64,000 nucleotides of DNA from an uncultured Atopobium sp. (GCA_916715765.1 CAKAPG010000003.1:4125-68124), one strand, 5' to 3'; shown: positions 1-64,000, counted from the first letter of the stretch. Program-made: numbers and translations. Notes: generated by a model from the letters alone, not told the origin.

Positions 1-1
1 T

Positions 2-49
2 GAAAGAGAAGTGCGCAAGCCGCTTGGTCAAGTTCGCATTTCGGACTAG
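2..49 (+). CDS. Possible 3' end of an upstream gene (partial, ...EREVRKPLGQVRISD*)
   Basis: Open frame from the window edge to TAG at 47-49, followed by AT-rich intergenic DNA; too short to identify. Confidence 0.3.
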   Translation, partial: EREVRKPLGQVRISD

Positions 50-310
50 CGTCAATTAACATGTAATACTCATTTGCGTCATGCAGTATGGAGAAGAATA
101 CTCATTTAAATATGGAATTCTAATTTTGTCACTTATTTGTCACGAAATTGAGAAAATACATTTATTTAGCGGTCTAATCTTTGTAGCAGGACTTTTATAA
201 GATGATATTTTAAGGTGTTTTTAATCTATCTGCGGAAATAAGGTATTAATCAAATATTCGTAGGTTTTTTGTTGTTTTGCTTATTTGACTTTTAGAAATA
301 CTATTCCCAT

Positions 311-1354
311 ATGGAATATTACCTTTCACATACATCTGCTCTACAAATTTATCGTGCTTTGCGAACACGGAGACACGAACTCTTAACTCATGGATTTAAT
401 GAGTATCTAAATAAGTTCAATTTAGATGCTAGACAATTATTGACCAAAGATGATATTCCTTATCGTGATTTGGTTAGAGCTATTAATGACGAGTTGCTAG
501 TAGATTATGGTATTGAACTTAAAAATCCAGTTGAAATTACTGTGAGCAATAAAAAGAATTCCTGTGCTTATGAAGGAATTCATTTTCATGTTGATACATG
601 TGCTTCGCTTAACTCTGTAATAAAACTGAATATAAGCAGCTTTTCAGTTTTAATTTCATCTCCATTCGAATTGCTGTTTCAAATGGCTTCTAAATTGAGT
701 CTGTTAGAACTAGTGCTCCTCATTTCAGAATTCCAAGGACGTTTTGTTATTGATGCGTCAACAGGAGAATTGCAGTCAAATTGGTATTCACCTCTTTTCA
801 AAAAGTCAGAATTACTTGCATATCTCAGCAAAAAGAAAGGTGCTAGATCTTTTAGAAAAGTAAAGGCTGCGGCAGATTTGTCTGTTGAAAATGCAGCTTC
901 CCCGATGGAGGTTAAACTTGCACTTCGAACTTTAATGCCAGTGTATAAAGGTGGATATGCTATTCCATGCGTTGAGTTAAACAAAGAATTTGAGATACAA
1001 AACATGTCAGGTATCAAATCTCAAAAGAAAAATCGTGCAATCGATCTACTTCTGTCCAGCGGTGTATCAAATGCACGAGGTACTCAAAATGTAGCACTTG
1101 AATATAATGGATCTGTTCATGAATCGATTGAGATTGCAGGTAGAGACTACAAACGAAGTAATGAGCTTTTAGCTGCTGGCATAGAAGAGTTTGTAATTAG
1201 CAAAAATGAATATGACGACATTGTTTTTATGGACAATCTATTTACATTCATTCGCTCAAGGTTAAATTTATCGAGAAGACATACATCTTTAAAACAAAGG
1301 CAAATTGAAAGAGAGAAAAGAATTAAATTGTGGAAGGAGCTGGAAAAGATTTAG
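311..1354 (+). CDS. Low-GC hypothetical protein, AbiEi-like/DUF559 (Vsr-like PD-(D/E)xK nuclease) type
   Basis: 347 aa; N-terminal SHTSAL, SPMEVKL and C-terminal IDLL...VALEYNGSVH...DYKRSNEL resemble actinobacterial DUF559-type proteins; much more AT-rich than neighbours. Confidence 0.6.
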   Translation: MEYYLSHTSALQIYRALRTRRHELLTHGFNEYLNKFNLDARQLLTKDDIPYRDLVRAINDELLVDYGIELKNPVEITVSNKKNSCAYEGIHFHVDTCASLNSVIKLNISSFSVLISSPFELLFQMASKLSLLELVLLISEFQGRFVIDASTGELQSNWYSPLFKKSELLAYLSKKKGARSFRKVKAAADLSVENAASPMEVKLALRTLMPVYKGGYAIPCVELNKEFEIQNMSGIKSQKKNRAIDLLLSSGVSNARGTQNVALEYNGSVHESIEIAGRDYKRSNELLAAGIEEFVISKNEYDDIVFMDNLFTFIRSRLNLSRRHTSLKQRQIEREKRIKLWKELEKI

Positions 1355-1383
1355 AAATACTAACTTGAATCTACGATAAATTC

Positions 1384-1439
1384 TTCAAGCCTAGGAAATC
1401 GTTCAAGCCCTAGGAAATCGATCAAGCCCTAGGAAATCA
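1384..1439. repeat. Tandem repeat, 3 x 18-19 bp (WTCAAGCC(C)TAGGAAATCR)
   Basis: Copies at 1384-1401, 1402-1420 and 1421-1439 read directly. Confidence 0.9.
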
Positions 1440-1440
1440 G

Positions 1441-1562
1441 AGCCTGAATAACTTACCAAGTCTGAGTAAAATCGCTCAGACTTGGTGAGAAAAACCGGCA
1501 AATCACTCAGACATGGTAAGAGAATCCGGCAAATCGTTCAGACATGATGTGATTTTCAGGCT
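1441..1562. repeat. REP/MITE-like element with 31-bp direct repeats and an internal hairpin
   Basis: Outer inverted ends AGCCTGAA (1441) / TTCAGGCT (1562); hairpin 1452-1466 with 1475-1489; 31-bp units at 1469-1499 and 1500-1530, partial third from 1531. Confidence 0.75.
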
Positions 1563-1674
1563 CACACTCGGCGCACGTCCAGCACGTCCTTCTCGCGAGA
1601 AACCCGGTGCACTCCAAGGTCTTCTCGCTGTGCACGCCCCACCGCACACGACAATAAAAGCGCAGCTTAAATGC

Positions 1675-2127
1675 TTACTCAGCAGTGGGATTGTCGGCGG
1701 GGGAGACGTGCATGTTGCCTTCGTTGCGGGCGATGTCCGCGAGCGTCTTGCTGTCCAGGAAACTGGAGGTCATGCGGCCAAGGTCTCGCCAGACATTGAT
1801 GGTGGTGCAAGACTCCATCTGGGGGCAGAGTGTGGTGTTTGTGCAGCTCAGACAGCTGGCAGGCGCAAGATTGCCTTCGGCTGCGCGAAGAATCTCGCCC
1901 AGCGTGTAGTCCTCGGGCTTGCGCGTGAGGCGATAACCGCCGCCCTTTCCGCGCAGACTCTCGACGTATCCAGCCTTGTGCATCAGGGCAATGACCTGCT
2001 CAAGGTACTTGCGCGAGATGTTCTGGCGCTCGGAAACGTCGCCCAGCGAGACCCAGCCCTCGTGAACGGCCAGGTCAGCCATTGCGCGAAGCGCGTACAT
2101 TCCCTTTGTAGAGAACATTCCGGCCAC
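1675..2127 (-). CDS. Rrf2 family transcriptional regulator (IscR/CymR-like)
   Basis: FSTKGMYALRAM, SRKYLEQV, SLRGKGGGYRL and a Cys cluster CLSC...C...C; start probably GTG 2127 or ATG 2118, just after the sufU stop. Confidence 0.9.
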   Translation of the reverse strand: MAGMFSTKGMYALRAMADLAVHEGWVSLGDVSERQNISRKYLEQVIALMHKAGYVESLRGKGGGYRLTRKPEDYTLGEILRAAEGNLAPASCLSCTNTTLCPQMESCTTINVWRDLGRMTSSFLDSKTLADIARNEGNMHVSPADNPTAE

Positions 2128-2129
2128 GG

Positions 2130-2642
2130 CTACTCGCCGTCCTTGGCGCTCGCGGCGTTGGCGCTCTCGGCGCCGTCCTCGGTGGTTGACGCGCCAGCTG
2201 CGGCGGAACCGCTGTTGTGGGCCTCGAGCATCTCCTCGAGTGTGTGCCATGCCAGCTCGGCGCACTTAACGCGCGCAGGCATGTGTGCGATGTCGTGCAG
2301 AATGTTTGCGTCTTCCAGCTGGTCAAGCACAGCCTCGTCAGTTTCTTCTCCGCGAATCATGCGCCCAAAGAGTTTGCAGAGCTCAATGGCCTCTTCTGGA
2401 GTGCGGTCAATCATCAGGTCGCTCATAATGTCGGCGGACGCCTGAGAGATTGCGCATCCGCTACCCACAAAAGCAGCCTCGGCAATCTTTCCGTCCTCAA
2501 TACGCACGGAAAACGTCAGCTCATCGCCACAAGAAGGGTTAACGCCCTCGTGAGAAACGGTAGGGTTGTCCATCTGATATTTGTAATCGGGGTGAGAAAC
2601 GTGGTCCATAAACTCAGCGTTATACAGGTCGTTTGCTGCCAC
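2130..2642 (-). CDS. sufU: SUF system sulfur-transfer protein SufU
   Basis: NPSCGD, GCAISQAS and RVKCA motifs; follows sufS. Confidence 0.93.
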   Translation of the reverse strand: MAANDLYNAEFMDHVSHPDYKYQMDNPTVSHEGVNPSCGDELTFSVRIEDGKIAEAAFVGSGCAISQASADIMSDLMIDRTPEEAIELCKLFGRMIRGEETDEAVLDQLEDANILHDIAHMPARVKCAELAWHTLEEMLEAHNSGSAAAGASTTEDGAESANAASAKDGE

Positions 2643-2659
2643 TTATTTCAACTCCTTGT

Positions 2660-3931
2660 TTATTTGCTGCTGACCGCGCTGCCAAAGATCTTCCATACCT
2701 GGTTAAGACCCTCGATTAGCTGGTCAATATCGTGTTTATCGTTGTAGAACGCAACGGATGCGCGGCAGGTGCTGGACTCGTGCAGCTCAATCAAAAGCGG
2801 CTCGGCACAGTGATGACCAGCGCGAATGCAAACGTTGTTCATGTCCAGGATGCTCGAGACGTCGTGTGGATGAACGCCGCGCACGTTAAACGCCACAGCG
2901 CCCACGTGGTTCTGTCCCAGCTTAGAGCCTACGATGTCAACAAAGTCCAGCGTGCACAGTTGCTGCACCAAGTACCTGGCGAGAAGTTCTTCTCGCTTCT
3001 CGATCTTTGCCATGTCCAAGCCGTTGAGGTATTCGACAGCAACACCGGTAGCATAGATACCTGCAGCGTCCTGCGTACCTGCCTCGAACTTCTCGGGAAC
3101 GGGAGCCCAAACGGCGCTGGTCTCGGTGACGGAATCAATCATCTCACCGCCGGTAAGGAATGGCGGCATGGCATCAAGCAGCTCAGAGCGGCCCCAAAGC
3201 ACACCAATGCCCATAGGTCCGCACATCTTGTGTGCCGAGAAAGCCAATAGGTCGCAGTCAAGATCGTGCACGTCAATAGGGATGTGAGGTGCAGACTGAG
3301 CGGCGTCGACTACCATGTAAGCACCCACAGTGTGACCGCGCTTAGCAATGGCCTTGATGTCATTACGGGTGCCCAGCACGTTGGAGACGTGTGTGACGGA
3401 CACAATCTTTGCTCGCTCGGTGATCTTTGATGCAATCTCTTCAGGCGTAATCTGATACTGCGAGTTCATGCGCAGGTACACCAGGTTTGCACCGGTAGCC
3501 TTGCAAATCTGCTGCCAAGGGATGATGTTAGAGTGGTGCTCCATGATGGAAATGACCACGTCATCGCCTGGTTTAAGCGCATAGCGACCAAGGCTTGAAG
3601 CAACCAGATTAAGCGCCTCAGAAGTGTTGCGCGTAAAGATAATCTGACGGTCTTCTGGCTTGCCGTTTTTATCGACAGCGCCAATGAACTTTGCAATCGA
3701 AGCGCGAGCACCCTCGATAGCTGCGGTTGCTTCCACACTCCAACGATACAGTCCGCGTAGGGCGTTTGCGTTCATGGTCTCGTAGAAGCGCGACTGCGCC
3801 TCAATAACCTCGCGTGGACGCTGAGAAGTAGCAGCACTGTCCAAGTACGCTACCTCGGGATTTGCTGCCAGAAGTGGAAAATCTGCCTTGTAAGGATTAT
3901 CGGTAATCTGAGCAACTTCTGCGTCGGTCAT
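2660..3931 (-). CDS. sufS: Cysteine desulfurase SufS
   Basis: YLDSAATSQRP, SAHKMCGP (PLP Lys) and RAGHHCA (group II). Confidence 0.96.
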   Translation of the reverse strand: MTDAEVAQITDNPYKADFPLLAANPEVAYLDSAATSQRPREVIEAQSRFYETMNANALRGLYRWSVEATAAIEGARASIAKFIGAVDKNGKPEDRQIIFTRNTSEALNLVASSLGRYALKPGDDVVISIMEHHSNIIPWQQICKATGANLVYLRMNSQYQITPEEIASKITERAKIVSVTHVSNVLGTRNDIKAIAKRGHTVGAYMVVDAAQSAPHIPIDVHDLDCDLLAFSAHKMCGPMGIGVLWGRSELLDAMPPFLTGGEMIDSVTETSAVWAPVPEKFEAGTQDAAGIYATGVAVEYLNGLDMAKIEKREELLARYLVQQLCTLDFVDIVGSKLGQNHVGAVAFNVRGVHPHDVSSILDMNNVCIRAGHHCAEPLLIELHESSTCRASVAFYNDKHDIDQLIEGLNQVWKIFGSAVSSK

Positions 3932-5067
3932 TACGCGACACCACCTTTGCTGGAATTAGCTTCAGCGCTTGCATTGTCTGTTGCGTCGTCACTAGCTGCA
4001 GCTTCGTCATAGTCGTGAGCAATTTCTGCGCCCAGCTCAGCCTCGCAACGCTCAACAGCCACGCGGTGAGAAATCTCCTCTGGTGCGTTGATGATGGCGT
4101 CTTCAAAGAGAGCGCGTATAAACAGCTGTTCGGCAGCCTGGCGAGAAAGTCCTCGAGCTGCAAGGTAATCAAGCTGCTCAGGGGAGACGGATCCGATGGT
4201 AGCTCCGTGGTTACCAGCAACATCGTCCTCATCACAGAGAATAACAGGCATGGTCTTGTTGACAACGTCGTCACCAAGGATCATGACCGTTTCAATCTCG
4301 TTGCCCTGGGCATCCTTTGCACCGCGGACAAGATCGATGGTTGCACGAAGCGTCTTCTTAGCTGCCTCGTTAAGGACGCCGGACTCGGTGAGCTGTGCGC
4401 GCGTAGAGGTACCACGCATGCGTACCAGGTGGTTAATATCAAGTGTCTCTTCATGAGTGGCGTGATAGCGATTATTGAGGTCAAGGCGAGCTCGAGCGCC
4501 AACTAAGTTAGCGGTGAGTCCAAGACCGATGGTTGATCCACCCAGAGCGTATTGCTTAACGTCAACAGCCGCATCTTGGTGAATCTCAAGGCCAACACTT
4601 TCAAGGTGCTGCTGACCCTCATTGACGCCAAGCGTCTCAATAAGGTGCAGTTTTGCACCAGCCTCAACCACAATGCGGGTGAGCGCAGCGCTAGTTGGAA
4701 GCGCGTCGCCGTCAACATCGCCTGCAATCGTAGCGATAACTACCGTAGCCTCAGCGCCTTCACGTACGATAACGCCGGTGTTGGCACACTGGTTTTGAAC
4801 AGCAGAAACAGCAACAACAATAGGTTCTTCTCGCTTGGTATGAGCGGGAACGCTGTAGAAATCGGACTTAAATGCCTGAGACTCTACGTAGTCAGTAACC
4901 TCCTGGCCCATTCCACACTCAATGCGCTCAAAAAGGCGAGGCAGAGGTAGATACACTTTGCCTGCATCAGCGTGATTTGGGACAGAAACTGACAGTGAGT
5001 TAGCACGTAGACGGTTCCATGTCTGAGCTGCAGGAACGTTGGCGCGATTAATCAAAACGTTATCCAT
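3931..5067 (-). CDS. sufD: Fe-S cluster assembly protein SufD
   Basis: C-terminal DEDDVAGNHGATIG...YLAARG; lies between sufB and sufS. Confidence 0.88.
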   Translation of the reverse strand: MDNVLINRANVPAAQTWNRLRANSLSVSVPNHADAGKVYLPLPRLFERIECGMGQEVTDYVESQAFKSDFYSVPAHTKREEPIVVAVSAVQNQCANTGVIVREGAEATVVIATIAGDVDGDALPTSAALTRIVVEAGAKLHLIETLGVNEGQQHLESVGLEIHQDAAVDVKQYALGGSTIGLGLTANLVGARARLDLNNRYHATHEETLDINHLVRMRGTSTRAQLTESGVLNEAAKKTLRATIDLVRGAKDAQGNEIETVMILGDDVVNKTMPVILCDEDDVAGNHGATIGSVSPEQLDYLAARGLSRQAAEQLFIRALFEDAIINAPEEISHRVAVERCEAELGAEIAHDYDEAAASDDATDNASAEANSSKGGVA

Positions 5068-6485
5068 TAGCCAATCGCTCCTTCCATCTCAAGTTTGATC
5101 AGATTGTTCATCTCAACGGCGTACTCCATAGGAAGCTCCTTTGAGACAGGGTTTGCAAATCCGTTGACTACCATGGTGCGAGCCTCAGCCTCAGAGCAAC
5201 CGCGGCTCATCAGGTACAAGACAGTGTCGTCAGAAATGCGACCAATAGTTGCCTCGTGGCCAATCTGAGCAGTTGCATTGCGGACATCCATCTCTGGGAT
5301 GGTGTCGGAACGGCTAATGTTATCCAGCATCAGGGACTGACACGAGAATGCCACTCGAGCGTTTTCTGCCTTGCGGCCAACAGTAACTGCAGAGCGGAAG
5401 GTGTTGACGCCACCGTCTTTGGAGATGGACTTGGTATCAACGTTTGCCGAGTTATTGGAGCCGTTGATAATAACTTTGCAGCCTGTATCCAGGTCTTGTG
5501 TAGCGCCTGCAAATGTAATACCGGTGAACTCGCAGTTAGAGGAATCGCCGTTCATGATAGTAGAAGGGTAGAGGTAGGAAACATGGCTACCAAAAGAGCC
5601 CGAGACCCACTCCATCTTTGCGTTGCTGCCAATAATGGCGCGCTTGGTGTTAAGGTTGTACATGTTCTTGGACCAGTTTTCGATGGTCGAGTAACGCAGA
5701 CGAGCGCCGTCCTTAACAAAGAGCTCAACAGCTCCTGCATGGAGGTTTGCTGCGTAGTACTTAGGTGCGGAGCAGCCCTCAATAAAGTGCAGGTCAGCAC
5801 CTTCCTCAACAATAATAAGTGTGTGCTCAAACTGGCCAGCACCCTGAGCATTCAGTCTGAAGTAACTCTGAAGTGGGTAGTCCAGAGTGACATTTTTAGG
5901 AACATAGACAAAAGAACCGCCAGACCATACGGCATAGTGCAGAGCTGCAAACTTGTGATCTGTTGGAGGGATCAGCTTGCCAAAGTACTCTTTAACAACA
6001 GGCTCCCACTGCGGATCATGCAGAGCATCCTCAATGGTGGTGTAAATAACACCCTGCTCAGCAACTTCCTCGCGCATGTTGTGATAGACAATCTCAGAAT
6101 CGTACTGAGCACCAACGCCGGCAAGGCTTTCTGCCTCTGCCTGCGGAATGCCCAAACGATCAAAGGTATCCCTAATATCTTCAGGTACGTCGTCCCAGCT
6201 GTTTGCCTGCTGAGTCTTTGGCGAGACATACGTGGAGATATGGTTCAAATCCAAACCTGCAATAGAAGGTCCCCAGTTGGTAGCCATCTGGCGCTGGTGA
6301 TAGGTTTCCAGAGCCGACAACCTCATCTGGAGCATCCACTCGGGCTCTTCTTTTTTCTCGGAAATAGCACGCACAATTTCTGGCGTAAGGCCATCATCGT
6401 AGCGCTCGTAACCCTCTTCGGACTTGGTGAAGTCGTAGAGCGAGCGGTCTACATCAGCGACCTCAGATCGCTTCTTCTCGCTCAC
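5067..6485 (-). CDS. sufB: Fe-S cluster assembly protein SufB
   Basis: GVGAQYDSE, WSGGSF, GQFEHTLI, EGCSAP, HEATIG. Confidence 0.96.
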   Translation of the reverse strand: MSEKKRSEVADVDRSLYDFTKSEEGYERYDDGLTPEIVRAISEKKEEPEWMLQMRLSALETYHQRQMATNWGPSIAGLDLNHISTYVSPKTQQANSWDDVPEDIRDTFDRLGIPQAEAESLAGVGAQYDSEIVYHNMREEVAEQGVIYTTIEDALHDPQWEPVVKEYFGKLIPPTDHKFAALHYAVWSGGSFVYVPKNVTLDYPLQSYFRLNAQGAGQFEHTLIIVEEGADLHFIEGCSAPKYYAANLHAGAVELFVKDGARLRYSTIENWSKNMYNLNTKRAIIGSNAKMEWVSGSFGSHVSYLYPSTIMNGDSSNCEFTGITFAGATQDLDTGCKVIINGSNNSANVDTKSISKDGGVNTFRSAVTVGRKAENARVAFSCQSLMLDNISRSDTIPEMDVRNATAQIGHEATIGRISDDTVLYLMSRGCSEAEARTMVVNGFANPVSKELPMEYAVEMNNLIKLEMEGAIG

Positions 6486-7252
6486 TAGTTAGCACCGCCC
6501 TCATCAGTCTGGTTCTCAAAACGCTCAAAGCCCTCGTGGTCAATCTGATTGATGAGGTCTGCAGAACCATCTGCTACCAGGTGGCCCTTAACCATAACGT
6601 GAGTACGGTCAATCTCAAGACGCTCAAGAATGCGGGTATTGTGGGTAATGATGAGCAGCGAGCCGTCGCAGGTCTCACGATAGGCCTGAATACCCTTTGA
6701 AACAACGGAAAGCGCGTCAACGTCCAAACCTGAATCAGTCTCGTCGAGAATGGCAAGTTTAGGCTGAAGCAACAGAAGCTGGAGCATCTCAACCTTTTTC
6801 TTCTCGCCACCAGAGAAGCCAACGTTAAGCTCACGCATCAAGAATCCCTGGTCAAGCTCAAGCTGATCAGAAATCTGACCAACACGCTGACGGAACTGAC
6901 GAGCGGTCATCTTAAGCTCGGGGCGCATCTGTGTAATGGTGCGCAAGAATGAATAAAGAGGAACACCAGGAACCTCAACAGGCGCCTGATAGGAGAGGAA
7001 GATGCCTGCAAGGGAGCGCTTATCTGCAGCAAGCTCAGTTACATCCTCGCCGTTAAAGATAAGGGAACCATCGGTAATCTTATAGGTAGGATCACCCATA
7101 ATGACGCGGCCAAGTGTTGATTTACCTGCGCCGTTAGGTCCCATTAGAACGTGAGCCTGGCCATCACCAATGCTCAGATCAATTGAATGCAGGATGGATT
7201 TCTCCTCGGTACCTGCAGAAATTCCGTTTACACGGAGTAGCTCAGTTGCCAT
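6485..7252 (-). CDS. sufC: Fe-S cluster assembly ATPase SufC
   Basis: GPNGAGKST, GFSGGEKK, LDETDSGLDVD; start moved to ATG 7252 after a GGAGAG SD. Confidence 0.96.
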   Translation of the reverse strand: MATELLRVNGISAGTEEKSILHSIDLSIGDGQAHVLMGPNGAGKSTLGRVIMGDPTYKITDGSLIFNGEDVTELAADKRSLAGIFLSYQAPVEVPGVPLYSFLRTITQMRPELKMTARQFRQRVGQISDQLELDQGFLMRELNVGFSGGEKKKVEMLQLLLLQPKLAILDETDSGLDVDALSVVSKGIQAYRETCDGSLLIITHNTRILERLEIDRTHVMVKGHLVADGSADLINQIDHEGFERFENQTDEGGAN

Positions 7253-7410
7253 AAATCTCTCTCCAAATATCTCTACGTGCAAGCACGTGATACGTTTGTG
7301 ACTAGCCACTTTGGACAGCTCTAGGGCGAGCAAAACCTTGTGCTAGTGCGGTTTTGTGGCAAAGACAAACGCCAATGTCACCGATGTTTTTGTCATACCC
7401 CAAAATCCGC

Positions 7411-7444
7411 TAATTCATACTAAATGGTAGGAATTAAAAAGCAA
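7411..7444 (-). promoter_or_regulatory. Putative suf promoter overlapped by an Rrf2-type palindromic operator
   Basis: TAATTCATAC-TAAATG-GTAGGAATTA (7411-7436, 9/10 inverted match); minus strand reads TTGCTT-16-TAGTAT. Confidence 0.6.
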
Positions 7445-7585
7445 CCCTTACATGAGCACTTTTTCACGTTTCTAGAAAATAATCGGATTTTTTCATAGGT
7501 TTCAAAAGTTATAAAAGCTTTTCTGTGCCAGAGTTGCCGCTCACGGGTAAACTAGAAACATCTATGTTTGCAACAAGGAGGATTC

Positions 7586-8896
7586 ATGGGTCAGAGAATT
7601 CAAGGTACCGAAGATCTTTACGGCGGCTATATGCGCTCTTGGGAGCATATGCAAGATATTGCCCGCCATCTGTTTGGTACTTACGGTTTTGACCGCATTG
7701 AGACTCCTGCACTTGAGCAGGTAGATACCTTTGTTCACGGTATTGGTGAGTCAACCGACGTGGTACGCAAAGAGATGTTCCGCGTCTTCTCTGGCGCGCT
7801 GCTTGAGGACCTGCTAGCTGCCGGCAATGAGTCCGGTCTTAAGCCTCGTCAGCGCATGGCTATGCGTCCTGAGGGAACTGCTGGTGTGGTTCGTGCTGCT
7901 GTTGAGCACAATTTTGTGCCACAGGGAGGAACACCCGCAAAGCTTTGGTATGCCGAGGCAATGTTCAGGGGAGAGCGTCCTCAGAAGGGTCGCCTGCGCC
8001 AGTTCCACCAGGTAGGTGTTGAGTGGCTTGGAGCTTCTGATCCAGCTGCCGATGCAGAGTCCATCATCATGTTGATGAAGTTTTACGAGCAGATGGGTTT
8101 CTCGCCAGCTGATATGAAGCTCATGATTAACTCCATGGGTGATGCGGAGTGCCGTCCTACATATCGCGAGAAGGTCAAGCAGTTCATTCTTGATCACAAG
8201 GATGAGATGTGTGAGGACTGTCTTGAGCGTGCAGAGATCAATCCACTTCGCGCGTTTGACTGCAAAAACGAGAGTTGTCATGCGGTCATGAAGGACGCTC
8301 CGCTGATTTCTGACAACCTGTGTGATGATTGCCGTGCTCACTATGAGCAGGTCAAGGCATATTTGGATGCTGCTGGTATTTCATACGTTGAGGATCCAAC
8401 ACTTGTTCGTGGTTTGGATTACTATACGCGTACCGTCTTTGAGGTAGAGGTTCCAAACGCTGGTGTTGGCGCCATTGGCGGTGGCGGTCGTTATGACGGT
8501 CTTGTTGAGCTTGAAGGCGGAAAGCCAACTCCAGGTGTTGGATTTGCTGTTGGTTTTGAGCGCATTATGCTTGCGCTGGAAGCTCTTGGTGTTGCAGCCG
8601 AGCCAGCGGCTCCAAGCTGTGTCTATGTAGCTTGCGCAGGTGCTGAGCAGGCTCCTGTTGTATTTGATGCTGTGCTGGCACTACGTGAGGCTGGCATTAG
8701 ATGCGAAGCTGATCGTACTGGCCGTTCGCTAAAGGCTCAGTTTAAGCAGGCAGATAAGATGGGTGCAACGCTTTGCGTGGTCATTGGTCCAGATGAGGTT
8801 GAAGCTGGCGCGGTAACTCTTCGTGACATGGAGTCTCACGAGCAGGTACAGGTGCCTGCTGACCAGCTTGTTGCTGAGGTAAAAGCCAGACTGTAA
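7586..8896 (+). CDS. hisS: Histidine--tRNA ligase
   Basis: RPEGTAG, FRGERPQKGRLRQFHQ, LVRGLDYY, GGGRYDGL; ATG 7586 after AAGGAGG. Confidence 0.97.
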   Translation: MGQRIQGTEDLYGGYMRSWEHMQDIARHLFGTYGFDRIETPALEQVDTFVHGIGESTDVVRKEMFRVFSGALLEDLLAAGNESGLKPRQRMAMRPEGTAGVVRAAVEHNFVPQGGTPAKLWYAEAMFRGERPQKGRLRQFHQVGVEWLGASDPAADAESIIMLMKFYEQMGFSPADMKLMINSMGDAECRPTYREKVKQFILDHKDEMCEDCLERAEINPLRAFDCKNESCHAVMKDAPLISDNLCDDCRAHYEQVKAYLDAAGISYVEDPTLVRGLDYYTRTVFEVEVPNAGVGAIGGGGRYDGLVELEGGKPTPGVGFAVGFERIMLALEALGVAAEPAAPSCVYVACAGAEQAPVVFDAVLALREAGIRCEADRTGRSLKAQFKQADKMGATLCVVIGPDEVEAGAVTLRDMESHEQVQVPADQLVAEVKARL

Positions 8897-8924
8897 CGGC
8901 TAACGGATTCTAACAGTCAAACGT

Positions 8925-8963
8925 AAACCCTCTCGTGTCTGTGACTCGGGAGGGTTTGTTTTG
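8925..8963. terminator. Hairpin terminator between convergent hisS and nhaC
   Basis: AAACCCTCTCG...CGGGAGGGTTT followed by a T-rich tail. Confidence 0.65.
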
Positions 8964-10397
8964 TTAAGCAACCTTTACGGCAGGAAGGTTTGCAGTAGAG
9001 TCAGCAGATTCTGAATCCTCTACGCGAGGCCATGAGCAGCTACGGACATCGTCGGAGGTGAGGCCAAGCCAACGAGCGCGGTGGCCGTCAATCTTAGCTG
9101 GGCGGCGATGGAGCCACAGAGAAATTCCCAGAGTCCAAAGAGGCAGCAAATAGAGGAAGCTTGCAGCTAGAAGGCTCATTGAAGGTGCACCAATTGCAGA
9201 GAGTACCGAGATGTTTGAGATGGACCACGGTACCAGAGGAGCAAGAATTACAGCGCTATTCTCGATATCCAAAGCAAGGGCGCTTGAAGAGTCCTCTGCG
9301 TTCTCGCACAAATCGTTTGTCAGCATAATGGCCAAGGTCTGGTTGCAAGAAACCATTGAAGTAAACATGCTGGTAATCAGAACGCCAAAGAAAGGTGTGG
9401 AGTTATCGGAGAGGTCAGCTACCAGCTGGCACATACGGCGAAGCAGTCCAGTTGTCTGGAAAAGACCAGCGTAGCTTGAAGAAATGGTTACGATTGTCAA
9501 GACATTCATCATGGAGAAGACGCCGCCACCATTAACCATGTTTGCAACGGTAGCTCCTGGAGCGCGAAGGCCAAAGAGCAGAATGACGGGCAGATCTGCA
9601 AGCGGAACGCGCTGGATGGTGACACACAGAATGCAGGCCAGTACCAGGCTGGATGCCATGGTCACAATGACATCAACCTTAAGAAGCGAGAAAACAATTA
9701 CAAGAAGTGCTGGTGTAAGTGAAATCAAAGAAAGCCTAAAGGAACGGCTCAGAAGACCAGTAATATCGGGGATAGTTCCCGTGTTTGCCATGAAGAAGTC
9801 CCAAGCCACGTAGATAACACATGCAGCAATAAAAGGCACCACGCTGGTACGAAGCATGCGGTTAATGTTCTTGGATAGATTGGTATCGGTGAGTTGCGAA
9901 ACAAGGATTGCGCTGGTAGACATGGGTGAGCAACGATCACCAAAGTAGCTACCTGCAAGAACAGCGCCACCAATAAAGAACTCACTTGCTCCAATTGCCT
10001 TACCAATAGACATGCAGATGATACCCATGGTTGCAGCGGTACCAAATGCGGTGCCCAAAAGCATGGACATCATGGTGCAGAGTAAGAAGGTAGCCAGAAT
10101 AAAGACAGAAGGAGAAATAAGAGAAGCAGAAATACTGACAATCTCTGGAATGGTTCCAGATGCACGCCATGCCGCACTCATAGCACCAACAACAGCAAAC
10201 AGCGCAATGATTGTTTTAACTTCCCAGACAGACTCAAAGGCTGCTAAAAGAAGCTTTTTTGCAGAGATTTTGCGAGAGAGTCCGTACCCAAAAAAGAGGA
10301 AGAAACCAATGGTCAAAATAGATGTAAGGGGAAAAGATAGGGCTGTACCTACGATGAGCATCACCGCAAAGGCACTTAGTACTATTAGCTCTACCAT
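8964..10397 (-). CDS. Na+/H+ antiporter NhaC family protein
   Basis: Multi-TM protein with WRASGTIP, GSYFGDRCSPMS and LVPWS; start ATG 10397. Confidence 0.85.
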   Translation of the reverse strand: MVELIVLSAFAVMLIVGTALSFPLTSILTIGFFLFFGYGLSRKISAKKLLLAAFESVWEVKTIIALFAVVGAMSAAWRASGTIPEIVSISASLISPSVFILATFLLCTMMSMLLGTAFGTAATMGIICMSIGKAIGASEFFIGGAVLAGSYFGDRCSPMSTSAILVSQLTDTNLSKNINRMLRTSVVPFIAACVIYVAWDFFMANTGTIPDITGLLSRSFRLSLISLTPALLVIVFSLLKVDVIVTMASSLVLACILCVTIQRVPLADLPVILLFGLRAPGATVANMVNGGGVFSMMNVLTIVTISSSYAGLFQTTGLLRRMCQLVADLSDNSTPFFGVLITSMFTSMVSCNQTLAIMLTNDLCENAEDSSSALALDIENSAVILAPLVPWSISNISVLSAIGAPSMSLLAASFLYLLPLWTLGISLWLHRRPAKIDGHRARWLGLTSDDVRSCSWPRVEDSESADSTANLPAVKVA

Positions 10398-10477
10398 GCA
10401 TCCACTCCAAACGAATTTCTTATGTAAATAGAGTAGGCAACTAAAAAGTTGAAGTCCAACTGTTTTCAATGGTTATA

Positions 10478-10498
10478 ATTACAAGTAATTTTTGTAAT
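10478..10498. promoter_or_regulatory. Dyad in the nhaC/lysR divergent promoter, probable LysR site
   Basis: ATTACAA-GTAATTT-TTGTAAT. Confidence 0.45.
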
Positions 10499-10513
10499 AC
10501 AGTGGGAGCAAAA

Positions 10514-11455
10514 ATGAATTTTCAAACCATGGATTATTTTGTTGCCGTTGCAGAAGAAAAGAGCTTCACCAAGGCTGCTGAGCGCCTGAGTGTAACGCAG
10601 CAAACGCTCTCGGCAAATATTGCGGCAGCAGAAAAAGAACTTGGCTCTAAGCTGCTAGAACGTACGGTCCCGCTGTCGCTCACGTTTGCGGGAGAAGAGT
10701 TCTTGCGCTATGCCCGTAGGTTCCAGGCGCAACGTCGCGCTATGGATCAAGAGTTTCTTGATATTGCAGGCAACGAACGAGGTCGCTTGCGTGTTGGCGT
10801 CACTGCTACACGAGGTCACATCATCATGCCGCGCTCCATTGCTGCTTTCCAAAAATTGCACCCAAACATTTCCATTGAGCTTGATGAGGGCGAGAATGAC
10901 GAGCTGGTTGAGTGGCTCTCTGAAGGTCAGCTTGACTTGATTGTTGCAACGGTTAATTCATCGTCGTATGACCTGGTTGTTAAAAAGCTATTTGACGAGA
11001 AGATCGTTCTGGTTGTTTCTCAAGCGCTTCTTGAGTCTTTGTATGCAGATAAGGTTGACTCGGTTGTCGCGCAAGTCAAAAAGACGGGAAAGCTCACGGC
11101 CTTGGAAGCTTGCCCCTTCTTAACGGTAGGTAAGCGAGACATTGCTGGTAGTTTTGCTCGCCATGCGTTTGCCGCATCGGGCATTTCTCCCACTATCAAG
11201 GTCATGTCCAGAAACTCCGAGACGCTTTTGGCGCTTGCCATGAGAGGCGTTGGTGCGTGCTTCTTGCCATCTGAGCTAGTGGCCTCTTCTTACTACGACT
11301 TTGAAACGTCTGGTCTTCACATCATTGAGCTGGGAAAAGAGATGTCGTACTCGGTTAGTGTTGCCTGGCGACGCACCGACCACGTGTGGAGCACAATCGA
11401 GTCATTTGCCCAGGTTCTCTCTGAGCAGCGCTACGTGGTTAAGCGAGGTGAGTAG
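10514..11455 (+). CDS. LysR family transcriptional regulator
   Basis: SFTKAAERLSVTQQTLS HTH; divergent from nhaC. Confidence 0.93.
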   Translation: MNFQTMDYFVAVAEEKSFTKAAERLSVTQQTLSANIAAAEKELGSKLLERTVPLSLTFAGEEFLRYARRFQAQRRAMDQEFLDIAGNERGRLRVGVTATRGHIIMPRSIAAFQKLHPNISIELDEGENDELVEWLSEGQLDLIVATVNSSSYDLVVKKLFDEKIVLVVSQALLESLYADKVDSVVAQVKKTGKLTALEACPFLTVGKRDIAGSFARHAFAASGISPTIKVMSRNSETLLALAMRGVGACFLPSELVASSYYDFETSGLHIIELGKEMSYSVSVAWRRTDHVWSTIESFAQVLSEQRYVVKRGE

Positions 11456-11456
11456 C

Positions 11457-12197
11457 GTGGATGCTCTTCAGTCTGACAACAACCTTGAGGTTTTGTATCA
11501 GGATGACTATCTACTTGCCGTGAATAAACCAGCGGGAATTATCGTTCATGCGGACGGTACCCATGAGCCCTCGTTAACTGAGGTAGTTTGCGAGAAACTC
11601 CACGCACTTGTGAGCTCAAGCCAGATAGACCTTTCCCAGGTCCAAGCTCTGAATCGCCTTGATAGAGAGACTACGGGCATTGTGCTCTTCTCGCTCAAAA
11701 AAGAAACACAGGCACAGTTTGACCAGCTTATTGCCTCTAAGGAACTTTCCAAAGAGTATCTGGCAGCTGTTAAGGGAGTGTTTGAGCCGAATAAACTGCT
11801 GATAGATAAGGCAATTGGAAAAGATCGGCATGACGCTCAGAAGATGAGAATCTCAGCCACAGGCAAGCCTTCTCAAACGGAGGTGCGCCTCATTAAGGTT
11901 GCATCGTCAGCGCAAAGTCAAACTCAAAGCTTGTTGCTGGTCAATTTGCTGACAGGAAGAAAGCATCAAATTAGAGTGCACCTCTCGTCACTTGGATTTC
12001 CCCTGGTAGGAGATGCGCTGTATGGAAGCGTATCTTCTTTGCAGCGAGGAGCAAAAAAGAAGCATAAAGCGCAGCAGTTAATGCTCCATGCATATCGCGT
12101 TGGATTTATTCATCCAGTCACGGGCGCAAAAATTGTGATTAAAACGGATATTCCAGAGCGATTTTCTTATTTTGGTGTCACCGAGGTGGACTTATAG
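11457..12197 (+). CDS. RluA family pseudouridine synthase
   Basis: VNKPAG, NRLDRETTG, TGRKHQIRVH, GDALYG, LHAY; GTG 11457 after GAGGTG. Confidence 0.93.
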   Translation: MDALQSDNNLEVLYQDDYLLAVNKPAGIIVHADGTHEPSLTEVVCEKLHALVSSSQIDLSQVQALNRLDRETTGIVLFSLKKETQAQFDQLIASKELSKEYLAAVKGVFEPNKLLIDKAIGKDRHDAQKMRISATGKPSQTEVRLIKVASSAQSQTQSLLLVNLLTGRKHQIRVHLSSLGFPLVGDALYGSVSSLQRGAKKKHKAQQLMLHAYRVGFIHPVTGAKIVIKTDIPERFSYFGVTEVDL

Positions 12198-12281
12198 TAC
12201 ATACTTTGTGGTAGAGACATACATTCATTTTATGCGGATACGTTACCCAGACGTGCATAAAGTGAACGAGGAGGGGGAGAA

Positions 12282-13877
12282 ATGCCTGGCACAATGCGAG
12301 GTGTCTATACCAACCTGACTGAAATCCGCAGGAAGGTATTTAAAGAAGTTTCAACGCTTGCGTATGAAAAAGCAGATAAGAGCGTTGATGAAATTGCTCA
12401 CCAGATGGAAGAGCTGCCTTACAAGATTATTCCTGGTGATATTGCTACGTATCGTGAGAGCGTCTTCTTGGAGCGCGCTATTGTTGGCGAGCGCATTCGC
12501 ATGACTATGGGCATGCCTATGCAGGGCGTGGATCAACCAGAGCTTATTTCTGACGGCTTGGAAGAGGCCTCTCGACCTGAGGTTTATTACCAGCCACCGC
12601 TGATTAACATCGTTAAGTTTGCATGCAATGCCTGCGAGGACAATGTGTATCGCGTCACCAATGCGTGCCAAGGCTGCCTTGCACACCCTTGTCGAGAGAT
12701 TTGTCCTAAAGAAGCAATTAGCTTCGTGGACAAAAAGGCATACATTGACCAGGAGAAGTGCATTCAGTGTGGCATGTGCTTCAAGGTTTGCCCGTACCAG
12801 GCAATTCATCACCACGTACGTCCTTGCGCCGCTGCTTGTGGTATGGACGCTATTGGCTCCGATGAGCATGGTCGCGCAGATATTGATTACGAGAAGTGCG
12901 TATCTTGTGGTCAGTGCCTGGTCAATTGCCCCTTTGGTGCAATTGCCGATAAGAGCCAGATTTTCCAGGTAATTCAGGCTATCAATGAGGGTTATACCGT
13001 TGTTCCAATTGTGGCTCCTTCGTTTGTTGGTCAGTTTGGCAAGGGAAGCGTTGGTCGTCTTCGTGAGGCCTTCAAAGAGATGGGCTTTGCCGAGGTAGAA
13101 GAGGTAGCAACAGGCGCTGACCTCTGTACTGTTCAGGAAGCAGAAGACTTTGTCAAAGAAGTCCCAGAAAAGCTGCCATTTATGGGTACAAGTTGCTGTC
13201 CTTCTTGGTCTGCCATGGCTAAAAAAGAGCACCCAGAGCAGGCTGATGCAATCTCCATGGCACTAACCCCCATGGTTTTGACTGCTCGTCTGGTAAGAAA
13301 GCAAAACCCAGAGTCCAAGATTGTCTTTATTGGACCATGTACTGCTAAGAAGCTTGAGGCACTACGCCGTTCCGTTAAGTCCGAGGTCGATTTTGTTTTG
13401 ACCTTTGAGGAACTTGCAGGAATGATGGAGTCCAAGGGTATTGACTACACCAAGCTTGATGACGATAACTCCGACTTTGAAAACGCCTCCCATGACGGTC
13501 GCGCCTTTGCAGTGGCCGGTGGCGTAGCAGGTGCCGTAGTTAACGTCATTCACCAGAAGTACCCTGATAAAGAAGTGCCTATCATGGCTGTTGACGGCCT
13601 TGCTGAGTGCCGAGCTATGCTCAAGGATGCTGTTAAGGGTAAATATCCAGGCTATCTTCTTGAGGGCATGGCTTGCCCAGGAGGATGTGTTGGTGGCGCC
13701 GGTACGCTGAGCGCAGTCAATCGTGCTGCTGCAGCAGTTAAGCGTTACGCAAAGACCGCTTCTTCCGAGCTGGCTTCTGCTAATAAGTACAACGATCTTA
13801 TTCCAGAGCTTGCTGGAACGGTCTCTGCTGAGGTTGAGATTGCCGAGGTTCTTGAGGTTCAGAAGCCTGTTGAGTAG
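12282..13877 (+). CDS. Monomeric [FeFe] hydrogenase with ferredoxin domains (group B-like)
   Basis: H-cluster motifs TSCCPSW, GPCTAKKLE and EGMACPGGCVGGAG; several CxxCxxCxxxCP clusters in the N-terminal part. Confidence 0.88.
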   Translation: MPGTMRGVYTNLTEIRRKVFKEVSTLAYEKADKSVDEIAHQMEELPYKIIPGDIATYRESVFLERAIVGERIRMTMGMPMQGVDQPELISDGLEEASRPEVYYQPPLINIVKFACNACEDNVYRVTNACQGCLAHPCREICPKEAISFVDKKAYIDQEKCIQCGMCFKVCPYQAIHHHVRPCAAACGMDAIGSDEHGRADIDYEKCVSCGQCLVNCPFGAIADKSQIFQVIQAINEGYTVVPIVAPSFVGQFGKGSVGRLREAFKEMGFAEVEEVATGADLCTVQEAEDFVKEVPEKLPFMGTSCCPSWSAMAKKEHPEQADAISMALTPMVLTARLVRKQNPESKIVFIGPCTAKKLEALRRSVKSEVDFVLTFEELAGMMESKGIDYTKLDDDNSDFENASHDGRAFAVAGGVAGAVVNVIHQKYPDKEVPIMAVDGLAECRAMLKDAVKGKYPGYLLEGMACPGGCVGGAGTLSAVNRAAAAVKRYAKTASSELASANKYNDLIPELAGTVSAEVEIAEVLEVQKPVE

Positions 13878-13900
13878 GAACATTTTCTTACATTAAACGT

Positions 13901-13931
13901 AAAACGCCGGTGCGCTGCATCGGCGTTTTTT
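13901..13931 (+). terminator. Rho-independent terminator
   Basis: AAAACGCCGGTGC-GCT-GCATCGGCGTTTTTT. Confidence 0.8.
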
Positions 13932-14045
13932 ATGAGAAATGCAGCTTAATAAGGCAATCTACCAGGTAATAAAAAAGGATCTGCGATTAACAGATCCTTT
14001 AAGTTTTAGCTGAGAGATAGTCAACAAAATGCTGATTATTTTGAA

Positions 14046-14354
14046 TTACTCAGATTTTTCGTTCTTCATAGATGCGTAGAACGTTGCATGCGCAAAAACG
14101 TCTTTAATGGTTTTTCCATTAATAAAAGGAAGCGCGAGAAATTCGTCTACCGTTGGAACTAGTTCAGAACAATCTACAAAGTGGTTTTTTGAGTTTCTGA
14201 TACTGGTGTCTTGAGCTCTCCATGCCTCAAAATTGACATCAGTGAGGTAATAAACCTGGTGTCCGACTTGCATGTACACAGAGTGATTACTGTGCAGGTA
14301 CTCTACCAGGTCTTCGTAAGAAATCTGGAGAACCTCAGAACTTTTCTTGCCCAT
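14046..14354 (-). CDS. Hypothetical protein (102 aa)
   Basis: ATG preceded by GAAAGGA; hairpin 13971-14000 downstream; no motif recognised. Confidence 0.65.
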   Translation of the reverse strand: MGKKSSEVLQISYEDLVEYLHSNHSVYMQVGHQVYYLTDVNFEAWRAQDTSIRNSKNHFVDCSELVPTVDEFLALPFINGKTIKDVFAHATFYASMKNEKSE

Positions 14355-14516
14355 GATGCAATCCTTTCCACGTCGCTTGCGCGCAAATTATGGACGCACT
14401 TTTATAGACTATACCGCCCTCCGAAGATGCTTATTCAGATGAATTGAGAGGCATAGGCAAGCGGACGTTTTTTCTCGCTCAACGGCAATGATGAATGGTT
14501 GTAATTTTTAGTGCTA

Positions 14517-15167
14517 CTATTTGAGAATTTCTTGCACCATTTCTTCTGCTGTATTGCAAAGCGTGGTAGCACCTGCAGCTAGAAGCGTTTCTTTGTCTCT
14601 AAATCCCCAGGTAACGCTAATGCAAGGCATGCCGCTGTTGTGTGCTGTTGCAACATCAACCTCGGAGTCTCCAATATAGACAGCGTCTTGAGGATCAACG
14701 CCAATTTGAGCAAGGGCGTAATGGACAGGCTCGGCATCAGGCTTTCTTTTAAGGTCATCTCGCTGACCCAGCGCAAAGTCAAATCTACCTGGGAAGAAAT
14801 TGGTCATTAAATCTGCAATAGCAAAGTCTGGCTTGTTGGAAACAACAGCGCATTTAACACCCGCTGCTCTGAGCGTATCTACCGCATCAAGTATGCCAGG
14901 GTAGGGCGCAGTGTTATCCAAACTGTGATCAGCGTAGTGCTCCTTAAAGCATGCGAGTACGCGCTGGTATGTTGCGTCATCGGTACCTTCTGGTACGGCG
15001 TCACGGATAAGCTTTGCAACGCCATTTCCAACCATCTGACGGACTTCATCAACGGTATAGGCAGGCATATTGAATTGCTCAAGGGCGTAATTTGTTGCCC
15101 AAGCAAGATCATCTATAGTGTTGAGTAATGTGCCATCAAGATCAAAAACGGCGGCTTTATAGGCCAT
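14517..15167 (-). CDS. HAD family hydrolase (phosphoglycolate phosphatase-like)
   Basis: FDLDGTLL, VSNK, RKPD, YIGDSEVD. Confidence 0.9.
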   Translation of the reverse strand: MAYKAAVFDLDGTLLNTIDDLAWATNYALEQFNMPAYTVDEVRQMVGNGVAKLIRDAVPEGTDDATYQRVLACFKEHYADHSLDNTAPYPGILDAVDTLRAAGVKCAVVSNKPDFAIADLMTNFFPGRFDFALGQRDDLKRKPDAEPVHYALAQIGVDPQDAVYIGDSEVDVATAHNSGMPCISVTWGFRDKETLLAAGATTLCNTAEEMVQEILK

Positions 15168-15413
15168 GAAAGCTCCAAGTTCTTCTCGCCCTGTGAGAGG
15201 GCTCATGTGTATCAATTTCAGTCTAGCGTAAAAGTGTGACGGTAAGTTATTTATTCCTCGTGAATCTCCACTAAGTTTAGATTGAGAGGATTCGACTAAA
15301 CGTTGGAGAGTACAATGGTTTATCTATGAGCAAGAACGCGCCGTCTACGCGTTTTTGCCGTCTTGAAGGAGCTTTCCGATTTGGCACAGGGAAGCAAAGA
15401 CGAAAGGATAAAA

Positions 15414-17240
15414 ATGGATTGTTCTTCAGAAAACCCCCAGAATTATTCCGCTCACGCAGCTGTTGATTTGCACAGCATGCATACGCATACCTGCGGAGAG
15501 CTTCGTGCAGAGCATATCGGTCAGACCGTTACGCTCACTGGTTGGGTTTGGCGTCGTCGTGACTTTGGTGGCCTAATCTTTGTTGACCTCCGTGACCGCG
15601 AGGGTTTGACCCAGATTCTGTTTGACCCAGATGTTGATGCAGAAACATTTGCGACTGCAGAGACTATTCGTCCTGAGTGGCCTGTTTTGATTTCTGGTAC
15701 GGTTCAGCATCGCTCTGAAGGCCAGACCAATGAGGCTCTTGCTACCGGTGAGGTAGAGGTACTTGCTTCCAAGATTGAGGTTCTTAATACTAGCGCTGTT
15801 CCACCATTCCAGATTGAGAACCACATTGATGTTAATGAGGACCTTCGCTTGAGGTATCGCTACGTTGATCTTCGTCGTCCTCAGATGGCACAGAACCTTC
15901 GCATGCGTTCTGATTTTGCCTTTGCGCTTCGTGAGGCATTCCATAAGCGTGACTTTACCGAGGTAGAAACTCCAGCACTGTTCAAATCTACTCCTGAGGG
16001 AGCTCGTGACTTCCTGGTTCCATCCAGAATGCAGGGCGGAAACTTCTACGCGCTGCCACAGTCTCCACAGCTGCTGAAGCAGTTGCTGATGATTGGCGGC
16101 GTTGAGCGCTACTATCAGATTACTAAGTGCTTCCGCGATGAGGACCTTCGTGCAGATCGTCAGCCTGAGTTTACACAGGTTGATATGGAGATGGCATTTG
16201 TCCGCGAGGAAGATGTCATGGCCGAGCTTGAGGATATTCTGGGCGATGCATTTGCAAAGATGGGCATTGAATTCCCAGCTCCACTGCGCAAGATTCAGTA
16301 CTGGGACGCAATGGATACCTACGGCTCCGATAAGCCTGATACTCGCATTGGCATGGAACTTCATGATGTTTCCGAGGTCTTCAAGCAGTCCAGCTTTAAG
16401 CTCTTTAGCTCTGCCGCAACAACAGAAGGCCAGTACGTTAAGGCAATCAACGTTAAGGGTGCAGGTACCTGGCCACGCTCTCAGGTAGATAAACTTGCCG
16501 AGGTAGCTGCCGGCTTTGGTGCCAAAGGACTTGCATGGGTTGCCTTCAAAGAGGACGGTTCCGTGGGAGGTCCTATCACCAAGTTCTTCTCGCCAGAAGA
16601 GCTCGAGGCACTGCGTGCAGAGATGTCTGCTGAGGCAGGAGACTTGATTCTCTTTGCCGTGGGTGGTCGCCTGGAGACAGATGAGATTCTTGGTGGTATG
16701 CGCCTGCATATGGCAAAGGTCTTGGATGTACCGCGAGAAGGTCATGATTTCCTTTGGGTTGTTAATTTCCCACTGTTCCACTGGGATGAAGAAACTCAGT
16801 CTTACGCTTCTGAGCATCAGCCCTTTACGCTTCCTCGAGAGGATGAGCTTGACCTTCTGGACACTGACCCTCTGGCTATGGGCTCGTATACCTACGACTT
16901 TGTCATGGATGGCTTTGAGGCTGGCGGCGGCGGAATGCGTATTCACAATGCTGAGCTGCAGCTTAAGATTCTGGAGAAACTCGGCTTTACTGAAGAGCGT
17001 GCAAAGGCTCAATTTGGCTTCTTGATGGAGGCTCTGACGTTTGGCGCACCTCCAATGGGCGGCTTTGCACTTGGTCTTGACCGCGTATGCATGTTGCTTG
17101 CAGGTGCCGATTCCATCCGTGATGTCATGGCATTCCCAAAGACTACTTCTGGCTCTGATTTGATGTCGAGCGCTCCTTCGCCTGTTTCTAATGAGCAGCT
17201 CAAGGAGGTTTCGCTTCAGACGCTTCCAAAAGAGGCATAA
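15414..17240 (+). CDS. aspS: Aspartate--tRNA ligase
   Basis: THTCGEL, STPEGARDF, LPQSPQ, FRDEDLRADRQPEFTQ, GAPPMGG, FPKT; ATG 15414 after GAAAGGA. Confidence 0.97.
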   Translation: MDCSSENPQNYSAHAAVDLHSMHTHTCGELRAEHIGQTVTLTGWVWRRRDFGGLIFVDLRDREGLTQILFDPDVDAETFATAETIRPEWPVLISGTVQHRSEGQTNEALATGEVEVLASKIEVLNTSAVPPFQIENHIDVNEDLRLRYRYVDLRRPQMAQNLRMRSDFAFALREAFHKRDFTEVETPALFKSTPEGARDFLVPSRMQGGNFYALPQSPQLLKQLLMIGGVERYYQITKCFRDEDLRADRQPEFTQVDMEMAFVREEDVMAELEDILGDAFAKMGIEFPAPLRKIQYWDAMDTYGSDKPDTRIGMELHDVSEVFKQSSFKLFSSAATTEGQYVKAINVKGAGTWPRSQVDKLAEVAAGFGAKGLAWVAFKEDGSVGGPITKFFSPEELEALRAEMSAEAGDLILFAVGGRLETDEILGGMRLHMAKVLDVPREGHDFLWVVNFPLFHWDEETQSYASEHQPFTLPREDELDLLDTDPLAMGSYTYDFVMDGFEAGGGGMRIHNAELQLKILEKLGFTEERAKAQFGFLMEALTFGAPPMGGFALGLDRVCMLLAGADSIRDVMAFPKTTSGSDLMSSAPSPVSNEQLKEVSLQTLPKEA

Positions 17241-17294
17241 GCAAACCAAGCAAATCAAGCAAAGAAAGACAGTAAGGTACGTGGTGTTTTAGTA

Positions 17295-19097
17295 ATGAAT
17301 GACGCTTCTGTAAAAGAAAAAGCTCCATCTGCTCGTGCTGAGTTAAAGGTTATCTTGGACCACTTTGGCGCGTACAAAAAGGATTTTGTTATGTCGGGAC
17401 TCTGTGTGTTTGCAGAGTCCCTACTCGAATTAGTGATTCCTGTACTCATGGCCCAAATTGTTGACCAGGGTATTTTGCAGGGCAACCTTCAGACTGTTTT
17501 TATAAACGGCACCGTTATGGTTGCCTTTGCTCTTCTCGCCATGTTTGCTGGTATTGGATATGCGCGCTACTCAGCAAAAGCAGCCATGGGACTAGGTGCC
17601 CAACTTAGGCAAGATGAGTATCGCCGTATGGAAGAGTTTGCTTTTGCAAATCTCGATAAGTACGATTCATCCTCTTTGGTCACACGACTGACGTCAGACG
17701 TCACCATTATTCAGAACGCCTTTGCAATGGGTACTCGTCCGTTTATGCGTGGACCAATTATGCTGGTCATGGGCTTGGTTATGGCATTTATTATGAGTCC
17801 AGAGCTGGCGGTAGTGTATTTTGCCGTGTTGCCTTTCTTGGCGATTGCACTTTTCTTTATCGTGAAGCGCGTTGGCCCTTTGTACCGCGTTATGCAAAGT
17901 GCAATGGATAAGCTTAACGAGGCACTGCAGGAAGACTTTGCCGCGGTGCGAGCGATTAAGGCATATGTCCGAGAAGGATATGTCTCCGAGCGCTTTGAAA
18001 AAGTTAATACGCAGTATGCACAGACTGCTACAAAGACCTTTGGCACTTCCGTTTTAAACCTGCCTATTTTCCAGGCCTCAATGTATGTCACTAACGTGGC
18101 TATTCTTTGGTTTGGCGGCCAGATGATTATGGCTGGTAGATTGGGCGTTGGCGAGCTCACGGGCTTCATGAGTTACGTACTGCTTATCATGAACTCTCTT
18201 ATGATGATTTCTGGCGTGTTCTTGCTTACTGCTCGCGCCATTACCAGCGTGCGTCGAATCGGAGAGATTCTTTCCGAAGAACCTGCTATTGAGTCTCCAG
18301 AGCACGGTTTGACCGACGTTAAGAATGGGGCAGTACGCTTTGAAAACGTATCGTTCAAGTACAGCCAGAGCGCTGAAGAGGATGTCCTTGAAGACATTAA
18401 TCTTTCGTTTGCGCCAGGCTCTACCGTTGGTATTCTCGGTGGCACTGGTTCCGGAAAAACCACTCTTATCCAGCTGATTGCGCGCTTGTACGATGCTACT
18501 GAAGGCACTGTGTTTGTTGGCGAGAATGACGTCCGCTCCTACAATCTTGTTTCACTTCGTGACGCAGTGTCTGTTGTACTTCAGAAAAATGTGCTGTTCA
18601 GCGGTACCGTTCGCGACAACCTGCTCTGGGGAGATCCCAATGCAACAGATGAGGAACTGCTTCACGCGTGTTCTATTGCATGCGTTGATGAGTTTCTTGA
18701 CAGGATTGGTGGCTTGGATGGAGACCTTGGTCAGGGTGGCGTCAATGTTTCTGGTGGCCAGAAGCAGCGCCTTTGTATTGCGCGTGCGCTTTTGAAGAAG
18801 CCAAAAATCATCATTTTTGACGACTCCACCAGTGCAGTTGATACCGCAACTGACGCAAAGATTCGCGCAGGACTTGCCGAACTTGCTGACATGACAAAGA
18901 TCATCATTGCCCAGCGCGTGAACTCGGTTATGGACTCAGATCAGATTGTCGTTCTTGATAACGGTAGGGTCCATATGACTGGCACCCATACAGAACTTCT
19001 CGCCAAGAGCCCTATCTATAGAGAGCTGTATGAGTCGCAGATTGGCGGTAGTCAATCGGACATTGATGCTGCTGGTAAGGAGGTGTCACATGGCTAA
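17295..19097 (+). CDS. ABC exporter, permease/ATPase subunit (degenerate-site half of a heterodimer)
   Basis: TM domain plus GGTGSGKT, VSGGQKQR, FDDSTS (D for E) and IAQR (Q for H). Confidence 0.92.
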   Translation: MNDASVKEKAPSARAELKVILDHFGAYKKDFVMSGLCVFAESLLELVIPVLMAQIVDQGILQGNLQTVFINGTVMVAFALLAMFAGIGYARYSAKAAMGLGAQLRQDEYRRMEEFAFANLDKYDSSSLVTRLTSDVTIIQNAFAMGTRPFMRGPIMLVMGLVMAFIMSPELAVVYFAVLPFLAIALFFIVKRVGPLYRVMQSAMDKLNEALQEDFAAVRAIKAYVREGYVSERFEKVNTQYAQTATKTFGTSVLNLPIFQASMYVTNVAILWFGGQMIMAGRLGVGELTGFMSYVLLIMNSLMMISGVFLLTARAITSVRRIGEILSEEPAIESPEHGLTDVKNGAVRFENVSFKYSQSAEEDVLEDINLSFAPGSTVGILGGTGSGKTTLIQLIARLYDATEGTVFVGENDVRSYNLVSLRDAVSVVLQKNVLFSGTVRDNLLWGDPNATDEELLHACSIACVDEFLDRIGGLDGDLGQGGVNVSGGQKQRLCIARALLKKPKIIIFDDSTSAVDTATDAKIRAGLAELADMTKIIIAQRVNSVMDSDQIVVLDNGRVHMTGTHTELLAKSPIYRELYESQIGGSQSDIDAAGKEVSHG

Positions 19098-20910
19098 TCG
19101 CGCAGGAGGAGCACGTCCTCAAAACATCGGACATACCATTAGGGTGTTTGTCTCGTACTTAGGTCATGCTAAGAAGCGTCTTATGTTGGTGGCACTTCTT
19201 GTTTCTATCAGTGGTTTAGCAGCGCTCCTTGGTACCTACATGATTAAGCCTGTTGTTGCAGCAGTGGGCAGGGGAGACGTAAACGCATTTACCAGCCTCA
19301 TTGTATTTACAGCGGTTGTGTATGCAATTGGTGCTCTTACCAGTGTTGGTTACACACAAATTATGGTTCGTGCTGCTCAGAGGATTGTTTTTGACATCAG
19401 ACGAGACCTTTTTGAGCACATTGAATCGCTGCCCCTAAGATTCTTTGACCAGCGTACCCGCGGCGATATCATGAGCTTCTTTACAAATGACGTGGATACC
19501 ATCTCAGAAGCGCTCAACAACAGCTTTGCCAACCTTGTTCTGGCGTTTATCCAGATGGTTGGCACGCTTGTACTGCTCATTGTTCTTAACTGGCAGCTGA
19601 CGCTCATCACTGTTCTCTTTGATATTTTGATTGTGATTTATGCACGCTATGCAAGTAAGCGCTCTGCCAAGCATTACTCGGTGCAGCAAAAAAGTCTTGG
19701 TGTCCTTAATGGTTTTGCAGAAGAAACCATTTCTGGCCTCAAGGTGGTTAAAGTTTTTAACCACGAGGATGCCAACTTTGCTGACTTTCAAAAAGTTAAC
19801 GACGAGCTTAGACACTCCGGAACAAGTGCCCAGGGCTATGCAGCAACTATGGTCCCTATCACGGTTTCATTGACGTATATCAATTACGCCGTGGTTACCG
19901 TTGTTGGTGCTCTGCTTGCCGTAAATGGACACGCGGATGTTGCTAGTCTTGCGTCTTATCTGGTTTTTGTTAGACAAGCAGCCATGCCATTCAACCAGTT
20001 CACACAACTTTCTAATTTTTTGCTTACTGCGCTAGCTGGCGCTGAGCGTATTTTTGCTGTTATGGAGATGACTCCCGAGGTTGATGAAGGCAAGGTTGAC
20101 CTGGTTCGTGTTAGTGGCTACGAGTCAGGAGAAGAATCCTGGGCTTGGGTCAAACCGTCTGGCGAGAAAACCCCTCTTGCTGGAGACGTTCGCTTTGATG
20201 ACGTTACCTTTGGATACGACGATGATCAGACGGTTCTTGCAAACCTCACCCTGTTTGCTAAGCCCGGCCAAAAGATTGCATTTGTTGGCTCAACCGGTGC
20301 TGGCAAAACAACTATTACCAACCTCATTAACCGCTTCTATGATGTTCGTAGCGGAACTATCACCTACGATGGCATCCCAATCAACGATATCAAGAAATCT
20401 GCACTGCGATCTTCGCTTGGCATTGTTTTGCAGGATACGCATCTATTTACAGGCACCATTGCGGACAATATTCGTTTTGGTAAGTTAGACGCCACTGATG
20501 ACGAGGTTATTGCTGCAGCAAGGATTGCAAACGCGGATAAGTTTATTCGTCGTATGCCACGAGGCTACAATACCGTACTTACCTCTGATGGCGCTAACCT
20601 TTCCCAAGGTCAGCGACAGCTTCTGGCAATTGCACGTGCTGCTATTGCTGATCCTCCCGTGCTTATTTTGGATGAGGCAACTTCCAGTATTGACACGCGC
20701 ACCGAAGCACTTATCGAGAAGGGCATGGATGCCCTAATGGCAGGCCGTACTGTTTTTGTAATTGCTCACAGACTGTCTACAGTTCGCAACTCTGATGCCA
20801 TCATGGTTCTGGAACATGGTCGCATTATTGAGCGCGGTACTCACGATGAGCTTATTGCTAAACGTGGAGAGTATTATCAACTGTATACGGGATCGCGTGA
20901 ACTGGAGTAG
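19090..20910 (+). CDS. ABC exporter, permease/ATPase subunit (consensus half)
   Basis: GSTGAGKT, LSQGQRQ, LDEATS, IAHR; ATG 19090 after AGGAGG. Confidence 0.92.
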   Translation: MANRAGGARPQNIGHTIRVFVSYLGHAKKRLMLVALLVSISGLAALLGTYMIKPVVAAVGRGDVNAFTSLIVFTAVVYAIGALTSVGYTQIMVRAAQRIVFDIRRDLFEHIESLPLRFFDQRTRGDIMSFFTNDVDTISEALNNSFANLVLAFIQMVGTLVLLIVLNWQLTLITVLFDILIVIYARYASKRSAKHYSVQQKSLGVLNGFAEETISGLKVVKVFNHEDANFADFQKVNDELRHSGTSAQGYAATMVPITVSLTYINYAVVTVVGALLAVNGHADVASLASYLVFVRQAAMPFNQFTQLSNFLLTALAGAERIFAVMEMTPEVDEGKVDLVRVSGYESGEESWAWVKPSGEKTPLAGDVRFDDVTFGYDDDQTVLANLTLFAKPGQKIAFVGSTGAGKTTITNLINRFYDVRSGTITYDGIPINDIKKSALRSSLGIVLQDTHLFTGTIADNIRFGKLDATDDEVIAAARIANADKFIRRMPRGYNTVLTSDGANLSQGQRQLLAIARAAIADPPVLILDEATSSIDTRTEALIEKGMDALMAGRTVFVIAHRLSTVRNSDAIMVLEHGRIIERGTHDELIAKRGEYYQLYTGSRELE

Positions 20911-20919
20911 GGGCATTTT

Positions 20920-21294
20920 ATGTTTGAAGCGTTAGCTGTGGCTCTTGGTGGAGCTCTGGGTAGTTTAGGTCGCTGGCAGTTGGGAGTCCTCTTTAAACAG
21001 TGGATTCCTAACCTGCCAGTTGGTACGTTTGCTGCAAATGTTGTTGCAGGTTTGATTATTGGCCTTGTAACAGGTCTTGATCTTGCAAGTCCACTTCAGC
21101 CACAGGTAAAGCTATTCTTAGCCGTGGGCCTTTGCGGAGGACTTTCGACTTTCTCGACCTTCTCAAATGAAACCCTTACCTTTATTCAAGCAGGTAATTG
21201 GACTGCTGCAGGTGTGAACATTGCAGTTAATGTTATAACGTGCCTGGTTGCTGTGTTTATTGGATTGAAATTATCAAATATAGCTACCGTATAA
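20920..21294 (+). CDS. crcB: Fluoride channel CrcB/FluC
   Basis: GGALGSLGR, GTFAAN, GLCGGLSTFSTF. Confidence 0.92.
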   Translation: MFEALAVALGGALGSLGRWQLGVLFKQWIPNLPVGTFAANVVAGLIIGLVTGLDLASPLQPQVKLFLAVGLCGGLSTFSTFSNETLTFIQAGNWTAAGVNIAVNVITCLVAVFIGLKLSNIATV

Positions 21295-21304
21295 GTGCGA
21301 CATT

Positions 21305-21341
21305 AAAAGACGGAGCTGCAATGTAGCAACTCCGTCTTTTT
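21305..21341. terminator. Bidirectional terminator
   Basis: AAAAGACGGAG...CTCCGTCTTTTT between convergent crcB and gpmA. Confidence 0.8.
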
Positions 21342-21369
21342 GTAATACAAGTTAAATAACTAAATAAAC

Positions 21370-22131
21370 TTATTTTGCTTTGCCCTGGTTAGCAACAGCG
21401 TTAATCTTTGCCTCGATGACAGCTGGATCGCCAATATAGTGCTTGTCTACAATGTTCCAATCCTTGTCAAAGGTGTATGCGCAAGGAATACCAGTTGGGA
21501 TGTTAACCTCAAGAATCTCTTCTGGAGTGAGGTGCTCAAACTGCATAACAAGAGCGCGAAGGCTGTTGCCGTGTGCAGCAATAAGAACACGCTTACCTGC
21601 CTCAAGCTGTGGCTTGATCTCCTGCTCAAAGTAAGGCCATGCGCGTGCAATGGTGTCCTTCAGGCACTCGGTGTAAGGAAGATCCTCTGCTGGAACATCG
21701 CGGAACATTTCCTGAACGTGAGGATCGCGCTCGTCGCCTGGCTCAAGAGCTGGTGGCTGAACATCAAAGGAACGACGCCAAATCTTTACCTGCTCCTCGC
21801 CGTGCTCAGCAGCTGCATCAGCCTTGTTGAGACCCTGAAGTGCACCATAGTGACGCTCGTTCAGACGCCAGGTCTTATGAACAGGAAGCCAGTTACGGTC
21901 AAGCTCATCAAGAACATGATTCAGAGTGTGAATAGCACGCTTGAGAAGAGAGGTGTAGCAAACATCAAAGTCATAGCCAGCCTCTTTGAGAGCACGGCCG
22001 CCAGCTGCTGCCTCCTCGTGACCAGTCTCGGTAAGGTCAACGTCAGTCCAACCAGTGAACAGGTTGAGCTTGTTCCACTCAGACTCACCGTGGCGAACAA
22101 TAACAAGGTGCATGTACTGATCTTCAGCCAT
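21370..22131 (-). CDS. gpmA: 2,3-bisphosphoglycerate-dependent phosphoglycerate mutase
   Basis: RHGESEWN, LNERHYGALQG, AHGNSLR, PTGIP. Confidence 0.97.
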   Translation of the reverse strand: MAEDQYMHLVIVRHGESEWNKLNLFTGWTDVDLTETGHEEAAAGGRALKEAGYDFDVCYTSLLKRAIHTLNHVLDELDRNWLPVHKTWRLNERHYGALQGLNKADAAAEHGEEQVKIWRRSFDVQPPALEPGDERDPHVQEMFRDVPAEDLPYTECLKDTIARAWPYFEQEIKPQLEAGKRVLIAAHGNSLRALVMQFEHLTPEEILEVNIPTGIPCAYTFDKDWNIVDKHYIGDPAVIEAKINAVANQGKAK

Positions 22132-22437
22132 TAGGCTTCCTTTCTACGCGTCAAACTTTGTGCACCATACGTGGTAAACACCAAGTTTTAAGCAATACTT
22201 TACATACAGAAGCAAAGCATAAAACGCTTGCGTCTCATATTCTACCGCACACCGAAAAATACGTGCGAATCAATGCTAAAAAGATTTTGCATATCGCGTG
22301 TGCCAACTTTGACTTAGAGCGCAGTTCTCAATTGTTTTGGTATGAATTTAGATTCTGCAAATAATTTATAATTCAGCGCATGCAAGCATGCAATGAGGGT
22401 ATAGTATGCCTTAGCTAACAAATTGAGGAGTGTCTGT

Positions 22438-22644
22438 ATGAGTCCTATTGATATTTTGGTTGTCCTTATTGTCGCTGCTCTTGTCGCTCTTTGTGTGCGT
22501 TCTCAACTTAAGAGTGCAAAAAAGGGCTCTTGTTCTGGTTGCTCTTCATCCAGCAGCTGTGGCACTCATCACGGCGGAGATGGACACTGCGGCGTTGCTC
22601 AGAAAATGATTTCTGACGTCGATAAGGCTTTTGACGCTCAATAG
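22438..22644 (+). CDS. Small FeoB-associated Cys-rich membrane protein-like
   Basis: One N-terminal TM helix then KKGSCSGCSSSSSCGTHH...HC; ATG after GAGGAG. Confidence 0.7.
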   Translation: MSPIDILVVLIVAALVALCVRSQLKSAKKGSCSGCSSSSSCGTHHGGDGHCGVAQKMISDVDKAFDAQ

Positions 22645-22701
22645 GTCAATTGTCACAATTTCATTAACAATTTTTGCCATTCACCCGGTTTCAGGGAAGT
22701 G

Positions 22702-22717
22702 GAAACATAGCCGTAAC
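22702..22717 (+). promoter_or_regulatory. Putative actinobacterial GlnR box
   Basis: GAAAC-N6-GTAAC upstream of the glnA-like gene; a further in-phase TTCAC at 22680-22684. Confidence 0.6.
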
Positions 22718-22769
22718 AAGAATGTGTCATGGTAGTTACGATTCCAGTTTTCTGACCCGGGAGGGCCAC

Positions 22770-24083
22770 ATGAGTACAGATAAGAAAATTGATTATATTC
22801 TTCGCACGGTAGAGGAGCGAGACGTCCGCTACCTGCGCCTTTGTTTTACCGATGTACTCGGCGGATTAAAGGCTCTTTCTATTTCCCCCGAGGAGCTAGA
22901 AGAGGCTTTTGTTGAGGGCATTGGTTTTGATGGCTCTAACGTTGATGGCTTTGCCTCTCAGGAGCAGTCAGATCTTCTCGCGTTCCCCGATGCAGACACG
23001 TTCCAGATTCTTCCCTGGAAGACAGATGACGGTGTAGTTGCTAACGTATTCTGCGACATTCAGACTCCACGTCGCGAGGCCTTTACGGGCGACCCACGTC
23101 TTGTACTGAGAAATGCTTTTATCAAGGCAGAAGACCTTGGCTACGTTGCAAATGTTGGTCCTAAGCTTGAGTATTTTTATTTTGTGAGTGGCTCTGAGCC
23201 AAAGCCTATTGACCAGGCGGGATATCTTGATTTGAATTCTGCCGATCTGAGTCATAGCCTTCGTTACTCCACGTCTCGTGCGCTTGAGAATCTTTCTATT
23301 CCTGTACAGTATTCTTTCCATGCAGCTGGCCCTGCACAAAATGGCGTTGAGCTTCGTTATGCAGAGGCGCTAACCTGCGCAGATAATATTGTTACCGCTC
23401 GTCTGGTTATCAGACATATTGCAACGCTTCATGGTGTGTTTGCATCGTTTATGCCAAAGCCTCTTCAGGGCGTTCCTGGCTCAGCCATGCTTTTGAATCA
23501 GTCGCTTCTTGACCATGATGGCGAGTCTTTATTCTGGGCTCCAAAGACTGAGTCCGAGGCTCACCTTTCTGAGCTTGCTCAACAGTACATTGCAGGTCTT
23601 ATTAAGTACGCTCCAGAATACATGCTTATTACTAACCCAACGGTTAACTCTTATAAGCGCTTTGACCGTGATTCTATCCCAGCATATGCAACATGGGGCC
23701 GCAAAAACCGCTCTGCTATGGTTCGTATTCCTACGCACAAGCCAGGCAAGCACGTTGCCACCCGTGCTGAGCTGCGTATCCCTGATCCAACCGCTAATCC
23801 TTATTTGGCCAACGCCGTTACGCTTATGGCCGGTCTCAAGGGCATTGAAGAAGGTCTCTCGCTTCCTGAAGAGTTTGTGGGCGGAAATCCTGCCGATTAT
23901 GGCGAGAAGCTCCCAACTAATCTTGGAGAAGCGCTTGAGCGCTTTAAGCAGTCAGAGCTTCTTAAAGATGTTCTTGGCGAGCACATTTTTACCTATCTGT
24001 GCGAGCGCAAGGCAGAGGAGTGGCGTGAGTTCTGTCTCACCGTTACTGATTGGGATACTCAGAAGTACTACGCAGGTTGCTAA
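22770..24083 (+). CDS. Glutamine synthetase type I family protein with a degenerate active site
   Basis: FDGSNVDGF, GDPR, FMPKP, NPTVNSYKR, NRSAMVRIP, ELRIPDPTANPYL; several metal ligands are substituted (see findings). Confidence 0.88.
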   Translation: MSTDKKIDYILRTVEERDVRYLRLCFTDVLGGLKALSISPEELEEAFVEGIGFDGSNVDGFASQEQSDLLAFPDADTFQILPWKTDDGVVANVFCDIQTPRREAFTGDPRLVLRNAFIKAEDLGYVANVGPKLEYFYFVSGSEPKPIDQAGYLDLNSADLSHSLRYSTSRALENLSIPVQYSFHAAGPAQNGVELRYAEALTCADNIVTARLVIRHIATLHGVFASFMPKPLQGVPGSAMLLNQSLLDHDGESLFWAPKTESEAHLSELAQQYIAGLIKYAPEYMLITNPTVNSYKRFDRDSIPAYATWGRKNRSAMVRIPTHKPGKHVATRAELRIPDPTANPYLANAVTLMAGLKGIEEGLSLPEEFVGGNPADYGEKLPTNLGEALERFKQSELLKDVLGEHIFTYLCERKAEEWREFCLTVTDWDTQKYYAGC

Positions 24084-24117
24084 GCAACTATTCCTCTTGC
24101 AGTTATATGTATCTTTG

Positions 24118-24152
24118 AACCCTGCTCTGAATTATTCAGAGCAGGGTTTTTT
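24118..24152 (+). terminator. Rho-independent terminator
   Basis: AACCCTGCTCTGAAT-T-ATTCAGAGCAGGGTTTTTT. Confidence 0.85.
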
Positions 24153-24419
24153 GACGAGAAACCCTTCTTACGCTCGAAGAATACTGCTTTCTTTTTCAAA
24201 TTGTTACCGTTTTATGAACTGAAAAAATTACTTTTACCTGGTCTTTATTGGATAGAATGACTAAATAATAGTCATTTATATAAAGAAGTTGTTCTTCTCG
24301 CCATTTTTATGCAATAAAGATGAGAAATACGATAAAAATTATAAGTAGATTTTTCATATTTGCTTCCTATAATTCATTCCAATGAATTTCAGCTCAGATT
24401 TATTCAGGAAGAGGCAGAT

Positions 24420-25271
24420 ATGAAATCTTCATTTGTAACTACAGTTAAGAAAGCCGCCCTAAAGGGCGTCGCAGTTGTTTCTATGGCATGTGCACTTATG
24501 GGCCTTATGGCTTGTTCGCCTTCTAAGCAAGAAAATGCTCAGTCAAGCGCCACATCACAGTCAGAGTCTGGCTATACGCTGGTAACTAAGGGTCATCTGA
24601 CTGTTGTTGCAGAGCTTGGTTTCCAACCATTTGAGTACTTTGAGGGCAACTCAACTACTCCTGTTGGTTTTGACGTTGATCTTATTACCGAGATTGCAAA
24701 GAGGCTTAACCTCGAGGTTACATATTTGCCAAACCAGAAGTTTGACACCCTTGTTCCAACTATTAAGCAGGGCGGCAAAGCAGACGTTGCTATCGCAGGT
24801 ATTACTATCACTGACGAGCGCTCTCAGGAGGTAGACTTCACTACTTCTTACCTCGACTCCAATCAGTCTCTGGTTGTTAAGTCTGGCAGCACTGAGACCG
24901 AGCAGACACTCAATGACGCCTCCAAGAAGGTTGTTGTTCAGACAGGTACCTCTGGTGAGGATTGGGCCAAGGAGAACCTTCCAAACGCAACTATTGTTTC
25001 TGTAGACGATGTTGCTGCAGCAATGGCAGGAGTCCAGACCGGTCTGTATGACGCAATGGTCATTGACCTGCCCGTTGCTTCCAATCTGGTTAGCACTTCA
25101 CACTCTGATCTGACTATTGCAAAAGAGATTCCAACAGGTGAGCAGTATGGCATTGCTGTTTCCAAGGACAATCCTGCATTGACCGAGGCTATCAACAAGG
25201 TGCTTGCTGACATGGAGAAGGACGGAACCATGACTGCCCTTAAGACCAAATGGTTTGGCTCTAACATCTAG
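24420..25271 (+). CDS. Polar amino acid ABC transporter substrate-binding lipoprotein
   Basis: Lipobox LMAC; FQPFEY, GFDVDL, ITITDER, EQYGIAV. Confidence 0.92.
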   Translation: MKSSFVTTVKKAALKGVAVVSMACALMGLMACSPSKQENAQSSATSQSESGYTLVTKGHLTVVAELGFQPFEYFEGNSTTPVGFDVDLITEIAKRLNLEVTYLPNQKFDTLVPTIKQGGKADVAIAGITITDERSQEVDFTTSYLDSNQSLVVKSGSTETEQTLNDASKKVVVQTGTSGEDWAKENLPNATIVSVDDVAAAMAGVQTGLYDAMVIDLPVASNLVSTSHSDLTIAKEIPTGEQYGIAVSKDNPALTEAINKVLADMEKDGTMTALKTKWFGSNI

Positions 25272-25376
25272 TTTTACCAGCTCAACAAAAAAGTGCTTGA
25301 AGTCAGATTTGGCTTCAAGCACTGCTCTGTTTTTAGTATCAGCGTTTAGGCACCTCAAGCTCTAAAGGAGTATCAC

Positions 25377-26855
25377 GTGATTGCACTTTTGCACAAAACT
25401 ATGTCAGGACAGCAACTGTTCTTGTGCATGTCATCTGCGAGTTTCAATGCTGAATCTGCGCCTCAGAGTCTGGCTCATGATTCGGCTGAGTCAAAGTGCT
25501 TACATATTCGCGCGTGCTCCTCACTGCTTGTAGTACTTCTCGCCACATTGCTTTTGAGCGGATTGTTCTTTATGTCCCTAAGCGCATTTTCTGCTCAGAG
25601 CGCGTTTGCTCTTACTACAAATAAAGCAACGGTCAAGTCAAACCAGACGGAAGGCAACGGTGTTATTGGCGGCAAAGAGACCCGTTTGACCTGGGAGGGA
25701 ACAGTTGAAGACGAGCAGGTCTCTCAGCTGACGTTGCAGCTTCCCGAGGGCTCTGATTTGCAGAATGCAACCACTAAGGTGACCGTTCTTTCAGGTCTTA
25801 CGCGCGAGAAGATCGAGGCAACTGCAAGCGTTCAAGGAACCCAGGTTGTTATTTCTTTTGCAACACCGGTGGACGCTCAGAAGCTGATTCGCGTAGAGAT
25901 TTCTGGCATGAAGTTTCCCGCTGACGGTGGCTCGTACACTGTTGAAGGAACCTATACCACTGAGCAGGGAACTCAAAAGCTTGCTTCTTCTCCTCAAATC
26001 AACATTATTTCTAATACGCCTGTTCAGGCTATAGTGAATTGGCTTGACGCTCAGCCTTGGGTTGAAGCATGGAACTCCAATCACTTCTTGGGCATGTTCT
26101 TAAAGCCTCAGCTGATTGTTTCTTCCGTTGTAATGCTGTTCCCTGGATGGCTGGTTTGTCTGGCAATTGTCATTTGCGCTTATCCCGTGGCTATTGTGCT
26201 GGGAATGGGATTTGCCCTGCTTAAGATTTCTAAAAATCCGCTCCTGCGCGCGCTTGCAGTGGTATACATCAATCTGTTGCGCGGAACCCCATTTTTCCTG
26301 CAGATTTATATTCTGTTCTTTGGCCTTCCTATGCTGAATATCAATTTGGACACTAATTTGCTTGGCTTTATTGTGGTTGCCATTAACTCTTCTGCGTATC
26401 TTTCAGAGATCTTCCGTGCGGGCATTCAGTCGATTCCACAGGGTCAGTATGAGGCAGCAAGCTCTTTTGGTATGAATCGTTTCCAGACCATGACGTTTAT
26501 TATCATTCCTCAAACTATCCGCCGAGTAATCCCACCTCTTACCAGCGACTTTATTACGTCCTATAAAGATACTTCGCTGCTTTCTTCTGTAGGTGTTATG
26601 GAGCTAATGATGTTCGCTAAAAACCTCACCACCTCAACGGGAAACATGACGCCCTACATGACAGCGGCTCTGTTCTATTTGGCAATTACACTGCCACTTA
26701 TTAAGGTGGTTGGCAGTATCGAGAAACGCATGGAGCAGTCAGAAACAGGCAAAACCGTAAGCACTGCAGCAAGCGCTACAGTAAGCACTGCAGTAACCAC
26801 TGCAGTAAGCACCACAGCCGATAAGGCTCAAGCTCTTTCCAAGGAGGAAAACTAA
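25377..26855 (+). CDS. Amino acid ABC permease with an extra N-terminal extracytoplasmic domain
   Basis: C-terminal HisM-type RGTP and [23 protein letters not shown]; start uncertain (GTG 25377 after AAAGGAG). Confidence 0.88.
26757..26816 (+). repeat. In-frame 12-bp tandem repeat x5 (GTAAGCACTGCA-like)
   Basis: Encodes [20 protein letters not shown] at the permease C-terminus. Confidence 0.8.
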
Positions 26856-27715
26856 TGTCGTTCTTTTCTTTTAAAAAGAAATCAAACATAGAACATCCTG
26901 CCTTGGATGCTGAAGTTGCTGCACAAGAGGCATACAAGCGCGATAAGCCTCTTACTAACCACGCTTTTGAAGCAGGCGAGCATCCTATTGTTCGTATTGA
27001 GCACCTTAATAAGTCATTTGGTACCACGCCTGTTTTGCATGACGTAAATCTTACTGTTTGGCCAGGTGAAGTAGTGGTTGTACTTGGTCCCTCGGGCTCT
27101 GGCAAGTCCACCATGCTGCGTTGTATCAATCTGCTTGAGACTCCTTCGGCAGGCCATATTCTTATCGAAGACCAAGAGATTACGGGTACAAATGAAGCCG
27201 AGGTTAATGCCCTTCGTAGAGACGTGGGAATGGTCTTCCAGCAGTTCAATCTGTTTGGTCATTTAACGGTTAAAGAGAACGTAATGATTGGTCAGATTAA
27301 GGTTCTAGGAAAGTCAAAAGAGGAGGCAGAGGCAGAGGCTCTCAAGCAGCTTGAGGCTGTTGGTCTTGCCGATAGAGCAGACTTCAAGCCTGGCGCACTT
27401 TCCGGTGGACAGCAGCAACGAGTGGCTATTGCACGCGCTGTGGCAATGCATCCCAACGTGCTTCTTTTTGACGAGCCTACTTCCGCGCTTGATCCCGAGC
27501 TTGTCCGTGGTGTTTTGGACGTCATGCGCGACTTGGCAAAGAACTCTGGCATGACCATGATTGTGGTAACTCACGAGATGGGCTTTGCAAAAGACGTGGC
27601 AGATCGCGTGGTCTTTATGGAAGGAGGAGTGGTAGTTGAGCAAGGCACTCCTGATGTCATTTTCAACAATCCACAAAACCCTCGAACAGCTGAGTTCATT
27701 GGCGCTATTGCGTAA
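26855..27715 (+). CDS. Amino acid ABC transporter ATP-binding protein (GlnQ-like)
   Basis: [36 protein letters not shown]. Confidence 0.94.
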
Positions 27716-27759
27716 AACCCATACTTTTTAGAATTAATACGCAAACGTAAAAAATAATT

Positions 27760-27785
27760 TAGGGCGGGAAAATCTTCTCGCCCTA
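27760..27785. terminator. Hairpin formed by an inverted TTCTCGC motif pair (one copy imperfect)
   Basis: TAGGGCGGGAA-AATC-TTCTCGCCCTA. Confidence 0.6.
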
Positions 27786-27868
27786 TTTGCAGATAATGAG
27801 GTATATCTGCTCTTTATTCGCAGCTTGTGGTATGCTTTATAAGATTAAGCTTATCCTAGGGGGAATCG

Positions 27869-28543
27869 ATGCATCACAAGAATATTCTTCTTGTATCTGC
27901 AACGACACGCTTACATGAACGTATGCGTGAACTTTCGCATGTCATTGATGTGTCTATTGCTCTTGCAAACGCAGCTTCTTTCTCGCAGGCAGCGGCTTCT
28001 GGTCACACGTTTGACCTTATCATTCTTGATCAAAAAGAACTTTCCCAGGATGTTATTAGCACGGTAGAGAATTATTCTGCGCAAAATGGTGGAATTGCTC
28101 GCCTGTTTGTTGCTGACCTTGATAATCTTTCTAAGTTTGTTCTGCCTGTTCAGGGCAAGAGCGATTTTATTTTGTCTACTGCAACTATCCAGGAGTTTAG
28201 CCTTAGGTGCTCGCTGCTTTTGTGGCCAGGTACCGAGAGCACTTCTAGAGATTTGGTTATTGTTGACAACATAAAGATTAACCTGGCTACGTATCAGGTT
28301 TATATTGATGAATCTCCTGTTGATCTTACGTATATGGAGTATCTGCTGCTGTCATTCTTGGCAACCCATCCGTCTCGTGCATACTCGCGCGAGGCTCTTT
28401 TGCAGCGTGTTTGGGGCTTTGAGTACTGTGGTGGCACTAGAACAGTTGACGTTCACGTAAGACGTGTTCGCTCAAAGATTGGTCCTCAAGCAGCCGCTCA
28501 TCTTGAGACGGTGCGTGGTGTAGGCTATCTGTTTAGAGCATAA
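27869..28543 (+). CDS. glnR: OmpR-family orphan response regulator, GlnR-like
   Basis: DLTYMEY...LLQRVWGFEYCGGTRTVDVHVRRVRSKIG...ETVRGVGY closely follows the actinobacterial GlnR DNA-binding domain; divergent receiver; no kinase adjacent; next to a glnA-like locus. Confidence 0.78.
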   Translation: MHHKNILLVSATTRLHERMRELSHVIDVSIALANAASFSQAAASGHTFDLIILDQKELSQDVISTVENYSAQNGGIARLFVADLDNLSKFVLPVQGKSDFILSTATIQEFSLRCSLLLWPGTESTSRDLVIVDNIKINLATYQVYIDESPVDLTYMEYLLLSFLATHPSRAYSREALLQRVWGFEYCGGTRTVDVHVRRVRSKIGPQAAAHLETVRGVGYLFRA

Positions 28544-28739
28544 TCGCAGGTACAGACTGTATTTAATGGGATCTGCAAACTTCTTACTTACTAGCAGGAC
28601 TCCCGTGCGTCTTTCTCATAATGAGAAACGAATTTTTGTCCGGTATAACGGGTAGAATACACATATTGAAAAATTGATGTTTAGCGCAGAATTACCTGCG
28701 TTAGCTATTTGCATCAGAGTGATGTTAAGGAGGGTGTCT

Positions 28740-30158
28740 ATGGAGAACCAAGCACATGGTTTGACCACAGATTCCACTGTAAATAAGCGTTTCTCGCCAG
28801 TTAAGCAGACTGGATTTATATCTATGTTCAAAAGCTCAAGTGTAAAAAGAACAGCTTGTGCAATTGCTTTTGCCGTTGCTTGTGTTCCTACCATTGCTTT
28901 GGGAGAGGGAATTTCTAAGCTTCCTGCAGTATCTGGTCAGGCAACTATTTCTCAAGCAGCGACGTCTCGTCCTGCTGCAGAACCAACTGATACTAAGACG
29001 GCAGAAACGGTAGCTTCTAAGGTTTTGCCTTCGGTTGTGTCCGTTAAGGCTACCAGTGATTCATCAGGCTCAACCGGTTCTGGCGTTGTATTGAACACAA
29101 ATGGAGACATTCTTACCAATTACCACGTCATTGAGGGTATGGATACGTTCTCTATCTCCGTTAATGATAAAGAGTATGAGTGTACTGTTGTTGGTACAGA
29201 TCCAACCTCTGACCTGGCCGTTCTTCATGCAGATCTTAAAGGAGATAGCCTTACTCCAATTGAGATTGGCAATTCCGATAACTTGGCTCCTGGTAGTTGG
29301 GTTATGAGTGTTGGTAGTCCATTTGGTCTTGATCACTCTGTTTCTGCAGGTATCGTGTCTGCTCTTTCTCGTGGAGATATGCTTGAGACAGAGGGTGGAG
29401 AAACCACTATTTATGCAAACCTCATCCAGGTTGATGCAGCTATTAACCCAGGTAATTCTGGCGGCGCTCTGGTTGACTCTAATGGTCAGCTTGTGGGTAT
29501 TTGTACGTTGTTCTCGTCAGATACCAAGTCATTTGCGGGTATTGGCTTTGCAATTCCTTCTAACTATGCCATTGATATTGCAAATCAGATTCTTTCTGGC
29601 CAGCAAGTTAAGCATGCCTATATTGGTCTTTCTATGCAGACCGTTACTCCTCGATTTGCAAAGCGCAATGATCTCTCGGTAGATTACGGTGCGTATGTAG
29701 CAGGCCTTCTTGATGATAGTCCTGCAGAGGGTGCTGGTATTAAAAAGGGTGATGTTATTGTCTCTATTGGTGGAGAGCGCGTAGTTTCTGCTGATGCAGC
29801 TATTATTGCCGTTCGCTCTCACAAGATTGGAGAGACTGTTCCTGTAGAAATCATGCGTGGAGAAGACCGCCTTACCATCAACGTCACGCTTGGTTCTGAT
29901 GAGACGCTTTCTACTAAGAAAGAGAAAGAAAAGAACAGCAAGAACGAAACAAATAACGATACTGATGATAAGCAGGATCGCACTGAAGATGATGATTCCT
30001 ATAGGTATTATCGTCAGCAAAATTATTGGGAAGAGTTCTGGGATTACTTCACTAATCCTTATGGAGATAAAGACGTTGATTCCGATAATCCATTTGTGAA
30101 TTTTGTAGAGAGCATTACCAATAGCATTGCAGAAGCAATCTACGGAATCTTTGGTTAA
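28740..30158 (+). CDS. htrA: HtrA/DegP family serine protease with PDZ domain
   Basis: TNYHV, DLAV, DAAINPGNSGG, PDZ region; ATG 28740 after AAGGAGG. Confidence 0.92.
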   Translation: MENQAHGLTTDSTVNKRFSPVKQTGFISMFKSSSVKRTACAIAFAVACVPTIALGEGISKLPAVSGQATISQAATSRPAAEPTDTKTAETVASKVLPSVVSVKATSDSSGSTGSGVVLNTNGDILTNYHVIEGMDTFSISVNDKEYECTVVGTDPTSDLAVLHADLKGDSLTPIEIGNSDNLAPGSWVMSVGSPFGLDHSVSAGIVSALSRGDMLETEGGETTIYANLIQVDAAINPGNSGGALVDSNGQLVGICTLFSSDTKSFAGIGFAIPSNYAIDIANQILSGQQVKHAYIGLSMQTVTPRFAKRNDLSVDYGAYVAGLLDDSPAEGAGIKKGDVIVSIGGERVVSADAAIIAVRSHKIGETVPVEIMRGEDRLTINVTLGSDETLSTKKEKEKNSKNETNNDTDDKQDRTEDDDSYRYYRQQNYWEEFWDYFTNPYGDKDVDSDNPFVNFVESITNSIAEAIYGIFG

Positions 30159-30218
30159 TGTGCAACTTGCGTTTGCTTAATCGCGTCTATGTGTTGTGTT
30201 AGGAGTTAGGGGAGTCTT

Positions 30219-31580
30219 GTGGATTTGCTTGTGCTGTTAGTTTTGATTGCAGTCTCTATTCTACTGATTGTGATTCTTGTCACACTTTCCTCTAAGCTTT
30301 CGCAATTGAAGACCTTGCAAGAGCAAAATCAGTCAGCATCTTCAGAGCTTATGAGAAGTTCTCAAGAGTTGGACCGTCGTGTTACAGATAACATGGCAAA
30401 TATGCATCAGCTTATGGATACAAAGCTTGAGCAGGTAAGAGAGGTAGTTGGTCAGAAGCTCACTACTACGCTGCAAGATCAGACAAAACAGACTGACCAG
30501 CGTATTGCTCAGCTTGACGCACGCTTTGATGCTTTTCAGCGCCGCGTTGATGAGAATATGACGGCAAATTCTAAGGCCTCAACCGAGCAGCTTGGTAAGG
30601 TTAGAGAGACTGTTGATAAGCAGCTCAGTGATATGCGTAAAGAGAATGAAGCAAAGCTTGAGCAAATGCGTCAGACCGTTGATGAGAAGCTCCAGAAAAC
30701 GCTTGATGAGCGTATGACTCAATCGTTTCAGCGCGTATCTACGCAACTTGAGCAAGTTCATCAAGGCCTGGGAGAAATGCGCGGCCTTGCAGAGGGTGTT
30801 GGAGACTTAAAGAAAGTTCTCTCTGGCGTTAAGACTCGCGGAATTGTTGGAGAAATTCAGCTTGGCGCAATTCTAAGAGACATTCTTTCTCCAGAGCAAT
30901 ATGAAGAGAATGTTGCTACTGTTTCTGGCTCTACTGAGCGCGTGGAGTTTGCCGTTAAGTTGCCTGGAGAGTCAGGGGAGACCGTTTGGCTTCCTATTGA
31001 TTCTAAGTTCCCTGGAGATACGTACGAGCACCTAGTAGATGCAATTAACGCAGGAAATGAAGAGGCGATTGCTGCCGCTAAAAAGGGTCTAGAGTCTCGA
31101 ATTAAGGCAGAGGCAAAAGATATCTCTACAAAGTATATTGCCCCACCAGAGACAACTAACTTTGCTATTTTGTTCCTTCCTTTTGAGGGACTTTATGCAG
31201 AGGTAGTCAGTCAGACGGGTTTGCTTGAGCAGCTACAGAGAGAATATCGCGTTAATGTGTGTGGACCTTCCACTATGGCAGCACTTCTTAACAGTCTTCA
31301 AATGGGATTTCAATCTGTTGCTATTCAGAAGCATGCAGACGAGATTCAAAAGGTACTCTCTGCGGTTAAGACAGAGTTTGAGACGTATCAGGCGCAGCTT
31401 GAGAAGGCTCAGAAACAGATTAGAACTGCAGAAACCACCATTGATAAGATTCTTACTACTAGAACAAAAGCTATGAACCGCAAGCTCAGAGGTGTTACTG
31501 CATTAGAGAGCCTTGAAGATGCACAGAGTACTTTAGGTCTTGTTGAGGGAAGTGTAGAAGATCAAGAGGACGATGAATAG
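30219..31580 (+). CDS. rmuC: DNA recombination protein RmuC
   Basis: N-terminal TM, coiled coil, KTRGIVGE, PIDSKFP, FLPFEGLYAE. Confidence 0.93.
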   Translation: MDLLVLLVLIAVSILLIVILVTLSSKLSQLKTLQEQNQSASSELMRSSQELDRRVTDNMANMHQLMDTKLEQVREVVGQKLTTTLQDQTKQTDQRIAQLDARFDAFQRRVDENMTANSKASTEQLGKVRETVDKQLSDMRKENEAKLEQMRQTVDEKLQKTLDERMTQSFQRVSTQLEQVHQGLGEMRGLAEGVGDLKKVLSGVKTRGIVGEIQLGAILRDILSPEQYEENVATVSGSTERVEFAVKLPGESGETVWLPIDSKFPGDTYEHLVDAINAGNEEAIAAAKKGLESRIKAEAKDISTKYIAPPETTNFAILFLPFEGLYAEVVSQTGLLEQLQREYRVNVCGPSTMAALLNSLQMGFQSVAIQKHADEIQKVLSAVKTEFETYQAQLEKAQKQIRTAETTIDKILTTRTKAMNRKLRGVTALESLEDAQSTLGLVEGSVEDQEDDE

Positions 31581-31621
31581 CACGTATTTTTGAGTGCTGA
31601 GTTTCTCTTTTATAGGTAGAT

Positions 31622-31652
31622 AAAAAACGGCGGCTTAGGTCGCTGTTTTTTT
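31622..31652 (+). terminator. Terminator after rmuC
   Basis: AAAAAACGGCGGC-TTAG-GTCGCTGTTTTTTT. Confidence 0.7.
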
Positions 31653-31653
31653 G

Positions 31654-31714
31654 TTGCATAAAAATACCGTATGGGGGTATACTGTTTACAGAAACTAATA
31701 CCCCCTTAGGGTAT
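31654..31714 (+). promoter_or_regulatory. csoR-copA promoter with two CsoR operators
   Basis: TTGCAT-18-TATACT; ATACCGTATGGGGGTAT (31664-31680) and ATACCCCCTTAGGGTAT (31698-31714) are the G/C-tract dyads typical of CsoR. Confidence 0.85.
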
Positions 31715-31728
31715 GTAAAGGAGGACAG

Positions 31729-32052
31729 ATGGCTCAGAAAGACGGCCAATCACAAAAGACATGCTGTCATTGTGACCACAAGGCAACCCCTCGCTCAAGC
31801 GAACTTAAAAGTGGGGTTTCTCACCGTATTAACCGTGCAATCGGCCAGTTAAATGGCATTAAAACAATGATTGACGAGGATCGTTATTGCGGAGACATTC
31901 TTATTCAGCTTGCGGCAGTTGAGTCTGCGGTTAAGGCCGTCTCAAGAGAGGTAATGCAGGATCATCTGGAGTCTTGCGTAGTTGACCGCATCCAGTCGGG
32001 TGATACAGAAGTTATTGGTGAGGTTATGGACCTCTTTAAGCGTTTTATGTAA
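31729..32052 (+). CDS. csoR: Copper-sensing repressor CsoR
   Basis: RINRAIGQ, RYCGDILIQ, DHLESC (C-H-C ligands). Confidence 0.92.
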   Translation: MAQKDGQSQKTCCHCDHKATPRSSELKSGVSHRINRAIGQLNGIKTMIDEDRYCGDILIQLAAVESAVKAVSREVMQDHLESCVVDRIQSGDTEVIGEVMDLFKRFM

Positions 32053-32061
32053 GGTGGCGTT

Positions 32062-34665
32062 ATGGATCAGAAAGTTTTTGATGTACAAGGAATGACATGC
32101 GCAAGTTGTTCTGCGCACGTGGAGAAGGCAGCAAACTCTGTCTCTGGTGTCTCTGAGGCACGCGTTAATCTGCTTAAAAATTCTATGGAAGTTGATTATG
32201 ACGGTAATCCAGATACCCTCAAGCAGATTTCTGACGCAGTAAGCAAAGCAGGCTATGAGGCAACACCTCGTAGCGACAAAAAAGATTCTGCTGCAGCTAC
32301 TAAGACAGACGCTACCGATGCTTCAGAAAAGGCGGTAAAGCAGAAGAGAGTCGAGCTTATTTCCTCAATGGCGTTTGCCATTCCACTGCTCTATCTTGCC
32401 ATGGGTGAGATGATAGGAGCACCTGTTCCATCTGCTGTTTCTGGAATGAATGGCATGATGAACTTGGCTCTTACTGAGCTTTTGCTTTGCATTCCTATTC
32501 TCTTTATTTGTCGTCACTATTTTATTGGCGGATTCCGCGCGTTTTTGCATGGCTCGCCTAATATGGATTCGCTCATTGCGCTGGGTTCAGCAGCGTCGTT
32601 TGCTTACAGTGTTGTTAGCCTGTACCAGATGGCAAATGCTTTTATTGCAGGAGATATTGCTGCAGCTCACCAAGCAATGCACGGCATGTACTTTGAGACC
32701 GCAGGTGTGATTCTTGCTCTGATTTCCCTGGGCAAGTTCTTTGAGGCGCGCGCAAAGGGTCATACCACAGGCGCAATTAGCGCACTTATGAACCTTGCTC
32801 CAAAGACGGCTATTCTCGTCAAAGACGGTATTGAGCAGGAAGTTCCTGCAGAGACCGTTATGGTGGGAGACGTTCTTGTGGTAAGGGCAGGTCAGTCGAT
32901 TCCTGTTGATGGCCAGCTCATCGAAGGAGAAGGATCTGTCGATGAGTCCGCTATTACCGGAGAGCCCGTTCCTGTAAGTAAGACCGTTGGCGATTCCGTG
33001 ACAGGCGCAACGATATCTACCGGCGGCTGGTTTAAGATGCGCGCTACCGCTGTTGGCGATGACACTACCCTTGCAGGCATCATTCGCCTGGTTGATGAGG
33101 CAACAAGCTCCAAAGCACCTATTGAGCGTCTTGCTGACAGCATTGCTGGCATCTTTGTACCCGTTGTTATTGGAATTGCGCTGGTCACGTTTGCGGCATG
33201 GTTTGTCTTTGTGGCACCTGGTAACTTTGCGGTTGCTCTCTCGCACGCTGTTGCTGTTCTGGTTATTTCCTGCCCTTGCGCACTTGGTCTGGCAACGCCT
33301 ACCGCCATTATGGTGGGTACCGGCCTGGGCGCTTCAAATGGCATTTTGGTCAAGTCCGCCGAGGCGCTTGAGGGTGCGGTTAGAGCAACCGTGGTTGTTC
33401 TTGATAAGACGGGAACGCTCACTGAGGGTAAGCCAAGCGTAACTGATGTTCTTTGTGCAGATAGTACCTCCGAGGATCAGCTGCTTGAGTACGCATATGC
33501 GCTTGAGCAAAAGAGCGAGCATCCACTTGCGCAGGCTATTGTTACGTATGCTCAAGAGAAGCTTGGAGAGTCTGCAGGCAGCTCTCTTGATGTACAGGAG
33601 TTCTCACAGGTTGCTGGTGGTGGCCTCATAGCAACGGTTGGCGAGAAACGCCTTGTAGCAGGAAACGCTCGTCTTATGGAGCAGGAGGGTATCAGCACAC
33701 AAGAGCTGACTTCCCAGGCTCAGCAGCTAGCTGAACAGGCAAAAACACCGCTGTACTTTGCGCTTGAGGGTAAGCTTCTTGGTGTTATTGCTGTAGCCGA
33801 CAAGGTTAAGCAGACCAGTGCGTCTACCATTGCTCGTCTTCGTGCTATGGGTGTTAAGTCTGTCATGCTTACCGGAGATCAGGCAACAACGGCAAACGTC
33901 ATTGGTAAGGAGCTTGGCGTTGACCAGGTTATTTCTGACGTCTTGCCAAGCCAAAAAGAATCCTACATTAGGCAGTTCCAGGATGCTGGAGAAAACGTTG
34001 TCATGGTTGGCGATGGCATCAACGATGCTCCAGCGCTTGCGCGAGCAAACGTGGGAATTGCAATTGGTGCAGGTACCGATGTTGCTATTGAGTCCGCTGA
34101 CATTGTCTTGATGAAGTCTGATCCAGCTGATGTTGCAACTTCAATTGAGCTTTCTCGTGCCACTATGACCAACATCAAAGAAAACCTGTTCTGGGCGCTG
34201 TTCTATAACACCATTTGTATCCCTGTAGCTATGGGCCTGTTGTATCCATTTGGCATTTCGCTGAACCCTATGATTGGTGCAGCCGCCATGGGCTTCTCGT
34301 CAGTCTTTGTTGTATGCAATGCACTGCGCCTGCGTACCTGGAAGCCAAAGAATACCAGCTCAGCAACTCGCCAAGACGCTCATGACACAAAACCAGTCAT
34401 TGACGTTCAATCTAAGTCCACAAACGACGCATCCGCGTCACAGAAGGAGGAATCTTATATGGAGAAGAAACTAAACGTAGAGGGCATGTCTTGCCAGCAC
34501 TGTGTTGCACACGTCACACAGGCTCTTGAGGCTGTCGAGGGTGTTTCTAAGGCAACCGTTTCACTTGACGAGAAGAGCGCTGTAGTTGAGCTATCTTCTG
34601 ATGTCGCTGATAGCGCATTGGTTGATGCTGTTGTTCAGGCTGGATATGAGGCTACTATTGCCTAA
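32062..34665 (+). CDS. copA: Cu(I)-translocating P1B-type ATPase with N- and C-terminal HMA domains
   Basis: [36 protein letters not shown]...P...M.FSS, and C-terminal GMSCQHC. Confidence 0.95.
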
Positions 34666-35653
34666 GGTGGGCAAGTAGACGGTCCTTCTCGCTAGAATCA
34701 CTAAATACCGCACGTGCAGCATTTTCAGCAAGCTCACGTGCGGTATTTTTGTCTAGACCGCAGTGCTGCTGCAGAAGCTCAAACTCGCGCAAGAGGGTAA
34801 TGTTGGAGACAGTCATGTTGTCCGTGTTGATAGTAACTGTCAGACCAGCATCAAGCAGTTGCTCAAGCGGGAAGCACTCAATTGACTCAAAGATGCGCGT
34901 CTGAACGTTGCTGGTAGGGCAAATCTCAAGGGCAACATTTGCAGCTTTGAGGTCCTGGATAACGCTTTTGTCTTCCAAGGATCGAACGCCGTGGCCGATA
35001 CGTTGTGCGCCAAGTCGAAGCGCAGCCTTGATGCTTTCTGGACCAGCAGCTTCTCCCGCGTGGATAGTAAAAGGAACGTCTTTTCTTTGTGCTTCAGCAA
35101 AAAGTGACGAGAAATTCTCTGTGGCAAAGAGCGCTTCTGCTCCTGCTAAGTCTGCTGCTACGACGCCATTTCCAAGGTATGCTGCCGCTAGATCAATCGA
35201 CTCTTCATTTTTGTGCTTAAGCTCTTCACCTGTGCCACGCATAGCGCAAATAAGGTATGCCGTGTGGAGCGCTGACTGTGGATGCTCTGCATAAAAGTCA
35301 GCTCTACCAGCAAGAGCAGCCTCAAGAACTTCTTGCTGAGAAAGACCTCCTGCAGTAAGACTTCCTGGTGCAAAGCGGGGTTCAGCGTAGAGAATGCCCT
35401 CTGCGTCAAGCTGCTCATGGAATGCCTTTGCAACTGCGCGAATGCCTTGTGCTGACTGCATAAGCTTGAGAGGCAGCTCAAATGTTGCAAGATACTGGTT
35501 AAGATCCTGGCAATGATCTGGGACTTGCATCTTTTCTTGAAGTTCGGCTAAAGAGAAATCAAGTCCTGCTTCTGCTGCAAGTTGGGCTGCGGCAGGAAGG
35601 GGGATTGATCCATCAAGATGGACATGCAAATCGATAAGAGCACAGGAGCTCAT
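34655..35653 (-). CDS. add: Adenosine deaminase
   Basis: [30 protein letters not shown]. Confidence 0.92.
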
Positions 35654-35698
35654 AGCGCCTCCTACAAGAAACGTATGCTATGGCGCAAAGAGCGCAAA

Positions 35699-36733
35699 CT
35701 AGATAGCTACATCATACGGTAGGGAAGTGGCATTTTCCAAATCGTTTGCAAGTTTTTCAAACTGGTACCCATTGACACGCTCAAGCAGGCGTACCTCATC
35801 AGGCAAAACGTCATAGTGAATCTGCGAGCAAATAGCACAGGCAATAGATCCAATGGTGTCTGTATCTCCGCCCATCTCCGCGGCTATTCTCGCCGCTCTA
35901 GAGACTTTTCCTTGGGAGAGCTTTACCACTGCAAGAACTGCAGGGATGGTCTCTATGGTTTCATAACCACAGCCACAGTAGTCGTAGATGTCTCTTGAAG
36001 CGGCTAGGGGAGCCTCAAGGTTTTTGGCACCCTCGCAGAATTCCAATGCCATGATGCACTTTTGATACATGCTAGGCATAGGCATTTGTGTACCAATTTT
36101 TGTGTAGAGAGCTCGGTGTCCATAGCTTAAAGCAGTTTCAAGCGCGTCTTCCACCGTAAACGAGTTTTCAGAAAGACCTCTGCTTATGGCGGCAACAATC
36201 ATTGCTGCGCCCATGATAGCTACGTTGGTTCCGTGCGTGGGAAGCGCAAGTTCAGTAACGCTGTTAATGAGCGCATGTTTGTCTTTCCAGCTCACAATTG
36301 AAGCCATCGGCGCGCATTTCATGGCACATCCGTTAGTGGTTCCAAGGCGACCACACGTTTTAAGCGAGTGGCCAGAAAGTCGATTAGCTAACGCAGCTCT
36401 TGTAGAAGGGCCAACTACCTGAGCAGCGTTTGGCTCTGTTGCCACATAATTTTCTAGGGCATCAAAGTAGCGGGATTGGTTAAAAACTCCCTGGTTATCA
36501 ATGATGTTTTTAGTCAAAATGATTGCATTTGCTGTGTCATCTGTTGTCTGACCTGCGGTAAAAGGTCTTCCAAAAAAGTTATTTTTAGGTGGATTTGAAA
36601 GACTTTGAACTCCATCAGGAAATGCAAAATCAATTTGGTGTGGTGACATCATCTCTGTTGGCATGCCATAAGCGTCGCCATAGGCAAGGGCCGTAAGCAT
36701 CCTATAGAGTTTGATTTTTCTTGCCGTATTCAT
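35699..36733 (-). CDS. ADP-ribosylglycohydrolase family protein
   Basis: GDAYGMPTE, TTDDT, TNGCAM, PTH, GGDTDTIG; start ATG 36733 or GTG 36742. Confidence 0.9.
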   Translation of the reverse strand: MNTARKIKLYRMLTALAYGDAYGMPTEMMSPHQIDFAFPDGVQSLSNPPKNNFFGRPFTAGQTTDDTANAIILTKNIIDNQGVFNQSRYFDALENYVATEPNAAQVVGPSTRAALANRLSGHSLKTCGRLGTTNGCAMKCAPMASIVSWKDKHALINSVTELALPTHGTNVAIMGAAMIVAAISRGLSENSFTVEDALETALSYGHRALYTKIGTQMPMPSMYQKCIMALEFCEGAKNLEAPLAASRDIYDYCGCGYETIETIPAVLAVVKLSQGKVSRAARIAAEMGGDTDTIGSIACAICSQIHYDVLPDEVRLLERVNGYQFEKLANDLENATSLPYDVAI

Positions 36734-36734
36734 G

Positions 36735-36830
36735 TTACTCACGCTTCTTTATGTCAGAAGAACGTGATGTTTTGGCTCTGCAGAGACTATTTTTACCTGC
36801 AGAGATAAGCCTCTCATAGCAGCATGCCAT
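36735..36830 (-). CDS. Small ORF, 31 aa (MACCYERLISAGKNSLCRAKTSRSSDIKKRE)
   Basis: ATG preceded by GAGGGGAG; its stop lies 1 nt before the ATG of the ADP-ribosylglycohydrolase. Confidence 0.4.
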   Translation of the reverse strand: MACCYERLISAGKNSLCRAKTSRSSDIKKRE

Positions 36831-37167
36831 GATTGCTCCCCTCAATTAGATATTCTCTGTCTTTGCAGGTTTTTTCTTTACTGTGCCGTAAGGAATGCCT
36901 CACTCCTTAGATCCTTACTTTCCCAGCTTGTAGTCGCAATACAAGCTAGATGGCTCAGACAGAAAATATCTCCCCCAAGTATGTTTAAAGATATCAAATA
37001 TTTAAGTATTACTACAGGGGGTAAGGCGTATTAATCGGTAGGCGGTAGCTGAAGAGAGTTTAGAGGTTTTGTGCTCACAATAGTGACTACATGCTGTCTT
37101 ATATTCTCTCTAACGCACTGAGCCATTGCTGGGTAAAATGGTTTGTAGCAATCTGAAAGGAATGGAC

Positions 37168-38130
37168 ATGCCCGCAATTTTGACTCATGACTTCTTTGGC
37201 AAGGATGCCTTTGATATAGCTGCAGGCAAACTTGGTTTTTCTACGATGGAAGAGCGAGAAGCTTTTCTGTTGGGCAACCAAGGTCCAGATCCGCTGTTTT
37301 ATTTAGCGGCAGATCCGCTGCTGCATCGCTACGCTAAATATGCGTCAATCATGCATAAAGAAAAAACACCCGAGCTTCTTCTTTCTATGCGAGACGCAAT
37401 TGCGCCTCTGCCGCTTAAAGACGTTGCGGTTGCTCGCGCCTATATTGCGGGATTTCTCTGCCACTATATGCTAGATTCCACTGCTCATCCTTTTGTCTAT
37501 TACTGGCAAAACATGCTTACCTCTCAAGGCGTAGAGGGCTTGGATGAATCTGCTAAAAATCAAGTACATGCAGAGATCGAGAAGGACCTTGATGAGGCAA
37601 TTCTTTACGCCCATCTTGGTAAAACGGTAGCTACCTATAGGCCTTATAGCGAGGTTTTGAAGGCATCGCTGCATACGCTTTACGTTTTGGATAGGGTGTT
37701 TTTCTTTGCGTTGCTATGGACGTATGAAAAACCTACCGATACCAGGATTTTCTCGTCAGCTGCTGTTGATTTTAGGATTATCCAGCATCTAGCGTATTCG
37801 CCGACAGGTAAGAAGAGAAAGCTACTTGGTCATCTTGAGCGTACCTTTGGTACAAATAGGTTCTCTTTGATTGAGGCGCTCTCTCACGGGGCAAGAGAAT
37901 CTTCTGATTCTGATTTTGATAACAGAGCGGGAAATGAGTGGACTGATCCTTTTACGGGAGAGGTGCGCAAAGAGAGCTTCTGGGATTTGTATGACCATGC
38001 GCTGGCAAATGTGCCGTATGCACTTGACGTTTTCTTCTCGCCAGACTTTAATCTTGATACTGCAAAAGAGCTTACACAAAATCTGAACTTTGATGGTCAG
38101 ACACTTGCAGGTGAAGGTTCGACAGAATAG
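37168..38130 (+). CDS. Zinc-dependent phospholipase C family protein
   Basis: MPAILTH, GNQGPD, GFLCHYMLDSTAHPFV, HAEIE; ATG after GAAAGGA. Confidence 0.82.
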   Translation: MPAILTHDFFGKDAFDIAAGKLGFSTMEEREAFLLGNQGPDPLFYLAADPLLHRYAKYASIMHKEKTPELLLSMRDAIAPLPLKDVAVARAYIAGFLCHYMLDSTAHPFVYYWQNMLTSQGVEGLDESAKNQVHAEIEKDLDEAILYAHLGKTVATYRPYSEVLKASLHTLYVLDRVFFFALLWTYEKPTDTRIFSSAAVDFRIIQHLAYSPTGKKRKLLGHLERTFGTNRFSLIEALSHGARESSDSDFDNRAGNEWTDPFTGEVRKESFWDLYDHALANVPYALDVFFSPDFNLDTAKELTQNLNFDGQTLAGEGSTE

Positions 38131-38136
38131 GTTTTT

Positions 38137-38916
38137 GTGGCAACGTACGTTTTTTCTGATATTCACGGCCATGTGGAGCCGCTGAGGCGTGCTCTGGAGC
38201 GTATTAATCCAACCGAGTCAGACGTGTTTTATTGTCTTGGCGACATGATTGACCGTGGTCCTAGCTCGCTTGCCACTATTAAGACAATTCGCGCGCTTCC
38301 TAACTGCACCGTTTTAATGGGCAATCATGAGCAACTAGCGCTGCAAGCGTTGGACCCAGAGGCAGATATTGAAGCTCAGTTTATGTGGCAGATTAACGGG
38401 GGAGACGCAACGCTTGCTGAGCTCAAGATGCTTTCTGAAGAAGAATATGGTGAGCTGATTGCCTGGTTGCAGGCGCTTCCCTTGTACGCCACAGTTGAGG
38501 TCCAAGGTAGGGACTTTGTGCTGGTACATGCTGGCGTAAAGTCTAATGGCGTTCCCTTGCCAACCCTCTGGGATAAGGCTTCTTTGGAGCAGTATTTAAG
38601 CAAGCAGTCTGAAAACGATTTGCTGTGGATTCGTGAAGAGTTTTGGCAATATCCAACAGATTTCCGCACGTCAGATGAGTCGTACCCTATTGTTATTTGC
38701 GGCCATACACCTACGCCTTTGTTAGCAAGCTTTGGTGCAAAAAACTTAAATCGAAGTGCTACAACTGAGGATGGTCTAGCACAGTGGGTCCAGTCGGATG
38801 GCGACAAGTGGGGAATCGATACAGGTACTACGGGCGGAGCTGGCTACGGTCAGGTAACCGTAGTGCGCCTTGACGATCTGCAAGAGTTTGTTGAGCCGCT
38901 GCAAGAAGGCGAGTAG
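38137..38916 (+). CDS. Metallophosphoesterase (Ser/Thr phosphatase-like)
   Basis: SDIHG, GDMIDRG, GNHE, VHAG, GHTP, IDTG. Confidence 0.9.
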   Translation: MATYVFSDIHGHVEPLRRALERINPTESDVFYCLGDMIDRGPSSLATIKTIRALPNCTVLMGNHEQLALQALDPEADIEAQFMWQINGGDATLAELKMLSEEEYGELIAWLQALPLYATVEVQGRDFVLVHAGVKSNGVPLPTLWDKASLEQYLSKQSENDLLWIREEFWQYPTDFRTSDESYPIVICGHTPTPLLASFGAKNLNRSATTEDGLAQWVQSDGDKWGIDTGTTGGAGYGQVTVVRLDDLQEFVEPLQEGE

Positions 38917-38918
38917 TT

Positions 38919-39476
38919 GTGGCTGCAAAGACCTCGCAGCCTGCTGGCAATGCTGACAAAACTGTGCTTACGCATGTAGAGAACACGCTCGACCCCATCA
39001 TTTTCCCTGATTCTCGCGTGTTGCTTTTGGGATCAATGCCAAGTCCCAAGTCTCGAGAAATCGGCTTTTACTTTGGCAACCCTCAGAATAGATTCTGGCG
39101 CGTAGTTGCTGCGCTCTATGGCGAGAAACCCCTCAAGTCCATACCTGAAAAGATTGACTTCTGTAAAAGACATCATCTTGCCCTTTGTGATGTGCTTAAG
39201 GCTTGTGATATTAAGGGCGCAAGCGACGCTTCTATTGCAAATCCGGTTCCGCACAACATTGGTGCTCTTATTCAAGATTCATCAATCTGTGCCATTTTTA
39301 CGCTTGGTGGGACGGCAACAAAATTTTATAAGCGCCACACTGAGCAACAAACTGGTATTTCTGCACGTCAACTGCCCTCTACAAGTCCTGCTAATGCACG
39401 TATGTCAGTTGATGATTTAGCGGAAGAATTTTCCATTATCAAAAAATTTACCAATTGTGAGTTGACAATATCCTAG
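38919..39476 (+). CDS. DNA-deoxyinosine (hypoxanthine) glycosylase, UDG superfamily
   Basis: LLGSMPSPKS, PQNRFW, GASDASI, LPSTSPANA. Confidence 0.88.
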   Translation: MAAKTSQPAGNADKTVLTHVENTLDPIIFPDSRVLLLGSMPSPKSREIGFYFGNPQNRFWRVVAALYGEKPLKSIPEKIDFCKRHHLALCDVLKACDIKGASDASIANPVPHNIGALIQDSSICAIFTLGGTATKFYKRHTEQQTGISARQLPSTSPANARMSVDDLAEEFSIIKKFTNCELTIS

Positions 39477-39489
39477 TTGCGGCTAGGAT
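39462..39489 (+). promoter_or_regulatory. Sigma70-type promoter of the cysteine ABC operon
   Basis: TTGACA (39462-39467), 16-nt spacer, TAGGAT (39484-39489); start site would fall at or near ATG 39497. Confidence 0.6.
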
Positions 39490-39496
39490 TATACGC

Positions 39497-39583
39497 ATGC
39501 GAATTATGGCTACGACATACACTGCACTTTGTGCATGCACCGCGATGTGTCTGGTGCCCGGGTCACATACGACCAGGGTGTAA
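39497..39583 (+). CDS. Putative leader peptide MRIMATTYTALCACTAMCLVPGSHTTRV
   Basis: 28 codons with 3 Cys and 3 Met, no SD, upstream of a cysteine-type ABC importer, with alternative pairings downstream. Confidence 0.65.
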   Translation: MRIMATTYTALCACTAMCLVPGSHTTRV

Positions 39584-39680
39584 TTGTCGCTGAGCAAAAT
39601 TTTCCTGGTATAGACTCGGGCGTAAAGCTATTTTGTAACTCTTGTGTGAGTATTCACACATCCCGAGAGGATTTATTCGC

Positions 39681-40334
39681 ATGGACTGGAGCTTCATAGG
39701 GGAACACCTCCCGCTGTATGCAGAAGCTGCAAAAATAACGCTTACTATCTCTTTCTTTGGAGTTATCTTCTCGCTTATCGTTGGTTTGATAAGTGCTCAG
39801 ATTTCGCTGACAAAAATTCCTGTTTTGAGTCAGCTTAATGCCGTTTATGTTGAGCTTTCCAGAGGAACTCCCCTGCTTATTCAGCTGTTTCTTATCTACT
39901 TTGGACTGACTAAAGTTGGTCTCAAAATGGATGCAGAGGTAGCTGCTGTTGTGGGTTTAACGTTTCTTGGTGGCTCCTATATGGCAGAAGTGTTTCGCGC
40001 AGGCTTTGAATCAGTTGCAGCCATTCAGTTTGAATCTGCACAGGTTTTGGGCCTCTCAAAGGTTCAAGCACTCCAGCATGTAATTCTTCCACAGGCACTT
40101 TCTGTAGCAATTCCAGGCCTTGTTGCTAACGTCATTTTCTTGATTAAGGAATCTTCCGTTGTTTCCGGTATTGCCCTTGCAGATTTGATGTATGTAACCA
40201 AAGACATTATTGGCATGCAATACGACACTACAGAAGCGCTCTTTATGCTGGTAGTTGCCTATGTGATTATCCTTGTTCCTATTTCTTTGTTTGGCAGCTG
40301 GCTGGAGAGGAGGCTTGACTATGCCCGTCGATAA
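39681..40334 (+). CDS. Amino acid ABC permease (cysteine-type)
   Basis: SRGTPLLIQL, YMAEVFRAG; ATG after GAGAGGA. Confidence 0.92.
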   Translation: MDWSFIGEHLPLYAEAAKITLTISFFGVIFSLIVGLISAQISLTKIPVLSQLNAVYVELSRGTPLLIQLFLIYFGLTKVGLKMDAEVAAVVGLTFLGGSYMAEVFRAGFESVAAIQFESAQVLGLSKVQALQHVILPQALSVAIPGLVANVIFLIKESSVVSGIALADLMYVTKDIIGMQYDTTEALFMLVVAYVIILVPISLFGSWLERRLDYARR

Positions 40335-40998
40335 CATTTTGCTGCAGGAAGGAGTGATAACGCGCCTTCTTGGAGGTCTCGCAACAACGGTGCATATTGG
40401 CCTTATCTCCGTGGCGCTTTCTATTCCTCTTGGTGTTCTCGTTGGACTTTTTATGACATCCAACAACAAGGTTGTTCGCACAATTCTTCGTGTTTACCTT
40501 GAGATTGTTCGTGTTATGCCTCAGCTAGTGCTGCTCTTTGTGGTGTTTTTTGGTACTTCTGAATGGTTTGATGTCAACTTTGATGGTATTGAAGCTTCAA
40601 TTGTGGTCTTTACCTTCTGGGGAGCAGCTGAGCTTGGAGACCTGGTACGAGGGTCATTAGAGTCAATTCCAGCATCTCAGTATGACGGTGCGTTTGTACT
40701 TGGCCTTTCTCGCCAGCAAACGTTCTTTAAGGTCATCCTGCCCCAGGCCTTTAGGCGTCTTTTGCCCCCAGCCATCAATCTGATTACGCGCATGATTAAG
40801 ACAACGGCGCTTTGTAATTTGATTAGTGTGGTTGAGCTGCTCAGGGTTGGTAGCCAGATTGCTGATTTTTATCGCTTCAAGTTCCCAACCGACGGAGCAC
40901 TTTGGATCTATGGAGCTATTTTCTTCCTGTATTTTGCCGCCTGCTTCCCACTTTCGTATCTTTCACGCAGGCTTGAGAGGAGCGCCTCACATGAGTAA
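40321..40998 (+). CDS. Amino acid ABC permease (second subunit)
   Basis: [22 protein letters not shown]. Confidence 0.92.
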
Positions 40999-41746
40999 CA
41001 CCGTTTTAGCAGTTAAGGACCTCACTAAGGTATATCCCTCAAGCGAGAAACCCGTGCTTGATAAGATCTCGCTCTCCATCAATAAAGGTGAGGTAGTTGT
41101 GGTGTTGGGACCTTCCGGTTGCGGTAAGTCTACGCTACTTCGCGCTATTGTTGGCTTGGAAGACATCCAAGGGGGAGAGGTACTTCTCCACAATCAGGTA
41201 ATTTCTGGTCAGAAGAGGGAAAGCGCTGCAACAGGCATTGGAATGGTTTTTCAAAGCTATGATCTGTTCCCCAACATGACGGTTTTGAAAAACGTAACTC
41301 TGGCTCCTCTGGTAGTGCAGAAGCGCTCAGAGGATGAGGTTTTGGCACAGGCAGAAGAGCTGCTTCGTCGAGTAGGACTGTGGGAGAAGAAAGACGCTTA
41401 TCCATCAGCACTTTCTGGTGGTCAAAAGCAGCGCGTGGCAATTGTTCGTGCTTTGATGACTAACCCTGAAGTTCTTTTGCTGGACGAGATTACTGCAGCT
41501 CTTGACCCTGAGATGGTTCATGAGGTTTTGCAGGTAGTTATGGAGCTAGCAGAGCAGGGAATGACCATGCTGGTGGTAACTCACGAGATGCGCTTTGCTC
41601 AAGCAGTTGCTGATCGAGTCATCTTGATTGATCAGGGACACATCGTAGAAGAGTCGTCCGATGCACAAGAGTTTTTCTCGGCACCTAAAACAGAAAGGGC
41701 GCAAGAGTTTTTGCGTACCTTTGAGTTTGAACGTGTGCATAAGTAA
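40991..41746 (+). CDS. Amino acid ABC transporter ATP-binding protein
   Basis: [28 protein letters not shown]. Confidence 0.93.
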
Positions 41747-41804
41747 ACAACATGTTTTTGCACGTAGATGATGTAGTAATTGATACAACTTGTTAGGATT
41801 TGAA

Positions 41805-42701
41805 ATGAACTTCTTTGAAAATACTTCCACTTCTCTTTCTCGCCGTGCTTTCCTTGGTGCAAGCGCACTTTCTGCTGCAGCTCTTCTGGCAGCTTGCAAG
41901 AAAAAGGATTCTGACGGAGCTCAGGGTGGATCTTCTGATACAGACTCAAAGTTTAGAACCCTTGATGACATCAAGAAGGCAGGCACGGTAAATATCGGTG
42001 TCTTCAGCGATAAAGCTCCTTTTGGTTACGTTGATGCAAACGGTAATTACGCTGGTTACGACATTGTTTTTGCAGAGCGCCTTGCAAAGGATATGGGCGT
42101 CAAGATCAACTACATTGCCACTGACGGACAGAACCGCGTACCTTTCTTGCAGTCCAATAAGGCAGATATTATGCTGGCAAACTTTACGGTAACCGATGAC
42201 CGTAAAGAGAAGGTTGATTTCTCTCTGCCATACATGAAGATTAAGCTGGGTGTTGTTTCTCCATCCTCTGCGCCAATCACAGACGTTTCTCAGCTTGACG
42301 GCAAGAAGCTTATTGTTTCTAAGGGAACCACAGCTGAGGTCTGGTTTGCTAAGAATGCACCTAAGGTTGAGCTGGTCAAATTTGACAGCTATGCTGATGC
42401 GTATAACGCGCTGCTCGACGGCCGCGGCGATGCTTTCTCAACCGATAATACCGAGGTACTTGCGTGGATCAAGTCTAACCCTGGCTTTGTTGTTGGTATT
42501 GATGACCTGGGCGACTCCGATACTATTGCTGCTGCGGTTCACAAGGGCAACTCCTCGGTGTTGGAGTTTATCAACAACGAGATTACCGGCCCTCTTGCAG
42601 AGGAGAACTTCTTCCACAAGGATTATGAAGAGACCCTTGCTCCAATTTACGGCGACGAGGTAGATCCAAACAACATTGTCGTCGAGGGCGGCAAGATCTA
42701 A
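41805..42701 (+). CDS. Cysteine-type (CjaA-like) ABC substrate-binding lipoprotein
   Basis: SRRAFLG plus lipobox LAAC; IGVFSDKAPFGYVD, ANFTVT, PYMK, TDNTE. Confidence 0.85.
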   Translation: MNFFENTSTSLSRRAFLGASALSAAALLAACKKKDSDGAQGGSSDTDSKFRTLDDIKKAGTVNIGVFSDKAPFGYVDANGNYAGYDIVFAERLAKDMGVKINYIATDGQNRVPFLQSNKADIMLANFTVTDDRKEKVDFSLPYMKIKLGVVSPSSAPITDVSQLDGKKLIVSKGTTAEVWFAKNAPKVELVKFDSYADAYNALLDGRGDAFSTDNTEVLAWIKSNPGFVVGIDDLGDSDTIAAAVHKGNSSVLEFINNEITGPLAEENFFHKDYEETLAPIYGDEVDPNNIVVEGGKI

Positions 42702-42758
42702 GTTATAGCTCTCAGTTTTACGCGCCGCGTCGTCCTCAACACTCAAATACACCCATTT

Positions 42759-42795
42759 CGCGAGAAGGCCTTGCAGCTTGTAAGGTCTTCTCGCG
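42759..42795. terminator. Hairpin formed by an inverted TTCTCGC motif pair
   Basis: CGCGAGAAGGCCTTGCA-GCT-TGTAAGGTCTTCTCGCG then TTTGT. Confidence 0.7.
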
Positions 42796-42900
42796 TTTGT
42801 AGCCAAATTGTTAATTTGTACAGTACTTTTTAAAAATGATTCTTTGTGCTGATAAAGTAGGTCAACTATTTTTTGACCAACCAGGGCAAAGGAGCTGATA

Positions 42901-43896
42901 ATGACAGCTGAGCAGCAAAAGACAACTCGTAAGATTGGCGTCCCCAGGTTCCCTGGCGATATTATGCTTTATCCGCTTTCTGTGGGCCTACTGCTTCACT
43001 CTTTTTTCCCTCAGGTTCTAGAAATTGGTAGTTTTACCACAGCTGTTGCTAAGGGTGCTCCTGCTATTGTTGGCATTGTTCTGCTGTTTGTTGGCGCTTC
43101 CATTGACCTTAAGACAGTTCCAAAGGTTCTAAAGACTGGTCTGACCATTCTTATCCCTAAGCTTGCTATTGCTATTGCCTTTGGTCTTTTTGTTGCCAAG
43201 TTCATGAACGATAACTTCTTTGGTCTTAATGCACTTTCCATTATTGGTGGCATCACCTTCTGTAATGTTGCCCTGTACATTGGTATTACTGCTGAGTATG
43301 GAACTCCTGATGAGCAGGGTGCCGCTGCAGTTTTGTCCCTTGTTGCTGGTCCTGCAGTTACTATGATTGCCCTAGGTGCAGCAGGCGTTGCAGCAATTTC
43401 TCCTACCGCGCTGATTGGTACACTGCTTCCTCTGGTTCTTGGTGTTGTTCTTGGTAACCTTAGTCCATTTATTAGGGGACTTTTGGTTCCTGGTATTAAC
43501 CCTTGTATTGCTGTTGTTGGTTTTGCGCTTGGTTGCGGTATGAGTGTTGAGAACCTTATTACTGGTGGTCCATCAGGCATTCTTTTGGCAGTTCTTTGTA
43601 TCATCACTGGTATTCTTACCATGCTTGTTGAGCGTCTTCTTGGTGGTTCTGGTAAGGCAAGTCTTGCAAGTGCAACTATTGCAGGAACTGCAACAACCAC
43701 TCCTGCTGCGGTTGCTAGTGTTGATCCAACCTATACAGCTCAGGTTGTTGCAAACGCAAACGCTCAGCTTGCAGCTGCGGTAGTTATTACTGCACTGGTA
43801 GCTCCAGCATTTACCGGTTGGCTTGATAAGAAGCTGGCTAAGAAAAATGATGCCAGTGAGGCACAGACTTCAGAAGAAGGACCTGCTACTGAGTAA
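42901..43896 (+). CDS. kdgT: 2-keto-3-deoxygluconate permease family
   Basis: PGDIMLYPL, IGSFTT, GPAVTM, LGNL, FALG, AAAVVITA; about 10 TM segments. Confidence 0.82.
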   Translation: MTAEQQKTTRKIGVPRFPGDIMLYPLSVGLLLHSFFPQVLEIGSFTTAVAKGAPAIVGIVLLFVGASIDLKTVPKVLKTGLTILIPKLAIAIAFGLFVAKFMNDNFFGLNALSIIGGITFCNVALYIGITAEYGTPDEQGAAAVLSLVAGPAVTMIALGAAGVAAISPTALIGTLLPLVLGVVLGNLSPFIRGLLVPGINPCIAVVGFALGCGMSVENLITGGPSGILLAVLCIITGILTMLVERLLGGSGKASLASATIAGTATTTPAAVASVDPTYTAQVVANANAQLAAAVVITALVAPAFTGWLDKKLAKKNDASEAQTSEEGPATE

Positions 43897-43921
43897 TTAA
43901 GTAGGCTTTATATAATGCATA

Positions 43922-43967
43922 TGAACTGCCTCCCATTTCTTATGTCCAAGAAATGGGAGGCAGTTCA
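43922..43967. mobile_element. Collapsed IS3-family-like inverted-repeat pair, copy 1
   Basis: 46-bp palindrome TGAACTGCCTCCCATTTCTT...AAGAAATGGGAGGCAGTTCA with TG...CA ends. Confidence 0.55.
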
Positions 43968-44205
43968 TATGCGGGTGATTATGATTCTGCAGCGTGTTAG
44001 CGTCGGCTTTTAGGCCTGGCGCACAAAATAGCGCAGCTTTGGTAGGTTTTGCTGAAGAATTGACATGTTCCTAATCAAGATAGCCAGGCAGCTAGGCGGT
44101 CGCACTACCCGATATGCATCTTTATGCATAAACTTCATCTAATATGCTTAAATATGAATAGACTTATATAAGAAATTTAACTATCGATAAATTCTGTATC
44201 TTCGG

Positions 44206-44336
44206 AACACACCTAAGTAAGATATTCTGCTCAGATGCGGGCATTTTACACATCTAATAAAGATAATCTGCATGATTAAGGTATTTTCAGCGTCATGTAT
44301 ACGTCTTTTTGACAGATTATCTGACTTAGGTGTGTT
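44206..44336. repeat. MITE/REP-like 131-bp element with 24-bp inverted repeats
   Basis: AACACACCTAAGTAAGATATTCTG (44206-44229) versus the reverse complement of 44313-44336: 22/24 match. Confidence 0.65.
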
Positions 44337-44337
44337 T

Positions 44338-44383
44338 TGAACTGCCTCCTATTTCTCGTGTCTAAGAAATGGGAGGCAGTTCA
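44338..44383. mobile_element. Collapsed IS3-family-like inverted-repeat pair, copy 2
   Basis: TGAACTGCCTCCTATTTCTCGTGTCTAAGAAATGGGAGGCAGTTCA, near-identical to 43922-43967. Confidence 0.55.
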
Positions 44384-44406
44384 CAGAAGAGGGTTTTATT
44401 CACCGG

Positions 44407-44688
44407 TTAAAGAAAATAAATGATGTGGCTTATCTCGAATATAAGCGCAAGTATGAGGAAAACTAAGAACAAAATTCTTACCCCTTTTTTGATACCGCTT
44501 TTAAAAAAGACATAAAAATCGATAACCTCAGTCAGAATTAATACTAGAAAAAATAGTAATGGTGGAATAAGTCCCTGTTTCCACAGTAGCCGCATTCCCT
44601 GATAAGCCAGAAAACTGACCAATATTACAATACGAACTGTTTTTCTAGAAATCGGTTCTGAAAAATTAAAAATCTTCTCACCAAACAT
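44407..44688 (-). CDS. Small low-GC membrane protein (93 aa, about 3 TM)
   Basis: ATG after AGGGAGG; hydrophobic; AT-rich. Confidence 0.65.
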   Translation of the reverse strand: MFGEKIFNFSEPISRKTVRIVILVSFLAYQGMRLLWKQGLIPPLLFFLVLILTEVIDFYVFFKSGIKKGVRILFLVFLILALIFEISHIIYFL

Positions 44689-44805
44689 ATCTGTTGCCTC
44701 CCTATGGACAACAAGAGCAGTTTATTTGTTGCTAAAGATTGTAATACTGTCTATTAACCTCGTAGTATATAACTATAGTAATTTAACTTGTGATTGGAGG
44801 TGCGT

Positions 44806-45894
44806 ATGGAAGTGGGAGAGTGGAGCATTAGTTCTCCAGCATCTAAGTTTTTACTTGGTGCACCATGGTCAGAAAAGCTTGCTCACGGATGGGTTCATCC
44901 GCTGCGCATCTCTCCCAATCAGCTTAGAGTTATTGGCTCTTGCTCTTCTTGGCACCCCGGTCTTTTTAAACAGATGGCAGCGTGCACTTCAGATATTCAA
45001 GTTGCTTTTACCACGGACAGCTCAGAAGTGGCTCTTGATTTAAAAATTGATGAACTTCCTAAGGGGTCCTTGTCTGTTTTACAGTTACTTAAAGCTGGGT
45101 ATCTTAAAAAGCTCAGCTCTGTATTTGTGACGGTTGACGGTAAACCTTACAAGAACTTCTCGCTGGATGATGCAGGTGAACAGACACTTTCTATTCATCT
45201 AGAAACAGAAACCTCTGAAGATGACCTTGCTAGGCTTCCAGGCTTTAATGACACGCATCACGTGAGTGTTTACTTGCCCTGTTTGCAAAGCGACTCCGTT
45301 AAAAATCTCCGTGGCAATGGCACGTTTTTCTCGCCCGATGAGCCTAAGAAAAAACTAGTGGTGTTTGGCGATTCTATTGCGCAGGGTTTTGTTGTGGAAC
45401 GCCCAGACAAAACTTGGCCGCGCTGTCTTGCTAAGCGCATGAAGCTTGAGGTGGTTAACCAGGGAATTGGTGGACAAGTTTTTCAGCCTGGCTCGTATAC
45501 GTTCATTGAGGATGTTTCTTTAGTTGTTGTTGCACTTGGAGCAAATTATCGCTATGAGAAATGCGCAAAGTCGCAGGTAACATACGATATTCAAAATTCA
45601 CTCTGGCAGATCTCTCAGATGTATGCGGATACTCGTGTGGTGGTTCTGACGCCCACCCCTTATTTTGAGGATACGTATCCCACACACCCTTATTCTTGTT
45701 TTGCCGAGGTTCCTCAAATAATTGAAGAAGCTGCTGGTAGATTTGGTTTGCAGTGCATTTCTGGAGAAAAGCTGCTGCCGCAGGAAAAGAAGTATTTTGC
45801 TGACGATGTGCATCCAAATTCTAAGGGTGCGGCATTTTTAGCAAAAAATCTGTTTGAAGCCTTAAAACAGCCAGTTCAGGATAGTCTTTTTTAG
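44806..45894 (+). CDS. SGNH/GDSL hydrolase family protein
   Basis: FGDSIAQG, NQGIGG, GAN, DDVHP. Confidence 0.88.
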   Translation: MEVGEWSISSPASKFLLGAPWSEKLAHGWVHPLRISPNQLRVIGSCSSWHPGLFKQMAACTSDIQVAFTTDSSEVALDLKIDELPKGSLSVLQLLKAGYLKKLSSVFVTVDGKPYKNFSLDDAGEQTLSIHLETETSEDDLARLPGFNDTHHVSVYLPCLQSDSVKNLRGNGTFFSPDEPKKKLVVFGDSIAQGFVVERPDKTWPRCLAKRMKLEVVNQGIGGQVFQPGSYTFIEDVSLVVVALGANYRYEKCAKSQVTYDIQNSLWQISQMYADTRVVVLTPTPYFEDTYPTHPYSCFAEVPQIIEEAAGRFGLQCISGEKLLPQEKKYFADDVHPNSKGAAFLAKNLFEALKQPVQDSLF

Positions 45895-46003
45895 ACGCTA
45901 GGCTTTCTCAAAAGTTCTTCAGAAGCTCTCTCAAAATTCAACACGAGTTTTTGTCCGGTGAAACTTCTACACTAGAGGTGAAAAACATCTAGAGAGGATA
46001 CAC

Positions 46004-47245
46004 ATGAACATAACTAATCCTTTTGCACCTCATATGACTGGACAACTTTCAGAAGAAACTCAGGCCCTTGTGGCTGAGCAAATAGCCAAGGGCACCTTAA
46101 GTCCTTACGCGTGCAAAAATGAAGACATCATTCGCCGAGATTCCGCCCATGATCAGGCAACGCTTTTGCGTCCCGCTTTTATGCGAGATGTCGAGAAAAT
46201 CATGCATACTCCTGCATATAACAGGCTAAACGGCAAAACACAGGTTTTCTCGTTTCGTGCGCATGATGATATTACGCGACGCGGCCTTCATGAGCAGCTT
46301 GTTTGTAGAGTTGCTAAAGATATTGGCCGTGCACTTGGCCTTAACCTTGATTTGATCGAAGCAATAGCTCTTGGTCATGACGTGGGCCATACTCCTTTTG
46401 GTCATGCGGGGGAGTATTTCCTCAATGATATTTATCACGAGCAAACGGGACGTTGGTTTTTCCACAACGTACAAAGTGTGCGTGTGCTTGATGGTCTTTA
46501 TGCAAGAAACCTTTCTTTGCAGACGCTTGATGGAGTAATTTGCCATAACGGTGAGTTTGAACAGCAGATACTTCAAATGAGTGAACTTTCAACTTTTGAT
46601 GAGTTTGACAAGGTGGTAGAAGATTGCTGGGAGAGAGGTCCTCAGGCTATTGCTCACCTGCGTCCTATGACGCTTGAGGGCTGTGTTATGCGCATCTCTG
46701 ACATTATTGCGTATGTTGGAAAAGATAGACAGGATGCGCTTCGTGCTGGCGTTGCCACAGAAGAAACGTTTGATGATGGCCTTGGTGGCGCCTATAACGC
46801 ATGGGCCACCTCTGCTTTTGTTGCAGATATTGTTCAGAACAGCTTTGGTAAGCCTCAGATTTCTCTTTCTGAAGAGGCATTTAAAGAGATGAAACGAGCA
46901 AAGCGCGAGAATTACCAGAAGATTTATGGCGCATCAGAAGCCAATGGCGATTTCTCTGAAGACATTAAACACCTGTTTGAGAAGCTGTACGAGTACGAGC
47001 TGTCTGTACTTAAATCTGGAGATCAGAGCCTTGCAATCTTTAAGCATCATATTGAGCCGGTGAGTAGGCACCTTTCTAGGTACGGTCATACGTATGACTG
47101 GAAGAGCGATGTACATCGCACTGTTGTTGATTTTATTTCCGCAATGACCGATGACTACTTTGTGGCTACCTGTGAAGCACTCTTTCCAGAAGCCCAGGAG
47201 CTCTTTCCAAAGAGAAGTTACTTTGCAGAAGGGGTACGTGCGTAA
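46004..47245 (+). CDS. HD-domain dGTP triphosphohydrolase-like protein
   Basis: RLNGKTQVF, GHDVGHTPFGHAGE, HNVQS, DFISAMTD. Confidence 0.88.
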   Translation: MNITNPFAPHMTGQLSEETQALVAEQIAKGTLSPYACKNEDIIRRDSAHDQATLLRPAFMRDVEKIMHTPAYNRLNGKTQVFSFRAHDDITRRGLHEQLVCRVAKDIGRALGLNLDLIEAIALGHDVGHTPFGHAGEYFLNDIYHEQTGRWFFHNVQSVRVLDGLYARNLSLQTLDGVICHNGEFEQQILQMSELSTFDEFDKVVEDCWERGPQAIAHLRPMTLEGCVMRISDIIAYVGKDRQDALRAGVATEETFDDGLGGAYNAWATSAFVADIVQNSFGKPQISLSEEAFKEMKRAKRENYQKIYGASEANGDFSEDIKHLFEKLYEYELSVLKSGDQSLAIFKHHIEPVSRHLSRYGHTYDWKSDVHRTVVDFISAMTDDYFVATCEALFPEAQELFPKRSYFAEGVRA

Positions 47246-47349
47246 GACTGGGGTCGGTCAAAGTGCAATAGTTGGGCCACTTAAAGAGCATTTGTGTTGA
47301 GCGGGTTTCTCGCCAAGCTTTTATGTTTGAGACGGGGTAAAATAGCTGC

Positions 47350-48681
47350 ATGGATACTTTATTTTCTGGCATGGAACGTGCCGCTAAAAAAGCTAATGCA
47401 CCACTTGCAGCTCGCATGCGTCCTACCACGCTTGATGGATACGTGGGTCAGGAAGATGCGGTTGGTCCAGGCTCATGGCTGCGTAAGGCCATCGAGCACG
47501 ATACACTCTCGTCTGTCTTGTTGTACGGCCCGGCCGGTACCGGTAAAACCACGCTTGCGCGCATCATCGCTCATACAACGCACGCAGAGTTTGTGGAAGT
47601 ATCCGCAATTACGGGTACTGTTAAAGACCTTCGCAGAGAGATTGAGGCTGCAGAGTCAAGGCTTTTAACAGCAGGTAGAAGAACCATTCTGTTCATCGAT
47701 GAGATTCATCGCTTTACACGCTCTCAGCAGGACGCTCTGCTTCACGCGGTAGAAGATAGAATTGTTGTTCTTATTGGCGCTACTACAGAAAACCCTTACT
47801 TTGAGGTCAATAGCGCCCTGATTTCTCGTTCACGTGTAGTGGAGCTGCATGCATTGTCAGACGCAGCAATCGATGAGCTTATTCAGCGAGCGCTTGAGTC
47901 AGAAGACGGTCTGGCTGGTGCATTTGTCTTGGAAGAAGATGCTCGCAAAGAGATTGTGGCACTTGCGGGCGGAGATGGTCGTGCGGCTTTAACCTCTCTT
48001 GAGCTCGCCTCTCAGATGGTTGACGTTCCAGAATCTGCTGATAGTAAAGCGTCTGAGCCACTTGTAATTACCAAGCAGAATGTTCTTGAGGCAAATCCTC
48101 GTCGCGGTCTTCCCTACGATAAAGCAGGGGATATGCACTATGACATTATCTCTGCGTTTATTAAGTCCATGCGAGGCTCAGACCCTGACGCAGCGCTGTA
48201 TTGGCTTGCACGCATGATTGATGCAGGAGAAGATCCTAAATTTATTGCTCGCCGCATTATGATTTTGGCTTCGGAAGATATTGGCAACGCTGATCCGCAG
48301 GCGCTGCTTATTGCACATGCAGCGTTTAGGTCAGCCGAGGTCATTGGTTACCCTGAGTGCAGAATTAACCTTGCACAAGCAGTTATTTATATGGCACTGG
48401 CTCCAAAGTCTAATGCTGCAGAAGCAGGTATTGATGCGGCACTTCACGAGGTCAGAACAGGTCCAAGGCGAGAAGTTCCAAGTTACTTAAGAGACCGCAC
48501 ACGCCCTGGTTCTGAAGAGTACGGCAACTACCTCTATCCTCACAATTATCCTGGCGGGTGGATTGAGCAGCGTTACCTTCCAGAGGGACTTGAACGCGGT
48601 GCGTTCTTCTCGCCATCCCCAAGAGGTTGGGAAGCGTGGAGAATTGCAGCTACAGAGCGTGATCGTCACGAGGAAGCCTAG
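47350..48681 (+). CDS. rarA: Replication-associated recombination protein A
   Basis: PLAARMRP, GPAGTGKTT, DEIHRF, GATTENP, SAFIKSMRGSD, ASEDIG. Confidence 0.96.
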   Translation: MDTLFSGMERAAKKANAPLAARMRPTTLDGYVGQEDAVGPGSWLRKAIEHDTLSSVLLYGPAGTGKTTLARIIAHTTHAEFVEVSAITGTVKDLRREIEAAESRLLTAGRRTILFIDEIHRFTRSQQDALLHAVEDRIVVLIGATTENPYFEVNSALISRSRVVELHALSDAAIDELIQRALESEDGLAGAFVLEEDARKEIVALAGGDGRAALTSLELASQMVDVPESADSKASEPLVITKQNVLEANPRRGLPYDKAGDMHYDIISAFIKSMRGSDPDAALYWLARMIDAGEDPKFIARRIMILASEDIGNADPQALLIAHAAFRSAEVIGYPECRINLAQAVIYMALAPKSNAAEAGIDAALHEVRTGPRREVPSYLRDRTRPGSEEYGNYLYPHNYPGGWIEQRYLPEGLERGAFFSPSPRGWEAWRIAATERDRHEEA

Positions 48682-48772
48682 GATTTTGAATTAGTTAAGT
48701 GGGAGCATTAAGAAGGCGCTCCTCGGGTAGAATAAAAGGAACTGTAACCGTTAGCTTTGAGGGATGGCATAG

Positions 48773-49384
48773 ATGGATTACTTACAGATTGCCCTTGTAG
48801 TCTTAGCCGTAGCTGGTGTTTGGGCTATTGTCGAGGTTGCTCTGACCCTAAGAACAACAAGAAAGTCAATTACTGAGATTACACTCTCAGCTAACAACAC
48901 CATTGAGCAGATTCAGCCTGTTATTTCAAAGATTGATGGCATGGTTGATGAGCTTGATCCAACTGTTAAGCAGCTACCTGCACTTATGCAGAAGGTTGAT
49001 GAGGCTGCAGAGAACGCTAATACCTCCCTTGAGAGCCTCAACGTAGTTCTTGGTGATGTAGCAACCGTTTCTGGTGCAGCATCTGCTGTAACTGCCACTG
49101 TCAGCAAAGCTGCAAGCGATGCTGTCACAGGTGTTGTTGAGTCTGTTTCAAAGCTGGGAACTGGCCTCGGTGGATCTTTGAATCCTTCCAAGCTTGCAGA
49201 GGCTGCTCAGGCTCGCTTGAGTGATGCAACTGCAACTGCTCAGCAGAGTGCACAACGTGCTCAAGAGTACCTTGAAGAGCTCCCTTTGCTTTCTCAGGAT
49301 AAGACAAAGCATTCTAAGCCCGCTCGTACTGAGCAGTTCTATATTGAGTATGGTTCTGAGTCTTCTCAGAAGACTGAGGAGTAG
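48773..49384 (+). CDS. DUF948-like membrane-anchored coiled-coil protein
   Basis: N-terminal TM helix followed by a long helical, Ala/Ser/Thr-rich region. Confidence 0.6.
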   Translation: MDYLQIALVVLAVAGVWAIVEVALTLRTTRKSITEITLSANNTIEQIQPVISKIDGMVDELDPTVKQLPALMQKVDEAAENANTSLESLNVVLGDVATVSGAASAVTATVSKAASDAVTGVVESVSKLGTGLGGSLNPSKLAEAAQARLSDATATAQQSAQRAQEYLEELPLLSQDKTKHSKPARTEQFYIEYGSESSQKTEE

Positions 49385-49390
49385 ATTGTT

Positions 49391-49774
49391 ATGGCACAAA
49401 AAATTGTTGAGCTTTCCGCTCCAGCAGATCCAACATTTGCTCGTTCAGTCAGAATGATGGCTGCTAATCTTGCCGTTTTGTGCAAGATGAATGTTGATGA
49501 GCTCGAAGACGTCAAAATGGCCGCTGAAGAGGGCTTTGTCTTTGCATGTGGCACTCAAAATGAATCCGTAGATATTACGTTTACCCTCGAAGACAATGCT
49601 ATGGCTATTGACTTTGATTTGGGTGATGAAGATCCAGTTGAGTCTGAGACAGATAATTCTCAGCCACTTGAGCTTGTAGAGCTACTGCTCTCTGCTATTT
49701 GTGACCAGTTTGAGCTCAGTGACGACGGTTACACACTTCATCTTGTGAAGATTTCTGGCGGTGCACATGCCTAA
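49391..49774 (+). CDS. RsbW-like anti-sigma factor, degenerate
   Basis: LSAPADPTFARSVR...ELEDVKMAAEE, ...AICDQF...LHLVK; overlaps the sigma-factor start. Confidence 0.75.
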   Translation: MAQKIVELSAPADPTFARSVRMMAANLAVLCKMNVDELEDVKMAAEEGFVFACGTQNESVDITFTLEDNAMAIDFDLGDEDPVESETDNSQPLELVELLLSAICDQFELSDDGYTLHLVKISGGAHA

Positions 49775-50621
49775 ACCTGAAGCAAACGAGACAGTACAGG
49801 CATCTGCAGAAGAGCAGAAAGCCGCAAGAAGAGCTGCTCGTCGTGCTTCTAAAGGTACCCCGGCCTGGGATAAAGATAGAACACGCCAGCTCTTTGCCCA
49901 ATATAAAGAAACAAAAGATCCTGAGGTAAGAGACCAGCTCATTGTGAGTCACTTAAACCTCGTGCGTTTTTTGGCTTCTAAGTTCAAAAACCGTGGAGAA
50001 CCCCTTGATGATTTGATTCAGGTGGGAACCATTGGACTTATCAAAGCAATTGATAGGTTTGAGCCTGATCGTGGTCTTGAATTTACAACGTATGCAACGC
50101 CAACCATCATGGGAGAAATTAAGCGTCACTTCCGCGATAAAGGCTGGTCAGTACGTGTTCCTCGACGTCTGCAGGAGCTTTCGTCCAAGATAAATCAGGT
50201 TACTGATGACTTGACTAAAGAGCTGCAAAGAAGCCCTTCAATTGAAGAGATTGCCCAGCGTCTTGATACTAATGTTGAAGAGGTTCTTGAGGCTATGGAG
50301 TCTTCCAGTGCTTATAGCTCTGTTCCTCTTGAGGGAGGCGGCTCTGGCGCTGATGGAGACGAGACTCCTTCAATCATTGATCAGTATGTAACCGAAGATG
50401 AAGATCTTGCTGGTTCAGATGACCGCATTGTTCTTGAAGAGGCTATCAGGGATTTCTCTCCACGAGAGCAAGAGATTATCCGCATGCGTTTTGTCGAAGG
50501 CCTTACCCAGGTTGAGATTGCGGAGAAACTCAACATCTCTCAGGTGCAGGTTTCAAGGCTGCTTCGTCGCACTTTAAAGCGTATTCAAGAAAAGATTGAC
50601 CCAGAAAGTGTGAATCGTTAA
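49767..50621 (+). CDS. SigB/SigF/SigG family RNA polymerase sigma factor
   Basis: DDLIQVGTIGLIKAIDRF, YATPTIMGEIKRHFRDKGWSVRVPRRLQE, TQVEIA...SQVQVSRL. Confidence 0.95.
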   Translation: MPKPEANETVQASAEEQKAARRAARRASKGTPAWDKDRTRQLFAQYKETKDPEVRDQLIVSHLNLVRFLASKFKNRGEPLDDLIQVGTIGLIKAIDRFEPDRGLEFTTYATPTIMGEIKRHFRDKGWSVRVPRRLQELSSKINQVTDDLTKELQRSPSIEEIAQRLDTNVEEVLEAMESSSAYSSVPLEGGGSGADGDETPSIIDQYVTEDEDLAGSDDRIVLEEAIRDFSPREQEIIRMRFVEGLTQVEIAEKLNISQVQVSRLLRRTLKRIQEKIDPESVNR

Positions 50622-52003
50622 TGGATCAAAAGCACCAAAACTTTTCTGATTCAGTTCAAAAATGGAAACAGCGTGGCTTAATGGTGTGGACAGCTATTGG
50701 TCTGGCTGCATTGTTCGCGCTTGCACTGCATGTTCTTGGCATCCTGGGACAGGCTGTTGAGCTGCTAGCCATTGGTGCTATTGTTGCGTTTGTCTGTAGT
50801 CCTGTTACCAATTGGCTTGAAGACAGGGGAGTGCCTCGTGGCCTTTCCGCTCTTATTGCGCTTGTTCTTACGCTCATTGTGCTGGTAGTATTTTTGATTT
50901 TGATTGCGCAGCCATTGGTATTTGAGCTTACTACGCTACTTAGAAACGCTCCTTCGTATGCAACTCAAATAGGAGCAATGGCAAGGGAGTTTTGGCAGAA
51001 CTTTGACACTCAAAGTAACCCTGCTGTTAGACAGACAGTAGAACTTGCAATTGAACAGGCATCAAGTATTGGAATATCAGTTGCTTCTGGTATTTTGAGT
51101 TGGCTTTCTACATCTGCTTTAGGCAATATCTCTTCTATGGCAAACCAACTCATGGTCTTCTTCTTAGGCCTAGTGCTTGCCTATTGGTTGGCTAAAGATT
51201 ATCCAGTTATTGTCCGTGAGATGGCTATTATTGCTGGTCCTCAAAAAGAGAATGAGTTCAGACTTATTCTTGCAATCTTAAGTAGATCTACCAGTGGATA
51301 TATGCGAGGCACTATCATTACCTCTGCGGTTAATGGCATTCTTGTGTACTTTGGGTGTCTGATTTTAGGCAACCCTTATGCCGCTCTTATTGGCATGGTT
51401 ACAGGAATCTTCCATATTATTCCTGTAGTTGGACCGGTTTTCTCGGCAGGTATTGCTCTTATTTTAAGTATTTTGGTAGACCCCATCATGACCGTATGGA
51501 CCATTGTTATTTTGATGGTTGCACAAAACCTTGTTGATAATGTGCTTTCACCTTTGGTTATGGCAACAAGTGTCAAAGTGCACCCGGGTCTCTCTCTGTT
51601 GGGAATTGTCATTGGCAGCACTCTTGGAGGAGTGGTTGGAACTATTCTTGCCATACCTTTGACAGCAGCACTAAGGGGCATCTTTGTGTACTTCTTTGAG
51701 AAGTATTCAGGCAGACAGATTGTCTCGCCAAATGGCGCGCTTTTTAATTCAACGCAGTATGTGGATGAGTCTGGAGCTATTCTGCCAGAGTATGATGCCC
51801 TAGATGACCCAAAGTTCTTTGAGGAATCGCGTCTTGTTGATCAAGACACTACGGCTCATGTGCGCAGCAAGTCTTCAGCTCCCGCACCCAAGATTCTTGG
51901 ACATGATTTTTCTCAGTTACTTTTTAGGAATACTCAAGAAGTTACTAAGGAACCAGATAAACCATCGTCAGATGCGGTAGACTCAGACAGTACAAAAGAG
52001 TAG
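50621..52003 (+). CDS. AI-2E family transporter
   Basis: PVTNWLE, IPVVGP, QNLVDNVLSP, VHP, LAIP. Confidence 0.9.
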   Translation: MDQKHQNFSDSVQKWKQRGLMVWTAIGLAALFALALHVLGILGQAVELLAIGAIVAFVCSPVTNWLEDRGVPRGLSALIALVLTLIVLVVFLILIAQPLVFELTTLLRNAPSYATQIGAMAREFWQNFDTQSNPAVRQTVELAIEQASSIGISVASGILSWLSTSALGNISSMANQLMVFFLGLVLAYWLAKDYPVIVREMAIIAGPQKENEFRLILAILSRSTSGYMRGTIITSAVNGILVYFGCLILGNPYAALIGMVTGIFHIIPVVGPVFSAGIALILSILVDPIMTVWTIVILMVAQNLVDNVLSPLVMATSVKVHPGLSLLGIVIGSTLGGVVGTILAIPLTAALRGIFVYFFEKYSGRQIVSPNGALFNSTQYVDESGAILPEYDALDDPKFFEESRLVDQDTTAHVRSKSSAPAPKILGHDFSQLLFRNTQEVTKEPDKPSSDAVDSDSTKE

Positions 52004-52028
52004 TTATTTGAATACGGAGAAGTACTTT

Positions 52029-54674
52029 ATGGCTGACTATAAAACAATGACAACAGCAGAGATTCGCGAGGACTTCCTAAGCTTCTTTGAGAGCAAGGGT
52101 TGCAAGCGCTACCCTTCTTCATCTCTGGTGCCTTCTGATCCTTCGCTGCTTCTTGCTAATGCTGGCATGAACCAGTTCAAGGAATATTACCAGGGCATCA
52201 AGACTATGAAGGAGATTGGCGCAACTTCCTGCCAGAAGTGCCTTCGTACTAACGATATTGACAACATTGGCGACTCTCGCCATCTCTCATTCTTCGAGAT
52301 GCTGGGTAACTTCTCCTTTGGTGGTTACACCAAGCGCGATGCATGTACCTGGGCAATGGAGTTTATTTCTTCTCCAGAGCACCTTGGCCTGCCTCTTGAT
52401 CGCCTGTACTTTACTGTTTTTACTGACGACGATGAGGCAATTGAGATCTGGAAGTCTCTTGGCGTAGCAGAAGACCACATCACCCGTCTGGGCGAGGAGG
52501 ACAACTTCTGGGCAGCTGGTCCAACTGGTCCTTGCGGTCCTTGCTCCGAGATTTACTTTGACCAGGGTCCTGAGTTTGAGGGAGAGGCCCCTGGAGACGA
52601 TGGCGACCGTTACCTTGAGTTCTGGAACCTCGTCTTTACTCAGTTTGACCGCCAGGAAGATGGTTCTCTACCTGAGCTTCCTCACCGCAACATCGATACC
52701 GGCATGGGCCTTGAGCGTATTGCAGCTATCATGCAGCATGAGGGCACCAACTACGAGGGTGACATCATGCGTTCCCTCATTTCTTTGGGCGAGAAACTCT
52801 CTGGTAAAAAGTATCACACAACTGACGAGATTGACCGCAGCTTGCGCATTCTTGCAGACCACTCCCGTGCAGTTACCTTTATGATTGGCGACGGTATTCT
52901 CCCTGGTAATGAGGGCAGAAGCTACATCCTTCGCCGCCTGCTCCGTCGCGCTGTCTACCACGGCCGCTTGCTGGGCATCCAGGGCACCTTCATGGCAGAG
53001 TACGCACATGAGGTTGCCGTTCTGCTTGGCGCAGAATACCCAGAGCTTGTCGAGAAGAGCGCTCTTATCGACGGCATTTTGACCGCAGAAGAGGAGCGCT
53101 TTGGCGCTACGCTTGACGCAGGCGAGTCCAAGCTCACCGCTGAGCTTGAGCAGCTTGAGGATGGCGCTCAGCTTTCCGGTGAGGTTGCATTCCTTCTGCA
53201 CGATACCTACGGATTCCCTATTGATCTTACTCGTGAGATTGCTGCAAATGCAGGTCACGTTGTTGACATGGACGCCTTTGACGCTGCAATGACAGAGCAG
53301 CGCGAGCGTGCTCGTGCATCTGCTAACCGCGATGCCTGGGGTAATGCTCAGAGCGTCTGGGTTGCACTCTCTGACCGCCTCGATGAGACCGTCTTTGACG
53401 GCTACGACAACAACGAGCTCTCTGGCGTTCGTGTTGTTGCCCTTGTTCAGGACGGACAGGAGGTTGAGTCCGCTGCTGCAGGCTCTGAGGTTGAGGTTGT
53501 ACTTGACCGTACGCCTTTCTATGCAGAGATGGGCGGTCAGGTTGGTGACACCGGCAAGCTGACAGCTCCTGGTCTCTATGTTCACGTCACTGACACCAAA
53601 CATCGCGACGGCGGACTTGAGTCCCACGTTGGCGTGGTAGAGGAGGGCACCATCTCCGTTGGTGACTCTGTCACCGCAACCATTGATGCTGGCCGCCGTG
53701 AGCTTATCCGCCGCAACCACACGGCAACTCACCTGCTTGACGCAGCACTCAAGAAGGTTCTGGGAGATCACGTTAACCAGGCTGGTTCTCTTGTTGCCCC
53801 AGATCGTATGCGCTTTGACTTTACGCACTTTGAGGCTCTTACCAAAGATGAGCTTGATCGCATTGAAGGCATGGTCAACGCAGAAATCTTTGCTGCTAAG
53901 CCTGTTGTCACTCAGATCATGAGCATCGAAGATGCAAAGGCTGCTGGTGCTGTTGCCCTCTTTGGCGAGAAGTACGGCGATGTTGTACGTGTTGTTTCTG
54001 CTGGCGCAGAAGATGCTCCATTCTCTCGCGAGCTCTGTGGCGGTACTCATGCACGCAACACTGCTGACCTTGGCCTCTTCAAGATTATTTCTGAGAGCTC
54101 CGTCGGTTCTAACTCAAGGCGTATTGAGGCTGTAACCTCTATGGGCGCTATTGAGTACGTTGATGAGCGTCTGGCTCAGCTTGATGAGGTTGCTGCAGCT
54201 CTGAAGGTTCGTCCTTCCGCTGTTGCAGACCGCGTTGAGCAGCTGCAGCAGGACCTTCGCACTGCAAACCATAAGCTTGAGGCTGCTCTTACTGGAGCAG
54301 GTAGCAACCAGGTAGCAGAAGCACTTAAGTCTGCTGTTCAGCTTAACGGCTATAGCTGCGTAATTGCTAAGCTTGAGGGCCTTTCTGGCAAAGAGCTCCG
54401 CTCTGCATGGGATGGTATCCGCGATGCATCTGACGGCCAGCCTGTTGCTTGCGTCATCGCATCCGCAACCGCTGACGGTAAGGTTTCTCTGCTTGCAGGT
54501 GCAACTGATTCTGCAGTTGCAGCGGGTTTCTCGGCAGGAGACATTGTCAAAGAGATTGCAGAGCTTGTTGGTGGTCGCGGTGGCGGCAAGCCAGCAATGG
54601 CACAGGCAGGCGGTTCAAATGCTGCAGGAATTGACGCAGCACTTGAGGCTGCAAGAACAAAGCTTGGTGCGTAA
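52029..54674 (+). CDS. alaS: Alanine--tRNA ligase
   Basis: ANAGMNQFK, FFEMLGNFSFG, GPCGPCSE, IDTGMGLER, NHTATH, ELCGGTH, GGRGGG. Confidence 0.98.
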   Translation: MADYKTMTTAEIREDFLSFFESKGCKRYPSSSLVPSDPSLLLANAGMNQFKEYYQGIKTMKEIGATSCQKCLRTNDIDNIGDSRHLSFFEMLGNFSFGGYTKRDACTWAMEFISSPEHLGLPLDRLYFTVFTDDDEAIEIWKSLGVAEDHITRLGEEDNFWAAGPTGPCGPCSEIYFDQGPEFEGEAPGDDGDRYLEFWNLVFTQFDRQEDGSLPELPHRNIDTGMGLERIAAIMQHEGTNYEGDIMRSLISLGEKLSGKKYHTTDEIDRSLRILADHSRAVTFMIGDGILPGNEGRSYILRRLLRRAVYHGRLLGIQGTFMAEYAHEVAVLLGAEYPELVEKSALIDGILTAEEERFGATLDAGESKLTAELEQLEDGAQLSGEVAFLLHDTYGFPIDLTREIAANAGHVVDMDAFDAAMTEQRERARASANRDAWGNAQSVWVALSDRLDETVFDGYDNNELSGVRVVALVQDGQEVESAAAGSEVEVVLDRTPFYAEMGGQVGDTGKLTAPGLYVHVTDTKHRDGGLESHVGVVEEGTISVGDSVTATIDAGRRELIRRNHTATHLLDAALKKVLGDHVNQAGSLVAPDRMRFDFTHFEALTKDELDRIEGMVNAEIFAAKPVVTQIMSIEDAKAAGAVALFGEKYGDVVRVVSAGAEDAPFSRELCGGTHARNTADLGLFKIISESSVGSNSRRIEAVTSMGAIEYVDERLAQLDEVAAALKVRPSAVADRVEQLQQDLRTANHKLEAALTGAGSNQVAEALKSAVQLNGYSCVIAKLEGLSGKELRSAWDGIRDASDGQPVACVIASATADGKVSLLAGATDSAVAAGFSAGDIVKEIAELVGGRGGGKPAMAQAGGSNAAGIDAALEAARTKLGA

Positions 54675-54677
54675 CGT

Positions 54678-55100
54678 TTGCGCGTTTTAGCTCTAGATAT
54701 TGGTGAAGTTCGCATCGGGGTTGCTGTAAGTGACCCCGATGGTTCTATTGCGTCGCCCGTTTGTGTGCTTCCTGCACAAGAGGTACTCTCACATGCACGC
54801 ACATTTAAAGCTGTGCTTGAGGATTGGGAGCCAGAACTGCTTTTGTGCGGTCGTCCTAAAACGCTCGCCGGCGAAGATGGACCACAGGCCCAAAAAATTA
54901 CCGCTCAAGCTGAGCAAATTGCGAAGAACTGCCAACTTCCATTAGAATTTACTGACGAAAGACTTTCTTCTGCGGAAGCAAAGAAGATTCTTCGAGCGCA
55001 AGGTTTATCTGAAAAAGCCATGCGTGGAAAAGTTGACATGGTTGCTGCTTCGCTCTTTTTGCAATCATGGCTTGATGCACAGATGAATAAGGGAGACTAA
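54678..55100 (+). CDS. ruvX: Holliday junction resolvase RuvX / YqgF
   Basis: LALDIGEVRIGVAVSD, DERLSS, VDMVAA; TTG start. Confidence 0.93.
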   Translation: MRVLALDIGEVRIGVAVSDPDGSIASPVCVLPAQEVLSHARTFKAVLEDWEPELLLCGRPKTLAGEDGPQAQKITAQAEQIAKNCQLPLEFTDERLSSAEAKKILRAQGLSEKAMRGKVDMVAASLFLQSWLDAQMNKGD

Positions 55101-56411
55101 ATGCCCACCCTATCCAATGGTTCTTCTCCGCGTCGTCAGGGCGCACATTTTTCTTCTCCTGTACCAGAAGGACAGGCTCAGGAAGAGCAGGCTCAGCAGG
55201 AACAGATCACGCAACCTTCTGTTGAGGCTACAGGATCGCTACCTGCACTTACTGGTGGCAAGCTTTCTTCAAGAAGCGCTCAAGTCACTCATATGGCAAA
55301 GAACAAGCAGGTAAAGCATAGAGATAAGAAGGCTTCAAAGCGTTCTCGTATTTTTGCGGCACTTATCGCTTTTATCATGGTTGCGGTCCTTGGCATCTTT
55401 GTATGGAAAGTAGCGCTTCCAGAGCTTTCTCGCGCCAATTCCGATACACAAGAAATTACCGCTGGTCAGCAAGTTACCGTTACTATTCCAGATGGCGCTG
55501 GTGCTCAGGAAGTAGCAAAGATTCTTTTTGAGAACAAAATTATTGCTACTAAGAGTGAGTTCTTAAACCAGGTAAAGCGTCAGGATGCTGAGCAGAAAAT
55601 CAAGAGCGGTATCTATGTTATTACCACTGGTACCAAGCCAGCAGACATCGTTCACCTGCTTATTTCTGGTCCTAATGCTCCTGGTAGTGGCTTTGTCGTA
55701 CCAGAAGGCTATACCGTTTCTCAGGTTGCGGATTTGGTTCAGGACTACTTTGGTATTTCTCGCGATGATTTCTTGAATCAGGCAAAAGCATCCAATTATG
55801 TTGCTGACTATCCGTTCCTTGCTGGCGCGGTAGACGCTAACGATTCTCTTGAGGGCTACCTGTTTCCTAAGACGTATACCTTTACAGAAAGCAACGTAAC
55901 TGCCGATACGGTCATTCGTGCCATGCTTGATCAGTTTAAGATAGAGACAGCTAATCTTAATCTTGACGCTGCTCGCATTACGCTCAATAAGCGTTACAAC
56001 TTGAATCTTACTAACGAGCAAATCATTACCATGGCATCTATCATTGAGCGAGAAGCCCTGACTGATGAGGATCGTCCTAAGGTTGCATCTGTCTTCTACA
56101 ATCGTCTGTATGACGATATGTACCTGCAGAGTGACGCAACTCTTGCCTATTCTCTGGGTAGGGAAGCTACTGCAGAAGAGCTCAGCTCAATGACAAGTGA
56201 CCCGTACAACACCTATGCATTTAAGGGTTTGACTCCTACGCCTATTTGCTCTCCAGGTTATGCCTCCATTAAGGCAGCTATGGATCCAGCAGCAACCAAT
56301 TATTACTACTTCTGGATTACCTCCGATGAGCACGTCTTCTCGGAGACCTATGACGAGCATCAGCAAGCTATTGAAAACGCACGCGAGCGTGAAGCCGCAA
56401 GCAAGCAATAG
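55101..56411 (+). CDS. mltG: Endolytic transglycosylase MltG
   Basis: PEG, LEGYLFPKTY, ASIIERE, VFYNRL, LQSDAT, PYNTY...GLTPTPI. Confidence 0.94.
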   Translation: MPTLSNGSSPRRQGAHFSSPVPEGQAQEEQAQQEQITQPSVEATGSLPALTGGKLSSRSAQVTHMAKNKQVKHRDKKASKRSRIFAALIAFIMVAVLGIFVWKVALPELSRANSDTQEITAGQQVTVTIPDGAGAQEVAKILFENKIIATKSEFLNQVKRQDAEQKIKSGIYVITTGTKPADIVHLLISGPNAPGSGFVVPEGYTVSQVADLVQDYFGISRDDFLNQAKASNYVADYPFLAGAVDANDSLEGYLFPKTYTFTESNVTADTVIRAMLDQFKIETANLNLDAARITLNKRYNLNLTNEQIITMASIIEREALTDEDRPKVASVFYNRLYDDMYLQSDATLAYSLGREATAEELSSMTSDPYNTYAFKGLTPTPICSPGYASIKAAMDPAATNYYYFWITSDEHVFSETYDEHQQAIENAREREAASKQ

Positions 56412-56420
56412 TTGGTGTCT

Positions 56421-56918
56421 ATGAGCTTGATTAAAGCAACACAATACGTTTCTGCTGTTGAGCATATCTCTATAGAGAATCTTGTTCAGCAGGGGATTAA
56501 GCTTGTGCTCTTAGATCGCGATAATACCTGTGTGCCTCGAGACACCAAGACGGTGCCGCCAGCGGTATCTGCTTGGTTTGAGAAGGCTCATGCGGCTGGA
56601 TTAACGCTCTGTCTTATCTCAAATAACATTCACCTCAATGAGGTTCAGCGTAGCGCTCATGAGCTGGGAATTGAGGGAGAAGGCTTTGCTTGCAAACCGC
56701 TTCCTCGCGCGCTAACTGCTGCTATGAAGCGTTTCTCGGCAACTAAAGAGCAAACCGTGATGGTGGGAGACCAGATTTTTACCGATGTTATTGCAGGTAA
56801 TTTGGCTGGTGTTTCAACTATTTTAGTAAAGCCGCAGTCCAATGAGGATCTTTGGTACACCAATATCATTCGTCACGTAGAGCGCCGCATTTTAAAAAAT
56901 GTAACTTTTACGTCATAA
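56421..56918 (+). CDS. YqeG family HAD IIIA phosphatase
   Basis: LDRDNT, ISNN, KP, VGDQIFTDV. Confidence 0.9.
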   Translation: MSLIKATQYVSAVEHISIENLVQQGIKLVLLDRDNTCVPRDTKTVPPAVSAWFEKAHAAGLTLCLISNNIHLNEVQRSAHELGIEGEGFACKPLPRALTAAMKRFSATKEQTVMVGDQIFTDVIAGNLAGVSTILVKPQSNEDLWYTNIIRHVERRILKNVTFTS

Positions 56919-56982
56919 CAAGACGGCTTTAGTTTACTTGCTCCAACTCGATGATAGAATCATCTTGAAAGGCTGGAGGAGT

Positions 56983-57531
56983 ATGGAGCTTCGCGATTCA
57001 AGATACGTTGTACATGAGGGCTGTGATCATATCTTTTTTGTAGGCTTTCTGGGCGCCGGAAAGTCCACACTTGCACGTAATTTGGGCGAGCTGTTTCACC
57101 GTCGTTATGTTGACACCGATCGCCTAGCAGAGCGTATAGCAGGTAAATCACTGGCAGAAATCTACGAAGATGACGGTGAAGAGCTTTTTAGGCAGGCAGA
57201 AACTGAGGTTTTGCACACGCTTAAGTCTAAGAAGTCACTGCTCGTAAGCTGTGGCGGTGGAATTGTCGAGAAGGACGTCAATCTTGCGCTTATGCGTGAG
57301 ATGGGGGTCATTGTGTTTCTCGACGGCGATCTTTCTGATTCGCTTCGTCAAATTCAGCGCACGGATAGGCGTCCTGATCTGGGAAGCTTTGAAAACGCTA
57401 CTCAGCTCTATAGACGCCTGCGTCCACGTTATGAGGCCGCTGCTGATATTACTATTGATATTCGTGAGAAAACGTTTGAGCAGGTAGCCATTGATTCTGG
57501 CAAGCTGCTTTGGGAAAGAGGTCTTCTATGA
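56983..57531 (+). CDS. aroK: Shikimate kinase
   Basis: GFLGAGKST, DTD, GEELFRQAE, CGGG, RP; ATG after GGAGGA. Confidence 0.9.
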   Translation: MELRDSRYVVHEGCDHIFFVGFLGAGKSTLARNLGELFHRRYVDTDRLAERIAGKSLAEIYEDDGEELFRQAETEVLHTLKSKKSLLVSCGGGIVEKDVNLALMREMGVIVFLDGDLSDSLRQIQRTDRRPDLGSFENATQLYRRLRPRYEAAADITIDIREKTFEQVAIDSGKLLWERGLL

Positions 57532-58664
57532 GTGACAATGTTCAGGCTGAGCTTGAAGAGGAATTGCCACCTGTTCAGATTAAACAGTGGGTTTCTATTC
57601 CTGGCGGCTCTATTGCACTTCGTTCTGGTGCCGGCGTTCTTTCAAACTTTGGTACTGAGCTCAGAACCGCAGTGGGAAGACCTCATCGCTGTGCTTTTCT
57701 TGTCAGCAATCAGGTAGACGAAGACCTTGCTGAGCTGCTGCGTAGAGACCTCACCACCATCGGTTTTCTCGTCACACGTGTAGATGTAGAAGATGGCGAG
57801 GCAGCAACTACGGTGGCAGCTGAGGCACAGGTATTGTCTGCTTTGGCAGAAATGCACCTGACAGCTGATGATCTGGTAGTTGCCGTGGGCCACGAGGGCG
57901 TCATTTCTCTTGCTAACCACGTGGCAAACAAGTGGTGTGGGGGAGTTTCCCTTGCTACTGTTCCACTTGATTTAGCAGCAGTTATTGTCTCGTCTATTAC
58001 TCCTCGCGCGCTTGATACTGACGCTGAACATCAGCGTCTTGTTACCACTAAGCCTTGTGCTCGTTTCTGCTTTGCAGATCTTGAGGTTATGGACCTTTGC
58101 GATGACAACGCTAAGGTTGCCCAGGTATGTATGGTTGCAACGGCTATGTCTGATAACGAGGCGGAATTTGGTCGCATTTGGGATAGAGCAGATAACCTCT
58201 CCTCTGGAGTTGCCGATATAGTTGCAGAACAGCTGGCAGAGTCTACTAAGACCCGTGGCCGCCTTTCTGATTCTTCCGCTATTGCTATTCAGCAGTCTGT
58301 TCCTTACGGTTGGGTTTTTGTGGAGGCACTTCGCCCGCTCATTCCAGCTGATCAGCCTCTTTCTGCACTTTATGCAGACGCACTGCGTTTCTCGGCAAGA
58401 ATCGCGGTAGCTAAAGAGGCGCTTTCTTTTGACGATATGCTTGCCCAAGACGAGATTCTTGAGCGCTTGAATATTGGCTTTGTTACCTGTGACATTACTT
58501 CTGAGCAGCTTATCGAAGCGCTCAAACAGGAATGTTTCCGTTCTACTAATCGTTTTATGTTGCCGATTCCAATGTCTATTGGAAGGGTAAGATTAGCATC
58601 GGTCGACGAGGAACTTCTCGCCGAGCATGCCCGCGCTTGGTGTGAGGCTCACGCTTCGCATTAA
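57528..58664 (+). CDS. 3-dehydroquinate synthase-like protein with a degenerate active site
   Basis: Position after aroK, length and residual pattern (VEDGE, LTADDLVVAVG, FMLP...IG) fit AroB, but the catalytic motifs are missing. Confidence 0.7.
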   Translation: MSDNVQAELEEELPPVQIKQWVSIPGGSIALRSGAGVLSNFGTELRTAVGRPHRCAFLVSNQVDEDLAELLRRDLTTIGFLVTRVDVEDGEAATTVAAEAQVLSALAEMHLTADDLVVAVGHEGVISLANHVANKWCGGVSLATVPLDLAAVIVSSITPRALDTDAEHQRLVTTKPCARFCFADLEVMDLCDDNAKVAQVCMVATAMSDNEAEFGRIWDRADNLSSGVADIVAEQLAESTKTRGRLSDSSAIAIQQSVPYGWVFVEALRPLIPADQPLSALYADALRFSARIAVAKEALSFDDMLAQDEILERLNIGFVTCDITSEQLIEALKQECFRSTNRFMLPIPMSIGRVRLASVDEELLAEHARAWCEAHASH

Positions 58665-58755
58665 AGCGTCGCATCTTGCAGTAAGGAGCCTGTTTGCTGA
58701 GGCGACACCACAAGGTGCAACTCTTTGTTGTAAACATCTCGAGAAGGGATTTGAA

Positions 58756-59880
58756 ATGGCAGATCTACAGGCAGCAGCAAAGCGCGTTGCGCGCTTTCGC
58801 GAGGTAATGGCTCAGAGGGGTTACGACGCTGTTGTTCTACGTCACAACCCAGACCTTCGTTGGTTGACTGACGCTGAGCGTGTCTTTGACTTTGAGCAGG
58901 CACATACTGCATTTATTACGCAGGATGAGCTCTTCATGCACACTGACTCTCGTTACTACAACACATTCCTGGAGCGCCTTGGTGCTGATTCTCCATGGAA
59001 GTTTGACCAGGAAGTCACTACCCCTACTGAGTGGGTTGCCGCTCATATTGCTGAGGCTCGTGCTCGCGTAGTTGCTATTGAGGACACCGTTGATCTTGCG
59101 TTCTTTGATGGCCTTGAGCAGGCATTACGTGATCGTTCTGTTGCTGCTTTGCTTCCACGCATGCATGGTGATATTGCTGAGCTGCGTATTGTTAAAGACC
59201 CAGCTGAGATTGAGCTTATGAAGCACGCTCAGTCAATTACTGACAAGGCGTTCCTCCACATCTGCGAGTACATCAAGCCTGGCCTCACTGAGCAGCAGAT
59301 CCGTGCAGAGCTTGAGAACTACATGCTCTCCAACGGCGCAGATGCTCTGTCCTTTGATTCCATCATTGCTTCTGGTCCTAATGGTGCTAATCCTCACGCT
59401 CAGCCAGGTGAGCGCGTAGTTCAGACAGGCGACATGATTGTTATGGACTACGGTGCGGGCTACCTGGATTACCACTCAGACATGACCCGTACCGTTGTTG
59501 TTGGTGCACCTTCCGAGGAGCAGCAACACGTCTTTGACGTTGTTCGCAAAGCAAATGAGACGTGCGCTGCAGCTATCCATGCAGGCGTAACTGGCTCTGA
59601 CATTCACAACCTTGCAGTCAAGGTTATCTCTGAGGCTGGTTACGGCGAGTACTTTGGTCACGGTCTTGGCCACGGTGTTGGCGTTGAGATTCACGAGCGT
59701 CCATTCTTCAACCCACGCTGGAACAAGGTTATTGCAGCAGGTTCTGTTGTTACCGATGAGCCTGGCATTTACCTGCCTGGCAAGTTTGGTATCCGTCTTG
59801 AAGACTTTGGTGTTGTTACTGAGAACGGCTACGATGTCTTTACTCAGTCCACACACGATCTTGTGTCTGTTGGCTGCTAA
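58756..59880 (+). CDS. Xaa-Pro aminopeptidase (M24 family)
   Basis: TDSRY, SFDSIIASG, PH, DYG...SDMTRT, HGLGHGVG, EPGIY, RLED. Confidence 0.93.
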   Translation: MADLQAAAKRVARFREVMAQRGYDAVVLRHNPDLRWLTDAERVFDFEQAHTAFITQDELFMHTDSRYYNTFLERLGADSPWKFDQEVTTPTEWVAAHIAEARARVVAIEDTVDLAFFDGLEQALRDRSVAALLPRMHGDIAELRIVKDPAEIELMKHAQSITDKAFLHICEYIKPGLTEQQIRAELENYMLSNGADALSFDSIIASGPNGANPHAQPGERVVQTGDMIVMDYGAGYLDYHSDMTRTVVVGAPSEEQQHVFDVVRKANETCAAAIHAGVTGSDIHNLAVKVISEAGYGEYFGHGLGHGVGVEIHERPFFNPRWNKVIAAGSVVTDEPGIYLPGKFGIRLEDFGVVTENGYDVFTQSTHDLVSVGC

Positions 59881-59903
59881 TTAGCTACGATATACAGAAT
59901 TTT

Positions 59904-59941
59904 TGCGGTCAGAAGCTCTATGTTTCTGGCCGCATTTTTTT
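59904..59941 (+). terminator. Rho-independent terminator
   Basis: TGCGGTCAGAAGC...GTTTCTGGCCGCA followed by a T run. Confidence 0.75.
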
Positions 59942-59946
59942 GTTCG

Positions 59947-59978
59947 TTTTAGGGCGAGAAGGTCTTCTCGCCCTAAAA
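59947..59978. repeat. Perfect palindrome made of an inverted TTCTCGC motif pair
   Basis: TTTTAGGGCGAGAAG-GT-CTTCTCGCCCTAAAA. Confidence 0.85.
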
Positions 59979-60129
59979 TTGGCTTATAAAAACAAAATAA
60001 TCTAAAAAGAGTTAGGTTAGTGAAGACACGCTTCAGATATATGTAATAAAATCAGAAAAGTAAATGTTATTTTCATTGTTATGTTTACAGTTTCATTTGT
60101 TTTATTAGGTAGAAAAGAAGGAGGTAGAA

Positions 60130-61131
60130 GTGGTTAGTATCGTTCTAGCCAGCCATGGCAAATTTGCCGAGGGCATCAAAGATTCTGGCGGCATGATTTT
60201 TGGACCACAGGAAGGCGTTGTGGCTGTAACGCTTACTCCTGATATGGGCCCAGATGACCTGCACCAGAAGATTCTCGACGCAATTGCCACGCTTGAAGAT
60301 CAAGAGCACGTTTTGTTCTTGGTTGACCTATGGGGTGGCACCCCCTTTAACCAGATTTCTCGTGTTCTTGAGGAAGAGGGTAAAGAGGATTGGGTTGCCG
60401 TTACTGGTCTTAACCTCCCAATGCTTATTGCAGCATATGGCTCTCGCCTTGGCGTAGATACCGCCGCCGAGGTAGCAAAAGAGATTTACTCTGAAGCTCG
60501 TATGGGCGTCAAGATTAAGCCAGAAGAGCTTGAGCCACAAGAGGCAACTCCTACTGATGTTCCTGCTGCTCCAGCAGCACCTCAGGGTGCAATTCCTGCG
60601 GGTACTGTTATTGGTGATGGCAAGCTTAAGATTGTGCTTGCACGTATTGACACCCGTCTTCTGCATGGTCAGGTTGCAACTACGTGGACAAAGATGACCA
60701 AGCCAGACCGCATTATTGTCTGCTCTGATGGTGTTGCTCAAGATGAGCTCCGCAAGACCATGATTGTTCAGGCTGCTCCTCCAGGAGTACATGTCCACGT
60801 TGTTCCTATTAAGAAGATTATTGAGATTGCTCACGACACTCGTTTTGGCAATACCAAGGCAATGCTTCTGTTTGAGACTCCTCAAGATATGCTTCGCGCA
60901 ATTGAGGGTGGCGTAGAAATCAAGGAAGCAAACCTTGGTTCTATGGCTCACTCTGTTGGCAAAGTTGTTGTTACCAACGCAGTTGCTATGGATGAGGACG
61001 ACGTAAAGACCCTTGAGGCCATCCGCGAGTGCGGTACAACGTTTGATGTTCGTAAGGTTCCTGCAGACAGCGCAGAGAACTTTGAGGCAATGCTTAAAAA
61101 AGCTAAGTCCGAGCTTGGCGCCCGTAAGTAA
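60130..61131 (+). CDS. manX: PTS mannose family IIAB
   Basis: ASHG, DLWGGTPFN, GLNLPML, RIDTRLLHGQV. Confidence 0.95.
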   Translation: MVSIVLASHGKFAEGIKDSGGMIFGPQEGVVAVTLTPDMGPDDLHQKILDAIATLEDQEHVLFLVDLWGGTPFNQISRVLEEEGKEDWVAVTGLNLPMLIAAYGSRLGVDTAAEVAKEIYSEARMGVKIKPEELEPQEATPTDVPAAPAAPQGAIPAGTVIGDGKLKIVLARIDTRLLHGQVATTWTKMTKPDRIIVCSDGVAQDELRKTMIVQAAPPGVHVHVVPIKKIIEIAHDTRFGNTKAMLLFETPQDMLRAIEGGVEIKEANLGSMAHSVGKVVVTNAVAMDEDDVKTLEAIRECGTTFDVRKVPADSAENFEAMLKKAKSELGARK

Positions 61132-61147
61132 CTAGAAGGAGGTAGAA

Positions 61148-61963
61148 ATGACACCTATCACAATACTGCTTGTCGTAATTGTTGCTCTTCTCGCTGGCAT
61201 GGAAGGTATTCTTGACCAGTGGGAGTTCCACCAGCCCCTGGTTGCTTGCTCACTGATTGGTCTTGTGACTGGTCACCCTGCTGAGGGAATTATCCTCGGC
61301 GGTTCTCTTCAGATGATTGCTCTTGGTTGGGCAAACATCGGAGCTGCAGTTGCTCCAGACGCAGCTTTGGCATCTGTCGCATCTGCAATCATCATGGTTT
61401 TGGCACTTAACGGTGGAGACACTGACACCACCGCTGCTATTAACACCTCTATTGCACTTGCAATTCCTCTGTCCGTAGCAGGCCTGTTCCTCACCATGAT
61501 TGCTCGTACTATTGCAACTGGTATTGTCCACGCAATGGATGCAGCTGCCGAGAAGGGCGATTTTGCTGCAATCGAGCGTTGGCACATTGTAGCTATCCTC
61601 ATGCAGGGCGCACGTATTGCTGTTCCTGCAGCTGCTCTTTGCTTCATTGACCCAGCTATTGTCACTGATGCTCTCAACGCAATGCCGAAGTGGCTCACTG
61701 GCGGTATGGCAGTTGGCGGCGGCATGGTTGCTGCTGTTGGTTACGCAATGGTCATTAACATGATGGCTACTCGCGAGGTTTGGCCATTCTTTGCACTTGG
61801 CTTTGTCTTTGCTGCTATTAACCAGCTCACCCTTATTGCTCTTGGTGTTATCGGTGTCTGCCTTGCTATTCTCTACATTGGTCTTAAAGACCTTGCTAAG
61901 CAGGGTGGCGGCGCAGGTGGTGGATCAGGCGATCCACTCGGCGATATTATTGACAACTACTAA
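61148..61963 (+). CDS. manY: PTS mannose family IIC
   Basis: HQPLVAC, LGWANIGAAVAPD, AVGYAMVINMM. Confidence 0.95.
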   Translation: MTPITILLVVIVALLAGMEGILDQWEFHQPLVACSLIGLVTGHPAEGIILGGSLQMIALGWANIGAAVAPDAALASVASAIIMVLALNGGDTDTTAAINTSIALAIPLSVAGLFLTMIARTIATGIVHAMDAAAEKGDFAAIERWHIVAILMQGARIAVPAAALCFIDPAIVTDALNAMPKWLTGGMAVGGGMVAAVGYAMVINMMATREVWPFFALGFVFAAINQLTLIALGVIGVCLAILYIGLKDLAKQGGGAGGGSGDPLGDIIDNY

Positions 61964-61984
61964 TTCTGAAGGAGCGTGAAACTA

Positions 61985-62902
61985 ATGGAGAATAAGATTC
62001 AGCTTTCTAAGAAAGACCGCATGTCTGTTGCTCTTCGTCATCAGTTCCTTCAGGGTTCTTGGAACTACGAGCGTATGCAGAACGGTGGTTGGGCATTCTC
62101 AATGATTCCAGCCATCAAAAAGCTTTATCCAAACAAAGAAGATCAGGTAGCAGCTCTTAAGCGCCACCTTGAGTTCTACAACACTCACCCTTATGTTTCT
62201 GCACCAGTCATGGGCGTTACCCTTGCACTGGAGGAGGGACGTGCTAACGGTGAGCCTATTGACGACGTTGCAATTCAGGGCGTTAAGGTAGGCATGATGG
62301 GCCCTCTGGCCGGTGTTGGTGACCCAGTCTTCTGGTTTACCGTCCGTCCAATTCTTGGAGCACTCGGCGCATCTATTGCCGCTGGTGGTTCTGCACTTGG
62401 CCCTATTCTTTTCTTTGTTCTGTGGAACGTCATCCGCCTTTCCTTCCTGTGGTACACCCAGGAGTTTGGCTACAAGGCAGGTGCCTCAATCTCTTCCGAT
62501 CTTTCTGGCGGCATGCTGGGCAAGATTACCGAGGGTGCTTCTATTCTTGGTATGTTTATCATTGGCGCCCTGGTACAGCGCTGGGTTTCAATTTCATTTA
62601 CCCCAGTTGTTTCTACCATTCCTCAGCAGGCAGGTGCCTACATTGATTGGACAAGTATTCCTTCAGGAGTAGAGGGAATGCACCAGGCATTAAAGCTTTA
62701 CGCTGCACTTGGACCAAACGGTCTTGATCCAGTGAAGGTAACCACACTTCAGTCCAACCTTGATTCCCTTGTTCCTGGACTGGCAGCTGTTGGTCTGACA
62801 CTGCTCTGCTGCTCACTGCTTAAGAAGAAGGTCTCTCCAATTGCTATCATCCTGGCTCTCTTTGCCGTTGGTATTATTGGTCGACTCCTTGGCTTTATGT
62901 AA
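61985..62902 (+). CDS. manZ: PTS mannose family IID
   Basis: GSWNYERMQ, FYNTHP, MMGPLAGVGD. Confidence 0.95.
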   Translation: MENKIQLSKKDRMSVALRHQFLQGSWNYERMQNGGWAFSMIPAIKKLYPNKEDQVAALKRHLEFYNTHPYVSAPVMGVTLALEEGRANGEPIDDVAIQGVKVGMMGPLAGVGDPVFWFTVRPILGALGASIAAGGSALGPILFFVLWNVIRLSFLWYTQEFGYKAGASISSDLSGGMLGKITEGASILGMFIIGALVQRWVSISFTPVVSTIPQQAGAYIDWTSIPSGVEGMHQALKLYAALGPNGLDPVKVTTLQSNLDSLVPGLAAVGLTLLCCSLLKKKVSPIAIILALFAVGIIGRLLGFM

Positions 62903-62989
62903 TGAGTAAGCGTACGTTCTAGTACTTAAAGTCGCACGAATATGGGTCGCGCTCTATAATGGGTGCGACCCATTTTTTGAAAGGATTGT

Positions 62990-63397
62990 ATGGCTCAGTC
63001 TCAAAACAGTACGGTTGACTTCACCGCAAAGGCAACGTCATTTCACGGGCTAGCTACGTATGGCGATATCCTTATTGGTAATAAGGCCTTTGAGTTCTAC
63101 AACCAGAAAAATCCTGAAGATTACATTCAAATTCCTTGGGATCAGATAGATCATGTGGCCGCCTCAGTTATGGGGCGTACCAAAAGCATTTCTCGCTTTG
63201 CTATCTTTACTAAAAGCAATGGTAACTACTCATTTTCTACGCGAGACAATAAAGCAACACTAAGGGCAATTCGCGCCTATATAGGGAAGGAGAAACTCGT
63301 ACGTTCTCCAAACTTCTGGTTTGTCTTTAAGCATGGACTCATGGCAATTCCACAGCTTCCTCGCCTTATTAAAGAGAGTTTTATTAAAAAGAAGTAA
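62990..63397 (+). CDS. manO: DUF956 family protein (ManO)
   Basis: MAQSQNS, YGDILIGNKAFEFYN, YIQIPW; follows the man PTS genes. Confidence 0.88.
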   Translation: MAQSQNSTVDFTAKATSFHGLATYGDILIGNKAFEFYNQKNPEDYIQIPWDQIDHVAASVMGRTKSISRFAIFTKSNGNYSFSTRDNKATLRAIRAYIGKEKLVRSPNFWFVFKHGLMAIPQLPRLIKESFIKKK

Positions 63398-63533
63398 GCA
63401 AATTTTGCATTTTCACAAGAGCCGCCAGCACGGAAGGCGTGAAACTGATAAAATCCAACATGCATATACGTGTCGCGGGTAGTTTGAAAATTCACGTTCT
63501 TCTCGCGACTTTACCGAGTGAAAAGAGTTAGAC

Positions 63534-64000
63534 GTGGCAACTATCAGCACCGCAGATTTTAAGAACGGCCTTGGCCTTAAGATTAACGATAAGTACTACA
63601 CCATCGTTGAGTTCCAGCACGTAAAGCCAGGTAAGGGCGGCGCTTTTGTCCGCTATAAGATTCGTGACCTTCGCTCTGGCCGCGTTATCGATCAGACCTG
63701 CAACGCTGGCACCAAGTTTGAGAACGTTCTTCTGCTCACCAAAGAGATGCAGTACCTCTACAACGACGGCGAGTCCTTCTACTTCATGGACAATGAGACT
63801 TACGATCAGGTAGCTGTTCCTGCTGATTTCATTGGCGAGAAGAGCGTCTGGTTCAAGGAGAACGATAACGCACAGCTTCTCTACGCAGACACTGAGCTTC
63901 TTGGTGTTGAGCCTCCAATGTTCATTGAGGCAGAGATCACTGAGACTGACCCAGGCTTCAAGGGCGACACCGTTCAGGGTGGTACTAAGCCAGCAACTAT
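63534..64000 (+). CDS. efp: Elongation factor P (partial, runs off the window; absent from the ORF track)
   Basis: GTG start, MATISTADFKNG...VEFQHVKPGKGGAFVR...TDPGFKGDTVQGGTKPA. Confidence 0.96.
   Translation, partial: MATISTADFKNGLGLKINDKYYTIVEFQHVKPGKGGAFVRYKIRDLRSGRVIDQTCNAGTKFENVLLLTKEMQYLYNDGESFYFMDNETYDQVAVPADFIGEKSVWFKENDNAQLLYADTELLGVEPPMFIEAEITETDPGFKGDTVQGGTKPAT

What the first reader, a model, noticed from the sequence alone, without database searches (positions are those of the whole stretch)
1590..63841. Dispersed motif TTCTCGC at about 1 per kb on both strands, with inverted pairs forming intergenic hairpins: candidate DNA-uptake-sequence-like signal
Seen: reading by eye I counted about 60 copies of TTCTCGC/GCGAGAA, for example at 1590, 1595, 1622, 2979, 2990, 4141, 6801, 8099, 8166, 15183, 16587, 18997, 24295, 27775, 28791, 39121, 41043, 42760, 42788, 47307, 48607, 58615, 59954, 59965, 63500 and 63835. 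A random 7-mer on two strands of 64 kb is expected about 8 times. Flanks are biased (usually YTTCTCGCS, often AAGGTCTTCTCGC or GGTTTCTCGC). Copies occur in both orientations, in genes and disproportionately in short intergenic gaps. Inverted pairs make hairpins downstream of genes (27760-27785, 42759-42795, 59947-59978). I saw none in the low-GC genes 311-1354 and 44407-44688. Established: density near 1 per kb, no strand polarity and terminators built from inverted pairs are hallmarks of Neisseria DUS and Pasteurellaceae USS. Inference: this may be an undescribed uptake or self-recognition sequence in a Gram-positive Coriobacteriia lineage. Alternatives are a Chi-like site, a nucleoid-protein site or a methylation-linked motif.
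Basis: partly seen in the sequence, partly recalled or inferred. Interest (0 to 1): 0.9.

Follow-up and report, generated by a model that had tools for sequence, protein, structure and literature searches.

The report
Hyper-abundant TTCTCG motif across Atopobiaceae genomes
A ten-base DNA word (G-N-N-Y-TTCTCG) is scattered about once per kilobase on both strands of this Atopobium-like genome and many related genomes, is kept by selection and is missing from mobile DNA, which is the genomic signature of a DNA-uptake signal never yet described in Gram-positive bacteria, although its function is unproven.

Summary
TTCTCGC occurs 64 times in the window against 9.7±3.3 in shuffles. It is the commonest 7-mer of the 1.24-Mb genome (1083 copies). 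The real unit is G-N-N-Y-TTCTCG, usually followed by C-C-A, with 1389 sites, 1.12 per kb. It survives synonymous-codon shuffles at 3-9 fold and is denser between genes than within them. It shows no replichore polarity: 53-54% on own contigs, and 49.1% in a closed same-genus chromosome where AGGGGAG scores 93.5%. Intergenic inverted pairs form strong hairpins. The motif is enriched at least 3-fold in 34 of 61 Atopobiaceae genomes spanning 47-67% GC, with one 3'-flank variant. It is nearly absent from two ICE copies and a defence island. Its fixed positions evolve about 4-5 times slower than its flanks. Polarity-dependent Chi or KOPS roles, a codon artefact and a VSP-like repair footprint are disfavoured. 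A DUS/USS-like uptake signal fits best (about 0.4). However, comEA, comEC, dprA and the Tad pilus occur equally in motif-free genera, enrichment is far weaker than for DUS/USS, and no uptake data exist.

The parts
1586..63845 (.). Dispersed motif G-N-N-Y-TTCTCG: 72 sites in the window (39 on +, 33 on -). Also 64 TTCTCGC 7-mers and 110 TTCTCG hexamers. 64 of the 72 sites lie inside ORFs.
   Evidence: logo; position 7 (C) is dispensable
42759..42795 (+). Hairpin built from an inverted motif pair (CGAGAAGGCC ... GGTCTTCTCG), 58 nt after the stop of the solute-binding-protein gene 41790-42701.
   Evidence: -28.9 kcal/mol, z -6.45, 0 of 200 shuffles as stable; sites; gene
59947..59978 (+). Perfect palindromic hairpin from an overlapping inverted pair (GGGCGAGAAGGTCTTCTCGCCC), flanked by a T-run and an A-run, after the M24 peptidase gene 58627-59880. 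It looks like a bidirectional terminator.
   Evidence: -24.9 kcal/mol, z -5.85
27760..27785 (+). Hairpin after the ABC ATPase gene 26855-27715. Only the 3' arm carries TTCTCGC; the 5' arm is a degenerate copy that pairs through G-U.
   Evidence: -18.7 kcal/mol, z -3.93
1596..1627 (+). Inverted pair CGAGAAACCC ... GGTCTTCTCG, with a third copy at 1586-1595. It lies between the low-GC ORF 311-1354 and the 3' end of the suf operon. ORF 1513-2445, which covers it, has no Pfam match and may not be a gene.
   Evidence: the fold is weak (z -1.63)
2980..2995 (.). Overlapping inverted pair inside the cysteine desulfurase (Aminotran_5) gene 2660-3931. It shows that pairs also occur within coding sequence.
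   Evidence: fold not significant (z -1.0)
53966..53975 (-). Motif site inside alaS (52008-54674). It sits at the same codon-alignment position in 20 of 24 AlaRS genes compared across Atopobiaceae genera (50-70% GC). The other alaS sites are 52790 (shared by 8 of 24), 53051 (2 of 24) and 54524 (10 of 24).
24155..24300 (.). Two single intergenic sites (24155-24164 on -, 24291-24300 on +) between glnA and the next operon. They are examples of unpaired intergenic copies.
311..1354 (+). Low-GC ORF (34.7% GC, 347 aa, no Pfam family) with no 7-mer and no extended site. Probably acquired DNA.
43897..44793 (.). Low-GC gap (36.3% GC) that includes 44407-44688 (32.3% GC). It holds no 7-mer and no extended site.

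Best explanation
G-N-N-Y-TTCTCG(-C-C-A) is a DNA-level recognition word kept by selection or molecular drive across the core chromosome of many Atopobiaceae. The reading that best fits its anatomy is a DNA-uptake (self-recognition) sequence like the Neisseriaceae DUS and the Pasteurellaceae USS. Under this reading, a surface component of the transformation machinery binds double-stranded DNA carrying the word. That component would work with the conserved Tad/Flp pilus and ComEA, and the DNA would then pass through ComEC to DprA and RecA. Fragments from kin would therefore be taken up and recombined preferentially. Over time this spreads the word wherever it is tolerated: in all reading frames, and as paired copies that also serve as terminator stems. 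Recently acquired elements would lack it. What is shown: the word's abundance, symmetry, conservation, site-level constraint and exclusion from mobile DNA, and the presence of the genes. What is inferred: that anything binds it, that the binder belongs to the uptake machinery, and that these bacteria transform at all.
For: (1) Abundance beyond composition and coding.
- The window has 64 copies against 9.66+/-3.33 in shuffles.
- It is the commonest 6- to 12-mer family of the genome.
- Within-gene synonymous shuffles give 434 observed against 141+/-13 (sense) and 401 against 149+/-10.5 (antisense) for the 7-mer.
- For the G..Y-extended form the figures are 259 against 28+/-6 and 287 against 33+/-4.
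- The G at -4 is present at 69-84% in sense, antisense and intergenic copies alike.

(2) No polarity.
- 521:463 and 410:350 on own contigs.
- 833 of 1697 (49.1%) on the leading strand of a closed same-genus chromosome, where AGGGGAG scores 93.5%.

(3) Placement like DUS/USS.
- Intergenic density 1.61 per kb against 1.05 per kb, although intergenic DNA is only 42% GC.
- Convergent gaps 2.34 per kb, tandem 1.57, divergent 1.00.
- Among adjacent copies no more than 60 nt apart, 28 intergenic pairs are ordered CGAGAA..TTCTCG and 6 have the opposite order.
- The hairpins are strong.
- 44% of the 250 intergenic sites lie in predicted stems, against 28% of random intergenic hexamers.
- DUES are described as both intragenic and intergenic, with the intergenic ones often inverted repeats in terminators (bioRxiv 10.1101/2025.10.24.684340, passages read).

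(4) Lineage-wide conservation with a variant.
- 18 of 18 same-genus genomes are 8.9-13.2 fold over the reversed-pattern control.
- 34 of 61 family genomes (23 of 34 genera) are at least 3-fold.
- The G(-4) and intergenic densities of 0.9-1.6 per kb hold in relatives of 60-67% GC.
- One genus has TTCTCG-G-C-A in place of -C-C-A.

(5) Self marker. The two largest motif deserts of the closed genome are two copies of a roughly 19-kb ICE, with one site each where about 20 are expected. The third desert is a defence island.

(6) Site-level constraint.
- Across 31 relatives at about 94% identity, the TTCTCG positions diverge 0.000-0.027 against 0.060 for flanks, and the N, N and Y positions sit at background.
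- The hexamer ranks 1 of 461 for conservation.

(7) Machinery.
- comEC, comEA and dprA are present.
- A full Tad locus is present, with an Flp pilin, a TadE-like protein, TadA, TadB, TadC and TadZ.
- Flp/Tad pili drive transformation in the actinobacterium Micrococcus luteus (PMC4322843, seen as search listing and abstract only).
Against: - Enrichment is only 4.4 fold (10-mer) to 9.7 fold (11-mer) over a reversed control, far below what I recall for DUS/USS.
- A word with about 7.5 specified positions occurs by chance about every 4 kb (318 control hits in 1.24 Mb). It would discriminate foreign DNA poorly.
- 82% of sites are intragenic (1139 of 1389), and only about a third of intergenic sites sit in strong hairpins (93 of 250). 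About half of DUES are reported inside predicted terminators.
- There is no phyletic link to competence genes. TadA is in 61 of 61 genomes, ComEA in 61 of 61, ComEC in 61 of 61 and the 713-aa Tad-locus protein in 61 of 61, motif-free genera included.
- The ComEC match stops before residue about 531 of 808, in ORFs of 539-610 aa, in both genomes of the most motif-poor genus. The same holds in one genome at 6.0 fold and one at 2.3 fold.
- No receptor candidate was identified.
- No paper linking Atopobiaceae to natural competence or to an uptake sequence turned up.
- Positional conservation of sites across genera, depletion in ICEs and site constraint would be produced by any conserved host-specific function, not only uptake.
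Confidence: 0.4

Rival explanations
1. The word is the binding site of an abundant, conserved chromosomal protein that needs sites about every kilobase in either orientation. This could be a nucleoid-associated or chromosome-organising factor, or another genome-wide reader.
For: - The density is even and non-polar: variance/mean is 0.80 per 5 kb and 49-54% of copies are on the leading strand.
- Individual sites are constrained and kept at orthologous positions across genera.
- The core is the same across 47-67% GC, which calls for a conserved reader.
- The motif shows no phyletic tie to competence genes.
Against: - From recall, no known nucleoid protein makes its site the commonest 6- to 12-mer of a genome.
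- Nothing in this model predicts that density should be highest in convergent gaps, or that paired copies should build terminator-like stems.
- No candidate protein was found.
Confidence: 0.2
2. The word is a Chi-like signal. It would be read by the AddAB-type helicase-nuclease on single-stranded DNA, stop degradation and load RecA. It would mark self DNA and serve two-ended breaks, so no replichore bias would be needed.
For: - An AddA/AddB-like gene pair lies next to priA on own contig C10:7741-14409.
- Length, density, over-representation and absence from mobile DNA fit Chi.
- The only genus without an AddB match (0 of 2 genomes) is motif-poor, at 1.5-1.65 fold.
Against: - Chi and KOPS are described as significantly skewed to the leading strand, beyond GC skew (PMC3384302, introduction passages read).
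- This word scores 49.1% and 53-54%, while the control AGGGGAG scores 93-95% in the same genomes.
- Five other motif-poor genera have AddB.
- AddB is only 27-37% identical among motif-positive genera, yet the word is the same.
- Intergenic and terminator enrichment is not a Chi trait that I know of (recall).
Confidence: 0.12
3. The word is a by-product of a sequence-specific repair or modification system that converts near-cognate words into the word. This would resemble very-short-patch repair, or the proposals made for the cyanobacterial HIP1 palindrome.
For: - HIP1 is a precedent (recalled, not looked up) for a roughly 1 per kb, non-polar, intragenic and intergenic word of unsettled function.
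- The word contains a CpG.
- One C5 methyltransferase is encoded in the genome.
Against: - No single-substitution neighbour is strongly depleted: TTCTTGC is at 0.95 and TTCTCAC at 0.80 of the order-3 Markov expectation.
- No Vsr was found, though the genome is only 82.6% complete.
- The C5 methyltransferase sits beside a two-domain MutH/Sau3AI-like nuclease. I read this as a GATC restriction-modification pair, which is an inference.
- N6/N4 methyltransferases are not shared among five motif-positive genomes: PF01555 in 1 of 5 and PF02384 in 3 of 5, at unrelated loci.
- A mobile restriction-modification system is unlikely to stay constant over 23 genera.
Confidence: 0.08
4. The word is primarily the stem consensus of intrinsic terminators or another RNA hairpin element, and the coding copies are incidental.
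For: - Intergenic pairs make very stable hairpins just after genes.
- Density is highest in convergent gaps.
- In tandem gaps the sense orientation outnumbers the antisense 107 to 58.
Against: - 1139 of 1389 sites are in coding DNA, in both orientations (434 sense and 401 antisense for the 7-mer).
- These coding copies are 3-9 fold above codon-preserving shuffles.
- 139 of 250 intergenic sites are not in any predicted stem.
- Rfam finds no family at these hairpins; the only window hit is the aspS leader.
Confidence: 0.05
5. The enrichment is an artefact of codon, dipeptide or composition bias, with no DNA-level meaning.
For: - In high-GC relatives the frame xxC-GAG-AAR-xxC is largely explained by codon usage, for example 41 observed against 23.8 expected and 25 against 13.2.
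- Motif-free high-GC genomes still score 1.5-1.9 fold over the reversed control.
Against: - In the 47% GC genome the shuffles fall 3-9 fold short.
- Five of six frame-and-orientation classes are populated.
- Intergenic DNA is the richest compartment.
- The sense-strand form is 3.3-6 fold above shuffles even in high-GC relatives.
- The constrained positions match the motif and not codon phase.
Confidence: 0.02

Closest known systems
DUS of Neisseriaceae (10-12 nt, read by the minor pilin ComP)
   Same: Roughly one copy per kb, on both strands without replichore bias, and in genes and between genes. Inverted pairs form terminator-like hairpins. It is conserved over a family with variant 'dialects' and depleted in ICEs. 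(General DUES properties come from bioRxiv 10.1101/2025.10.24.684340. ICE detection by DUS density comes from PMC7371117, seen as listing and abstract only.)
   Different: The sequence is unrelated, and the phylum is Actinomycetota (monoderm). The pilus here is Tad/Flp rather than type IVa. The word is shorter and gapped (about 7.5 specified positions), with 4-10 fold enrichment. 82% of copies are intragenic. No receptor is known and no uptake is shown.
USS of Pasteurellaceae (9-nt core plus flanks)
   Same: A majority of copies lie in coding DNA (recalled), and sites are kept at orthologous positions between species (recalled; compare). The flanks contribute weaker information. Inverted pairs lie downstream of genes.
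   Different: The sequence and lineage are unrelated, the enrichment is much lower, and no AT-rich phased flanks are seen in the logo.
Chi (RecBCD/AddAB crossover hotspot)
   Same: A short (5-8 nt) asymmetric word that is over-represented and typical of core rather than foreign DNA. An AddAB-like enzyme is encoded.
   Different: Chi is skewed to the leading strand (PMC3384302). This word is not.
KOPS / SRS (FtsK/SpoIIIE guide words)
   Same: An over-represented oligomer. The reverse complement shares GAGAAG with the B. subtilis SRS as I recall it.
   Different: KOPS and SRS are strongly polar. Here that behaviour belongs to AGGGGAG (79:4 on own contigs, 158:11 in the closed genome), not to TTCTCG.
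HIP1 of cyanobacteria (recalled)
   Same: A word of unsettled function at about one per kb, in genes and between genes, with a patchy spread across a phylum.
   Different: HIP1 is a palindrome tied to a cognate methyltransferase. This word is asymmetric, and no shared methyltransferase was found.
REP/BIME and MITE-type intergenic repeats
   Same: Intergenic inverted copies that form hairpins.
   Different: Those are longer units confined to intergenic DNA. Here 82% of sites are single copies inside genes.

Membership tests
DNA uptake sequences (DUS/USS, 'DUES') | A short word far more frequent genome-wide than composition and coding allow, at roughly one per kb. | tested here: met
   1389 sites, 1.12 per kb, against 318 for the reversed control. 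Codon shuffles fall 3-9 fold short. It is the commonest 6- to 12-mer family. The magnitude (4-10 fold) is well below what I recall for DUS/USS.
DNA uptake sequences (DUS/USS, 'DUES') | Both orientations are equally frequent, with no replichore polarity. | tested here: met
   49.1% on the leading strand in a closed same-genus genome and 53-54% on own contigs. Forward and reverse counts are balanced in all 61 family genomes.
DNA uptake sequences (DUS/USS, 'DUES') | Copies lie in genes and between genes; intergenic copies are often inverted pairs in terminator-like stems. | tested here: met
   The share in hairpins is smaller than the 'about half in terminators' reported for DUES: 93 of 250 intergenic sites are in strong stems, and 1139 of 1389 sites are intragenic.
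DNA uptake sequences (DUS/USS, 'DUES') | Shared by related species, with dialects. | tested here: met
   18 of 18 same-genus genomes. 34 of 61 family genomes are at least 3-fold. One genus has +1 G in place of C. 11 of 61 genomes are below 1.5 fold, and three sampled ones have 0.06-0.17 sites per kb intergenic.
DNA uptake sequences (DUS/USS, 'DUES') | Scarce in recently acquired or mobile DNA. | tested here: met
   Two roughly 19-kb ICE copies have one site each, and a defence island forms a 9-kb desert, in the closed genome. Low-GC 5-kb windows of the own genome hold 0.10 per kb (2 windows).
DNA uptake sequences (DUS/USS, 'DUES') | The organism encodes DNA-uptake machinery. | tested here: met
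   comEC, comEA, dprA and the Tad/Flp locus are present. They are equally present in motif-free genera, so presence does not discriminate.
DNA uptake sequences (DUS/USS, 'DUES') | DNA carrying the word is taken up or transforms preferentially. | not testable with these tools
   Needs uptake or transformation competition assays. No report of competence in the family was found.
DNA uptake sequences (DUS/USS, 'DUES') | A surface receptor specific for the word (as ComP is for DUS). | not tested
   The Tad-locus proteins (Flp, a TadE-like protein, and unassigned proteins of 82, 154, 152 and 713 aa) are only candidates. The 713-aa protein is in 61 of 61 genomes whatever the motif status.
Chi sites | Significant excess on the leading strand. 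| tested here: not met
   The definition comes from PMC3384302.
Chi sites | A RecBCD or AddAB enzyme is present to read it. | tested here: met
   An AddA-like protein (TIGR02785, 4.3e-83, below the curated cut-off) and a PDDEXK partner are present. No RecC was found.
Chi sites | The word attenuates the nuclease and stimulates recombination. | not testable with these tools
   Requires a biochemical or genetic assay.
KOPS/SRS | Extreme ori-to-ter polarity. | tested here: not met
   49.1% for this word against 93.5% for AGGGGAG.
REP/MITE-type repeats | Confined to intergenic DNA as a longer structured unit. | tested here: not met
   82% of sites are intragenic singles. No information extends beyond about 13 nt in the logo.
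VSP-repair or methylation-driven word (HIP1-like) | A cognate methyltransferase or repair nuclease, with depletion of the deamination neighbour. | tested here: not met
   Neighbours are not depleted. No Vsr was found in an 82.6%-complete genome. No methyltransferase is shared among the motif-positive genomes searched. The methylome itself is not testable here.

The most novel reading that the evidence does not exclude
Atopobiaceae carry a third, independently evolved DNA-uptake-sequence system. It would be the first in a Gram-positive (Actinomycetota) lineage. The 10-nt word G-N-N-Y-TTCTCG would be read at the cell surface by a component of the family's universally conserved Tad/Flp pilus locus or by ComEA, biasing transformation toward kin DNA in oral, gut and vaginal communities. 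The motif-free genera would then be lineages that lost or changed the specificity.
Probability: 0.35. Interest if true: 0.9.

Novelty: new variant of a known kind. Interest (0 to 1): 0.78.

Why it matters
Sequence-specific DNA uptake is described only for Neisseriaceae and Pasteurellaceae (bioRxiv 10.1101/2025.10.24.684340, abstract and passages read). Why it evolved is still debated.

A word with the same genomic anatomy in a monoderm actinobacterial family that uses a Tad/Flp pilus would give an independent case. It would help test drive against selection models. It would also point to unrecognised natural transformation in common human commensals and opportunists.

There is practical value too. 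The word could serve as a marker for telling core from acquired DNA (here the ICEs stood out as motif deserts), and possibly as a handle for genetic tools in a group that is hard to manipulate.

If the word turns out not to be an uptake signal, a family-wide, selected, non-polar word at about one per kb would still define an unknown genome-wide DNA reader.

Tried and rejected
- **Codon or dipeptide artefact.** Rejected for the own genome by within-gene synonymous shuffles and codon-order shuffles. In high-GC relatives the frame xxC-GAG-AAR-xxC is largely codon-driven, so the reversed-pattern ratios overstate enrichment there. Motif-free genomes still score 1.5-1.9.
- **Chi/KOPS polarity.** Rejected.
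- **VSP-like neighbour depletion.** Not seen.
- **General clustering of copies.** None: 219 close pairs against 219.7 expected. Only the intergenic orientation bias stands.
- **Phyletic profiling of candidate readers over 61 family genomes.** TadA 61 of 61, AddB-like 59 of 61, ComEC 61 of 61, ComEA 61 of 61 and the 713-aa Tad protein 61 of 61. None separates motif-rich from motif-poor genera.
- **A second 'dialect' in a motif-poor genome.** The over-represented CACCCACA word proved to be local tandem arrays of period about 20, a different phenomenon.
- **One order-level 'positive'.** G065 scores 5.8 fold, but this is a low-count ratio. Its 60-kb sample is not enriched.
- **Tools or sources that gave nothing.** PMC1976330, on Chi prediction, is not held. 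Searching the motif words themselves returned 9 papers, none bacterial. One search was badly framed and uninformative.
- **Not tried.** Structure prediction of Tad-locus proteins, sequencing-run searches and viral-contig scans. None could have settled function.

Full report
**Observation**

TTCTCGC/GCGAGAA occurs 64 times in the 64-kb window (39 on +, 25 on -). The 100 dinucleotide-preserving shuffles give 9.66+/-3.33, and none reaches 64.

The window is contig C3:4125-68124 of a 1.24-Mb, 22-contig assembly of about 47-48% GC, estimated 82.6% complete. Genome-wide the 7-mer has 1083 copies and is the commonest 7-mer. TTCTCG (2198 copies) is the commonest hexamer. The commonest word at every length from 6 to 12 contains it: TTCTCGCC 554, TTCTCGCCA 346 and GGGTTTCTCGCC 88.

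**What the unit is**

A logo of all copies shows a G four bases upstream in 77% of them. This G appears at 84% in intergenic copies, 69% in sense-strand coding copies and 82% in antisense coding copies. Position -1 is a pyrimidine in 87% of copies, +1 is C in 51%, and +2 is A in 48%.

Replacing the last C by A, G or T leaves both the enrichment and the upstream G intact. Substitutions at the other six positions remove them. The unit is therefore G-N-N-Y-TTCTCG, usually followed by C-C-A. There are 1389 sites in the genome (1.12 per kb) against 318 for the same pattern read backwards. The window holds 72 sites.

**Not a coding artefact**

I built a crude gene map (991 genes, 86% coding). On it the 7-mer falls in three sense frames (122, 128, 184), three antisense frames (22, 280, 99) and intergenic DNA (248).

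Shuffling synonymous codons within each gene gives:
- 141+/-13 against 434 observed (sense);
- 149+/-10.5 against 401 observed (antisense);
- 28+/-6 against 259, and 33+/-4 against 287, for the G..Y-extended form.

Intergenic DNA is only 42% GC yet is the richest compartment, at 1.61 against 1.05 sites per kb.

**No polarity**

On own contigs, with 10-kb bins oriented by GC skew, 521:463 (or 410:350 at a stricter threshold) of the 7-mers lie on the G-rich strand. In the same bins AGGGGAG scores 79:4.

I fetched a closed 1,599,921-bp chromosome of the same genus (G060). Cumulative GC skew places its two turning points 800 kb apart. There, 833 of 1697 sites (49.1%) are on the leading strand, against 93.5% for AGGGGAG.

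Chi and KOPS are defined by over-representation together with significant leading-strand skew (PMC3384302, introduction passages). That defining feature is not met.

**Placement and hairpins**

Site density is 2.34 per kb in convergent intergenic gaps, 1.57 in tandem gaps and 1.00 in divergent gaps.

Copies are not clustered overall: 219 close pairs against 219.7 expected. In intergenic DNA, however, the order CGAGAA..TTCTCG occurs 28 times and the opposite order 6 times. These pairs make near-perfect stems such as GGCGAGAAGATC-loop-GATCTTCTCGCC.

Of 250 intergenic sites, 111 lie in a predicted stem and 93 in a strong one. The corresponding figures for 250 random intergenic hexamers are 69 and 43. 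Most sites (1139 of 1389) are single copies inside genes. Rfam finds nothing at these hairpins.

**Who has it**

Loci encoding AlaRS at 98-99% identity are titled 'Atopobium sp.'. More distant ones are Olsenella, Tractidigestivibacter, Parafannyhessea, Olegusella and other Atopobiaceae.

- With GNNYTTCTCGC, all 18 same-genus genomes are 8.9-13.2 fold over the reversed control.
- With GNNYTTCTCG over 61 family genomes (34 genera), 34 genomes (23 genera) are at least 3-fold, with a maximum of 10.8. Eleven are below 1.5 fold. Forward and reverse counts are always balanced.
- Outside the family, two sampled genomes of the order have comparable densities: G026 at 761 against 122, and G217 at 932 against 145.

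The reversed control ignores codons, so I repeated the synonymous-shuffle test on 40-100-kb samples.
- In G163, G207, G026, G217 and G088 the sense-strand form is 3.3-6 fold over expectation. G204, with only 8 sense-strand sites, reaches 2.4 fold.
- In all six the intergenic density is 0.7-1.6 per kb.
- In G143, G236 and G187 there is no excess, and the intergenic density is 0.06-0.17 per kb.
- The frame xxC-GAG-AAR-xxC is largely codon-explained in high-GC genomes.

The upstream G holds at 65-79% in G163, G207, G026 and G217 and falls to 54% in the smaller G204 sample. One genus has TTCTCG-G-C-A instead of -C-C-A, a flank variant.

**Selection on sites**

In alaS the sites sit at the same alignment positions across genera. 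One site (window 53966-53975) is shared by 20 of 24 taxa of 50-70% GC.

Thirty-one relatives at about 94% nucleotide identity cover window 41977-64000. Across them the six TTCTCG positions diverge 0.000-0.027 and the G 0.017. The two N positions diverge 0.059 and 0.086, the Y position 0.110, and the flanks 0.060. This rests on 29 sites. TTCTCG/CGAGAA is the most conserved of 461 hexamers with at least 15 occurrences (0.0154 against a median of 0.051), though several others come close.

**Absent from mobile DNA**

In the closed genome the two largest motif deserts are 68048-86840 and 1013052-1032746. Each holds one site where about 20 are expected. They are inverted copies of one roughly 19-kb element of 39-43% GC. 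The element encodes a MobA/VirD2 relaxase, a NikA-like protein, a VirD4/TraG coupling protein, PrgI, a cell-wall hydrolase and an rve integrase.

The third desert holds ABC-3C, AbiEi/AbiEii and PARG-type genes. In the own genome the largest desert is 9.5 kb at 37% GC, and spacing is otherwise near Poisson (variance/mean 0.80).

**Machinery**

The genome encodes ComEC (808 aa), ComEA and DprA. It has a complete Tad locus: a SAF/CpaB-like protein, a TadZ-like ATPase, TadA, two T2SSF proteins, a 62-aa pilin that I judge Flp-like from its N-terminal motif (no Pfam match), a TadE-like protein and several unassigned proteins including one of 713 aa. An AddA/AddB-like pair lies beside priA. No RecC and no Vsr were found.

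One C5 methyltransferase lies next to a nuclease with two MutH domains, which I read as Sau3AI-like. N6/N4 methyltransferases are not shared among five motif-positive genomes.

Over the 61 family genomes, TadA, ComEA, ComEC and the 713-aa protein are each found in 61 and the AddB-like protein in 59. None tracks the motif. The ComEC match stops before residue about 531 of 808, in ORFs of 539-610 aa, in both genomes of the most motif-poor genus. The same is true of one genome at 6.0 fold and one at 2.3 fold.

**Interpretation**

The word is a real, selected, DNA-level signal read in either orientation, and it is typical of core DNA. Of the known kinds, it meets every sequence-level criterion of DUS/USS that I could test.

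It departs from them in three ways:
- its strength (4-10 fold);
- its length (about 7.5 specified positions, which occur by chance about every 4 kb);
- its share in terminators, which is lower than the 'about half' reported for DUES.

Transformation through Flp/Tad pili is known in another actinobacterium (PMC4322843, listing and abstract only). For Atopobiaceae, however, my searches found no report of competence or of this word. Those searches cover only the held open-access library.

I put the uptake-signal reading at about 0.4. An unknown genome-wide DNA-binding protein is at about 0.2. A Chi-like signal without polarity is at about 0.12. The remaining rivals are lower. Only bench assays can decide.

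**Limits**

- The gene maps are my own rough callers.
- The own assembly is incomplete.
- Relatives are anonymous draws and are not independent.
- Samples of relatives are 40-100 kb.
- The constraint analysis rests on 29-37 sites.
- Several comparisons with DUS, USS, Chi and HIP1 rest on recall where marked.

Noticed in passing
own genome contigs; closed relative G060 (L130-L209): AGGGGAG, with GGGGGAG and GGGGAGT, is almost wholly on the leading strand: 79:4 on own contigs and 158:11 in the closed genome. It is a strong candidate for the FtsK/SpoIIIE guide word (KOPS-like) of this genus.
   Followed up: partly
G060:C1:68048-86840 and 1013052-1032746 (L133-L134, L180-L181): Two inverted copies of a roughly 19-kb low-GC integrative conjugative element. 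It encodes a relaxase, a NikA-like protein, VirD4/TraG, PrgI, a glucosaminidase and an rve integrase. The copies lie about 0.93 Mb apart in a 1.6-Mb chromosome.
   Followed up: partly
G060:C1:1276385-1285391 (L193-L194): A defence island: an ABC-3C system protein (CTD10), a DUF2326/AAA_23 protein, an AbiEi/AbiEii pair, and a 734-aa fusion of PARG and ADP-ribosylglycohydrolase domains.
   Followed up: no
L121-L125 (G236:C1:100001-200000): The word GCACCCACACGG occurs 37 times in 100 kb (3.6 expected), mostly as tandem arrays of period about 20 that often follow GGGAGAAA-like stretches. It is a local repeat family of unknown nature, unrelated to the TTCTCG word.
   Followed up: partly
own genome C5:58000-72000 (L086): A complete Tad/Flp pilus locus. 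Its 713-aa protein has no Pfam family, carries a Cys/His-rich stretch, and is conserved in 61 of 61 Atopobiaceae genomes searched at 35-47% identity.
   Followed up: partly
own genome C6:3277-5994 (L087): A 447-aa protein with two MutH-domain matches (which I read as Sau3AI-like) lies next to a C5 cytosine methyltransferase. This is probably a GATC restriction-modification pair.
   Followed up: no
window 15330-15408 (+): Rfam aspS leader RNA (RF02930, 81.2 bits) directly upstream of aspS (15363-17240 as listed; the true start is probably further downstream).
   Followed up: no
window 1513-2445 (+) and 1675-2265 (-): Long overlapping ORFs without any Pfam match lie between the low-GC ORF 311-1354 and the suf operon. 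They may be non-coding DNA carrying three motif copies rather than genes.
   Followed up: no
family search: The ComEC match covers only the N-terminal part (to residue about 531 of 808 at most) in ORFs of 539-610 aa. This holds in both genomes of genus g25, in G286 (g91) and in G280 (g99).
   Followed up: no
own genome C1:24895-34361: The largest motif desert of the own genome: 9.5 kb, 37% GC, three predicted genes. Probably acquired DNA or a large atypical surface-protein gene. Not annotated.
   Followed up: no

Follow-up and report, generated by a model that had tools for sequence, protein, structure and literature searches.

Leader-peptide transcription attenuation is classically represented by trpL, hisL and thrL. 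The ilvB-II uORF offers a further comparison of this classical type, going by the accessible part of its description (PMC10272879). In mycobacteria, leaderless upstream open reading frames (uORFs) with Cys codons control access to the Shine-Dalgarno (SD) sequence, as the available sections on Ms5788A set out (Canestrari et al., 10.1101/834739), and a Cys-type motif, uORFC-8-2, precedes cysS according to the accessible excerpt of PMC8632094. Seliverstov et al. (2005) predicted terminator-less Cys leaders in Mycobacterium, Propionibacterium and Bifidobacterium; the available part of their report names no Coriobacteriia and gives neither a conserved hairpin for the set nor a conserved structure for methionine operons (PMC1262725).

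Here we analyse a leader ahead of a cysteine importer operon in an uncultured Atopobium sp., within a window (the whole stretch of DNA under analysis) of 64,000 nt (GCA_916715765.1, CAKAPG010000003.1:4125-68124). As far as the accessible description of the Ms5788A-type attenuators goes, the two have in common a Cys uORF, probably leaderless in the window, before cysteine-related genes of an actinobacterium, no intrinsic terminator and a proposed control of the SD. According to the same partial source, however, the mycobacterial sORFs carry consecutive Cys codons in a tract that pairs with the SD region, their stalled ribosome blocks a duplex and their start-null mutant is OFF, whereas the three Cys codons of the window's leader are spaced and show no such pairing, a stall is here predicted to let a stem form, and the Atopobiaceae family differs by a fixed spacing and a Met version. 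With the leaders of Seliverstov et al., in the available text, the window's leader shares Cys ORFs before cys genes, the lack of a terminator and the suggestion of Rho (PMC1262725). It resembles the classical attenuators in its hungry leader codons and in an ON stem that would start just past the stalled ribosome; unlike them, it has no U-tailed terminator, which is also true of 52 of the 54 family members, and the family appears mostly leaderless, often relies on a single sensing codon and senses Cys or Met.

Sequence comparison supports the element well as a sensor, and we regard it as a real variant of ribosome-mediated attenuation. A family of such ribosome-read switches in the Atopobiaceae is apparently undescribed: we found no account of it in the literature searched, beyond which subscription papers could hold such an element. 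The main texts of Weinberg 2017 and Brewer 2021 leave it unmentioned (the Weinberg supplement could hold such a motif), and the accessible part of Korolev 2016, which analysed A. parvulum and O. uli, has no locus-level entry. Rfam gave no match at the leader locus, no relevant one at E<=5 in five member loci and none at gathering score in ten Met-type loci. Elsewhere in the window, at 15330-15408, lies an Rfam aspS RNA motif (RF02930, 81 bits).

The leader at the cysteine importer locus

The downstream operon (39681..42701, plus strand) encodes a polar amino-acid ABC importer of the cysteine type, composed of two permeases, an ATPase and a binding protein. The latter best matches PDB 1XT8 (E 4e-79) and 2YJP (E 1e-71), both of which we take to be cysteine receptors, with the next match at E 4e-39. 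No cysK was found in any of 66 genomes of the window's genus, against 191 of 205 other genomes of the family, and no metY was found in the sampled genomes of the genus. Judged by this gene content, the genus seems unable to make cysteine via CysK.

A sigma70-type promoter, TTGACA-16-TAGGAT (39462..39489, plus strand; 10/12 match), overlaps with its -35 box the last codons of an upstream glycosylase-family gene. The leader ORF that follows (39497..39583, plus strand) has 28 codons, with the translation MRIMATTYTALCACTAMCLVPGSHTTRV and a stop, and is probably leaderless; its ATG at 39497 lies 7 nt past the -10 box and is not preceded by an SD, while another in-frame ATG occupies codon 4. In 21 of 22 tabulated members a TAGGAT -10 box and the leader ATG are 7-8 nt apart, and transcription would start at or beside the AUG. 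The sole local contig of an RNA run (0.10 share), 39414-39561, spans the promoter and the upstream gene and is uninformative on start and expression. Codon 18 (TGT, 39548..39550, plus strand) is the invariant sensing codon, with accessory Cys codons 12 (TGT, 39530) and 14 (TGC, 39536) ahead of it (39530..39538, plus strand). Consecutive Cys codons are present in the g34 cysK members and in L061, and absent here. An ACAU(A/G) motif (39514..39520, plus strand) falls in different reading frames across the family: 21 of 22 leaders have it as ACAU(A/C/G), in one of two frames; the Cys and the Met type both carry it, 13-18 nt past the leader start, and it can pair with the AUGU/UGU of the sensing-codon region.

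The dominant fold is a stem, P1 (39556-39621), which alone amounts to -27.3 kcal/mol. Its 5' strand (39556..39579, plus strand) consists of a basal arm (39556-39564) and an inner arm (39572-39578); in the minimum free energy structure GCCCGGGTC at 39556-39564 pairs with GACTCGGGC at 39613-39621, and ACCAGG(G) pairs with CCTGGT. This 5' strand can also fold on itself (-12.8 kcal/mol), and within the 3' basal arm (39613..39621, plus strand) CUCGGG can alternatively pair with CCCGAG at 39662-39667. A pyrimidine segment in the 3' strand (39597..39608, plus strand) is paired inside P1 and, once freed, could form a duplex of -8.6 kcal/mol with 39663-39674, covering the SD; L056 and L058 have analogous segments of different sequence at the same place in P1. 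Exclusive with P1 is a GGC-GUAAA-GCU mini-hairpin (39619..39629, plus strand; -2.7 kcal/mol), followed by a pyrimidine-rich tract; its counterpart appears in 21 of 22 folded members and is not universal in the Met type. Further downstream come a 7-bp hairpin with a 4-nt loop (39643..39660, plus strand) and then the SD GAGAGG (39665-39670) with the start codon of the first permease (ATG 39681; 39665..39683, plus strand). With P1 formed, the SD is also weakly paired by 39639-39645.

The first-pass annotation had placed the promoter and the SD-less ATG, the 28-codon ORF with Cys at codons 12, 14 and 18, the arm pairings of P1, and the CCCGAG and SD sequences just where we find them; its hairpin before the SD is present too, with a loop of four nucleotides and not the two it had given. 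Absent from it were the operator palindrome at the promoter and the Met-sensing branch described below. Taken alone, promoter, fold and Cys count lie near chance level and are weak evidence: the promoter search at the locus found one where shuffled sequence yields 1.5 on average, the fold has a z-score of -1.59, and the probability of at least three Cys in 27 codons is 0.009 at genome coding frequency and 0.057 in random DNA. This doubt is removed because the leader, the codon position and the stem are conserved.

Initiation is probably under a control of its own. A perfect palindrome, ATCCTAG-N6-CTAGGAT (39470..39489), covers the promoter spacer and the -10 box and is the sole N6 match in the genome with up to two mismatches allowed; it is probably a repressor operator. 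Similar palindromes precede importer and cysK orthologues both with and without a leader, and are commoner than the leader itself, many orthologues combining a palindrome and a short UTR with no leader. The binder may be an Rrf2-like regulator. The genome has one clear Rrf2 gene (window 1726-2112, minus strand; G000:C3:5850-6236), which encodes three Cys and adjoins genes resembling Fe-S assembly genes, and whose product best matches IscR and then CymR, both below the cut-off (112/208 and 77/195 bits). CymR in Bacillus needs CysK as its partner; the Rrf2 candidate stands in a genus where CysK was not detected.

Conserved leader anatomy, codon switch and spacing

The leader at 39497-39583 belongs, by its sequence features, to a family in which a leader ORF is followed by a GCCCR…YGGGC stem, with 8 nt from the start of the sensing codon to the first G of the stem. 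Of 271 family genomes, 84 contain the stem pattern and none its reversed control, and the family extends over about 20 Atopobiaceae genera plus one other family, its leader, codon position and stem recurring before three different sulfur-amino-acid genes. The ORF and all three Cys are intact in 25 of 25 distinct sequences from close relatives (57 loci; permease 95-100% identical), which carries little weight. More distant congeners (71-74%) retain the leader, Cys12, Cys18 and the stem, as do the importer orthologues of two other genera (L059, L061). Most other importer orthologues have a short UTR, with the exception of L060, whose homologous leader contains one Cys and lacks a stem at the fixed spacing. 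A codon-blind detector applied to 31 importer leaders below 90% identity returned eight stems, five with Cys at the fixed position; the other three are long-span chance pairings.

Outside the genus, 17 of 18 matches have a leaderless-type ORF entering the stem, and these 17 leaders stand before cysK or O-acetylhomoserine sulfhydrylase (metY); the eighteenth, L140, is a chance match within a coding region. In 90 cysK upstream regions 20 stems were detected, ten of them of the family type and all ten with Cys at the position, while the codon-blind search of 65 metY upstream regions gave 34 stems, in 33 of which an ATG starts precisely 8 nt ahead of the stem G. Among the 54 members finally assembled, the codon at this place is TGT in 16/16 leaders of cysK and cysteine importers and ATG in 38/38 metY leaders, 35 of these 38 having been gathered with a Met/Cys filter, which makes 33/34 the unbiased figure; members are kin, and the counts are not independent. 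The invariant Cys codon is UGU in all 16 and never UGC. That the amino acid switches with the downstream gene is hard to explain without decoding.

Apart from codon and stem, the members share little in sequence, length or stop position, and the loop ranges freely from about 37 to 127 nt. In 18 of 38 Met leaders the last base of the stop codon is the first base of the stem, so that the movement of two codons decides whether the arm is covered, and several of these have no other internal Met. Of 35 Met leaders, 23 look leaderless and a few appear SD-led. One Met leader family, with the pattern KKKH-YN-LIC-GLFM, crosses genera in leaderless and SD-led forms alike (L366-L431; g41, g32, g56, g53, g39, g59, g29, g26); it keeps more residues than a one-codon sensor needs, which makes an effect of the nascent peptide possible. 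In 33 distinct arm pairs, basal pairs 1-5, which are the search key, are nearly invariant; basal pair 6 is paired in all 33 (AU 10, GC 10, GU 13), and pairs 7-10 in 24-29. Covariation, which the first-pass annotation had named as a check, exceeds all shuffles on a model-fitted alignment of 24 sequences (0.343 vs 0.162) and is slight on one of 12.

A nucleotide search of 201 family genomes reached close congeners only (16/201). The covariance model R1, built from 12 Cys-type members and applied to 26 candidates per genome, would miss most Met-type leaders; over 151 genomes of the order it found no real match outside the family, and four weak matches had neither leader nor stem. An all-GTDB pattern scan gave at least 116 stretches, and among the matches listed the leader-bearing ones are of the Atopobiaceae type, a small number of them in records titled otherwise, and the rest chance-like. 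An order-wide scan for leaders that stop at the stem marked 30 of 241 genomes, with many control matches as well; its 30 loci include three known members and one new one, L456, from another family of the order, with the leader MRNLLATYRMMMP and a stop before a protein resembling the metY query, and the remaining loci have no leader-plus-metY context.

Several observations stand beside this survey. Two of the listed pattern matches, L178 and L212, carry an essentially unchanged g41-type metY leader in records titled Oscillibacter or Oscillospiraceae, more likely mislabelled or mixed bins than transfer. The Met-type loci L416, L423, L426 and L429 have two copies of the stem 3' arm, one closing a short 9-bp hairpin whose loop contains the stop codon, the other distal to it, past a C/U-rich tract. 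In the metY upstream regions of many Atopobiaceae (L368, L370, L376, L388, L389, L397 and L405, for example) the palindrome G(T/A)TATC-N9-GAT(A/T)(A/T)C recurs, probably as the operator of a methionine regulator; it lies upstream of the promoter in some cases and within the transcribed leader past the stem in others. Outside the window, a promoter-like sequence with a leaderless-looking 12-codon Cys ORF (MGYKQCSCACLL and a stop; G000:C6:56350, plus strand) is probably a chance occurrence, and no long ORF lies within 500 nt on the same strand.

Ribosome position and the likely sign of the switch

When the sensing codon occupies the A site, 11 nt separate the first P-site base from the start of P1. 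According to the available part of Bao et al. (2020), the bacterial mRNA channel has room for 11 nt beyond the first P-site base, and hairpins 11-12 nt away inhibit A-site tRNA binding while those at 13 nt do not (PMC7282821). A channel and a spacing both of 11 nt would mean that P1 can fold while a ribosome waits on Cys18, and that this ribosome covers the basal arm one or two steps further on. The accessory Cys codons lie upstream, farther from P1. The first-pass annotation had taken Cys12 and Cys14 as the stall codons; the invariant codon is instead Cys18, at a fixed distance from the stem in 16/16 Cys-type members. Its broader proposals, a probably leaderless Cys leader read by a hungry ribosome, with a stall that forms the stem and turns the operon ON, find comparative support, and for the sign this comes from cysK leaders with an antiterminator.

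In three cysK leaders of one genus (L292, L307 and L327) the last upstream Cys stands at the family spacing from a stem in which the 5' arm of a U-tailed terminator is sequestered, and covering the arm restores a hairpin at the terminator site in two of the three folds. We take the stem to be the ON state because these leaders, with equal spacing, use it as an antiterminator. On comparative grounds we are highly confident of the sensor by itself; given the sensor, P1 is quite probably the ON state, and sensor and sign together are likely. Translation of the leader, the stall and its sign are what we infer from these patterns.

The spacing recalls the pausing stem-loops of dnaX and HIV, which in the accessible text also lie 11-12 nt from the first P-site base, as P1 does at 11; those stem-loops are frameshift signals of specific hairpin shape, whereas the loop of P1 is long and variable and its pausing is only predicted (PMC7282821). 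By this analogy, a stem 11 nt from the P site might hinder entry of the A-site tRNA and latch the ribosome on a single hungry codon, an idea that we consider doubtful. If it were true, the pause-amplifying stem would constitute a portable one-codon sensor, its specificity changed by a three-base swap (UGU or AUG), wired to SD occlusion, intrinsic terminator or Rho according to lineage, and extending to methionine attenuation through one internal AUG two codons before the stop.

The switches probably represent the way in which a widespread family of oral, gut and rumen actinobacteria regulates its supply of sulfur amino acids, including cysteine import in a genus seemingly without the CysK route. 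It shows single-codon sensors and would extend leader-peptide attenuation to methionine, for which the literature searched holds no published leader-peptide attenuator. The fixed 11-nt geometry makes it testable whether a hairpin at the ribosome's mRNA entrance sharpens amino-acid sensing, and ready-made controls exist in natural variants with a different sensing codon, stop position or output.

From the sensor to the output

For the window locus we tentatively propose, at a little less than an even chance, a ribosome-read cysteine attenuator with a translational output. When Cys-tRNA is short, the ribosome would wait at Cys12 and Cys14 and finally at Cys18, where its mRNA channel would end exactly at the start of P1, allowing P1 to fold; the folded stem would hold both the anti-SD segment (39597-39608) and the 3' arm (39613-39621), leaving the permease SD usable (ON). 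When Cys-tRNA is plentiful, the ribosome would enter the 5' strand of P1 and stop inside it, the freed 3' strand would pair over the SD, and the permease would stay untranslated, upon which Rho polarity would silence the operon (OFF). The palindromic operator would control initiation separately.

Occlusion of the SD, a plausible step in terms of modelled folds, is the least certain of these. Once the ORF part is removed from the window RNA, the SD is paired in all 12 lowest folds, either via the interior segment 39597-39608 (-18.6) or via the CUCGGG:CCCGAG helix plus CCU:AGG (-18.3). The latter helix, which the first-pass annotation had proposed, is seen in near-identical relatives only, and three distant congeners have TTTGGAG in its place; two of these three carry a different pyrimidine anti-SD inside the stem, as the window itself does at 39597-39608, and the segments of L056 and L058 score -13.6 (p 0.02) and -10.5 (p 0.07). 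The near-equal folds that pair the SD agree with the occlusion which that annotation had in mind, while the predicted change in access to the ribosome binding site (RBS) does not follow: it amounts to at most about 1 kcal/mol at the window, in an inconsistent direction. RBS opening there costs 7.6-8.6 kcal/mol at all ribosome positions from codon 7; another measure gives 4.9 vs 5.7-5.9, and a third 3.9 vs 3.1, the wrong way. No increase in predicted opening appears in L058 or L061. Over the 54 members, mean SD opening is 3.3 (ON) vs 3.2 (OFF), higher by at least 1 in 11 members and lower in 20, which indicates no general SD switch. The freed strand beat all 12 shuffles in three of the 54, and loop-to-SD pairing reached p<=0.05 in seven. 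The 30 nt upstream of the stem show no unusual pairing with the SD region in the window (-4.0 kcal/mol, p 0.98), and complementarity of that region to the SD is found at p<0.05 in 0/22 members. An excess of GCC(C/T) before the SD of cysK members (7/11 vs 11/76; duplex p 0.01) is largely due to one genus, and we do not treat it as independent evidence. In short, testing the members revealed neither general SD occlusion nor general intrinsic termination nor a universal alternative helix. No intrinsic terminator was found in the window, and U-tailed terminator-like hairpins overlapping the arm occur in 2/54 members, both of them weak. The conserved unit is the sensor, with an output that may vary between lineages. 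Once the ribosome has gone, P1 (-27 kcal/mol) should form again, so that an irreversible co-transcriptional decision fits better than steady SD occlusion.

A possible alternative, to which we give a smaller though real share of belief, keeps the same sensor and sign and makes premature transcription termination the output, most likely by Rho. After run-through and release of the ribosome, the unfolded 3' strand together with a G-poor tract would offer a Rho loading site, which P1 would hide, or the ribosome itself would shield, while a ribosome is parked at Cys18. Exclusion speaks for this reading, given that a general SD switch is lacking and U-tailed hairpins are so rare, as does the free variation of loop length and stop position. 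Rho-dependent control was proposed for terminator-less actinobacterial Cys leaders in the accessible part of PMC1262725, and in M. tuberculosis the regions on which Rho acts include uORFs (10.1101/2022.06.01.494293). A G-poor tract is found in cysK and g41 members, the 35 nt past the stem holding 10-17 C and 2-9 G in 11 cysK members, whereas the tract of the window is U-rich and not C-rich. In metY leaders the skew of C over G is present with or without the element (C 11.5/G 7.3 vs 10.5/7.2; p 0.31) and hence not specific to it, and for cysK such a comparison would be unfair, as the control regions often include upstream coding DNA. Rho is encoded in the window's genome and in 143 of 151 family genomes, but this near-universal presence does not discriminate.

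We judge it unlikely that the sign is inverse. On that reading P1 would be the OFF state formed after the ribosome departs, and a stall at Cys18 would switch the operon ON by weakening or capping the base of the stem, along the lines of the mycobacterial model. No other fold is nearly as stable as P1, which is what the RNA adopts when no ribosome is present, and the strict spacing could mean contact; the 11-nt channel, however, as given in the available part of PMC7282821, would put P1 outside a ribosome at Cys18, P1 keeps -21.9 kcal/mol even with two basal pairs removed, and the accessory upstream Cys codons could not reach it. With the 5' arm covered, predicted RBS opening fell by at least 1 in 17 of 35 Met members and rose in five, and a weak U-tailed hairpin of L421 (-5.3) forms with P1 and is lost once the arm is covered. 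Against these folds stand the equal spacing that serves an antiterminator in L292, L307 and L327 and the terminator of L456, whose probability goes from 0.76 to 0.94 on covering of the arm, a small shift in the ON direction. We find it scarcely credible that the operator alone controls the operon, with the ORF and stem serving mRNA stability or a trans-acting peptide: the palindrome is more widespread than the leader, many orthologues combine it with a short UTR and have no leader, and the KKKH-YN-LIC-GLFM leaders keep residues beyond the needs of a sensor, but the fixed 8-nt spacing, its persistence in leaders that have so little else in common, and the change between Cys and Met according to the downstream gene would go unexplained.

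The translational attenuator with P1 as its ON state remains the reading we put forward for the window. Separately, upstream regions of cysK in two genera (L292, L307 and L327 in g59; L286, L294, L301 and L303 in g34) contain a second cysteine attenuator, of the classical type, with SD-led, Cys-rich leaders (e.g. LKKTTCACCICTQAARLCA and a stop, or one beginning MRAASSIMCCQMCCHNAWLSP) followed by U-tailed terminators.
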